A stretch of DNA of 42,188 bases. Origin: a virus. Lineage: Duplodnaviria; Caudoviricetes. A program made the position numbers and the translations under genes. The notes under the pieces are model-generated. The model was not told the origin of the DNA. It ran no database searches and saw nothing but the letters and a program-made list of their open reading frames with translations. Shown piece by piece: positions 1 to 42,188 of this stretch (the stretch's first letter is position 1; every line of letters begins with the position of its first letter). Where the stretch lies: positions 1-42,188 of the IMG/VR virus record IMGVR_UViG_3300048577_000526; one strand, 5' to 3'.

Positions 1-3000
1 ATGCTATCCGCAATTTTCGTCGACCGACCGCGCCTCGCCATCGTTATCGCCATCGTCACGCTGATCGGTGGTCTGCTGTCGCTGTTCGTCATTCCTGTCG
101 CACAATATCCTGACATCGTGCCCCCGCAGGTATCGGTGACGACGAGCTATCCGGGGGCCGCCGCGGCCATCGTCGACGCCACCGTGGCGCAGCCGATCGA
201 GGCGCAGGCGGTCGGCGTCGACAAGATGATGTATATGAAAAGTGTCAGCGGGAACGACGGCAGTTATTCCCTCGTTGCGTCTTTCGAACTGGGCACGGAT
301 CCCGACATCAATACGGTCAATCTGAACAACCGCGTCCAGGTGGCACTTTCAAAACTGCCGCAGGAAGTGCAGCGCCAGGGCGTCACGGTCAAGAAGAAGT
401 CTTCCGCCCTGCTTGCCGTGATCGCCGTCTATTCGCCCAAGAACACGCACGACCCCCTGTTCATATCCAACTATGTCACCATCAATCTGCTGGACCAGGT
501 CAAAAGCGCGCCAGGCGTCGGGGATGCATCTCTGTGGGGCCCCCAGGATTATGCGATGCGTGCCTGGCTGCGAACCGATCGTTTGACGGGCCTCGGCCTG
601 ACACCGGGCGATGTCATCAACGCGATCCAGGCGCAGAACGTGCAGGCCGCGGTCGGACGAATCGGCGCACGCCCTATCTCCAATGATCAGCAGCTTCAGC
701 TCAACATTCAGTCCAAAGGGCGCCTCACCTCGGTCGAGGAGTTCAGCCAAATCGTCATTCGCACAAACACGGACGGCTCAGTGCTGCGGCTCGGCGATAT
801 CGCGCGACTGGAATTGGGAGCGGCGAGTCTCGACCGCGAAACCCGGTTCAACGGCAGCGCTTCCGCTGTCATGGCAATCTATCAAGCCCCCGGTGCGAAC
901 GCCATTTCGACGCTGGAAGGGGTCAAGGCTCGCTTGGCCGAGCTCGAAAAAACCTTCCCGGAGGATCTTGCCTGGAAGATCACCTATGACCCGACGACTT
1001 TCGTCAAGGCAACCGTGCACGAAGTGCAGAAGACATTGGTTGAGGCGTTCATTCTGGTCGTCGTGGTGGTCTATCTGTTCCTTGGCAGCGTGCGTGCAAC
1101 CCTGATTCCGGTTCTCGCGGTCCCGGTCAGCCTGGTCGGTGCTTTCATCGTTCTCAATGCGATCGGCTATTCTGCCAACTCGGTTTCCCTTCTGGCGGTC
1201 GTGCTCGCCATCGGCATCGTGGTCGATGACGCCATCGTCGTTGTGGAAAATGTCGAGCGCATCATGGAGGAAAATCCGGCGCTGAGTGCTGCTGATGCGA
1301 CGAAGAAGGCCATGGCGGAAATCACCGCGCCGATCATTGCCATCACATTGGTGCTGTTGTCGGTCTTCGTGCCGGTTGCCTTCATTCCCGGCATTTCCGG
1401 CGAACTCTTCCGGCAATTTGCGGTCACCGTGGCTGTCGCGATGTTCCTGTCGGGTATCAATGCACTGACGCTTTCGCCGGCCCTGTGCGGATTTCTCCTC
1501 AAGCGGCATCACGGACCACGTCGTGGTGTCATGAGCTATGTCATGCGTGGAATCGACTGGGTACGCGATGTCTATGGCGACATTGTCGCGCGCCTGGTGC
1601 GCGTTTCGCTGATCGGTCTTGTCGTGGCGCTTGTCGCTGGCGCGGGAACCGTCTTCGTCGGTGGGCTCACGCCGACCGGCTTCCTGCCGGAAGACGATCA
1701 GGGCGCACTTTTCGTTGTCGTCCAATTGCCGGAAGGCGCTTCCGTGCAGCGTACGACGGAAGTCATCGCCAGGACGGAGGACGTCCTGCGCAGCGAAGCG
1801 GCGGTCGAGGATTTTACTTCCGTCATCGGCCTCAACTTTATCGACAACTATTCGCAGGCAAACGCCGCCTTCATCGTCGTCACGCTGAAGCCGTTCGAAG
1901 ACCGCCTGGAACGGGATCTGCAGGCGCCGGCGATCATGGCGCGTCTGGCCGGCAAGTTCCGCGAAATCCGCGGTGGGGTGGTGGTGCCGCTGGCGCCGCC
2001 GCCGATCGTGGGCTTGGGGACGGGCGGCGGATTTACCTATGTGCTGAAGGATTTGCGGGGCGGCGATCCTAAAACGCTTGCTCAGGTGCTGCGCGGTTTG
2101 GTCGTTGCTGCCAATCAGGCGCCGCAGTTGCGCAACGTGTTCACAACCTTCTCAGCGACCAGCCCGTCGGTCTTTCTCGACATCGACCGCGACAAGGTGC
2201 AAGTGCTCGGCGTGGAACTCGACGCGGTGTTCCAGGCGCTCCAAGCCTATCTCGGCGGGTACTACGTCAACGATCTCAATCTGTTCGGTCGAACTTGGCA
2301 GGTGCAGATCCAGGCGGAGGCGGCCGATCGCGCAAAGGTCGACGATATCTATCAGATCAATGTGCGCAGCAAGGATGGCAAGATGATTCCGCTGCGCAGC
2401 CTGCTCGAGGTGCGCGTCGTAACGGGCCCGCCAGGTATCATCCGCTACAATAATGTGCGCGCCGTGACGATCCAGGGCAGCCCCGCTGCGGGAATCTCCT
2501 CGGGTCAGTCGCTGGCGGCCATGGAAGCGGTGGCTGCCAAGACACTGCCGCCGGGCTTTGCCGGCGAATGGACCGATACGGCATTCCAGGAGAAACGTGC
2601 CGAGGGCAAGACGGCCATGATCCTGGGCATGGCGGTACTCTTTGCTTATCTGTTTCTGGTGGCGCTCTATGAAAGTTGGACGATCCCGGTGCCGGTGCTT
2701 CTGTCGGTAACCGTCGGCGTCTTCGGTGCTTTCCTGGCCGTGATGCTGGCAGGCCTCACATTCGACCTCTACGCGCAGATCGGCCTGGTCGTGCTCATCG
2801 GCCTTGCGGCGAAGAACGGCATCCTGATCGTCGAATTCTCGAAGGAATTGCGGAGCCAAGGGCATCCGCTTCAGGCGGCGGCGACAGAGGGCGCTCGGTT
2901 GCGTTTCCGGCCCGTCATGATGACGTCATTTGCTTTTATCCTCGGCCTGTATCCGCTGGTGGTGGCGGTCGGTGCATCGGAACTCGCCCGCCGCGACGTT

Positions 3001-3171
3001 GGCACGCCCGTCTTTGGCGGCATGATCGCCGCCTCTTTTCTGGGCGTCTTTGTGATCCCGCCGCTCTACACGCTGTTTCAAAGGGTGCGTGAGAAACTGC
3101 GCCCATCAACGCGGCCCGCCCAAGAGATCGTACCGCCAGAGCCCACCGCGGCGGTGTTGCCGGACCCATAA
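1..3171 (+). CDS. RND efflux transporter permease subunit (AcrB/AcrD/AcrF, HAE1 family); host gene
   Basis: 1056 aa with family motifs: N-terminal '[21 protein letters not shown]', '[18 protein letters not shown]', '[13 protein letters not shown]' and '[15 protein letters not shown]'. Confidence 0.96.
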
Positions 3172-3395
3172 GAACCCGAGAAGGGCGGCAAATCTCGACC
3201 ACGATCGGCAGGATTTCCCAACTCTGCCAATAGCTTCCATCAAGGCGGAGCGAGGAAATACAGCTATATTCAGAACGATTGACGCAGTTCCGGCAATGCA
3301 CTAAAAGCACCGCACGCAGGCGACGAATACAGAACGCGAACATCATAGATTGCCGTCGCTAGCTCCAAATAAGGCAACGCTTCCAGTTGCCCGAT

Positions 3396-3469
3396 TGGGG
3401 GATCGTCTAACGGTAGGACAGCGGACTCTGACTCCGCCAGTCTAGGTTCGAATCCTAGTCCCCCAGCCA
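3396..3469 (+). tRNA. tRNA-Gln (anticodon CTG); prophage integration target
   Basis: TGGGGGA acceptor stem pairs with TCCCCCA, followed by G-CCA. Anticodon arm is GCGGA-CT-CTG-AC-TCCGC; T-loop is GGTTCGAATCC. Length 74 nt. Confidence 0.96.
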
Positions 3470-3476
3470 GTTGATT

Positions 3477-4574
3477 TTATTGGGAAATTTCCGATTTCTG
3501 GCTAGACCCGGTTGGGCCGGTTTCCACTCCGGTTTCCAACTTCGTTCCGGCCTTGTGCCGCTCCAGCTTCGCGACGGCACTTTCCGCGAGTGCGGGATCT
3601 CGGTGCAGATAGTGGGCATCGAGGATGCTGCGCACGTCCTTCAAGCTGTGGCCCGTGATGGCGGAGATCTCCGCCTCGGTGCAGCCGGCGATTGCCAGCC
3701 GCGTGACGGCCGTGCCCCTGAGATCATGGAAGGTGAGGCCGACGATGCCGGCATTCGTGCAGGCCTTCCGCCAGCTCGACCGGAAGCCATCCTCGGTCCA
3801 CGGCCGCTTGTCCGTGCTGGTCAGAACGATCGGCCCGACCTTCGCGGCCTTGGCGGCATCAAGGGCAACCTTCAGAGGCGCGCCCACGGGGATGACTACG
3901 CGAGCGCCGTTCTTGCTCTGGCGCAGCCGGATCTTCTCGCCGTCATAGGCTGACCACGGCAGGCGCAGAAGGTCGCCCTGGCGCTGGCCGGTCCAAAGCG
4001 CCAGCAACAAGGGCAGATGCAGGTGAGCCGGCGCCACCTTCAGGAACGCGGCTTCGTCGTCGTCGCTCCAGACAAACTCGGCGCGGGTGCCACCATAAAG
4101 CCGGCCGGCCTTCTCGCAGGGATTGGCGTCAATCTTCTCGCGGTTGAGCGCCCAGGAGAGGATGCGGGCCAGCACCGTCCAGGCATAGTCGGCCTGCCGG
4201 TGGGATGCCTTCGCCAGCTTGTCGCGCCAGTCGAGCATTTCGCCGCGCGTCCCCTTCTCGGCGAGAGCCGCCAGTGGCAGATCTCCAAACTCCTTCTCGA
4301 TGATCTTGATCTTGCCGACATAGTCGGCGCGGGTGCGATCCGCGAGCTGCAGGAATTCCTGGCTCTGCTGATAGGCATCGATGATGGATTGCAGCATGCC
4401 GACGCCGGGCGTCTTGCGCGCCGAGATGGCCGCATTGTAGGCGGTCATGAATTCCGGCGAACCGGGTTCGCCTGGGAGCTTGGGGCCGCCGAGCCAGGCG
4501 TACCAATAGATCCGGATCGAACCGTCCGCGAGCCGCTTCCTGACCTTCTTAATTCCCTTGAGCTTTACGCGCAC
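3477..4574 (-). CDS. int: Tyrosine recombinase / phage integrase
   Basis: Catalytic motifs 'TGQRQGDL', 'FHDLRGT', 'ITGHS' and 'HY'. The likely start is GTG at 4574 (MRVKLKGIKKVRKRLADG), shorter than the ORF-track call. Confidence 0.93.
   Translation of the reverse strand: MRVKLKGIKKVRKRLADGSIRIYWYAWLGGPKLPGEPGSPEFMTAYNAAISARKTPGVGMLQSIIDAYQQSQEFLQLADRTRADYVGKIKIIEKEFGDLPLAALAEKGTRGEMLDWRDKLAKASHRQADYAWTVLARILSWALNREKIDANPCEKAGRLYGGTRAEFVWSDDDEAAFLKVAPAHLHLPLLLALWTGQRQGDLLRLPWSAYDGEKIRLRQSKNGARVVIPVGAPLKVALDAAKAAKVGPIVLTSTDKRPWTEDGFRSSWRKACTNAGIVGLTFHDLRGTAVTRLAIAGCTEAEISAITGHSLKDVRSILDAHYLHRDPALAESAVAKLERHKAGTKLETGVETGPTGSSQKSEISQ
3517..3538. repeat. Tandem 10-bp direct repeat CCGGTTTCCA; candidate integrase arm-type sites
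   Basis: CCGGTTTCCA at 3517-3526 and 3529-3538, about 50 bp from the tRNA end and inside the integrase 3' end. Confidence 0.5.
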
Positions 4575-4752
4575 GACCCGCTTTCCATTCCTCCAGCGCG
4601 CTCTTCGGCGCCGGCTCTGCCTTCCCGAGGATGACGATAATCTTGCCGGTCTCGGTGTCAATCTCGATGCGCGAAATGTCGGCGCCGGTGGCCTTCACGG
4701 CGTCGATCGCGCGCTTGACATCGGTCTTCCGGACGCGGCTGGCGGTTTTCAT
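4549..4752 (-). CDS. Small basic protein, probable excisionase / recombination directionality factor
   Basis: 67-aa basic ORF overlapping the integrase start and coupled to the upstream gene. The function is a positional inference. Confidence 0.55.
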   Translation of the reverse strand: MKTASRVRKTDVKRAIDAVKATGADISRIEIDTETGKIIVILGKAEPAPKSALEEWKAGRARKAQGN

Positions 4753-5162
4753 GCGGGCACATCAAAGAAGCCGAGCTGACCCTTCATCGGTCGGAAGGGC
4801 AGGGGTTTGGCGTTGCGAATGACGAGGCCAACGGGGCCAAAGAACCAAGGCGACGGGTGATGCCCGCGCACGACGTCAATGATATCGGCCTCACCGACGA
4901 TTCCGCCCATCATGGTTGCCTTAAATTCCTCGATCGACGGCATCTTCCAGCCGTCGGGAAATATCCTGAATCTTTCGGCGTGGCGCACGGTGTCGAGGCA
5001 ATCCTCGTATTCAGCTTTCGTCATGCCACTCGACGCATGAATCAGGAAGCGGCCGCGAAAGCGGATACCTGGATTTGATGGCTTCCAGCTTCTGTTCTCT
5101 ACATCCTTGTGAAGATTGAGAATGCACCAGCACCACGGCTGGCGGATCGAGAGGGCTTTCAT
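4749..5162 (-). CDS. ASCH domain protein
   Basis: 'MKALSIRQPW..KDVENRSW..RG..LIHAS' and C-terminal 'PLPFRPMKGQLGFF'. Confidence 0.88.
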   Translation of the reverse strand: MKALSIRQPWCWCILNLHKDVENRSWKPSNPGIRFRGRFLIHASSGMTKAEYEDCLDTVRHAERFRIFPDGWKMPSIEEFKATMMGGIVGEADIIDVVRGHHPSPWFFGPVGLVIRNAKPLPFRPMKGQLGFFDVPA

Positions 5163-6877
5163 AGCAGCGTCTCCTGCTCAGTCTGCGCCTTGGGATTGAG
5201 ATCATTTGCCGGCCGCGCTACGCCGTCCTTGCGCCTGGAGAGATAGCGCTTCACCAGTGTTTGGACGTGGCTGGCATCGGTATGGGTGCTCTGCAGGCCG
5301 GTTCCGGGATCGATGATGTGGGCGGCCTCGGAGGCCTTCAGGCCGAGAACCTCCATCATCGGAGGGTCGGAGCCATCGTCGACGACGAGGAAGATTGCGG
5401 TGACCGGGTCCTGCTGGCCTTCACGGTCGAGGCGGCCGATGCATTGCACGTGAACGCCGGGAGACCAGTCGAGCTCGCCAAACAGCATCGTCGAGCATCG
5501 ATATTGCAGGCCGTCGAGGCCGGCGCCGGACCGCAGCGAGAGAATCAGGATATCGGTCTCGCCTTCAACGAAACGCCGCTTCGCCTCGTCCTTCTGCTTT
5601 GATGTTTCAGTCCCGGTATACATTGCCGGCCGCAGATCCTGGAGCTCGGCGTTCCAGATGTCATAGACCTCGCGGTGCCAGCCAACGAGCACGATCGGCG
5701 ATCCACTTTCGACGATGATGCGGGCATAGGCCGCGACGGCTTTCGCCTTGTCGACGCCGGTTGCTTGCCGAACGCGGAGATCCAGCTCGCGCACGGCCCG
5801 CCCTCGTTCGGTGAATTCGCCCGTGGTGGCGCGAATGGCGAGGTCGCGCGCCAGCTCCTCGACGGATTTTAACTCGGCGCCGTCCGTATCGACCTTCTCG
5901 ACGATCCGATTCACGGCTGGCATCTGCTGACCGACGTCGCGCTTGGTACGGCGAAGGAAGGCGTATTGCTCGCGGAGAAATGTGCCGAGAGCGGCGGGGT
6001 CTACAATGTGGCCTGTCGGACACCACTCTCGAAAGAAATCCCAATAAGGCCCGAGCACGTCGGGGCGCAGATATTGCAGGATCTTCCAGATTTCCGTGCC
6101 GTAGTTGTAGATCGGGGTGGCCGTGAGGCCGAGGCGGTAACGAGCCACGCCGCAGATTGCAGCGGCGCCTTTGCCCTTCTCTGAGTCCTCGCCGCGACGC
6201 AACTCCTGCATCTCATCGAAGGCGATCAGGCCTGGCCGCATCTCCGAAAGATAGTGCCCCCAGCCCTGGAGCTGGGTGTATCGCATGACATAAACGTCGG
6301 CCGGCGGCAGAGAATAGGGTCGGGTCTTATGGATCGGCATCACGGTGAGCGTGAGCAGCGACGTCAGTACGCGCACCCACTGGCTCTGCAGGTGACCCTG
6401 GCAAACGATGATTGCCGGCAGGGCGCCCTCGATGAGGCAAGCACCTCCTGCCGTATAGGTCTTACCGAGGCCGACATCATCGCCCAACAGAAGGCCGCTG
6501 CAGCGCGCGAGCATTTCCACGGCCTGGGCTTGATAGGGCCGGATGGATTGGCCTCCGCGAAGCCCTACGCGAGCTGGCGGCTGGTAGTCGGGAACGAGGA
6601 TGCGTTCCATTTCCGCCTGATTGATGGCGAAGATCTCTCGCCGCCGCCCGAGCTCGGCCACGTCATCGTCGTTCGCTGCCAGCGGGTATCGCTGCAGGAA
6701 CCAAGCGATATCGGCCGAAAAGGCCGGCGTATTCGGAATCACGTAGGGCGGTTTGTCGCCCTTGCTGATGCGGGGGAAAATATGCTTCAGGCGGATGGCG
6801 ACATGCGGCTCGCAGGATTCGATGATCCAAACCTCGCCGTCCGAGCTGAGCTTCAGTTTTCCATAGGTGCGGCTCAT
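5159..6877 (-). CDS. SNF2-like SF2 helicase/ATPase
   Basis: Q motif 'RPYQ', Walker A 'DDVGLGKT', 'FDEMQ', 'LTATP', 'GAGLDGLQ' and 'QCIGRLDREGQ'. Confidence 0.9.
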   Translation of the reverse strand: MSRTYGKLKLSSDGEVWIIESCEPHVAIRLKHIFPRISKGDKPPYVIPNTPAFSADIAWFLQRYPLAANDDDVAELGRRREIFAINQAEMERILVPDYQPPARVGLRGGQSIRPYQAQAVEMLARCSGLLLGDDVGLGKTYTAGGACLIEGALPAIIVCQGHLQSQWVRVLTSLLTLTVMPIHKTRPYSLPPADVYVMRYTQLQGWGHYLSEMRPGLIAFDEMQELRRGEDSEKGKGAAAICGVARYRLGLTATPIYNYGTEIWKILQYLRPDVLGPYWDFFREWCPTGHIVDPAALGTFLREQYAFLRRTKRDVGQQMPAVNRIVEKVDTDGAELKSVEELARDLAIRATTGEFTERGRAVRELDLRVRQATGVDKAKAVAAYARIIVESGSPIVLVGWHREVYDIWNAELQDLRPAMYTGTETSKQKDEAKRRFVEGETDILILSLRSGAGLDGLQYRCSTMLFGELDWSPGVHVQCIGRLDREGQQDPVTAIFLVVDDGSDPPMMEVLGLKASEAAHIIDPGTGLQSTHTDASHVQTLVKRYLSRRKDGVARPANDLNPKAQTEQETLL

Positions 6878-7242
6878 AGCCAGGCCTGCCCCAACGAAAT
6901 GATGTGAATGGGCTTCCCGTCGATATCTGCGGGAAGATGGATAGCGGTTGCGGTGGCGAGAACCAGAGCGCGCACCGCGTCGTGCTTGGCGTACCGGCGG
7001 ATCTGCCGCTCGATTTCCCGGCGGCTGTAGCGGAGCTTCACCTCCAGGGCGATTCCGTCTGACAGAAGGAAATCGACAATGTCACCGGGCGCCAGCCGAT
7101 GCTCGCGCTGGAAATCGATGCCGGCGGTCTGGAGGGCTTCACCGATCTCTCGCTGCGTCGCCTTCTCATTGCTGAGATCAAGGCGCCGACCGGCGAGCGC
7201 AGCAGAAAGGCGCTTAACCCCATCGGCAAAGGCCTGGCTCAC
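6874..7242 (-). CDS. PD-(D/E)XK nuclease-fold protein
   Basis: 'E..IVDFLL..IALEVK..RQIRRY' pattern; coupled to the helicase by a 4-bp overlap. Confidence 0.6.
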   Translation of the reverse strand: MSQAFADGVKRLSAALAGRRLDLSNEKATQREIGEALQTAGIDFQREHRLAPGDIVDFLLSDGIALEVKLRYSRREIERQIRRYAKHDAVRALVLATATAIHLPADIDGKPIHIISLGQAWL

Positions 7243-7634
7243 CGCAATGTCTCCGCCTTGGCGGCCGTGCGATCGAGGCGCTCGATCTCGGCAATGAGCA
7301 GCGCGGCGGCGCGGATCAGGTTACGGCGCCGGTCCTTCGGCTTCCACCAGCCGAGCGACCATGGCCAAAAGGGGCGGCACTCGGACCAGATGCGATTGAA
7401 CCGGGCCTTGTCCAATTCGGCGAGCGCCGTGTTTTCCTCAAACTGACCGGCGATCGCATAGGCAATGGCCGCGCCGGTAAGCTCGCCCAGGTCGTGCTTG
7501 TCATCGTGCGAGGGCGACCAGCCTTCCTGCTGGATCTGGCGGACGCGCTCGGTCAGGACGTCGTTGAAGACGGTGTTGGTGAATTCGATCTGCTCGGCGA
7601 GATCCGCGGTCGAGACCGTGATGGTTTGAGCCAT
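7239..7634 (-). CDS. Conserved phage protein of unknown function (ERxRQ..EGW..HDD..WPW..WKP..AAAL..AEIERLDR family)
   Basis: Motif set recognised as common in phage early regions; coupled in the operon. Confidence 0.7.
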   Translation of the reverse strand: MAQTITVSTADLAEQIEFTNTVFNDVLTERVRQIQQEGWSPSHDDKHDLGELTGAAIAYAIAGQFEENTALAELDKARFNRIWSECRPFWPWSLGWWKPKDRRRNLIRAAALLIAEIERLDRTAAKAETLR

Positions 7635-7654
7635 GATAACCTCTCATGAAGAAG

Positions 7655-7669
7655 GCGAACGCCGTTCGC
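7655..7669. promoter_or_regulatory. 15-bp palindrome, copy 1 (GCGAACGCCGTTCGC); candidate ParB-binding site
   Basis: Perfect inverted repeat extending to AGGCGAACGCCGTTCGCCT (7653-7671), directly after the ssb stop. Confidence 0.6.
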
Positions 7670-8110
7670 CTAGAACGGGATGTCGTCGTCGAGATCGCCG
7701 CGACCGCCGCCGCCATTTCCGCCATAGTCGTCTTCTGAGTTGGCGCCGGGATCGCGCTCGGCTCGATCGAGCATGGTGACTTCGCCACGGAAGCGCTGCA
7801 GGACAACCTCGGTTGTGTATTTCTCGTTGCCGGACTGATCGGTCCATTTGCGGGTCTGAAGCTGACCCTCGACATAGATCTTCGAGCCTTTCTTCAGCCA
7901 CTTTTCGGCTACGTCGACGAGGCGCTCATTGAAAATGACGATGCGGTGCCACTCGGTCTTTTCCTTGCGCTCGCCGCTGTTCTTGTCCTTCCAGCTCTCC
8001 GACGTGGCGAGCGAGAGGGTCGCAACCTTCGTGCCGTCCTGGGTCGAGCGGATCTCGGGGTCGCGGCCGAGATTGCCGAGGAGGATGACCTTGTTCACGC
8101 TGCCGGCCAT
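7670..8110 (-). CDS. ssb: Single-stranded DNA-binding protein
   Basis: '[40 protein letters not shown]' and acidic tail 'DDDIPF'. Confidence 0.96.
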
Positions 8111-9024
8111 TACTCGGCCTCCTTCTGTTTGCGGGCGGATGCATCCGACACGGTTTCACCCGGTCGGATCTCGACGATGGCCTTCTGCAGCTTGGCGATG
8201 ACATCAGCGACGTGGCCGAAGTTGCAGCGCAAAAGATGTTGAGTGGTCTCGCCGATCGACAGAAGCGGCTCCACGATGGAGAGCAGCTCTTCATGCGCAG
8301 CGCGCTGCACGATGTCGGCAGGTTCCTCGACCTCGTGGTACATAAGCGCCAGTGACGCATGGGCCTCGGCGTTGGAATCGACGGTGGTTCCGCCACGAGG
8401 CATCCAGCCTTGGCCGCAGATCAGATCATGCGCGAAGCCGACAACGGCTCTGGCCGGTCCCCAGGGATCAGCGATGCGAGCAGGCAACGGTTCGGGCGGC
8501 GGATTCTCCCAGGGCGGCGATCCTGGCATGAGGTCGCGCAGCTCGGTCGCGAGCAGCAGCATGTCGGCGTCGTGGATCGCGGCCTCGATATCCTCGGGAA
8601 CGGTGGGGCAAAGCCCGAACGCCAGATAGATGGCTCGGTCGATCGGCCCAGTGATGAGCTTGGCGACGTTGTCGCCCTGAGCCACTTGCTTCAAGGCCAA
8701 TTTGAGCGGCGCCGAGAAGTCGCCGACATACGCCTCATGCGCGTCGTGCAGCAGGGCATAGAGATAGGCGTCCTTGTCATCCGGCATGCGCTCACGCACG
8801 AGGCTCGCGACCCGGCAGGAGTGCTCCGCCACGGAATAGAAGCGGGAGGTGTGCCCGGTCCAGCGGCAGAGATGGCCGAGGCCATAGGCGATGTCGCGCC
8901 AGTCGACCATCTCGGCCGTCGGCACGAGCAGCTCAAAGGCAATGCCGTGGCGGGTGGCAATCCAGGGGCCGCGCGGAGCCGGGATCACGAGCTTTTCGCC
9001 CGGCATCAGGTGGGCAGTCTCCAT
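8110..9024 (-). CDS. HD-domain phosphohydrolase (YfbR/YfdR-like) with a C-terminal extension
   Basis: '[45 protein letters not shown]'; about 100 extra C-terminal residues. Confidence 0.85.
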
Positions 9025-9152
9025 TACAAACCTCTCAGGAAGACGCCGCTGGCGATCGCCAGGGCGGCAAGGATGAAGGCGAGGGCGGTCCAGCCCAGGC
9101 CGGTCAGGGGAATGCGCCGGTTGATGGCGCGGCGGATTGGCGAAACGGGCAT
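9024..9152 (-). CDS. Small single-TM membrane peptide (42 aa); not in the ORF track
   Basis: MPVSPIRRAINRRIPLTGLGWTALAFILAALAIASGVFLRGL. Its TAA overlaps the next ATG (TAATG) and it fills the gap in the operon. Confidence 0.65.
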   Translation of the reverse strand: MPVSPIRRAINRRIPLTGLGWTALAFILAALAIASGVFLRGL

Positions 9153-9162
9153 GGCCTGGCCC

Positions 9163-10305
9163 TCAGATCCGCAACGGCATGACGACACGCGTCAGGCCGG
9201 GATTGGCGGGATAGGTCAACAGGTACGGCGACACGGCATCGCCGTAGGAGAGGGTCGCGACGTCGCCATCCGCCGCCTCCAATGCCGAGATGAAATAGGC
9301 GCCGTTAACGCCGAGCTGCACGGGCTGGGTCGGACCCTGGATCTCGATCTCGTCCTTCGCGATCTCGGCCGCGCTGGGGCCGGTCGAGACGGCAAGGGTT
9401 CCGCTATCCAGGCTCATGCGGATCGCGCGGTCCTTGCGCTTCTCGTCGCGGCCGGTGAAGCCGACGATGCGGGAAACGAGGCCGCGAGCCTCTTCCATCG
9501 GCAGGTCGACCTTCTGCTCATAGCGAGCTGGGATCACGCGGCGGTAATCGGGGAAATTCCCGTCGATCAGCTTCGTGGTAAAGGTGACATCGCCCCAGGC
9601 AAAGGTGATCAGGCTGTGAGAAGCCGTGATCTCCAGGGCGCTATCGGCCGGCAGCAGGCGCTGCAAATGCGCCACGGCCGCGCGGGGCAGGATGATGCCC
9701 GGCGCGATCTTCGACCAGCTCTCGACGGTCTCGGCGTCGGTTTCCTGAATCAGGTGCGTCAGGCGGTGCCCATCCGTGGCCACGAAGTGGAGCCGCGCCT
9801 TGTCCTTCTCAATGTCGGCATGAATGTAGATGCCGTTGAGGTAATACCGGGTCTCTTCGGTCGAAATGCACATGAAACATGCATTGAACGCGCGGATGAT
9901 GGTGCTCGACGCGATGGCAAACAGGCACTCGTTCTTCGCCGCCTTCAGGGCCGGAAACTCCTCCACCGGCAGCAAGTCCAGGCGATAGCGCGCTCGGCCG
10001 ACCTTGACGCTGGCGGCGGTCTCGGCGGCGGCGAAGGAGATCTGGCTGCCTTCCGGGCTGATTGCGGCGATGCGGGCGAGATCGGCCGCGTTGACGCACG
10101 TGGCACCGCCTTCTTCCGGCGCCACATCGACGGCGAGCGTCATGAAGATATCCATGTCGGTTGCCGAAATGGACAGGCGCCCATTCTCGGCCGCGAGCTT
10201 GACGCAGGACAGGATCGGGATGGTGGTCGACGCCTTCACGACCTTGGCCAGGGCGGACATGGCACCGTGCAGCGTCTCGCGTTCAATGGTGAATTTTAGG
10301 CTCAT
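9163..10305 (-). CDS. dnaN: DNA polymerase III beta sliding clamp (phage-encoded)
   Basis: 380 aa with 'PILSCVKL..SATDMD', 'EETRYYLNGIY', 'VATDGHRL', 'KLIDGNFPDYRRVIP' and 'VVMPLRI'. Confidence 0.93.
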   Translation of the reverse strand: MSLKFTIERETLHGAMSALAKVVKASTTIPILSCVKLAAENGRLSISATDMDIFMTLAVDVAPEEGGATCVNAADLARIAAISPEGSQISFAAAETAASVKVGRARYRLDLLPVEEFPALKAAKNECLFAIASSTIIRAFNACFMCISTEETRYYLNGIYIHADIEKDKARLHFVATDGHRLTHLIQETDAETVESWSKIAPGIILPRAAVAHLQRLLPADSALEITASHSLITFAWGDVTFTTKLIDGNFPDYRRVIPARYEQKVDLPMEEARGLVSRIVGFTGRDEKRKDRAIRMSLDSGTLAVSTGPSAAEIAKDEIEIQGPTQPVQLGVNGAYFISALEAADGDVATLSYGDAVSPYLLTYPANPGLTRVVMPLRI

Positions 10306-10790
10306 TCCTCGTTTTCCTCTTCTTCGTCTGGGTCGCCGTCATAATCGCTGTCGTAGAGATCGAGATCGCCGTGCTCCTCGGCGAAGTGCGCCCAATCCGT
10401 CACGCCGTACCGCAGGCCGGCGACGTGATCGCGGATGCGGACGGCGAAGAGGTTGAAGAATTCCTCGATCGCCCTTTCGGTGGCGCATTGGTCCTGAAGG
10501 CCGGCGATGCCGCGCTCCAGATAGGGTTGGAATTCGGCCGCGATTGGAAACTCGGCGATCAGCTCGGCGAGTGGGCGCTCGATATGGGAGGGGATGGCGG
10601 GCAGACCCCATCCAAGATGGGAGCCGCCGCGCGCCTCGCGACGAACGCGGGCCGCGAAGACACCGTGCGGCAGATCCGCATTGGCGTGAAGATCGGTAAG
10701 TGGCGGTGCTTTGCCATCTCGCGCTTGTTCCTCGAGCCGCTCTGCCGCCTTTTCGGGGTTGTTGCGGCCCCATATGTCGATGCTGCTCAT
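10302..10790 (-). CDS. Hypothetical protein with acidic C-terminus
   Basis: ATG at 10790 (MSSIDIWGRNN) directly after the stop of the upstream ORF; overlaps the dnaN start by 4 bp. Confidence 0.6.
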   Translation of the reverse strand: MSSIDIWGRNNPEKAAERLEEQARDGKAPPLTDLHANADLPHGVFAARVRREARGGSHLGWGLPAIPSHIERPLAELIAEFPIAAEFQPYLERGIAGLQDQCATERAIEEFFNLFAVRIRDHVAGLRYGVTDWAHFAEEHGDLDLYDSDYDGDPDEEEENEE

Positions 10791-10791
10791 G

Positions 10792-11037
10792 TCAGCTTTT
10801 CTCCTCTCGCCGCTGCCGCAGCCGTAGGCGAAGGTCGGAAGCCTTGGCCCGGAGGCGGCATGCCTCCTCCGCCAAGGGCTCAGCGGCCTCGCTGTCGCCC
10901 GCTGCTCGCAGGCGCGCGATGTTGATGGTGAGGCTCGCGATCTGAGCATCGAGCTTGCGAGCGTCCTGCTCTTCGAAGGGAACGAGCTCGCCGCGCGGGG
11001 AGCGGCTCGGCCTCCGCACGGCGCGCCGGCAGTTCAT
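10792..11037 (-). CDS. Hypothetical coiled-coil protein
   Basis: 81 aa; 4-bp overlap with the parB stop; fits the operon tiling. Confidence 0.55.
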   Translation of the reverse strand: MNCRRAVRRPSRSPRGELVPFEEQDARKLDAQIASLTINIARLRAAGDSEAAEPLAEEACRLRAKASDLRLRLRQRREEKS

Positions 11038-12842
11038 GCCGCCTCCTCGGCTTCGTCGGCGTCATCGCTCTCGCCGTCTTCGTCGCCGGCAGATTCGTCG
11101 CCTTCGTCGGCCTCGTCGTCTTCCGAGCTGTCGCGTTCTGGCTGCAGCTTGAACCAGTCGGGATGGTCGAGGCCCGCTGCATCGACAATGGCAATCTCGG
11201 CCTCGGTGGCATCGCTGTAGGGCAGGATCAGAGCCCCATCCGAATCCTCGTCGTATTCACTGCGGAATGCCATTTCGGTAAATTCCGCCAACAATTCGTC
11301 GGCACTCAGTGCAGAGATCCGGGACCACTCGCCGTTATCAAAGTCCCGGTCGCTGTAGATGCGCGCCAGGGCGAACCGCGCCTTCAGCAGTGGGTTCGTC
11401 GCGAGGAAAGCCCCCAGCTTTTCATTCAGCTCATCGGCCTCCTTCTCCCGTTTCTCGTTCTCGGCCTGACGCTGCTCATTCTCGATGCGCCAGCGTTCCT
11501 TGCGCTCTTCAGGCGTCTCGTTGTCTTCCTCAGCGTCCTCCGCCTCCTGCGCCTGGGCATTCTCGATATAGGCGGCGAGTCTCTCCCGCGCCGATGAGCC
11601 GGCTTCGAAGAGTTCCGCGCTCGGAACCAGCCCCTCCTGCACTTCGACGTTGCCGCGCCAGTCCATCGCGATGATGACGATGCCTTCCTTCTTCTTCTTG
11701 GTCCGCTCTTTCTCGTAATCGTCACTATCGAACCAGCCGCCGTCCTGAATTTCCACGAAGGCCCAGCCCTCGGCTTCCTTGTCGGCCTTGAGGTCTTCGA
11801 GCGCTGCCTTCTGCAGCTTCTTGAATTCGTTGGCATCGAGCAGCCACAAATTCCCCTCGTCATCCTCGCGCGTGGCGCCGCCATATTTCTTGAGATCGAA
11901 GATCGCCACCGTCGAAAGAACGGCGTTCCGTGTCAGGCGCTTGCGGATGTCCTCGGCCGTGTTGAGGCCGTAGGGATTGGTTTTGATGTCCTTCAGTAGG
12001 CCCTTTTGCTCTTTCTCGTCGGCTGCAGTCAGGGCGCGCGCCTGATCGATCTTGAGCTCACCCTTCGCGAGGGCATCCTTCACCGCTGGCGAGAGCTTCA
12101 TGGCGAGCGCCAATCGTTGCTGGACGAAGCGCTGCGACTTGTGGATGCGATCGGCGATCTGCTGCGTCGACCATTCAAACTGCTCGTGCAGGACACGGAA
12201 GGCGTCGGCCTCTTCGAGCGGGGCGAGATCGATGCGCTGCAGGTTTTCCAGCAAGGCCAGGGCGCGGGCCTCGTTCTCGCCAGCCATGATTACGCGGCAG
12301 GAAATGGCGTGGTTCGCCGGCAAGCGCTTCGCCGCGATCAGCTTGGCGACGGCGCGGTAACGGCGTTCGCCAGCGATCAGCTCGTAAATCGGCGCGCCCT
12401 TGCTGTCGATGTTCGGGTAGGCGCTCGGCGAGGCGACACGCACTACGAGGTTCTGCATCACGCCGTTCTCGGCGATGCTCTCCGCCAGCTCGTCAATGCC
12501 GGCTTCGTCGAATGTCTTACGGGGGTTGATGGGCGACTGGACGATCGCGCCGTGGGGGATGAGGCGGACAGCGGGATCGCCGTTCGCGGCTGCATCGCTG
12601 CTGCTACCGATCTCGCTCTCGTCGAGGCCAATCAGCTCTGCGATCGAGCGGCCGAGGATCGGGGCCAACAGGCGGGCGTTGTCGACGCTCACCGTCTCGA
12701 CCGTGCCGGAGGCTATCTGCTGCACCGTGGTCTTCGGCAGGTTGTGGGCTTCGGCAAAGGCCCGCTGGCTCTGGCCGGTTTCGTCAAGATGGGCCTTCAG
12801 AAGATCGGCGAGGGCGAGCTTCTTCTTCGTCTTCTTCGACAT
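11034..12842 (-). CDS. XRE-HTH / ParB-Spo0J-family CTPase fusion with a long acidic C-terminal region
   Basis: N-terminal HTH 'SQRAFAEAHNLPKTTVQQI'. ParB box 'NPRKTF..ELAESIAENGVMQNLVVR', arginine patch 'IAGERRYRA', 'LENLQRIDL' and central HTH 'STQQIADRIHKSQRFVQQRL'. Confidence 0.9.
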   Translation of the reverse strand: MSKKTKKKLALADLLKAHLDETGQSQRAFAEAHNLPKTTVQQIASGTVETVSVDNARLLAPILGRSIAELIGLDESEIGSSSDAAANGDPAVRLIPHGAIVQSPINPRKTFDEAGIDELAESIAENGVMQNLVVRVASPSAYPNIDSKGAPIYELIAGERRYRAVAKLIAAKRLPANHAISCRVIMAGENEARALALLENLQRIDLAPLEEADAFRVLHEQFEWSTQQIADRIHKSQRFVQQRLALAMKLSPAVKDALAKGELKIDQARALTAADEKEQKGLLKDIKTNPYGLNTAEDIRKRLTRNAVLSTVAIFDLKKYGGATREDDEGNLWLLDANEFKKLQKAALEDLKADKEAEGWAFVEIQDGGWFDSDDYEKERTKKKKEGIVIIAMDWRGNVEVQEGLVPSAELFEAGSSARERLAAYIENAQAQEAEDAEEDNETPEERKERWRIENEQRQAENEKREKEADELNEKLGAFLATNPLLKARFALARIYSDRDFDNGEWSRISALSADELLAEFTEMAFRSEYDEDSDGALILPYSDATEAEIAIVDAAGLDHPDWFKLQPERDSSEDDEADEGDESAGDEDGESDDADEAEEAA

Positions 12843-12868
12843 GAAAGTCTCCGGGATGTGGGGTTGAA

Positions 12869-13075
12869 TCAGTGCAGGAAGGTTGCGCCGTCGAGGCGGG
12901 TAACGCGCTGGAAGCCATCCGCCCCTTCCACCACCGCCCGGTCAGCAAGGTTGCGGATCACGGTGTAGATCCGGCCGTTCAAGATGACGCGGGGCAGAGC
13001 GGGGGCCTCTGCGGTGGGCGCGTCTTCCGACTGCCGGCGCGAAGCGATGGGGAAGGGGAGGATGGCGGCAGTCAT
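12869..13075 (-). CDS. Hypothetical protein
   Basis: 68-aa ORF tiling the leftward operon. Confidence 0.55.
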   Translation of the reverse strand: MTAAILPFPIASRRQSEDAPTAEAPALPRVILNGRIYTVIRNLADRAVVEGADGFQRVTRLDGATFLH

Positions 13076-13078
13076 GGG

Positions 13079-13453
13079 TCAGGCCCTCGTGCCGCGATCA
13101 TGCGCTACGGGGCGAACGGCGTTCGCCTTCTGCTGCAGGAGCGCCGGAACATCGAGGGCGGCGACGACATCTTCATCGCCCAGGTGCTGGCGCTCGTCGT
13201 CGTTGGCGACGAGGTCGGGTGCAAGCACCGCCGCATGTTCGAGGGCCTCGGTGCCCATCATGTCGAGCTCGGTGCGGCTGAAGCCGATCTGGATGAGGTC
13301 GCGGTCGTAGCAGATGCCGAAAACGCGGCGGATGCCGACCATTGCCTGTGCCATCTGCTGGGCGCGGGGCAGCTTGGTATCGAGGGTGGCGACATCGGCG
13401 GGCTGGGGGCGGCGGCTGATGCGACCGGTACCGCCGGCATAAATTCGGGCCAT
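13079..13453 (-). CDS. Hypothetical protein, first gene of the leftward (PL) operon
   Basis: ATG at 13453 (MARIYAGG) preceded by AAAGGA; contains palindrome copy 2 (13112-13126). Confidence 0.55.
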   Translation of the reverse strand: MARIYAGGTGRISRRPQPADVATLDTKLPRAQQMAQAMVGIRRVFGICYDRDLIQIGFSRTELDMMGTEALEHAAVLAPDLVANDDERQHLGDEDVVAALDVPALLQQKANAVRPVAHDRGTRA

Positions 13454-13466
13454 GATCGATCCTTTC

Positions 13467-13509
13467 AAAAGGGGTGGCGGTTTCACGAGGGGACGCGGAA
13501 ACCGCCGCC
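13467..13509 (-). terminator. Intrinsic terminator-like hairpin in the PL leader
   Basis: Minus strand reads GGCGGCGGTTTCCGCG-TCCCCT-CGTGAAACCGCCACC-CC-TTTT. Confidence 0.5.
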
Positions 13510-13530
13510 AGGCTTAGGGGGTGTCCCGAA

Positions 13531-13545
13531 GCGAACGCCGTTCGC
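13531..13545. promoter_or_regulatory. 15-bp palindrome, copy 3, just downstream of PL
   Basis: GCGAACGCCGTTCGC, perfect and intergenic. Confidence 0.6.
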
Positions 13546-13558
13546 CTGTGACGCACTG

Positions 13559-13613
13559 ATGTTTCCATTATGGAAGCATGCTTGTCAACGAAAATGTTTC
13601 CATAATGGAAACA
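13559..13613 (-). promoter_or_regulatory. PL promoter with two CI operators (OL)
   Basis: Minus-strand TTGACA at 13583-13588, flanked by TGTTTCCATTATGGAAGCA (13560-13578) and the perfect palindrome TGTTTCCATAATGGAAACA (13595-13613). Confidence 0.8.
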
Positions 13614-13697
13614 CACGGTGCACGCGGAGCTAATGGGGTGATTTCAAAGGGCTATTTTGCCGAAACCAGCAGGGATGGTAGCTGCCGTTCGGCGGCC

Positions 13698-14192
13698 TTA
13701 CATGGCGGCGAGGATCTCGCGGCGCTTGGCGTCGAATTCTTCCTGGGTGATAAGCCCGTCGCGGAGCAAATCGGACAACTGGCGTATTCTGTCTGCCGAG
13801 CTGACGCTGGCGCCTGCGGCTACGGGTGCGACGGTGGTTGGTTTGCTGCGCAGTTTTTCCAGTTCGGCAACAAAGGACTGGTATTTCGCATCCCCATCAA
13901 AGGTGCGGAATTCCATCTCATCATTTGATGTGTGCATGACGAGTGTTTTGTGTCCCAGCAGCGTCTTGGTCTCGACGGAAGTGAGTTTATCGAGGGGGAT
14001 TGCGTCGAACACCTCGCCTAGAAAACCTTTCCGATAGAACACCACGCGCTGATCGGTCAGGAACAAGGCGCCATTATGCTGGGTGTCCTTTCCCTTGCCC
14101 ATCATCCGGCCCTTATAGCCTTCCATTGATGCAATGACGGCCTCGCCTGGCTTAAGTTTGCTCTCGGCAAAGGCCTTTCCGTGCTTGCTCAT
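13698..14192 (-). CDS. Bacterial PH-domain + SHOCT-domain protein, downstream of cI
   Basis: 'GALFLTDQRVVFYRKGFLG..IPLDKLTSVE' (bacterial PH) and C-terminal 'ADRIRQLSDLLRDGLITQEEFDAKRREIL' (SHOCT); RBS GGAGG. Confidence 0.82.
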   Translation of the reverse strand: MSKHGKAFAESKLKPGEAVIASMEGYKGRMMGKGKDTQHNGALFLTDQRVVFYRKGFLGEVFDAIPLDKLTSVETKTLLGHKTLVMHTSNDEMEFRTFDGDAKYQSFVAELEKLRSKPTTVAPVAAGASVSSADRIRQLSDLLRDGLITQEEFDAKRREILAAM

Positions 14193-14226
14193 CTTCCCCC
14201 TCCAAATCGGCGCGCGTTGAGCAACC

Positions 14227-14934
14227 TCACAACTCTGGGCGATATGAACCTATCACAAGCCCGGTGATGCGAATGTTGTTCGCATGCTCTTCAAAGTCGC
14301 CATTGCCGTCCCAAGCGTCAGGAACACGCCAGGGCTGCGCAAATTCCGGATGGTCGGATCGTGGCCACAGCCAGGCATGACCGTCGCGGTCATATTCGAT
14401 CTCCTTGACCGTTGCTTCCATTTGGCCGGAATTGTTCGTGCGATGCACGACGACGCGCTGCCCATTGCTGGGTGCCCACTCTTCCATGTCGATTGTGGCG
14501 ATGACGACGATGAAGGTCCCGTCGGGATAAATGCGGTTCATGCTGGGGCCGCAGACCTTGAGGGCATATCTACGCAGGCCCCGATACTTCGGCGGTACCG
14601 GAACATAGATGTCGAATTGATCGTCGTCGCAGTATTCCAGCGCTTCTTTGAAATCGCCGGCCTTGACCTCGCCAATGACGCGGATCGGCTCAACAGGTTG
14701 TGGGCGTAGATCCACGTTCGGATCGATATCCAATTGATCGTCGATCAGCTTGAGCACCTTGCTCTCCGGCCATTCGCAAAACCGTGCGATGGTCGCGACC
14801 TCGTTGGCTTTGATCAGCCGAGTGCCGTTAATCAGCTTTGTCATGCTCGCGCGCGACAGGCCGAGCAGGTCGCCAAGACCAGTTTGCGTCTTGTCGAGGG
14901 CCTTGATTCGGTCCTGAAGCCACTTGTTTCCCAT
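14227..14934 (-). CDS. cI: CI-like repressor (HTH + S24 autopeptidase)
   Basis: HTH 'TQTGLGDLLGLSRASMTKLING', Ala-Gly site 'GEVKAG', Ser motif 'VCGPSM' and Lys motif 'ATVKE'. The likely start is ATG at 14934 (MGNKWLQ). Confidence 0.9.
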   Translation of the reverse strand: MGNKWLQDRIKALDKTQTGLGDLLGLSRASMTKLINGTRLIKANEVATIARFCEWPESKVLKLIDDQLDIDPNVDLRPQPVEPIRVIGEVKAGDFKEALEYCDDDQFDIYVPVPPKYRGLRRYALKVCGPSMNRIYPDGTFIVVIATIDMEEWAPSNGQRVVVHRTNNSGQMEATVKEIEYDRDGHAWLWPRSDHPEFAQPWRVPDAWDGNGDFEEHANNIRITGLVIGSYRPEL

Positions 14935-15023
14935 TTGGAAATACTGGCTAGGCCTTTGACCTAATTCAGCTTCTATTTTGGAAACGTTTTTACTTGACCG
15001 GTTGCTTCCAAAATGGAAACAAT
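14925..15023. promoter_or_regulatory. OR region: three CI/Cro operators and the PR promoter
   Basis: TGTTTCCCATTTGGAAATA (14925-14943), AGCTTCTATTTTGGAAACG (14968-14986) and TGCTTCCAAAATGGAAACA (15003-15021). -35 TTGACC at 14994-14999; possible -10 AACAAT at 15018-15023. Confidence 0.8.
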
Positions 15024-15030
15024 GCTGCCC

Positions 15031-15348
15031 ATGAACGTCGCAGAGCATGTCATCTCCATTTGCGGTGGCGCCGCCATCGTTGCTTCTTGGCTCGGATTGG
15101 AGCCGCCGGCCGTCTATCGCTGGACCTATCCGCGCGGGAGGGGCGGCACAGGCGGCCTGATTCCCAGTGTTCATCAATCGCCGCTCCTCCGCGCCGCGAA
15201 GCTCGCGGGAAAGCCGCTGCAGCCCTCCGACTTCTTTGACCCGGACGTTGTGAGCATGGCGATCAACGACAACGAAACTGTCACTCCGCCGGTCGAGGCG
15301 ACAGGGGGAAGTGAATCTTCAGAATCCCAACATCGGATGGCCCAATGA
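15031..15348 (+). CDS. cro: Cro-like HTH protein
   Basis: 'VISICGGAAIVASWLGLEPPAVYRWTYP..GGTGGLIP..L.PSDFF'; divergent from cI. Confidence 0.8.
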   Translation: MNVAEHVISICGGAAIVASWLGLEPPAVYRWTYPRGRGGTGGLIPSVHQSPLLRAAKLAGKPLQPSDFFDPDVVSMAINDNETVTPPVEATGGSESSESQHRMAQ

Positions 15349-15770
15349 CCGCCGCAATCGATCCGTTCCGGGCCGCGCTGCATCAGATGCGGAACAATCT
15401 TTGCCTTCTCGGACGCTGGCACATTCCGGTGCGTTGGCGCTCGGCCACTCGCCCTCTGCCCCTAGATAAGCTGCCACGTGACAAGATCCTCGGACCGATG
15501 ATCGATATCGGCACGGATCAAGTCATGCTGTCGTTTTCCGATGCGGAAGATCAGCCCATGCGCCTGATCCTCTCGAAGCTCGAAGCAGCCAAAACGGCCC
15601 TGTATCTGGCTCGGGAGCTGGGCGTCGTCAGTGTCGATCAGTTGGCCGAAATGGTCTCCCAGTCCCCCAGGTCGGATGGAATGCCGAGTGACCCGGTGTC
15701 GGTTCCGCAGGAGGGCGAGAACGTATGTCCGCCAGCCAAATCGTCTGCAGCTTGTGAGGGGGAGAAGTAA
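15345..15770 (+). CDS. Hypothetical protein
   Basis: ATGA coupling to cro; its 3' third overlaps an antisense ORF. Confidence 0.45.
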   Translation: MTAAIDPFRAALHQMRNNLCLLGRWHIPVRWRSATRPLPLDKLPRDKILGPMIDIGTDQVMLSFSDAEDQPMRLILSKLEAAKTALYLARELGVVSVDQLAEMVSQSPRSDGMPSDPVSVPQEGENVCPPAKSSAACEGEK

Positions 15771-15874
15771 GTGCCCAGGCCTTCGCCATTGAATCCGGCT
15801 GCCCATCGGCCGTCGCGACATAGCAGCACTTCGGCAATGCCGCGTCGTGTCTTGAACCGGTATCCAACAATCAT
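15638..15874 (-). CDS. Small antisense protein (78 aa) with motif 'LGTYFSPSQAADDLAGGHTFSPS..DTGSLGIPSDLGDW'
   Basis: AAGGAG RBS upstream of the ATG at 15874. The sequence is protein-like and resembles, from recall, a conserved prophage hypothetical protein. Confidence 0.6.
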   Translation of the reverse strand: MIVGYRFKTRRGIAEVLLCRDGRWAAGFNGEGLGTYFSPSQAADDLAGGHTFSPSCGTDTGSLGIPSDLGDWETISAN

Positions 15875-15949
15875 TCTGCACTCCTTCGGTGTTGGGACGT
15901 CGAAGGTAGCAGGCGGTGGGCGGTTGGGGAACAAGCGGGCGGTGACCCA

Positions 15950-16444
15950 ATGACCGCCGAGCGCAAGAATCCCAACCGCACCCTCCTCAAGCCTCGCCCG
16001 GCCGGCACTCTCAAGGCCGCGATGGCCGCGCTGGTCGAGGCCAGCGGCGGCACGGTGCGCGCCGCCGATCTGCTCGGCCTGGGGCAGGCCCAGGTGCAGC
16101 GCTGCTCGGATGCGGCCGAGCCGCGATACGAGTTGAAACTCAGCCACGTCCGCACCCTTGAACGCGATTGCGGTCAGCCGATCGTCACCGCCTACCTCGC
16201 GACCGAGGCGCGCTGCGCCCTGGTTCCGCTGGCGGCGATGGTCGACGCGCCACTTGGAACCGACATGGCGCGCTTCGGCGAGCGGGCTTCAAAGCTCTTC
16301 GCGGCTTATGCGGCGGCGAGCGCAGATCAGAAGCTTACCCCGCAAGAAGCGGGAGAGTTGAAAGCCGAGGTGCAGGCGGTGATGTCGGCACTCGCGGCAA
16401 TGCTGCCGGATCTTGAAGAGATCATGGGGGCCACGAATGTCTGA
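15950..16444 (+). CDS. Phage regulatory protein, CII-like
   Basis: HTH-like N-terminus '[24 protein letters not shown]' and C-terminal '[12 protein letters not shown]'; located downstream of cro. Confidence 0.6.
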
Positions 16445-16688
16445 CGGCGTCGGCAACAACTCGGCCGAGCACCTCAAATCCTTCATCGAGCGCATCGAGC
16501 GCCTGGAGGAGGAGAAGACCAATATCGGCAACGACATCAAGGAAGTCTACGCCGAGGCCAAGGGCACCGGCTTCGATACCAAGACAATCCGCAAGATCAT
16601 CGCGCTTCGAAAGCTGGAACCGAACGATCGGCAGGAACAAGAGGAGCTGCTCGACATCTACATGCGGGCAGTGGGGATGATTGCGTAA
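16437..16688 (+). CDS. DUF2312/UPF0335 protein (GapR-like nucleoid-associated protein)
   Basis: '[62 protein letters not shown]'. Confidence 0.92.
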
Positions 16689-16737
16689 CAGCCGGGACTG
16701 ACCGGCGCAGAATTGATCGCCTACCAGAGGGGACATC

Positions 16738-17070
16738 GTGAAACCGTCAGCATCGCCGCCCACGCCGGCCCCGATTTCCCACGCTCACCTCATCTATGTC
16801 CGCCATCCCATGCCCGGTGATTTTATCGAGCTGGTGACGGTGCGTGATGGCGAACCGCGTTCGCTGGTTCTGTCGGAAAGGCGGGCCTTGGGCCTCATTC
16901 AGCAGCTCGTGCCATGCGTGGAGAGTACGCGGCGCTTCCCGATCTTCGACCCCAATGGCGCGCGTCTGGGCGATATCGACGGCGACCGTGTTCTGCTCAT
17001 TCTTTCCGACCTCGCGCGAGCGGTTCATACCAACCGCCTGCATGAGCGGAGGCAGCGGAATGGCCGATAG
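16738..17070 (+). CDS. Hypothetical protein
   Basis: GTG start with a GAGGG RBS; overlaps the primase start. Confidence 0.5.
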   Translation: MKPSASPPTPAPISHAHLIYVRHPMPGDFIELVTVRDGEPRSLVLSERRALGLIQQLVPCVESTRRFPIFDPNGARLGDIDGDRVLLILSDLARAVHTNRLHERRQRNGR

Positions 17071-18250
17071 CGCCCAGGTCCTGGAGCGCGGAAAGCTCGA
17101 TCAGCGCGTGGCGGAGGCCAAAGGCCGCCTAGACATTGGCGACGTCATCGGCGCCAGCGTTCGGCTGATCGGCTCGCCCTTTCACAAGACAGGCCTATGT
17201 CCTTTCCACAGCGAAAAATCGGGCTCGTTCCACGTTTATATCGGCGGTGACGATCCGCATTATCATTGCTTCGGGTGTGGCGCGCATGGCGACGTGATCG
17301 CCTTCGTGCAGCAGTTGCGGGCGATCACCTTCATCGATGCCTTGAAGGAACTGGAAAGCCGCGTCGGTGCTGACTTTCAACCTCGGCAGACGGTATCGCC
17401 TCAGCCGGTAAAAAGCGACAAACAGGAAGCGGCGGAACGGCAACGGGCCGAATCCCAATACGAGGCGCGGATGCGGATTTGGCACGGCTTGGAAAAGGCC
17501 GATGGCACGCCGGTCGAGGTCTATTTGCGCGGTCGCGGACTTGATGTCTCGCTTCTGGGCGGCGTGCCGCGTTCGATCCGCTTCCACCCCGGCCTGACCC
17601 ATGTGCAAATGCGGCCGGACGGTAGCGAGGACCGGAGCGTGTGGCCCGCGATGGTCGCAGCGGTGCAGGGGCCGTCCGGCGAGATCGTGGCGCTGCATCG
17701 GACCTGGCTGATGCCCGACGACAAACGCGGGTACGTCAAGGCGGTGCGGACGGAATACGGCAAGGATTTCAAGTCGAAGAAGATCCTCGGCCCGTTCATG
17801 ACCGGCGCTATCCGCCTGACGCCATTGGGCGATGCTGGCTACCCGGATGACACCCTGCTGGTGGGCGAGGGGATCGAAACCTGCCTTACCGTTCTCATCG
17901 ATACCGTGCGCGAGGGGCGGCCGATCGCGACCTGGGCCACCGGTACGCTTGGCAACATTTGCGGCTCTGGTGATCCGACCAAGCGGGCACGTCGGCACCC
18001 GCATTACCCCGACAAATATATCCAGACCGAATACCCGAACATGGAGCGCCCTGGCGTTATCCTGCCGGCTTCGGTCAAGCACCCGATCATTCTCGGCGAT
18101 TCCGATAGTGACCCGTTGATGACGCGGGCGCTGCTCAATCGCGCAGTGCGCCGCTGGCAGGCCGAGGGAAGGTTGCCGCGTATCGTCATGGCGCCGCCCG
18201 GCATGGATTTCAATGATCTCGTCGACACGGAGAGTGAGGCCGGGGAATGA
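17060..18250 (+). CDS. Primase-like protein: CHC2 zinc finger + Toprim domain
   Basis: 'GLCPFHSEKSGSF..YHCFGCGAHGDVI', 'LLVGEGIET', 'ILGDSD' and 'GMDFNDL'; start ATG at 17060. Confidence 0.87.
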   Translation: MADSAQVLERGKLDQRVAEAKGRLDIGDVIGASVRLIGSPFHKTGLCPFHSEKSGSFHVYIGGDDPHYHCFGCGAHGDVIAFVQQLRAITFIDALKELESRVGADFQPRQTVSPQPVKSDKQEAAERQRAESQYEARMRIWHGLEKADGTPVEVYLRGRGLDVSLLGGVPRSIRFHPGLTHVQMRPDGSEDRSVWPAMVAAVQGPSGEIVALHRTWLMPDDKRGYVKAVRTEYGKDFKSKKILGPFMTGAIRLTPLGDAGYPDDTLLVGEGIETCLTVLIDTVREGRPIATWATGTLGNICGSGDPTKRARRHPHYPDKYIQTEYPNMERPGVILPASVKHPIILGDSDSDPLMTRALLNRAVRRWQAEGRLPRIVMAPPGMDFNDLVDTESEAGE

Positions 18251-18882
18251 ACGATACCTCCACATTTGGCCTCGGCGCCATGATGCTGGGCGGGCGCGTC
18301 GAGCCTGCTGGGCGCGCTGGCAATGTCCGCCAAACCCACGATTTTTACCCAACGCCGCCCGACGCGACCTTGGCGCTCTTGCGGGCGGAGGGGCCGCACA
18401 TCGCGCGGGCCGGACGCGGGCGGGTATGGGAGCCAGCCTGTGGCGACGGTGCGATTGCGCGGGTGTTGGAAGGTAACGGTATCCGCGTCGTTGGGACTGA
18501 TCTGGTCTATCGAGGATATGGCGAGAAGAGGCCCCGCGATTTTCTGAAGGAGCGTCAGGCCCGCGCGATGGCGATCGTCACTAATCCGCCCTTCGATAAA
18601 CGGATCGTCGTCGACTTTATCGATCATGCCCTCAATCTTTGCCCCCGCTATGTCGCCATGTTCCTGAAGGCGACGTTCTTTCACGCAGCGGGAAGGAGGG
18701 CGCTGTTCGATCGTCGGCCTCCCGCGATGATCTACCCCCTTACTTGGCGGCCAGACTTCTTGGGGCTTGATGCCCCGGCCCTCGAATGCTCCTGGTACGT
18801 TTGGCGTCCTCGCCATCCGAGCGATGCGCGGGGTGCTCGTTATCAGCCACTACCCAGGCCGGAACGGATGGGTGACGCATGA
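18247..18882 (+). CDS. Small SAM-dependent amino (N6-A/N4-C) DNA methyltransferase-like protein
   Basis: 'DFYPTP', motif I 'WEPACGDGAI' and motif IV 'IVTNPPF'. Confidence 0.8.
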   Translation: MNDTSTFGLGAMMLGGRVEPAGRAGNVRQTHDFYPTPPDATLALLRAEGPHIARAGRGRVWEPACGDGAIARVLEGNGIRVVGTDLVYRGYGEKRPRDFLKERQARAMAIVTNPPFDKRIVVDFIDHALNLCPRYVAMFLKATFFHAAGRRALFDRRPPAMIYPLTWRPDFLGLDAPALECSWYVWRPRHPSDARGARYQPLPRPERMGDA

Positions 18883-20456
18883 GCGCCATTACCGACATGA
18901 TCGATCGCGCCCCTGATGCGGCCGATCGGCTTGACCTCGATCTCGCGAAGCTGCCGCGAAACGACTACGGCAATGCCATGCGACTGCTGAGGCGCGAGGG
19001 CGATAATCTGCTCTTCGTCGACGAAATCGGTGCTCATGTATGGGATGGCCGGCGCTGGTCGGCCGAGGGCGGCGAGTATCGCGCGATGCAGCTCGCCCAC
19101 AAGGTCGCGGAGAAGATCCGTGCCGAGGCCGATGCCCTGCAGCGGGAGTATGACAGCATCATCCTGATGCCGAAGAAGGATCGGCCGCCCGGCTTCGATC
19201 GCGAAGCCTATCTGGAGCGTATCCAGAAGCACTATTCATTCGCGACCGCGAGCGGCAATACCGCGAAGGTCGAGGCCATGTTGCGGGCTGTCATTCCCTA
19301 TAAGCGCGTGAGGCCAGACCAGCTCAACGCCGATATCTGGCTTCTCAACGTGCGGAATGGCACGCTGGAGCTGAAGGTCGAAACCGGCGACAGCATGCCC
19401 CAAGTGCGCCTTCGGGAACACCGGCGCGAGGATTTGATCACGCTCCTGGCCGATGTCGATTACGACCCTCAGGCCCAGGCGCCGCTCTTTGACCGCTTCA
19501 TCCGCCGTATCCAGCCGATTGATGCCGTGCGCACCTTCGTCCAGACCTATCTCGGCCTGGCGCTGACCGGCGATGTGTCGGAGCAGAAGATGGCGATCTT
19601 CTTCGGCGTGGGCTCGAACGGCAAATCGGTGCTGGTCGATACCATGAACCATATGCTCGATGACTATGCTGTCACCGTGCCAGTGCAGACCTTCATGTAT
19701 GACGATCGCCGTTCGGGCGCCCAGGCCTCGCCGGACATCGCGCGCATGGCACATATGCGCTTCGTCATGGCCTCGGAGCCCGAGGTCGGCTCCCGTCTCT
19801 CGGAATCGGTCGTCAAGCGGGTGACGGGCGGCGAGGAAATGGAGGCGCGGCACCTCAACAAGGGCTTCTTCGACTTCATGCCCCGCTTCAAGATGGTGCT
19901 GTCGGTCAACATCCGGCCGCAGATCCAGGGTCAGGACCACGGCATCTGGCGCCGCGTTAATCTTGTGCCGTTCGAGGTCGTGATCCCAAAGCCAGAGGTC
20001 GACAAGACGCTGCCAAAGCGCCTGCGAGCAGAATACTCGGGCATCCTCAACTGGCTGCTAGAAGGCTTGGGGTTCTGGTTCGCCGATAACGGCCTCGTCA
20101 TCCCGGAAGAGGTGACGCTCGCGACCGAGAATTACCGCTCGCGTGCACAGCCGGTCAACACCTTCATCGCCGATGCCATCAACCGCAAGGCCGGCGAGCA
20201 TGTCGGCGCGACCCGACTCTACGAGCTCTACAAGGAGTGGTGCCAAGCCAATGCCGAGGACCCTGTGACGCAAACCAAGTTCGGCCGCCTGCTCGATGAC
20301 ATGGGCTTCAAGAAGGTGAAGGCCGGCAACGTGTTCTACGCCGACATGGAGCTGAAGGTGCGCACGTTCAAGGCGGATAGTTCGGAAGGTGACGGTGCCG
20401 ATGAAAGCGGGGAGGGCGGTGATCCGAGGCCGGAACCGCCGCCCAATAGCGGATGA
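18879..20456 (+). CDS. P4/D5-family primase-associated SF3 helicase
   Basis: D5-N region 'NDYGNAMRL..LLNVRNGTLEL', Walker A 'FGVGSNGKS', 'KRVTGGE..ARHL', 'GIWRRV' and a C-terminal winged helix. Confidence 0.9.
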   Translation: MSAITDMIDRAPDAADRLDLDLAKLPRNDYGNAMRLLRREGDNLLFVDEIGAHVWDGRRWSAEGGEYRAMQLAHKVAEKIRAEADALQREYDSIILMPKKDRPPGFDREAYLERIQKHYSFATASGNTAKVEAMLRAVIPYKRVRPDQLNADIWLLNVRNGTLELKVETGDSMPQVRLREHRREDLITLLADVDYDPQAQAPLFDRFIRRIQPIDAVRTFVQTYLGLALTGDVSEQKMAIFFGVGSNGKSVLVDTMNHMLDDYAVTVPVQTFMYDDRRSGAQASPDIARMAHMRFVMASEPEVGSRLSESVVKRVTGGEEMEARHLNKGFFDFMPRFKMVLSVNIRPQIQGQDHGIWRRVNLVPFEVVIPKPEVDKTLPKRLRAEYSGILNWLLEGLGFWFADNGLVIPEEVTLATENYRSRAQPVNTFIADAINRKAGEHVGATRLYELYKEWCQANAEDPVTQTKFGRLLDDMGFKKVKAGNVFYADMELKVRTFKADSSEGDGADESGEGGDPRPEPPPNSG

Positions 20457-20630
20457 TGGACGGTCGAACCGTCCAGACGGGCCAACCGTCCGCAAAAATC
20501 ACAACGCATTTTCAGGACGTTGCGGAGGGTTGGAGAGTTTGGACGGTTTTCCGCCCCCTCCGCACATGTGCGCCCGCCCGCACACACGACCCTTAATCAC
20601 CAAAACTATCCAACTATCCAAACTATCCAA
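20457..20630. repeat. Cluster of AACYNTCC octamers in both orientations; candidate replication origin
   Basis: TGGACGGT-CGA-ACCGTCCA (20457-20475); AACCGTCC at 20484; GGAGGGTT/GGAGAGTT/GGACGGTT at 20524, 20532, 20541; AACTATCC at 20604, 20612, 20621. Confidence 0.6.
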
Positions 20631-20656
20631 ACAGTGAAGAAAGCAGGGGAAGAGAA

Positions 20657-21259
20657 ATGGAAAAGCGAGCAAAGCTGACAGCGCCCAATCTGCCCCAGAC
20701 CCGAGCCCGCGACGTGCGGGCGGCAAAGGATGTGCAGGCCATGTGGACCGGCGAGCCCGAGGCGCGGCCGTCGAATGATCGGCCCGCTGTCGTGCTGAAG
20801 CACCCAAGGCGGGATGCCACTGGCGAACGCCGTGCGCGCGATGCCTCGGACCCGGTGTCGCAATGGATTGTCGTGATCGAGCAGCAGCTCCACGAGGCTG
20901 CCGATGTTGTGCGGCGTATGGGCAACTCCGGCTATAAGCTGGGCAGCAGTGTCGCTTGGCCCGCCTTCTTGCGCGAGGCAATTGAGAGTGCCGATGAAGG
21001 CGTCGAACTGCCGCGCGTCATTCCCGACAATGATGCTGCCGATCGCGCAATTGCTTTCCTCGTCCTGCTCTCGCGCTTGCCACAGTATGAACGCCAACTC
21101 ATCGCAGCGCGTATCGTTGCGCGCCAATCCTTCCGCGATTGCGCTGCCTACTTTCATCGTTCCAAGTCTCAGATTGAACGTGACTACCGCATGGCCCTCA
21201 TCGCCTTCGCTTACGTCGTCAAAAATTCTGCGGGACAGATGGGACAAAAAGGGGTATGA
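20657..21259 (+). CDS. Probable late-gene regulator (Q-position protein with a sigma-70 region 4-like HTH)
   Basis: C-terminal 'LSRLPQYERQLIAARIVARQSFRDCAAYFHRSKSQIERDY'; sits between replication and packaging genes. Confidence 0.6.
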   Translation: MEKRAKLTAPNLPQTRARDVRAAKDVQAMWTGEPEARPSNDRPAVVLKHPRRDATGERRARDASDPVSQWIVVIEQQLHEAADVVRRMGNSGYKLGSSVAWPAFLREAIESADEGVELPRVIPDNDAADRAIAFLVLLSRLPQYERQLIAARIVARQSFRDCAAYFHRSKSQIERDYRMALIAFAYVVKNSAGQMGQKGV

Positions 21260-21389
21260 GAATCGTCATCATCGAAGTACCTGCGCCCGCCCGAGTCTCA
21301 CTCGCGGCGGGCGCTCTCGTTTCGGCCTGCGACCTGTGGACATCGACTGGACCCGCGACCCTTGGGAGGGACACCCCCCCGGGGGTCGC

Positions 21390-21514
21390 GGGTCCTTCCT
21401 TTTCCGCGCACTCACGCGGGCAACGCAGCCGCGGGTTTGCACCAGCTTTAGTCTGATTTGAGAGCCTAAAGTTTAGGGCTTTAGAGAGGGCCGAACGGCC
21501 TTTAGCGAGTTTAG
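21390..21514 (+). other. cos packaging site (cosQ/cosN/cosB-like)
   Basis: GGGTCCT (21390-21396), then GGGCAACGCAGC-CGCGGGTTT (21418-21438), then repeated TTTAG, immediately upstream of the small terminase. Confidence 0.6.
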
Positions 21515-21516
21515 TC

Positions 21517-22158
21517 ATGCAGATGACGCAAGGCTCGGCCGAGGCGAACGGCGTTCGCCAGCTCGTGACGAAGAGTGAGCTGGCCCGGCGCATTGGCGTG
21601 TCGGCTGGCCGCGTGTCGCAGTATCTAACCGAGGGAAAAATCTACGGCGACGCCATCGTCGGCGAGGGCCGCGCGGCCATGATCGATTACGGCCTCGCTC
21701 GCTCGCAGTTGGGCCTGGCGCTCGACCCCGTCCAGATGACGGCACAGATGCGATCCCTGCCGGAGGGCGAAAGCCCAGAGCTGCCGATGGCGTCGTCGGC
21801 GCCGGTCGTATCGGATGAGCAGCGTCGTCATCAATCGATCAAGGTGCAGCAGGCCGAGCTGACGCTGCAGCGCCAGATCCGCGAGGACAAGGAATCGCGG
21901 GGCGTTTACATGCGGACCGATGCGGCCCGCCGCGAGTTTGCCAAGTCCATCGTCGACCTCGTCGATGGCATGGATCAATTGATCGGTGTGCTGATCGAGA
22001 AGATCGCGACCGAGCTGAAACTGGAAAAGCAACAAGTCGCTGTGATTCTGCGGCGTGAGTGGCGGGAATGGCGTGAGCGCCAAGCCACCCAGGCGCGAGA
22101 GAGTGTCGCGACAAGCGAGGAATTCCTCGCAGACGAGGACGAGACTGGCGATGGCTGA
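21517..22158 (+). CDS. Terminase small subunit (Nu1-like)
   Basis: N-terminal HTH 'TKSELARRIGVSAGRVSQY' and a coiled coil; directly precedes the large subunit. Confidence 0.78.
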   Translation: MQMTQGSAEANGVRQLVTKSELARRIGVSAGRVSQYLTEGKIYGDAIVGEGRAAMIDYGLARSQLGLALDPVQMTAQMRSLPEGESPELPMASSAPVVSDEQRRHQSIKVQQAELTLQRQIREDKESRGVYMRTDAARREFAKSIVDLVDGMDQLIGVLIEKIATELKLEKQQVAVILRREWREWRERQATQARESVATSEEFLADEDETGDG

Positions 22159-24076
22159 CGGCGGCGCCTTCCTTGCGAACCCGGCTCGGGTGGCGAGCGA
22201 GGCGATCGCCAATGCCATTGCGCCGTCGCCACCCGTGGATTTCCATCGGTGGGCGATCGACAATGTGAAGTTCGGCTCCGAAAGCCCGATCCCTGGGCCC
22301 TATAAGACCGAGCTGTTTCCTTTCTTCAAGCGCATCCTGGAGGTGCTGGGGCCGGACCATCCGGCGCAGGAAGTCGTCGTCAAGAAATCGGCGCAGCTCG
22401 GCGGTACCGTGCTCGCTCAGATCTTCCTGGGTGGCTCGCTCGATCTCGATCCGTGCATCTTCATGTACGTGCATCCGACCGAGCCTAACGCGGAGAAATG
22501 GGCGAAGACCAAGTGGCGGCCAATGATCCGCCAATCGCCGCGCCTTACCGCACTTCTGCCGGAGGGCAAGAGCCGGGACGCTAAGAGCTCGACGCTGTAT
22601 CAGGAGCGCGCTGACGGGCGCGGCGCCGTGCAGATCACGGGCGCCAGCTCGCCAAGCTCGCTCTCGATGTTCAGCGCCAGGCGACAGGTCCAGGACGACT
22701 TGTCGAAGTGGGAGCACAACAGCGCTGGCGATCCCGAGGTCCAGGCCGATAGCCGCACCTCGGCGTTCTATGACGGCAAGACTTTGAAGATCGGCACGCC
22801 GCTCGTCGAGCCGGGTTGCCGCACCAGCAAGCTCTACGAGCTCTCGACGAAAGAGCAGTGGTACGTTCCATGTCCGCATTGCGATCACCGGCACCCGCTG
22901 GAATGGTCGAACATGCAGGCCTTTATCGAGGCGCATCCGGAGGACGACCCTTGCTTTACCTGTCCGTCCTGCGGCGGGTTGATTGAAGAATATCATCGGC
23001 GCGACATCGTTTTCCTGGGGGAGTGGATTGCCGAGAACCCCGGTGCAACGCGCATCGGTTTCTACATCTGGTCGGCGTACTCACCGATCGGCCGAGGCTG
23101 GCGCAGCATTCGCGATCGCTGGCTGGAGTCGAAGGGAGATCCGGCGCGCGAGCAAGCGTTCCTCAATGACGTCGCAGGCCTTGCCTTTAAGGCGCAGGGC
23201 GAGGCGCCACCTTGGGAAGAGATCGCTGCCCGGGCGAAGGAAAGTGAACGCCGCCGTGGTGTCATCCCGATCGGGGGGCTTCTGCTCACGATGGGGCTCG
23301 ATTGTCAGCAGGACCGCGTCGAGTGGAACCTGATGGCGCATGGCCAGCACTTCCATCGGTGGGCGATCGACTACGGCAGGGTCGAGGGTCACATCAGCGA
23401 TGAGGCCACCCAGGTCAAGTTGAATGAGCTCCTTGCTCAGACCTGGCCGGACGTCTTTGGCAATCGCCGATCGCTCAATCTCGCAGCGATCGATGGTGGC
23501 GCATGGACGAACGACGTAGGGGCCTGGGTGAAGAAGCACCCGATCTCGAAAGTGATTATGGTGCGTGGTGTCGCGTCGGATCTGGCTCCGCCGATCACCA
23601 AGGTTCGCCGTGATACGACGAAGACCGGCAAGCCGATCAAGTATGCCAATCGCTTCTTCAATGTCGGCGTCAGCCTCATGAAGATGTCGCTCTACCAGAA
23701 CCTCAAGAAAGCCGACCCAATATCGCGCGGATATTGCGGCTATCCCGAGGGTTTTGACGACGACTACTACCAGCAGCTCTGCGCCGAGCGACGGGTGGCG
23801 AAAAAGACGAAGACTGGCTTCGAGCAATTCGTCTGGACGAAAGACCCGTCGCAGCGGAACGAGGTGCTCGACACCACGCTCTATGCCGAAGCAGCTGCGG
23901 TGCGGCTGGGTTGGCGCGAAATGACTGACGAGGCGTGGGCGCGTCTCGCTGCGAAGCTAGAAGTCGTTCCGGAATCGCAGCAGCTCGACATCGAGCAGTT
24001 GATGGCGCCCGGCGTGGCGTCGACCGAAACCAAAGACGCCGCGACGGCGGCGACGAAAGCAAGGAGGCTGGCATGA
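22151..24076 (+). CDS. Terminase large subunit (lambda GpA family)
   Basis: 'KKSAQLGGT', 'VQDDLSKW', 'VPCPHC..CPSCG', 'MGLDCQQDR' and 'RNEVLDTTLYA'; start ATG at 22151. Confidence 0.93.
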   Translation: MADGGAFLANPARVASEAIANAIAPSPPVDFHRWAIDNVKFGSESPIPGPYKTELFPFFKRILEVLGPDHPAQEVVVKKSAQLGGTVLAQIFLGGSLDLDPCIFMYVHPTEPNAEKWAKTKWRPMIRQSPRLTALLPEGKSRDAKSSTLYQERADGRGAVQITGASSPSSLSMFSARRQVQDDLSKWEHNSAGDPEVQADSRTSAFYDGKTLKIGTPLVEPGCRTSKLYELSTKEQWYVPCPHCDHRHPLEWSNMQAFIEAHPEDDPCFTCPSCGGLIEEYHRRDIVFLGEWIAENPGATRIGFYIWSAYSPIGRGWRSIRDRWLESKGDPAREQAFLNDVAGLAFKAQGEAPPWEEIAARAKESERRRGVIPIGGLLLTMGLDCQQDRVEWNLMAHGQHFHRWAIDYGRVEGHISDEATQVKLNELLAQTWPDVFGNRRSLNLAAIDGGAWTNDVGAWVKKHPISKVIMVRGVASDLAPPITKVRRDTTKTGKPIKYANRFFNVGVSLMKMSLYQNLKKADPISRGYCGYPEGFDDDYYQQLCAERRVAKKTKTGFEQFVWTKDPSQRNEVLDTTLYAEAAAVRLGWREMTDEAWARLAAKLEVVPESQQLDIEQLMAPGVASTETKDAATAATKARRLA

Positions 24077-24303
24077 ACGGTTGCGCTTTATCGCCCGAGC
24101 AGCAGCGCCTCGCCGATCTCGTCGCCGCCCGCGATGCGCTGGCAATGGGCAAGAGCGTGGCGTCTGTCACGCACAATGGAAAGACGGTCAGCTATCACGC
24201 AGGCGACATCAGCCGGCTTGATCAGTTGATCGCGGAAGCGCGTACCGCCCTCGGGCTTTTCCGTCGGCGTTCCTTCGTTCCCAGCTTCGGTGGCCGTCGA
24301 TGA
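24073..24303 (+). CDS. gpW-like head-tail joining protein
   Basis: 'LAMGKSVASVTHNGKTVSY..ISRLDQLIAE'; between terminase and portal; RBS AAGGAGG. Confidence 0.8.
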   Translation: MNGCALSPEQQRLADLVAARDALAMGKSVASVTHNGKTVSYHAGDISRLDQLIAEARTALGLFRRRSFVPSFGGRR

Positions 24304-25898
24304 AAACGCAGCTCGTCCAGGTCGATGGGGTGACGCCGTTGCGGCGCATCGAGGCCAGCACGTCCTATGGCGCAGCCTCGCGCAGCAGCCAGGAGCTGGC
24401 GGGTTGGAATCCGATGACGGTCTCCGCCGACGCGGCCTTCCTGCCGGAGCGGGATGTGATCGTCGCGCGCGTCCGGGATCTGGTTCGCAACGACGGCTGG
24501 GCGGCCGGCAGCGTCCGGCGCGAGTTGGACAATGTCGTCGGCGCCGAGCTGCGATTGTCGGCAAAACCCGACTGGCGCGCTCTCGGTCTGACGGCGAAGT
24601 GGGCGTCTGAATTCGCAAGTCAGGTCGAGGCGCTGTGGCGGCTTTATACCGATGACCCGCGATTCATGTGCGACGCCACGCGGCATGACACGATGGGCGG
24701 GCTGTTCGGTCAAGCCTATCGTCACTATGTCGTCGACGGCGAGGCGCTCGCGGTACTGCTCTGGCTTCCCAATCGTGGCGGCCGGTATGCGACGGCGGTG
24801 CAGATCATCGACCCGGATCGCCTGTCGAATCCGAGTGATCGGATGGACAGCGATCGCCTACGCAGTGGCGTCGAGGTCGATCAATACGGCGCGTCTGTGG
24901 CGTACCACATTCGCAAGCAGCATCCGTTTGATCTGCCGATGGTAGGCATCGGAACTTACGAGTGGGAGCGTGTTCCACGTGAAACCGAGCACGGTCGCCC
25001 GATCGTCATTCATTTCTACGATAAGGATTCGGCGGGCCTCACACGCGGCGTTGCTCGACTAACCCCTGTCGTCGAGCGCCTGATGATGCTTGGCAAGTAC
25101 GACAAGGTCGAGCTGCAGGCGTCCGCTTTGAACGCGATGTTCTCGGCCTTCATTGAGAGCCCATTCGATCATGAGGCCTTGGGTGCCATGCTCGATGATG
25201 GCGCGATGGACAAGTATCAGGACATGCGCTCGGCCTTCCATGAGGAGCGGCGCATCCGCCTGGGTGGGGTACGCGTCAACACGCTGTTTCCCGGTGAATC
25301 TCTGAAACTGCAGACAGCGCAGCGCGCGGCCTCAGTGTTTGCGGATTTCGAGGCAGCGGTGCTGCGCAACATCGCGGCGGGTACCGGCCTCTCTTACGAG
25401 CAGCTCTCGCAGGACTGGTCGAAGACGAATTACAGCTCGGCGCGCGCTGCCCTGCTGGAAACTTGGAAGACCTTTGTTTCTCGTCGCACCGCGTTCGGCC
25501 GCCGCTTCGCGCGCCAGATCTATATGGCCTGGCTCGAAGAGGCGATCGACAAGGGTGATATCGAATTGCCGGCAGGTGCGCCGGATTTCTACGACGCACT
25601 GGCGGCCTATACCCGCTGCCGCTGGATCGGCCCTGGCCGTGGCTGGGTCGACCCGGTCAAGGAAAAAGAGGGCGCCATCCTGGGCATCTCCGCCGGACTC
25701 TCCACCTTGGAGAACGAGGCGGCAGAGCAGGGCCTCGATTACGAAGAGGTGCTGGCTCAGATCGAGATCGAAATCGGCGAGATGCCGAACGGTGTCCTCC
25801 ATCCGGCGCAAGTCGGATCGGCAAAGCTTCTCGCTGCTGGTGCGTCGCAAGGGGGTCAACGGCAGGAAGCCGAGGCGGAAGGTGAAGGAGCGAAATGA
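24300..25898 (+). CDS. Portal protein, lambda family
   Basis: 'RVRDLVRNDGWA', 'DWSKTNYSSARAALLE' and 'WIGPGRGWVDPVKE'. Confidence 0.93.
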   Translation: MKTQLVQVDGVTPLRRIEASTSYGAASRSSQELAGWNPMTVSADAAFLPERDVIVARVRDLVRNDGWAAGSVRRELDNVVGAELRLSAKPDWRALGLTAKWASEFASQVEALWRLYTDDPRFMCDATRHDTMGGLFGQAYRHYVVDGEALAVLLWLPNRGGRYATAVQIIDPDRLSNPSDRMDSDRLRSGVEVDQYGASVAYHIRKQHPFDLPMVGIGTYEWERVPRETEHGRPIVIHFYDKDSAGLTRGVARLTPVVERLMMLGKYDKVELQASALNAMFSAFIESPFDHEALGAMLDDGAMDKYQDMRSAFHEERRIRLGGVRVNTLFPGESLKLQTAQRAASVFADFEAAVLRNIAAGTGLSYEQLSQDWSKTNYSSARAALLETWKTFVSRRTAFGRRFARQIYMAWLEEAIDKGDIELPAGAPDFYDALAAYTRCRWIGPGRGWVDPVKEKEGAILGISAGLSTLENEAAEQGLDYEEVLAQIEIEIGEMPNGVLHPAQVGSAKLLAAGASQGGQRQEAEAEGEGAK

Positions 25899-26761
25899 TG
25901 GACATCGGGAGCGATCATCTTCCGACTCTGCTGGCGCCTGGGTTCGAACAATCGATGCTGCTCGCAATCGGCCGCGCATACGTGCAGCAGCAGGACGTCA
26001 AGCCGCGCATGAACTATGTCGGCGACGGCCAAGTGCGGCAGGCACTCTATCCTGTGGCCGGTCGCGTCGCGATCATCAGCATTCGCGGCACGCTCTTGAC
26101 CAGTTACCCGTGGGTCGGTGATCCCTGGGCGACGGGTTACGACGTTCTGCGCCTGCAGTTCACGCATGCCTTTGCGGACCCGGATGTCGACGCCATCGTG
26201 ATGGATGTCGAAAGCGGCGGCGGGCAGGCCTCGGGTTGCTTTGAGCTCTGCGAATGGATCGTTGCAGAGCGAAAAAAGGTAGGGAAGCCGATTGCCGCGA
26301 TCTGCAACGACTACGCCTACAGCGCTGCATGCGCCCTGACGAGCTGCGCCGATACTGTCTCAGTGCCGAAACTAGGCGGCTATGGGTCGATCGGCGTCAT
26401 CCTCGTGCACTTCGACTATTCGAAGATGCTGGAGGAATGGGGTGTCAAACCGACGATCATGGCGGCCGGCAAGCACAAGGCCGATGGCAATTTTCTCGAG
26501 CCGCTGCCGGATAGCGTGCGCGATGAGTGGCAGGCGCAGATCGAAGATCTCCGCCTGATCTTCTGCGAAACGGTGGCCGCCAACCGGAAGGCCGCCGGAG
26601 TCAACATGACAGTCGATGACTGTCTTGCGACCGAGGCCCGTGCCTATGCCGGCCGCCTTGGTACGGCCGAGGTTCTGAAGCTCGGCCTGGTGGACGCGAT
26701 CCTTGCGCCTGACGCGGCTTTGGCGGCGGTGCTGGATGCGGTGAGTAAAGCCGCCGCGTGA
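25895..26761 (+). CDS. S49-family capsid maturation protease
   Basis: 'MDVESGGG', 'AYSAACAL', 'GSIGV' and 'AGKHKADG'. Confidence 0.88.
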   Translation: MMDIGSDHLPTLLAPGFEQSMLLAIGRAYVQQQDVKPRMNYVGDGQVRQALYPVAGRVAIISIRGTLLTSYPWVGDPWATGYDVLRLQFTHAFADPDVDAIVMDVESGGGQASGCFELCEWIVAERKKVGKPIAAICNDYAYSAACALTSCADTVSVPKLGGYGSIGVILVHFDYSKMLEEWGVKPTIMAAGKHKADGNFLEPLPDSVRDEWQAQIEDLRLIFCETVAANRKAAGVNMTVDDCLATEARAYAGRLGTAEVLKLGLVDAILAPDAALAAVLDAVSKAAA

Positions 26762-26816
26762 CGCGGGCCGGCATTGGCAATGTGGGCCCGCTGGCCCGCT
26801 GAAACAGGAGAAGACA

Positions 26817-27410
26817 ATGGGTCTCAGACTGCTAAGTTTCGCTCATCTCGGTATCGGCGCGAAGGCGCCGAAGGCCAAGGCGGACAAGGACAAGAAGAAA
26901 GGCGCCCAGGCTCAGGCCGGCGCCGACGCATCCTCGGAAGAGGATGATGGTGAAGGCGGCGGCGAAGACGAGTCCGAGGAGGAGGCCCAAGAGGACTCCG
27001 AAGAGGAAAACGCCGAAACCGACGAAAACGAAGAGGAAGGCGAGGGCGAAGAAGACAAGGACGAGCAGGCGAAAGCCGTGAATGCTGCTCGCCTTGGCGA
27101 GCGCGCTCGCTGCGCCGCCATTTTCGCCGCGCCGGAAGCCGCCGGCAAAGTCGAGGTCGCGGCCGAGCTGGCCTTCAATTCCGAGCTTTCGGCCAAGCAG
27201 GCAATCGCTGTCATGAAGGCGATCCCTGCGGGCAGCAGCGCCGGCCGTCTCGCGAAGGCGATGGAATCCGTCACCAATCCCTCGCTCGGTGCCGACGGCG
27301 GTGCCGGCACCACCTCCGGCGGTGGCGCTGGTGCCAGTGCCGAGGAAAGAGCGGCGAACCGGATTCTTGCCTCGGCGAGGTCCGCGCGGGGCGAGCGCAA
27401 GCGCGCCTAG
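26817..27410 (+). CDS. Probable scaffolding protein (Nu3-like), acidic low-complexity
   Basis: Acidic run followed by 'GERARCAAIF..AAELAF'; between protease and decoration genes; RBS AGGAG. Confidence 0.65.
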   Translation: MGLRLLSFAHLGIGAKAPKAKADKDKKKGAQAQAGADASSEEDDGEGGGEDESEEEAQEDSEEENAETDENEEEGEGEEDKDEQAKAVNAARLGERARCAAIFAAPEAAGKVEVAAELAFNSELSAKQAIAVMKAIPAGSSAGRLAKAMESVTNPSLGADGGAGTTSGGGAGASAEERAANRILASARSARGERKRA

Positions 27411-27433
27411 CTTCTTAACAATCGAGTGCCAGC

Positions 27434-27465
27434 AAAGGGGCGGCCGTGTGCCGCCCCTTTCCTTT
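27434..27465 (+). terminator. Intrinsic terminator-like hairpin
   Basis: AAAGGGGCGGC-CGTGT-GCCGCCCCTTT followed by CCTTT. Confidence 0.55.
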
Positions 27466-27489
27466 CACCCCTAATTCGGAGAATCAGTC

Positions 27490-27861
27490 ATGAAGCCCAG
27501 CTTCAGCACCGAAACTTTCACCCCCGATCTGCTGATCGCGGGTTCCAATGTCGGCGTCGTCACCCGCGACGTCACGCTGATCAGTGGTCAGAACCAGCCG
27601 CGCGGCGCTTTGCTCGGCAAGATCACCGCGAGCGGCAAGTATACGCTGTCGCTTTCGGCATCGAGCGATGGTTCGCAGGTCCCTTGCGCCATCCTGGTGC
27701 ACGATACCGATGCTACGGGTGGCGATCAAAAGACCGCGATCTACGAGGCGGCAGAGGTCAACGCCGCCGCTCTGACGATCGGTGCGGGCCACACCATTGC
27801 CAGTATCCGCGATGGCCTGCGCGATCTCGGTATTCACCTCAAGGCGATTGTGCCGGCTTAA
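27490..27861 (+). CDS. Head decoration protein (lambda gpD-like)
   Basis: 'RGALLGKITASGKY..SDGSQVPCAIL'; precedes the major capsid gene. Confidence 0.88.
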   Translation: MKPSFSTETFTPDLLIAGSNVGVVTRDVTLISGQNQPRGALLGKITASGKYTLSLSASSDGSQVPCAILVHDTDATGGDQKTAIYEAAEVNAAALTIGAGHTIASIRDGLRDLGIHLKAIVPA

Positions 27862-27935
27862 CGGCACCGCTCGCCCAAACCCCGGCGATCCACGCGGCGC
27901 ACGCCGCTTCTTCTCCCATCTGAAAGGAGTCCGCA

Positions 27936-28952
27936 ATGGACATCTATAGCACTGGCGTGCTGACCCGCGTTGTCAGCAACCTCATCCTTCCGCAGAGCTT
28001 CTTCCTCGATCGCTATTTCGGCGAGGAAGTTCGCTCGGATGCGGAAGCCATCAGCTTCGACATCGATACCCGCAAGCGTCGCCTGGCGCCCTTCGTCTCG
28101 CCGCTTGTCCAGGGCAAGGTTGTGGCTGGTCCTGGTTTCCAGACCAGCACCTTTAAGCCGGCTTATGTGAAGGACAAGCGCATGCTTGATCCCACTCGCC
28201 CCGTGAAGCGCGCTCTCGGTGAGCAGATCGGCGGCAGCATGAGCGCGGCACAGCGTGAGGAGGCGAACCTCGCCGTGAATATGGAGGATCAGGTCCATAT
28301 GCTGATCCGCCGCCAGGAGCATATGGCGATCGATTCTCTGCTCGACGGCATCACGATCGTCTCCGGCGAGGGTTACGCGCCCGTGTCGGTGAATTTCGGT
28401 CGTCACGCGGATCTCAGCGTGGCGTTGCTCAGCACGGCGCGCTGGGGCGAAACCGGCGTGTCGCCGGCCGACGATGTCGAAAAGTGGGCCGAGCTCGTTG
28501 GCAAGCATAGCGGCGCGGTGCCGACGGATATCGTGTTTGACAGCAAGGCCTGGGCACTGTTCAAGGCCGATCCGAAAGTCGAGAAAGCGCTCGATCTTTG
28601 GCGCGGCGGCAACAGCAATATCGAGATGGGTGCCCAGCCCAAGGTGGGGGCACAGTACAAGGGCCGCTACGGCAATCTCGATCTCTTCGTCTATACCGAC
28701 TGGTATGTCGACGATAACGACGTGCTGCAGCCGATGCTGCCGGACTACACCGTTATCCTGGGCAGCCCGCAGGTTGAGGGCGTCCGCCACTACGGCGCGA
28801 TCATGGACCCTGAGCTCGGCTATCAGGCGGTGCCCTTTGCGCCGAAGTCCTGGGTTGAGAAGGACCCGGCCGTGCGGTGGCTGATGATGCAGTCGGCGCC
28901 GTTGCCGGTGCCGTACCGCGTGAACGCCTCGTTCCGTGCAACCGTGCGTTAA
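27936..28952 (+). CDS. Major capsid protein (lambda gpE family)
   Basis: 'RRLAPFVSPLVQG..FKPAYVKDK' and 'MMQSAPLPVP'. Confidence 0.93.
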   Translation: MDIYSTGVLTRVVSNLILPQSFFLDRYFGEEVRSDAEAISFDIDTRKRRLAPFVSPLVQGKVVAGPGFQTSTFKPAYVKDKRMLDPTRPVKRALGEQIGGSMSAAQREEANLAVNMEDQVHMLIRRQEHMAIDSLLDGITIVSGEGYAPVSVNFGRHADLSVALLSTARWGETGVSPADDVEKWAELVGKHSGAVPTDIVFDSKAWALFKADPKVEKALDLWRGGNSNIEMGAQPKVGAQYKGRYGNLDLFVYTDWYVDDNDVLQPMLPDYTVILGSPQVEGVRHYGAIMDPELGYQAVPFAPKSWVEKDPAVRWLMMQSAPLPVPYRVNASFRATVR

Positions 28953-28961
28953 TCGGTCTAC

Positions 28962-28986
28962 CCCAGGCGAACGGCGTTCGCCTGGG
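28962..28986. promoter_or_regulatory. 15-bp palindrome, copy 5, extended to 25 bp
   Basis: CCCAGGCGAACGGCGTTCGCCTGGG, intergenic after the capsid gene. Confidence 0.6.
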
Positions 28987-29022
28987 CGACCCGACTGAAA
29001 CCGCCACCAAGGAGCAACACCT

Positions 29023-29229
29023 ATGAAGGTTCGAATGAAGATCAGTGCCGTGTTAAAGAAAGACACGGACGCCGTGCCGCCGGGCAAGGTCGTGGATTTG
29101 GACAAGGCCGACGCGCTCTCGCTTATCAAGAGCGGAGCGGCCGAGCCGTTCCGGCGCGAGGATGTCGAGGTGGACGAAAAAGACGCCGACGACAAGAAGT
29201 CCGGTGACGACAAGAACAAGCAGCAATAA
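29023..29229 (+). CDS. Small capsid-associated protein (gpFI position)
   Basis: AAGGAG RBS; 'PPGKVVDL..ALSLIKSGAAE'. Confidence 0.65.
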   Translation: MKVRMKISAVLKKDTDAVPPGKVVDLDKADALSLIKSGAAEPFRREDVEVDEKDADDKKSGDDKNKQQ

Positions 29230-29243
29230 ACCCCGCGTGAGTG

Positions 29244-29278
29244 AATAGGGAGGGCGGCGATCTGGCCGCCCTCCTATT
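29244..29278. terminator. Strong hairpin between head and tail genes
   Basis: AATAGGGAGGGCGGC-GATCTG-GCCGCCCTCCTATT. Confidence 0.45.
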
Positions 29279-29289
29279 GGAGCGCTGCC

Positions 29290-29877
29290 ATGTCTATCGG
29301 AATTAAGGTCGGGGTCGACTTCTCGGCGTTTTCCGAGGCGCTTGACGCTCTCGGCGACAAGCATTTCCGAGCCGCCGGCATGATCGCCGTCAACGATACC
29401 TTGCGCCAGGCGAACAAGGCGGCGGTTGGCATGATTGCCAAGGCCGGGAGCTTCAAGGTCGCGGATGTCCGGAAGCGCCTGCGGGCGATCAAGGCCACGC
29501 GCGAGAATCTCACCGGCATCTTGCGTGCCTCGAAACGCGCCCTTCCGCTCGTCGCCTTCAGTGCGCGGCAAGTGAAGGCTGGAGTGACGGCGCGCGAGTG
29601 GGGGCAGCGCCGAACCTACAAGGGCGCGTTTATCGCGACCATGAAGACGGGGCACCGCGGTGTCTTCAAGCGGGTTGGAGACGATCGTCTTCCCATCCGA
29701 GAGCTTTGGGGACCGGGTGTCGGTCGTGTCATGAACGACGCTGATGTGCGAGGAGATCTCGAATCCCTGATCCGCGAGCGTCTGCCGATCAATTTGAAGC
29801 GGCAGATCGAGCGCCGACTTCGGGCGATCAGCGGCAAGGCGAAACTGTCGGCGGCTTCGCAGCGCAAATTGAGGTGA
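29290..29877 (+). CDS. Neck/minor tail protein (lambda gpZ-like)
   Basis: Basic protein with 'GAFIATMKTGHRGVFKR..RLPIRELWGP'. Confidence 0.75.
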   Translation: MSIGIKVGVDFSAFSEALDALGDKHFRAAGMIAVNDTLRQANKAAVGMIAKAGSFKVADVRKRLRAIKATRENLTGILRASKRALPLVAFSARQVKAGVTAREWGQRRTYKGAFIATMKTGHRGVFKRVGDDRLPIRELWGPGVGRVMNDADVRGDLESLIRERLPINLKRQIERRLRAISGKAKLSAASQRKLR

Positions 29878-29881
29878 TGCC

Positions 29882-30214
29882 ATGCCGGTCGATTTCGACA
29901 AGCTGCTGCTGCAGCCCTGCCACGATCATCTCGGCGACACCGTGATCTATCGGCCCAAGGCCGGCGGCGTCTTCAAGGTGACCGGCATCTACACCAGCCA
30001 GTTCCTGGCGGTGGAAGTGGCGGATCAGACGATCGTCCAGGGGCAGGACCAGACGATTGCGTTGCGCGCTTCGAAGCTGCCGCAGCGCCCGCGTGCCGGG
30101 GATGTGCTCACGGTGCGCGACCCGGTCAGCGGCCGGGATCGAGACTTTGAGATTACAGAGGTCATGCCGGAATCGAGCGGCGAGATCATGGTGCGCGTCG
30201 TAAGCCGGGAGTGA
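29882..30214 (+). CDS. Head-tail joining / head closure protein (FII-like)
   Basis: Size, position and predicted beta-rich pattern. Confidence 0.6.
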   Translation: MPVDFDKLLLQPCHDHLGDTVIYRPKAGGVFKVTGIYTSQFLAVEVADQTIVQGQDQTIALRASKLPQRPRAGDVLTVRDPVSGRDRDFEITEVMPESSGEIMVRVVSRE

Positions 30215-30221
30215 GGCAGAC

Positions 30222-30788
30222 ATGGGATATCGATCCGATCTCCGCGCTCGCACGATCGCGGCAATCGTGGCGCGCAACGTCGCGCCGCAGGCCTCGGTCT
30301 ATGACAGCCGGAAGATCCCTCTGGAGCGCGACGAGCTCCGCGCGATCAGTGTGTTCACGTTGGGCGAGGACGGATCGGGCAGCAACCCGTTCATGACCTC
30401 GCCGGAATTTCAGCTTTCGGTGCGGCTCACGATCGAAGCCGAAGTGCAGGGAAAAGACGACGCCACTATTGCGCTGGCGATCGACAATTTCTGCGACGAG
30501 ATCTGCGCGGCCATCTTTACCACTCCCGCCTGGGTGTCCGAGGTGCAAGGGATCGACAACTTCTCGGTCGATTTCAACCTCGACGCCAAGAGCGACAAGC
30601 GAACGGCGGGCGCCACAATCGGCATGGACGTTGCTCTCACGAAGCGGTGGGAGCCGGTCATCCCCGATCAGCTCGAACGGGTCCACGTCAAGGTCGATGT
30701 CATCGACCCAGCCGCAGATCCGAACCTCCAGTATCCGGGGCCGGACGGCCGCATTGAGGTCGAGGCCGAGTTTGAAATCGACACATAA
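30222..30788 (+). CDS. Probable tail terminator / completion protein
   Basis: Located before DUF2635 and the sheath; C-terminal 'DPNLQYPGPDGRIE'. Confidence 0.6.
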   Translation: MGYRSDLRARTIAAIVARNVAPQASVYDSRKIPLERDELRAISVFTLGEDGSGSNPFMTSPEFQLSVRLTIEAEVQGKDDATIALAIDNFCDEICAAIFTTPAWVSEVQGIDNFSVDFNLDAKSDKRTAGATIGMDVALTKRWEPVIPDQLERVHVKVDVIDPAADPNLQYPGPDGRIEVEAEFEIDT

Positions 30789-30798
30789 GGAGATCCCG

Positions 30799-30963
30799 AT
30801 GTTTCTGAAGCCGGCCGATGGCCTGAAAATTCTCGACCCTCTTCGCCGCGATTACCTGCCGGCAGAGGGTCGCGCCGTGACGCTCGACACTTACTGGCGC
30901 CGCCGCCTCGCCGATGGCGACGTGGTGGAAGCCACGCCGGACAAGACCGGCAAGAAAACCTGA
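30799..30963 (+). CDS. DUF2635 protein (Mu gp38-like)
   Basis: 'MFLKPADGLKILDP..LPAEGRAV..YWRRRLADGDV'; RBS AAGGAG. Confidence 0.85.
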   Translation: MFLKPADGLKILDPLRRDYLPAEGRAVTLDTYWRRRLADGDVVEATPDKTGKKT

Positions 30964-31006
30964 CAACCGTTCTTCTCGCCCCTCTTTTCTTTTGTGGAGC
31001 TAATCC

Positions 31007-32506
31007 ATGACGATTTCCTTTGACCATATCCCGGCCAATATCCGCGTGCCGTTCTTCTGGGCGGAAGTGGATAACAGCCAGGCGAGCTATTTTCAGAATC
31101 AGCAGCGCGCATTGCTGATTGGCCAGAAGATCGGCGCCGCACCGGCCGTGCTCAACCAGCCGGTGCTGGTGACGAGCGAGGATCAGGCCATCGCCCTCTT
31201 CGGCCAAGGCTCGCACCTTGCCCGCATGATGCGCCTCTATCGCCAGAACGACACGTTCGGCGAGGTGTGGTGCCTGCCGGTTGGGGACGGGGTGGCGGCG
31301 GTTGCGGCTACCGGGACCTTGACGGTGACGGGTCCGGCCACGGCGGCTGGCGTCATTTTCCTCTACGTTGCAGGCCAGCTCGTAACGGTCGGTGTGGCGA
31401 ATACCGACACGGCGACGGTGATTGCGACCGCGATCAAGGATGCAATCAACGCCATTCCCTCGCTGCCGGTGACCGCCACGAATGCGGCTGGCGTGGTGAC
31501 GGTGACCGCGAAACATGCCGGGCTTGCCGGCAACGACATCGACCTCCGCCTCAATTGGCGCGGCCCGGCCGGCGGCGAAACGCTGCCCGCTGGCATCGCC
31601 ATTGCGGTTGTGGCGATGGCGGCTGGCTCGGTGGCGCCGGCCTTGGCGGCTGGTCTCGCCGCGCTTGGCGACGAACCCTTCGACTTCGTGGCGCTGGCCT
31701 TCTCGGATGCGACTTCGCTGGACGCGATCCGTACCGAATGGAGCGACGGGGATTCCGGGCGCTGGTCCTGGGCGCGGCAGATCTACGGCCATGTCTTCGC
31801 GGCCAAGCGGGGCACGGTGGGCGCGCTTCAGTCTTTCGGCGCTGGCCGCAACGACCCTCATGTGACGGTGGCCGGCTACCATAATTCGCCGACGCCGCCT
31901 TGGGAGTGGGCGGCGGCCTGGGCCGGTCAGTCGGCGAAGTCGCTGCGCATTGATCCGGCTCGCCCGCTGCATACGCTGGCGCTCATCGGCATCATTGCGC
32001 CGCCGATGGAGAGCCGCTTCGTCACCACGGAAAAGCAAACTTTGCTTTTCTCCGGTGTCGCGACCTGGACGGTGAGCACGGACGGCATCGTTCGCATTGA
32101 GCGGTCGATTACGACCTATCAGAAGAACGAGCATGGTCAGCCTGACCCGTCCTATCTCGACATCCAGACGCTCTTCACGCTGGCCTATGTCTTGCGGTTT
32201 ATGCGGCAGGCGATCACGCAGAAGTTCGGCCGGCATAAACTCGCCAATGACGGCACGAATTTCGGCGCCGGTCAGGCAATCGTCACGCCGCGCATCATCC
32301 GCGCCGAGCTGGTCGCTCAGTATTCGGCGCTGATGTCGCAGGGCCTCGTCGAGAACATCGAGGCCTTCAAGGAACATCTGATTGTCGAGCGCAACCCGAA
32401 CGACCCCAATCGGGTGGACGTGCTCTACACGCCGGATCTGGTCAACCAGTTGCGGATCTTCGCTGTCAACGCTCAGTTCCGCCTGCAGTATCCGCAGGCG
32501 GCCTGA
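31007..32506 (+). CDS. Contractile tail sheath protein (Mu gpL-like)
   Basis: 'IPANIRVPFFWAEVDNS', 'FGQGSHLARM', 'DPARPLHTL' and 'PDLVNQLRIFA'. Confidence 0.93.
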   Translation: MTISFDHIPANIRVPFFWAEVDNSQASYFQNQQRALLIGQKIGAAPAVLNQPVLVTSEDQAIALFGQGSHLARMMRLYRQNDTFGEVWCLPVGDGVAAVAATGTLTVTGPATAAGVIFLYVAGQLVTVGVANTDTATVIATAIKDAINAIPSLPVTATNAAGVVTVTAKHAGLAGNDIDLRLNWRGPAGGETLPAGIAIAVVAMAAGSVAPALAAGLAALGDEPFDFVALAFSDATSLDAIRTEWSDGDSGRWSWARQIYGHVFAAKRGTVGALQSFGAGRNDPHVTVAGYHNSPTPPWEWAAAWAGQSAKSLRIDPARPLHTLALIGIIAPPMESRFVTTEKQTLLFSGVATWTVSTDGIVRIERSITTYQKNEHGQPDPSYLDIQTLFTLAYVLRFMRQAITQKFGRHKLANDGTNFGAGQAIVTPRIIRAELVAQYSALMSQGLVENIEAFKEHLIVERNPNDPNRVDVLYTPDLVNQLRIFAVNAQFRLQYPQAA

Positions 32507-32541
32507 AGCCCGGCAACGCTCACGTATAAGGAGAAACCAAT

Positions 32542-32910
32542 ATGAGCAGCAATCGCGTTGCCGGCGTCGCCTTTATCAAGGTCGACGGCCAGCAATATGC
32601 CCTGCGCGGCAACCTGACCGTCAACATCGATGCGTTCACGCGCACCGGGGTTGCCGGTCAGGACGGCGTGCATGGCTACACCGAGGCGCCGCAGGTGCCC
32701 TGGATCTCCGGCGATATCTCGGATTCCGCCGGCCTGTCGTTGCAGGATATCGCCAAGATCACGGATTCGACCGTGGTGGCCGAGCTTGCCAACGGCAAAT
32801 CGTACATCCTGCGCAACGCCTGGGCGGCGGAATCGCGGGAGCTCAACGCCGCCGAGGGCACGATCAGCGTGCGGTTCGAAGGCATGCAGGGCGAGGAGAT
32901 CAAGCCGTGA
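32542..32910 (+). CDS. Tail tube protein (Mu-like)
   Basis: 'RVAGVAFIKVDG..GQDGVHGYTE..ELANGK..VRFEG'. Confidence 0.88.
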   Translation: MSSNRVAGVAFIKVDGQQYALRGNLTVNIDAFTRTGVAGQDGVHGYTEAPQVPWISGDISDSAGLSLQDIAKITDSTVVAELANGKSYILRNAWAAESRELNAAEGTISVRFEGMQGEEIKP

Positions 32911-33215
32911 GCCAGGAAACCGAGAGCAAGCCGGTGACGCTGAAGAAGCCGATCAATGTCGGCTCGACGGTGATCCGAGAGCTGGACGTTCGCGAGCCGA
33001 CGATGGGCGACATCGAGGAGGCGTCGAAGCTGAGCGGGAACAAGGTGACGGTCAGCCTTCGTCTCCTGGAGAGGCTGGTGTTTGCGCCAGAGTTTCCCGA
33101 CACGCCGATCACGCTTGCCATGCTGCGAAAGCTGCCGGCCTCGGATGGCACGAAGCTCAATACGAAGGTGTCGGATTTTTTGCCCGACGACCCGGCGACT
33201 GGCGGGACCGATTAG
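32907..33215 (+). CDS. Tail assembly chaperone (Mu gp41 / P2 gpE-like)
   Basis: GTG start coupled to the tube gene; 'VTLKKPI..ELDVREPTMGDI'; ends with the slippery sequence GGATTTTTTG. Confidence 0.8.
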   Translation: MSQETESKPVTLKKPINVGSTVIRELDVREPTMGDIEEASKLSGNKVTVSLRLLERLVFAPEFPDTPITLAMLRKLPASDGTKLNTKVSDFLPDDPATGGTD

Positions 33216-33343
33216 CGGATCTCGCTTACGTCTTCCACTGGCAGCCGAGCGAGCTCATGGCGCTGACGGCGTCTGAGCTCGCGCGCTGGCACAATCAGGC
33301 GCTCCGCATCCTGCGAGAAGTAAAAGGTCCAGGAAATGTCTGA
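33176..33343 (+). CDS. -1 frameshift extension of the tail chaperone (gpE'/GT-like)
   Basis: The -1 frame reads 'FFARRPGDWRDRLADLAYVFHWQPSELMALTASELARW', matching the P2 gpE' 'ADxAxxFHWxPSE' motif. Confidence 0.8.
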   Translation, partial: FFARRPGDWRDRLADLAYVFHWQPSELMALTASELARWHNQALRILREVKGPGNV

Positions 33344-35009
33344 CGAGAACGACATTCCAGTAAATGCCATCGTGCAGGTCGTCGACCGGGTGACTGCGCC
33401 GATCCAGAAGATTCAGGATCGGATCAAGAAAATCACTAAACCCGTCGAGGACGTGAACAAGGCGATGGGCCGGCTCGGAAAGGTCGGCGATCTGACCCGG
33501 CTCACTGGCGGATTTCAGGGCGTCATCCGATCGGTCGGAAATCTGCGTAGCCATGTCGTCGGGTTGCTCGGGCCATTGGCGGCGCTCGGGGCCGGTGCCA
33601 GCATCGCCGGACTCGCGAACATCGTGAAGTCGTTTGCCGACTATGGCGGCCAGATTGATGACATCTCGCAGCGCATCGGCGCCAGTACCGGGGCCGTTCA
33701 GGAATGGATGTACGCGGCGAAGCTCGCGGGTATTGAGCAAGGTGAACTTGAGTCCAGTGTTAAGCGGTTTAACAAAACGCTCGCCGACGCTGCGTCAGGT
33801 CAGAGCAAGAGCGGCGCTGCGCTCTTCAAGAAGTTGGGTATCAGCGTCAAAGATACCAATGGCCGCTTGAAGACGGCAGAGCAGTTGATGCCGGAAGTCG
33901 CTGACGGGATCGCCCGAATCCGAGATCCAGCAGTTAGGACGGCTGCTTTGATGGAGCTCTTTGGTCGAAGCGGTGCGAATCTCGGCCCTCTATTCAAAGA
34001 CGGCGCTGCTGGCTTAGCGGCGGCGGCGAGGGAAGCGGAGGAGCTCGGTTACAAGCTCAGTGAGGCAGACATCCAGAAAGCGGCCGAGCTTGGCGATGAG
34101 CTCGATCGCCTTGGCATGGCGGCTTCGGGCCTCGGGCATGCGGTGGCTGCGTCACTTATGCCGTCGTTGCTGCCGATGCTGAACAAGCTGACCGAGTGGA
34201 TTAAGGCGAACCGCGAGCTGATTGCCTCGAAGATTAGCGCCGTCATCGATCGCATTTCCGCCGCCCTGGCGAAGGTCGATTGGGCGGCCTTCGGCCAAGG
34301 TATCGAGAAGGTGCTCAGCTTCATCGGCCGCTTCGTTGACATGATCGGCGGGTGGGAGAATGCGATTATCGGTGTCATCGCCGTGATGAACGGCGGTCTC
34401 ATCGCCTCGCTGGCGGGCGTAATTTCGTCATTCGCGAGGCTCGGCGTGGTGCTGCTGACAAACCCGCTGGGGCTCATCATCACGGCCGCCGCCGCCGCTG
34501 GCGTGGCTGCGTACATGCTGATCACGCATTGGGACGAGGTCGTCGCCTTCTTCAAGGAAATCGGCGCCTGGATCTACGGCTACGTCGAGGAGCCGTTTAC
34601 GAGGGTCTTCAACAACGTGAAGGATCTCGTCGGCGGCGTTGCTGACTGGATCATGGAGAAGATCGCTTGGCTCACCGATGGGATCGGCAAGGTTGTCGAT
34701 CTGGCGAGCCAGGCCGGCAGCATCGCTTCCGGCATCGGCAACAAGATCGCCGGCTTCGGCAGTGACGTCGCCAATGGTCTCGGTAATCTGATGCCGGATT
34801 TCGGTGGCGGGAACATGGCACTGGCGGGGGCGGGTGCCGGCGCGGCGCTCGCGCCGCGTCTGCCCTTGGCACAGGTGGCTCCGACCGGGCAGGTCGACGT
34901 TCGCGTTGACTTCCGCAACGTGCCCACAGGTACCGAGGTTAAGGCAAAGAGCGGCGGGACTGCGGTGGGCGAGATGGAAGTCGGCCGATCGCGGCGCAAC
35001 ACGCTTTGA
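33336..35009 (+). CDS. Tail tape measure protein
   Basis: Ala/Gly-rich helical protein with hydrophobic segments and W/F periodic repeats; follows the chaperones. Confidence 0.85.
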   Translation: MSDENDIPVNAIVQVVDRVTAPIQKIQDRIKKITKPVEDVNKAMGRLGKVGDLTRLTGGFQGVIRSVGNLRSHVVGLLGPLAALGAGASIAGLANIVKSFADYGGQIDDISQRIGASTGAVQEWMYAAKLAGIEQGELESSVKRFNKTLADAASGQSKSGAALFKKLGISVKDTNGRLKTAEQLMPEVADGIARIRDPAVRTAALMELFGRSGANLGPLFKDGAAGLAAAAREAEELGYKLSEADIQKAAELGDELDRLGMAASGLGHAVAASLMPSLLPMLNKLTEWIKANRELIASKISAVIDRISAALAKVDWAAFGQGIEKVLSFIGRFVDMIGGWENAIIGVIAVMNGGLIASLAGVISSFARLGVVLLTNPLGLIITAAAAAGVAAYMLITHWDEVVAFFKEIGAWIYGYVEEPFTRVFNNVKDLVGGVADWIMEKIAWLTDGIGKVVDLASQAGSIASGIGNKIAGFGSDVANGLGNLMPDFGGGNMALAGAGAGAALAPRLPLAQVAPTGQVDVRVDFRNVPTGTEVKAKSGGTAVGEMEVGRSRRNTL

Positions 35010-35025
35010 AGTGAGGGGATCGGCG

Positions 35026-36225
35026 ATGGCCTGGCGTGATGAACTTCGGCCGGCAAGCTTCCGGGGAAATGCATTCTTCGTGGGGCAGGCCGGCGGTGCA
35101 TCTGGCCGGCGCCTCGCCGTCCACGAGTATCCGCAGCGGGACGAGCCGTTTGCGGAGGACATGGGCCGCTCCACGCGGCGCTTTACCCTGACCGGCTACG
35201 TGCTGGGGCCGGATTACATGGCCGCGCGGGATGCGCTCATTCTGGCCTGCGAGGTCGAAGGACCGGGGCCGCTGGTGCATCCCTATCGCGGCGAGATCCA
35301 GGTCTCGTGCGAGTCCGTGCGCTGGACCGAATCTCAGGAAGAGGGCGGCATCTGCCGCTTCGAGCTGAGCTTCGTCGAAGGCGTCGAGAACCGCTACCCC
35401 GCCGCGCCGGTCAATACGCGCGGAGCCGTCATCGATGCCGCCTCTCTCTCCTCGGAGGCGTCGATGGCTGGCTTCGCGCGACTCTATCGCTGGCAGGGAT
35501 TGCAGGATTTTATCGTCGACACCTCTGCCGGTGGCTTGCGTGACTTCGCCGCTTCGGTGGCGGGATTGCAGCAGGGTGTTGGCGCGGTGTCAGACGGCGG
35601 GCTGGTGACATCGCTCGATGATGTGGCCCGCACGATCTTCGGCCAGGCTGACAGCATCGCTCGATCGGACGGGATTCCCGGCCAGATCGGCAACGCGCTC
35701 TCGCTGCTGCGGCGCGTTCATGCTGACGCGGCGACGGCCATGCGCGGGTTGGCGACGTTGCGGGACTTCGTCGTGTCGTCGCCGGAGCCGATCTACCTGA
35801 CCAGCAATCGGGAGATCGAGGCGCGGAACGCGACGGGACTGGCGAACCTCGTTCGCGAGGTCGCTGTAACAGAGCAGGCCAGGGCGAGTGCCAACCGGAC
35901 CTTTGTCTCCTATCAGGAGGCGATCGCCGTGCGGGACAGCTTGGTTTCCGATCTGGAAACGGTGCTGGTCGCGGCCGGCAACCGTGGTGACGACGATGCC
36001 TATCGCGCCGTTACCGGCCTGCAGACGGCGGTGACGCGGGATTTGACCGAGCGCGGGGCCAGCCTCGCGCACATCGTGCACCCGATTGTGCCGAGCGCGT
36101 TGCCATCGCTGGTGGCGGCGCACCGGTTTCACATCGATGTCGATCGTGAGACCGAGGTTATTGCGCGCAACCCAGGTCCGCACCCGGCCTGGATGCGGGA
36201 GAGGCTCGAAGTTCTCTCCCGCTAG
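35026..36225 (+). CDS. DNA circularization protein (Mu gpN-like)
   Basis: 'MAWRDELRPASFRG..GRRLAVHEYPQRD..EDMGR..GPLVHP'. Confidence 0.9.
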   Translation: MAWRDELRPASFRGNAFFVGQAGGASGRRLAVHEYPQRDEPFAEDMGRSTRRFTLTGYVLGPDYMAARDALILACEVEGPGPLVHPYRGEIQVSCESVRWTESQEEGGICRFELSFVEGVENRYPAAPVNTRGAVIDAASLSSEASMAGFARLYRWQGLQDFIVDTSAGGLRDFAASVAGLQQGVGAVSDGGLVTSLDDVARTIFGQADSIARSDGIPGQIGNALSLLRRVHADAATAMRGLATLRDFVVSSPEPIYLTSNREIEARNATGLANLVREVAVTEQARASANRTFVSYQEAIAVRDSLVSDLETVLVAAGNRGDDDAYRAVTGLQTAVTRDLTERGASLAHIVHPIVPSALPSLVAAHRFHIDVDRETEVIARNPGPHPAWMRERLEVLSR

Positions 36226-36260
36226 AGCACCGGTCCACGCGCCCGGCCTTGAGAGGGAAC

Positions 36261-37427
36261 ATGCTGACATTGATGATTGCCGGACGCCTTCTCGAAGGCT
36301 GGACGGCGGTGAGCGTCAGCCGGGCGGTCGATAGCGCGGCGTCGAGCTTCGATATCGAGCTGACCGAGAAGTGGTCGCCGAAGAAAACCGAGGGTGGCGG
36401 TAGCGAACCTTTTGCCGGGCAGATCCGGCCGGGAGCACCCTGCCGCGTCCTGCTCGATGGGGATCTGGTGATCACGGGTTATGTCGATACCTATAGCCCG
36501 AGCTATGACGCTACCACGCACTCGGTTCGCGTGGCCGGCCGAAGCCGCACGGGGGATGTGGTCGATTGCTCGGCGGTCGTGCCGGGCGGTCAATTCAGTG
36601 GCTATGACGTTGCACAGATCGCCGAGCGTTTGTGCAGCGAGGTCGGCGTTGGTGTCGTTGTTGAATCCAGTCCTGGCGCGCCGTTTCCGGACGTCCAGGT
36701 GCAGCAGGGGGAGAGCATCTTTGAACTCATCGAAAGGCTGTGCCGCCTGCGGGCGCTTCTGGTCTGCGACAATGAAGCTGGAAATCTCGTCCTTACCCGC
36801 GCTGGCATCCGAAGCTCTGGCGGCACGCTACGGCAAGGCGACAATATCCTTACCGCCACCGCCGATCTCTCAGTCGGCGAACGATTCAGCGACTACATCG
36901 TCAAGGGGCAGCAGGCTTCAAGCGACGATGTCAATGGGCTTGAGGCGACTGAAACGGTAGCGCGCATTCACGATCCCGGCGTCGACCGATACCGGCCCAA
37001 GCTGATCGTGGCCGAGGGCCAGGCGGACGTGGCAACGGCGCGGGACCGCGCCAATTGGGAGAAGCTGACGCGTGGGGCGAACGGCGTTCGCGCCACCATC
37101 ACTGTCCAGGGGTGGCGGGATGCCGTCTCTGGCCGACTGTGGCGGGCGAATGAGATGGTCGCTGTGGAATCGCCCTGGCTGGGGCTGACGCGGGATCTGC
37201 TGATCGCCGCTGTCAATTACCGGCTGGACGAGGGCGGCACGGTCGCGGAGCTGACGCTGGCGCCGCCCGAGGCCTTCACGCCGGAGCCGGCCTCGCCGGA
37301 CAGCGCAAGCGGTGGCGGCGGGCTGTGGTCGATCCTTGACGGCGAGGGTGCGTTGACCCCGCCGGTGGGCCGTGTCGAGGGCAATGATCTGGATCTCACC
37401 GCACCGGTGCGGGCGGGGCCGCGTTAA
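36261..37427 (+). CDS. Baseplate hub protein (Mu gp44/P-like)
   Basis: 'GWTAVSVSR..FDIELTE', 'VITGYVD', 'GRSRTGDVVDCS', 'ERFSDYIVKGQ' and 'TVQGWR'. Confidence 0.88.
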   Translation: MLTLMIAGRLLEGWTAVSVSRAVDSAASSFDIELTEKWSPKKTEGGGSEPFAGQIRPGAPCRVLLDGDLVITGYVDTYSPSYDATTHSVRVAGRSRTGDVVDCSAVVPGGQFSGYDVAQIAERLCSEVGVGVVVESSPGAPFPDVQVQQGESIFELIERLCRLRALLVCDNEAGNLVLTRAGIRSSGGTLRQGDNILTATADLSVGERFSDYIVKGQQASSDDVNGLEATETVARIHDPGVDRYRPKLIVAEGQADVATARDRANWEKLTRGANGVRATITVQGWRDAVSGRLWRANEMVAVESPWLGLTRDLLIAAVNYRLDEGGTVAELTLAPPEAFTPEPASPDSASGGGGLWSILDGEGALTPPVGRVEGNDLDLTAPVRAGPR

Positions 37428-37453
37428 GTAAACCTGGGCTGACGAGGCTGGAA

Positions 37454-38020
37454 ATGGTGAAGGATGCCTTGCGCGACCTCATCCGCCGCACGCGGATGAG
37501 CATTGGCCGCGCCGTCCTGGCGGCGATCAATGACGCCACCGGCCTGCAGGAGACACAGATCCGGCTGATGCAGGACGAGGTCAAGGGGGGTGTCGCTCAC
37601 CTGCAGAGCTACGGTCTCACGGTCCACCCGCTGCCGGGGGCCGAGGGCCTTGTGCTCTTTGTCGGCGGCAACCGCGATCATGGTGTGGCGATCAAGTTTG
37701 ACGATCGGCGCTTCCGTATCCGCAACCTGGCGCCGGGCGAGGTCGCGGTCTACACACACGAGAATCTGCTGGAAGGAGGGCATCGCATCGTCCTCCGTAA
37801 GAATCAGGATCTCGAAGTGGCGATCGGCCGCGACATCAACAGCGACGTCGGGCGCGACGTGAACGAGACGGTGGGTCGCGACCATATCGAGGAAGTTGCT
37901 CGGACGTGGAAGGTAACGGCCGGTGAGCGCGCGGAAATCGTGGTCGGCAGCAGCAAGATCGAAGTCCTGCCGGACCGAATTCGCCTCACGACGCCGCTCT
38001 ATGAAGCGTTCAAGGCATAG
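37454..38020 (+). CDS. Baseplate spike protein (Mu gp45/gpV-like)
   Basis: 'HLQSYGLTVHPLPGAE..GGNRDHGV..DDRRFR..LAPGEVAVY'. Confidence 0.88.
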   Translation: MVKDALRDLIRRTRMSIGRAVLAAINDATGLQETQIRLMQDEVKGGVAHLQSYGLTVHPLPGAEGLVLFVGGNRDHGVAIKFDDRRFRIRNLAPGEVAVYTHENLLEGGHRIVLRKNQDLEVAIGRDINSDVGRDVNETVGRDHIEEVARTWKVTAGERAEIVVGSSKIEVLPDRIRLTTPLYEAFKA

Positions 38021-38030
38021 GATCTAGGCG

Positions 38031-38303
38031 ATGACATATGGCGTCGCGGTTCAGAACCTCGACTATGCGGGCGGTCAGCAGCTGATCGAAGTCAACGACT
38101 GGCACCTGATCGAAGGCAAACGGATCGTGGTACTGGGGGACCTTGTCGAGAGCCACGGTAGTTCTCCGCACTCGCCCCCGCCACCAATGGTTCAGTGTTC
38201 GGATTGGTACTTCGTGGGCGGGATCGGCGTGTGTCGCGAGGGCCATTTGGCGGCGTGTGGCCACGCGACCACGGGCCGGCCTTGGTATCGCATTTCATCG
38301 TGA
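38031..38303 (+). CDS. PAAR-like spike tip protein
   Basis: 'IVVLGDLVESH..H..VGGIGVCREGHLAACGH' with His/Cys candidate metal ligands; directly after the spike gene. Confidence 0.65.
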   Translation: MTYGVAVQNLDYAGGQQLIEVNDWHLIEGKRIVVLGDLVESHGSSPHSPPPPMVQCSDWYFVGGIGVCREGHLAACGHATTGRPWYRISS

Positions 38304-38309
38304 GGGCGC

Positions 38310-38786
38310 ATGGTCGATTTCTCGCATACTTGGTCGGCGGCGGCGCTCTCGGGCGATTGGCTGCTGGAGCCGCCGGGGCTCTCGGCGGAGGCGGATCTGC
38401 GCACGGCGGTCATCATCTCGTTGATGACTGATCGCCTGGCGTTGGTCGACGATCCGCTCCCCGATGAGGCGACGACGCGTCGGGGCTGGTGGGCCGATAC
38501 CGGGGCGCCGGGTCTGGAGGTGGGCAACATCGGCTCGCGGCTGTGGCTGCTCTGCCGGGAAAAGCGCACCGAGGACGTGCGGCGCCGGGCGATCGAATAT
38601 TCGCGGGAAGCCCTGCGATGGTTGATCGATGACGGCATCGCCAAGTCGATCGAGGTCGAGGCCGAATGGAACGGCATCGATCGCCTCGATCTTCTCATCA
38701 CCATCTACCGCAACGACGGCGAGCCGATCCGGCAGCGCCTCGATTGGGTATGGGATCAATTGAACGGGCTTTCATCGCCCACCTGA
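38310..38786 (+). CDS. Baseplate protein, Mu gp46-like
   Basis: 'LRTAVIISLMTDR..RRGWWAD..IGSRLWLL.REK..EALRWLIDDG'. Confidence 0.9.
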   Translation: MVDFSHTWSAAALSGDWLLEPPGLSAEADLRTAVIISLMTDRLALVDDPLPDEATTRRGWWADTGAPGLEVGNIGSRLWLLCREKRTEDVRRRAIEYSREALRWLIDDGIAKSIEVEAEWNGIDRLDLLITIYRNDGEPIRQRLDWVWDQLNGLSSPT

Positions 38787-38808
38787 CGGATCAGCCCGAG
38801 GAATTAGA

Positions 38809-39903
38809 ATGTTTCAGCGACCGACCTTGACTGAGCTGCGCCAGCGCAGCGCGGCGGATTTCAGTGCGCGCCTGCCGGGGGCGGATTCGCGTCTCCGTCA
38901 CAGCAACATCCGCGTCTCCTCGGAAGTGATGGCGGGCCTGACGCATTTGGCTTACGGCCGCCTCGAATGGGTCGTGCAGCAGACGATCCCCGACACGGCT
39001 AACGCACAGTTCCTGGAGCGCTGGTGCACCATCTTCGGCCTCGCCCGGAAGGGTGCGGTGCGGGCATCGGGCACTATTCGCTTCACGGGTCAGGACGGTG
39101 CCGAGATCGCGCTCGGCTCGGAGGTCCAATCGGGCGCGGTGAACGGCGTTCGCGTCCTTTACCGCACGACCGACGACGCCATCATTGCTGGCGGGGAGGC
39201 GATCGTGCCGGCCGAGGCGGTGTCGCCGGGTGCTGCCGGCAATCTGGACGACGGGGTGACGGTGACGCTGATTGCCGCCCTGCCGGCGATCGTCGCCCAG
39301 GCGACGCTGCAGTCGGCCATGACGGGCGGCGCCGACGAGGAGCCGGACGAAGAGCTCCGCGCTCGGCTGCTCTTCGAGCTGCAGAAGCCGCCGCATGGCG
39401 GCAATGCCAATGATTACATCCGCTGGGCCTTGGAGGTTCCGGGTGTCACGCGGGCCTGGGTCTCGCCGCTGGAATTCGGCGCCGGCACAGTGGTTGTGCG
39501 GTTCATGATGGACCGCGTGCGCGCCGATGACGATGGCTTCCCGCAGGGGGATGGCTGGCCCACCTACACCGACGATCTGGCGGAGGTGGCCGATCACATC
39601 GCGCCGCTGCGGCCGGTGACGGCCAACGTCTTCGTAGTGGCGCCCGTGCCGCACCCGATCAATGTGACGGTCAAGGGACTCACGCCGGATACCCCGGAAA
39701 CCCGGCTCGCCGTCGAGCTGGAGCTTCGGGATCTGCTGCTGCGTTCGGCAGCACCGGGCCTCACCATTCCGCGCTCCTGGCTGTGGGCCGCGATCGCCTC
39801 GGCCTCGGGGGAATACCGGCACGAGGTTCTTGTGCCGGCGGCCGATGTCACGGTGTCGATCGGCGATCTCGCGACGCTGGGCACGCTCACCTTTACCGCT
39901 TGA
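38809..39903 (+). CDS. Baseplate J/gp47 protein
   Basis: 'FQRPTL', 'GGADEEPDEELRARLL..PPHGGNANDYIRWALEVPGVTRAWV'. Confidence 0.92.
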   Translation: MFQRPTLTELRQRSAADFSARLPGADSRLRHSNIRVSSEVMAGLTHLAYGRLEWVVQQTIPDTANAQFLERWCTIFGLARKGAVRASGTIRFTGQDGAEIALGSEVQSGAVNGVRVLYRTTDDAIIAGGEAIVPAEAVSPGAAGNLDDGVTVTLIAALPAIVAQATLQSAMTGGADEEPDEELRARLLFELQKPPHGGNANDYIRWALEVPGVTRAWVSPLEFGAGTVVVRFMMDRVRADDDGFPQGDGWPTYTDDLAEVADHIAPLRPVTANVFVVAPVPHPINVTVKGLTPDTPETRLAVELELRDLLLRSAAPGLTIPRSWLWAAIASASGEYRHEVLVPAADVTVSIGDLATLGTLTFTA

Positions 39904-39931
39904 GCCTGTATTGAATTGAGGGTCAGAAAAC

Positions 39932-40549
39932 ATGGCGCGCATTGATCCTCTTTGCGGCCTGACGGTCGACGACTTTGCGGCGCTGGCGCTCGATCTCCTG
40001 CCGCAGGGTTACGCCTGGCCGCGAGATCCGGAGACAGTTCTCTACCGCTTCTGGCAGGCGGTGGCCGAAGAGCAGCGGCGGCTTCACGATCGCGGCTGCC
40101 AGTTGTTGGAAGTCGAGAGTTTTCCATGCTCCGCGGTCGAGCTCTTGCCCGATTGGGAGCGTGTATTCGGTCTGCCGGACGAATGCACGCCGGCCGGCTT
40201 GAGCCTTGCCGAAAGACAGATCGCGCTCTGTTTGAAGATCGCCATGCGAGGCCGTCAAGATCCGGATTTCTTTGTCGAAATCTCTGCGCTCGTGGGCTTC
40301 GAAGTCGAGATCATCGAGCGCTTTCCCGACCGCGTTGGCTTGGCGCGAGCGGGGTGCGCGACAGTCGCAGATTGTCCTTACTGGTGGACGGTTCGTGTCC
40401 TCAACCAAACGGTCTCCTATGCCAAGGCCGGCTGCAGCGTTGCCGGTCTCGGTCTCTGCATCCCGCCCAACATTGACCTTCTGCGTTGCGTGATCCGCCG
40501 CGCAGCGCCCGCCCACACCATCGTCACGTTCGAGTTCCCGGAGGACTAA
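39932..40549 (+). CDS. Baseplate wedge protein, Mu gp48/YmfQ (DUF2313)
   Basis: 'LLPQGYAWPRD', 'ELLPDWERVFGLPD' and 'PAHT'. Confidence 0.88.
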   Translation: MARIDPLCGLTVDDFAALALDLLPQGYAWPRDPETVLYRFWQAVAEEQRRLHDRGCQLLEVESFPCSAVELLPDWERVFGLPDECTPAGLSLAERQIALCLKIAMRGRQDPDFFVEISALVGFEVEIIERFPDRVGLARAGCATVADCPYWWTVRVLNQTVSYAKAGCSVAGLGLCIPPNIDLLRCVIRRAAPAHTIVTFEFPED

Positions 40550-40550
40550 T

Positions 40551-41426
40551 ATGTATCGTATTGACGTAGCCACCGCTGTTGCCGTGAAGCCGGGCTATCC
40601 TGCCGGCGGCGTTGGCGGTTTCTTTGCCAACTGCAATCCGGGCGAAGGGTTCCCGGGTACGACCCTCGACGCATACTTCCTTAATCGCGTGCAGGAAGAG
40701 ATCTGCAACGTCATTGTCGGCGCTGGCATTGCCCTCAATCCGGCAACGGACAATCAGCTTTTCCTGGCTATCCAGAATCTGATTCTGGGCGCCGTTCCGC
40801 TTTTGCCGGATTACGGCAAGCGGCCGGTTGTCAGTTCGGCAACGCATCACACCGTCGATGTAGATGACGATCTGAATGCGGTTATCGACTTCACGGCGGG
40901 CGGAACGAATTGTGTCTTGCCGGCATCGACGCCAAATCTCGGCTTTCCGTTGACGATCGTGAACTCAGCTGCGGCTGGGCAGGTGTCGCTGGTCCCGAAC
41001 GGCAGTGACACCGTTGACGGCTTTCCTGATCGTAAGCTGGGGCCAGGCGACAGGGTTGATATCATCGCTATCGGCGGTGCCTGGCGCTCGATCGGCGGGT
41101 GGTATTCAGAAACCAGCGGTGAGCAAGTCGTCACTCTCGGCGTCGGCGGTATCGTCAGTCACGGACTTCGCAAGCGGCCGGAAATCGTGAAGTCCTGGCT
41201 GCGGTGCAAGAGTGCTGAACTCGGGTACGCGGTCAATGATGAGGTTGACCTTTCCGTTGCAACGGCCGGTGGTGTCGGGGGTATGAGCGTCATGAGCGAT
41301 GCCAGCATTCTGCGCTACAGCATCGGCAATCCATACGGCATCTCGATCAATCCGAGAGATGGCGGCGCCTACCAATATGTGACGCCATCGAATTGGCGCT
41401 TGCTGTTGAAATCATTCGTACGCTGA
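40551..41426 (+). CDS. Tail fibre / receptor-binding protein
   Basis: Mu/SfV-type N-terminus 'MYRID..GFF..NP..T..A.FLNRVQEEICNVI..GI.LN..NQL..AI' followed by a divergent C-terminus. Confidence 0.8.
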   Translation: MYRIDVATAVAVKPGYPAGGVGGFFANCNPGEGFPGTTLDAYFLNRVQEEICNVIVGAGIALNPATDNQLFLAIQNLILGAVPLLPDYGKRPVVSSATHHTVDVDDDLNAVIDFTAGGTNCVLPASTPNLGFPLTIVNSAAAGQVSLVPNGSDTVDGFPDRKLGPGDRVDIIAIGGAWRSIGGWYSETSGEQVVTLGVGGIVSHGLRKRPEIVKSWLRCKSAELGYAVNDEVDLSVATAGGVGGMSVMSDASILRYSIGNPYGISINPRDGGAYQYVTPSNWRLLLKSFVR

Positions 41427-41454
41427 CGATCATTCTCTAACGGGCAGAATCATC

Positions 41455-41838
41455 ATGAATCTGGCGTCTCACACCTTCTCCTGTCAGCAGGGAGATACCT
41501 TTCGGCAGGTTCTGGAGTTGCATCAGAACGTTGAAGGAGGGCCGCTCCTGGATCTCAGCGGCTACACCGCGCGCATGCAGATTCGTGACGGATTTGATGG
41601 CGCTGTGTCGGCCGAGCTGTCGACGGTGAGTGGTGGCATCGTGATCGAGGCCAGTGATGGGCTAATCATTCTGACGATGTCGGCCGCGCAGACTGCGGAG
41701 CTATCTCTGGATTGCGAAACGGGGATCTTTCCGCCGACCAAGAACTATGTCTACGACCTCGAAATCACGTCCGCTGACGGCGTGGTCACAACGATTCTGC
41801 GCGGCTACTTTTCCGTTATCGGCGGGGTGACACGGTGA
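41455..41838 (+). CDS. Virion structural / fibre-adaptor protein ('QGDTF..DLSGYTARMQIR..YVYDLEI' family)
   Basis: Motif set typical of tail-associated beta-sandwich proteins; in the tail-fibre region. Confidence 0.7.
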   Translation: MNLASHTFSCQQGDTFRQVLELHQNVEGGPLLDLSGYTARMQIRDGFDGAVSAELSTVSGGIVIEASDGLIILTMSAAQTAELSLDCETGIFPPTKNYVYDLEITSADGVVTTILRGYFSVIGGVTR

Positions 41839-42188
41839 CCGATCCATTCCTCATCACGGTTCGGGAGGCGCTCGAAACGATCGTAGTTGTCGTCAAGCAG
41901 GCGGCGCCGATTGTGGTTGTCGTGATGAGCGGTGGCGCCCAGGTCGATGGCATTGACGACGTGCCGGGCCTGACGGATGCGCTCAGCAATAAGGCGGCGT
42001 CGGTTCACGGCCATGCCATTGCCGACGTGACCGGCCTCCAGGCAACACTCGATGGCAAGGCCTCGGTGACGCACGCCCATGCGATCTCCGATGTCACCGG
42101 TCTGCAGGGCGAGCTGGACGGCATCGATACCGCACTTGCCGGAAAGGCGGCGTCGGTTCACGGCCATGCCATTGCCGACGTGACCGGC
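41835..42188 (+). CDS. Tail-fibre protein with 'HxHAIADVTGLQ' phage-tail repeats; partial, runs off the window
   Basis: GTG at 41835 is coupled to the previous stop. The frame is open to the window end: '..KAASVHGHAIADVTGLQATLDGKASVTHAHAISDVTGLQGELDG..KAASVHGHAIADVTG'. Confidence 0.8.
   Translation, partial: MTDPFLITVREALETIVVVVKQAAPIVVVVMSGGAQVDGIDDVPGLTDALSNKAASVHGHAIADVTGLQATLDGKASVTHAHAISDVTGLQGELDGIDTALAGKAASVHGHAIADVTG
41991..42188 (+). repeat. Exact 45-bp direct repeat within the fibre gene
   Basis: AAGGCGGCGTCGGTTCACGGCCATGCCATTGCCGACGTGACCGGC at 41991-42035 and 42144-42188. Confidence 0.9.

Follow-up and report, generated by a model that had tools for sequence, protein, structure and literature searches.

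A dispersed 15-bp palindrome as predicted loading site for the orphan ParB of an integrating phage and its relatives

About ten sites of one 15-bp palindrome are spread across the prophage in the window, the 42,188-nt stretch of DNA analysed here, and most of them lie within genes. Our comparisons across phage and bacterial sequences make it highly probable that these palindromes are loading sites for a CTP clamp formed by the phage's own ParB. On balance, we lean towards a reading in which this clamp coats phage DNA outside the chromosome, soon after entry or induction.

The spaced palindrome GCGAAC-N3-GTTCGC occurs nine times in the 42,188-nt window, where a third-order Markov model expects 0.005 copies, and it ranks first among the spaced palindromes found there. 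A motif rescan recovered all six perfect copies that the sequence-only reading had listed, three of them intergenic and three encoding ANAVR or ANGVR as it had described. The intergenic ones directly follow the stop codon of ssb (7655..7669), lie with the leftmost CI-type operator 14 bp to their right (13531..13545) and directly follow the major capsid gene (28967..28981). Of the coding copies, that at 13112..13126 lies within the ORF 13079-13486 (ANAVR), with the parB start 270 bp downstream of the site; the others are at the 5' end of terS (21544..21558, ANGVR) and within the baseplate hub gene (37077..37091, ANGVR), where the ParB-less relative G051 encodes different residues. The imperfect copies of the earlier list are present as well, near-perfect ones at 20823, 35842 and 39139 and weaker ones at 12356, 12573, 14269 and 30599. 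However, 5.4 matches with up to three mismatches are expected by chance in the window, so single copies with two or three mismatches, and with them the weaker ones, are individually indistinguishable from chance. Among the near-perfect copies, 35842..35856 in a DNA-circularisation/baseplate gene keeps both arms and has an altered centre, 39139..39153 in the baseplate J gene has one mismatch (a GTGAAC arm, the main form in G052 and G054), and 20823..20837 in a Q-like gene, also with one mismatch, is a probable member. Two further copies with both 6-bp arms intact and an altered centre had been overlooked: 4457..4471 in the integrase gene, with the type of centre that predominates in G055 and G146, and 16850..16864 in the ORF 16738-17070, whose form is common in G087.

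Synonymous-codon resampling of 47 window genes yielded a mean of 0.09 relaxed sites and a maximum of 2 in 300 rounds, compared with 7 observed, and 0.02 perfect sites compared with 3 observed; an origin of the sites as a codon artefact is thereby rejected. A count of spaced palindromes in the window found no GAAC/GTTC pairs with spacers of 1, 2 or 4 bases, which argues against the Firmicute LexA box and for a fixed site geometry.

The host side of the window is free of the word. A tRNA-Gln(CTG) gene on the plus strand (3396..3469) probably marks the left end of the prophage and the place of its integration, with the integrase ORF at 3477-4661 beyond it, and a motif scan of the host part that ends with this tRNA gene (1-3469) found zero relaxed copies, in agreement with the earlier observation. 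As a proxy for the host chromosome we used bacterial-genome loci with the word (32/120). Bacterial genomes hold about one copy-holding stretch per 54 Mb; in whole genomes the palindrome clusters fall in phage-like regions, and those in G102, G106 and G112 sit within ParB prophages. With bacterial chromosomes almost free of the word, this proxy argues against a host repeat or the site of a host factor.

Comparison between phages shows that the word follows one ParB lineage through distantly related genomes. In our first set, the 50 longest motif-holding records, this ParB type was present in 28 of 31 records with at least four copies and in 2 of 12 with one copy (Fisher p 8e-6); the 28 comprise 27 records plus G039, recovered by an HMM rescue that covered eight records and zero single-copy ones, so that the count is otherwise 27/31. 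The three records with at least four copies and without this ParB are 58-77% complete. In a control picked by terminase, the only one of 35 records with more than one copy (eight copies) was the record with this ParB type, and the 28 without a ParB match held none or one. Carriers of the word have very different head, tail and replication modules; what they share is the ParB gene. Comparison thus gives good support to the proposal of the sequence-only reading that the phage's own ParB reads the sites, while two uses it had considered, segregation with ParA and KorB-like repression, are not favoured. It had also named the word in relatives without parB as evidence against its proposal, and this was found in part, in a few small, satellite-like elements. 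Family-wide borrowing of the sites by satellites is unsupported: 75 of 79 loci in a capsid-picked control (1.07 Mb in all) hold zero copies, and the site-holding ones are L010, a near copy of L010, one fragment and one ParB phage.

The word also changes with the ParB clade. Among 49 ParB-picked records, those with an arginine at window position 238 carried the word family in 11 of 12 cases, compared with 2 of 37 without it. A separate ParB clade that includes the cultured phages VarioGold, which mitomycin induces (PMC9658991), and Aval has a 16-bp TGCA-type word, and other ParB clades carry other palindromes; the arms are of the GCAC type in G062 and of the GAAT type in G065. A strong dispersed palindrome was absent in 23 of the 49 records. 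On the ParB tree, records of one word class group together (8 changes versus 30.8 when shuffled); the tree comes from a quick search, and the group with the word is not one supported clade in it. The ParB-picked set was gathered with an alignment of motif-positive ParBs and its records are related, so p-values overstate their independence. Phages that share the word nevertheless differ strongly in the recognition helix of their ParBs (SQRFVQQRL versus SSKDVTDKL, for instance), so that a simple HTH code does not emerge.

The predicted reader is a ParB of 602 aa encoded on the minus strand (11034..12842), in the leftward early arm beside cI. An Xre-like HTH at its N-terminus precedes a ParB_N region with the motifs NPR, GERRYR(A) and ENLQR, so that the nucleotide motifs GxxRxxA and ENxxR are both present. 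PF02195 and TIGR00180 exceed their cut-offs, the central HTH_ParB matches PF17762 with the helix SQRFVQQRL, and the C-terminal tail is acidic and of low complexity. A third domain, common to long plasmid-type ParBs, aligns with the long ParB L603 up to residue 366. Our structure model, which omitted residues 421-602, matches Noc/ParB at about 3 Å and also KorB (8QA9/8QA8); its central HTH superposes on the DNA-binding domains of ParB/Noc at 2.4-2.7 Å. As the clamp motifs are intact, the protein is predicted to bind CTP, close and slide. Still, some ParB folds bind other nucleotides, according to the available text of PMC12704722. As a lone query the window ParB found no relative and the window TerL one; wider searches used alignments instead of single window sequences. 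No plasmid match to the ParB core was obtained at 1e-20.

Conservation is stronger in the word than in the ParB helix, which could indicate that something else reads it, such as a phage repressor, a phage protein travelling with parB or a host factor. Mycobacteriophage L5 has dispersed repressor sites (PMC5712189, as far as its accessible text goes), and tblastn easily misses small regulators. One candidate in the window is the cI-like repressor (HTH and S24 peptidase; 14227..15177, minus strand). Two 19-bp CI-type operators lie in 13560..13613, with further copies near 14925 and 15003, and they are indeed a different word from the 15-bp palindrome, as had been pointed out. Contigs of a close relative match the window over 12950-13554 and lose the match further on, where the operators and cI lie. 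We therefore reject CI as the reader, since its operator word differs and since this relative retains the adjoining sites beside another immunity module. A promoter scan gave no leftward promoter near the operators, so PL is placed from the layout. Given in addition that the L5 sites are asymmetric and mostly intergenic, that bacterial chromosomes are nearly devoid of the word and that ParB is the gene shared by otherwise differing carriers, we consider another reader very improbable.

If ParB is the reader, the arrangement of the sites bears on its function. In 22 of 23 genomes the gaps between sites varied less than random placement would give, with p<0.05 for 14 genomes and a median gap of 3.9 kb; in the window alone, even spacing was not significant (p 0.10). 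About two thirds of the sites (125/183) lie within called ORFs. Of the functions considered, genome-wide coating fits best. A ParB dimer would read both arms through its central HTH, bind CTP, close and slide, a cycle known from chromosomal ParB, Noc and KorB. With the sites evenly spread, clamps that slide a few kilobases away from each could between them cover all of the phage genome, with no ParA motor required. From the position of parB in the leftward early arm beside cI we infer early expression; the protein would appear soon after infection or induction, and its target would be the injected or excised DNA, not the silent prophage. The weakest step of this proposal is that the coat might organise and shield the phage DNA as a self-marked nucleoprotein body. 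Autoregulation of parB could be a side role.

The sites are mildly enriched near parB (nearest fifth in 12 of 24 genomes; combined p 0.005), which fits regulation too. ParB could load at the same sites and have long-range control of transcription as its main job, with the clamp bringing its extra N-terminal HTH to phage promoters or meeting a partner there. Such repression by KorB (PMC11790492) and activation by BisD (PMC12409273) are precedents in the available parts of these papers. One site adjoins the leftward operators, 10 of 34 aligned ParBs have an Xre-type HTH fused at the N-terminus and several others have winged-helix-type domains, and there is weak enrichment at the starts of terL (p 0.04) and primase (p 0.015), in uncorrected values driven by related genomes. 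However, no enrichment was seen at cI, int or portal starts, the sites are evenly spread and mostly intragenic, and the N-terminal HTH is of differing types or missing among phages with the same word. Nor did we find a KorA- or BisC-like partner or, apart from the CI operator, a second dispersed word in the window. Transcription control as the main job is thus, in our view, rather unlikely. KorB-like repression in the lysogen in particular is disfavoured by the early-arm position of parB, from which its expression is judged, by the intragenic location of about two thirds of the sites and by their even spacing.

The ParB fold and the intact CTP motifs would also suit sites that serve as centromeres, with circular phage DNA actively segregated by a host ParA or SMC, and N15 and RK2 do have dispersed centromeres (works cited in the accessible text of PMC3235114). 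A ParA-like gene occurs in 4 of 48 records, three of them RepA phage-plasmid-like; in two such records a small gene directly follows a short ParA. Where present, however, ParA lies 8-15 kb from parB, by the RepA gene. PF13614 (ParA) matched nothing in the window, nor in 44 of 48 records, and the ParA-binding motif, as defined in the available text of PMC12704722, was found in none of 34 ParB N-termini; ParA-driven segregation is unlikely for these two reasons. Partition also has no need of ten even sites, and we regard segregation as improbable overall.

Returning to the coat, we tentatively suggest a wider picture, which we regard as less likely than not: temperate phages and phage-plasmids of one deep lineage may share a self-tag placed every 4 kb, even at a cost in protein sequence, and a ParA-less, HerB-like CTP clamp may wrap incoming or excised DNA in a protective or organising coat, with some satellites copying the tag to borrow the helper's clamp. 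If true, self-tag and coat would be a minimal, shell-free way to separate phage from host DNA. Prophages often carry orphan ParB genes, and little is known of what these ParBs bind and do, as stated in the available text of PMC12704722. Our findings provide a predicted target for one large orphan-ParB lineage, together with natural word variants tied to ParB clades, and a defined 15-mer makes binding, specificity and function each testable. Marking of the phage's own DNA by a CTP clamp would, if the coat model is true, be an added step in lambdoid biology, and the system would give new clamp-site pairs for labelling DNA loci. Our literature search, with most subscription papers and supplements outside its reach, found no description of such site arrays in integrating phages.

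Among known systems, phage N15 has a ParB, SopB, with dispersed inverted repeats; N15 is a plasmid prophage with SopA, whereas the window phage integrates at tRNA-Gln and lacks ParA. The KorB operator OB reads TTTAGC-S-GCTAAA, as quoted by the sequence-only reading, and differs from the phage word. KorB-OB of RK2, with 12 OB sites (a title cited in PMC11790492; available text), resembles our system in pairing a ParB-family CTP clamp with many dispersed palindromes on a mobile element. The phage, however, integrates and its sites are evenly spaced and mostly intragenic; of the KorB-OB partners, no IncC/ParA was found, and no KorA family match among the 54 window ORFs scanned. The L5 stoperators are asymmetric, oriented and bound by the immunity repressor in the accessible text of PMC5712189, whereas the window sites are palindromes distinct from the operator beside cI. 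ParB-parS and Noc-NBS (PMC7383237, available text) provide the best sequence and fold matches. Like Noc, the window ParB is an orphan with dispersed sites and without ParA, and where its helix aligns with R173 and T179 of ParB it carries Q and R, compared with Q and K in Noc; its Noc score (TIGR04285, 122.6 bits) is far under the cut-off of 315. Unlike parS, the phage word is odd-centred with 15 bp, and the protein has an extra N-terminal HTH and a third domain. BisD-bisS of ICEclc shares a ParB clamp on an integrating element, odd-centred intragenic palindromes and an extra regulatory domain; it has a BisC partner, ParA and two sites with 2 kb between them (PMC12409273, available text), compared with about ten sites genome-wide in the window phage. 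HerB (YfjB) of plasmid F is a long ParB made directly after DNA entry and without ParA (PMC13370423, available text). HerB has a dimerisation dome (D4) at its C-terminus, where the window ParB has its acidic, low-complexity tail. The likeness is indirect, through the third domain that aligns with L603, whose relatives lie on conjugative plasmids; the phage of L603 (G142) holds zero copies of the word, and HerB is not among the PDB matches of the window ParB. In the accessible text of the same paper HerB binds the host chromosome with no consensus site found, whereas the phage would tag its own DNA.

All six perfect copies of the 15-bp palindrome GCGAACG(G/C)CGTTCGC that the sequence-only reading had placed in the window were found there, and two further copies whose arms are intact sit at 4457 and 16850. 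The relaxed form, GCGAAC-N3-GTTCGC, is the top spaced palindrome of the window (9 seen versus 0.005 expected), and seven relaxed sites were observed within genes versus 0.09 by codon resampling. A motif over 193 sites contained nothing strong beyond 15 bases. At the positions of three sites, the baseplate proteins of G051, the closest relative lacking ParB, show different amino acids or a gap, so it is at the DNA level that the word has been written in. The CI-type operator (copies at 13560..13613) is indeed a different, 19-bp word.

The window record comprises 42,188 bases and is 65% complete. A host acrB-type gene and tRNA-Gln (3396-3469) come first, followed by a lambdoid prophage: integrase, a leftward arm (SNF2, ssb, beta clamp, parB), cI/cro/cII, gapR, primase, lambda-type head genes and a contractile tail. 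GapR, together with named genomes in which similar prophages reside, leads us to infer an alphaproteobacterial host. The prophage has an uncommon set of DNA-organising genes, namely a full-length beta sliding clamp (9163-10305), an SNF2-type ATPase (5159-6877) and a GapR homologue (16413-16688). The frame 32630-33343 ends in a P2 GpE-like match, suggesting a tail chaperone frameshift pair.

By estimate, about 520 stored viral stretches contain the exact word. Among the 50 longest of 103 listed motif-holding contigs, 31 had at least four copies, seven had two or three and 12 had one; a ParB match was present in 27/31, 2/7 and 2/12 of these, respectively. An HMM from the ParBs of motif records, run on eight fetched records, added G039 as ParB-positive, and the remaining three records with at least four copies and no ParB are 58-77% complete. 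Controls picked without the word agree: in 35 of 80 terminase-related loci (contigs of at least 30 kb, one motif-picked record left out), more than one copy was found only in G146 (eight copies), also the only record with this ParB type, and G142, with a long ParB of a different type, had none. No copy was found in 75 of 79 capsid-related loci. The bacterial-genome background amounts to about 11,000 stretches per 596 Gb, as estimated from one 64th, and 19 of 32 bacterial genomes, all picked for holding a copy, have a single one. Copy-rich regions are confined: five of six copies within 32 kb of 5.1 Mb (G102), both perfect and three near copies inside 38 kb (G112), and six of ten on one 27-kb contig (G106), all three with parB, terL and portal. 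Of the arrays observed, that of G058 is the densest: it comprises some 18-20 sites whose outer bases are C/G, one roughly every 2.5 kb.

ParB (602 aa; 11034..12842, minus strand) contains ParB_N and HTH_ParB at residues 92-303 with intact nucleotide motifs, and the predicted structure of residues 1-420 (pLDDT 90) resembles Noc, ParB and KorB. A third domain can be aligned with a long plasmid-type ParB. The central HTH is the likely reader of the word, since the N-terminal HTH is Xre-type, winged or absent among word carriers. Over 12950-13554, contigs of two metagenome studies match the window; beyond that, across the operators, cI and cro, they part ways. Run X1 shows eight differences, and of the seven listed none falls in the two palindrome sites. 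In these close relatives, from wastewater and sludge, the immunity module (13555-15288) is a different one; the break, at 13554, separates the ParB-type site from the first CI operator, and the PH-domain gene there appears inverted.

For co-variation of the palindrome with ParB, an alignment of motif-positive ParBs yielded 49 long-contig records from 80 ParB-related loci outside the motif set (45 filled in nearly whole); these records are related and the counts are not independent. Thirteen held this word family, nine a 16-bp TGCA-type word (three weakly), three an AT-rich word, one another word and 23 nothing strong. Where the residue aligned with window R238 is Arg, the family was present in 11/12, versus 2/37 without. 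The label for these arms (GAAC), placed on a quick tree built from 92 ParB cores, takes 8 changes versus 30.8 when shuffled; its group does not form a single supported clade, and the ParB helix is highly variable within it. Word variants follow sub-clades or single lineages, with arms GCAC in G056 and G062 and GAAT in G065; G063 and an Azospirillum thermophilum phage-plasmid share a loose A-rich form. The cultured phages VarioGold (OP296522) and Aval (OP131589), whose ParB helix differs, carry 3-6 dispersed 16-bp TGCA-type palindromes and offer a bench system ready for use; a search of yong2 and Maja gave no strong word. ON073792, filed as 'phage', resembles a plasmid: it has genes for polysaccharide and ParA-ParB, and five dispersed 16-bp palindromes.

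The word is not strictly confined to relatives with parB: it is present in a few small ParB-less elements that encode an integrase plus head or primase proteins, and mostly absent from their relatives. L010 has two perfect copies, L065 and L027 one each (picked by the word and therefore weak), and G120:C243 four relaxed copies within 10 kb; each of these is a fragment or a short record. Such carriers may borrow a helper's clamp, or alternatively may weaken the link between ParB and the word. Further small carriers are L495:1-11740 and L492 (four copies in 4.6 kb); of these two together with L010, L065 and L027, most have an integrase, and all five are possible satellites.

A coat of ParB-type clamps on extrachromosomal phage DNA fits best, because late genes are evenly covered, ParA is absent and parB lies in the early arm; any benefit of such a coat is putative. 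The main rival is that the clamp regulates as KorB or BisD do. Site enrichment near parB is mild, and 125/183 sites (about two thirds) lie inside called ORFs versus a coding share of 0.84. With site definitions tuned per genome, gaps were less variable than random in 22/23 genomes (p<0.05 in 14; median 3.9 kb); for the window alone, p was 0.10. ParA was missing from 44 of 48 records searched and the ParA-binding motif from all 34 ParB proteins checked; in three records ParA lies close to a RepA-like gene, distant from parB. Phage-plasmid-like records with RepA (G019, G087, G063 and L610-L611, NZ_CP029360) retain the long ParB and site array, the first three with a separate short ParA.

A literature search covering main texts revealed no description of arrays like these in phages that integrate. 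Orphan ParBs on prophages are reported, with sites not named in the accessible text (PMC12704722), the ParB of VarioGold appears as annotation only (PMC9658991), and PMC13229309 and PMC6536676, in the parts available, treat other phage ParB types. An architecture of the long plasmid-type kind, with a third domain, is described for HerB, which is active right after plasmid entry and has no known site (PMC13370423). We liken the window system to the ParB-parS/KorB-OB kind, as a variant of it.
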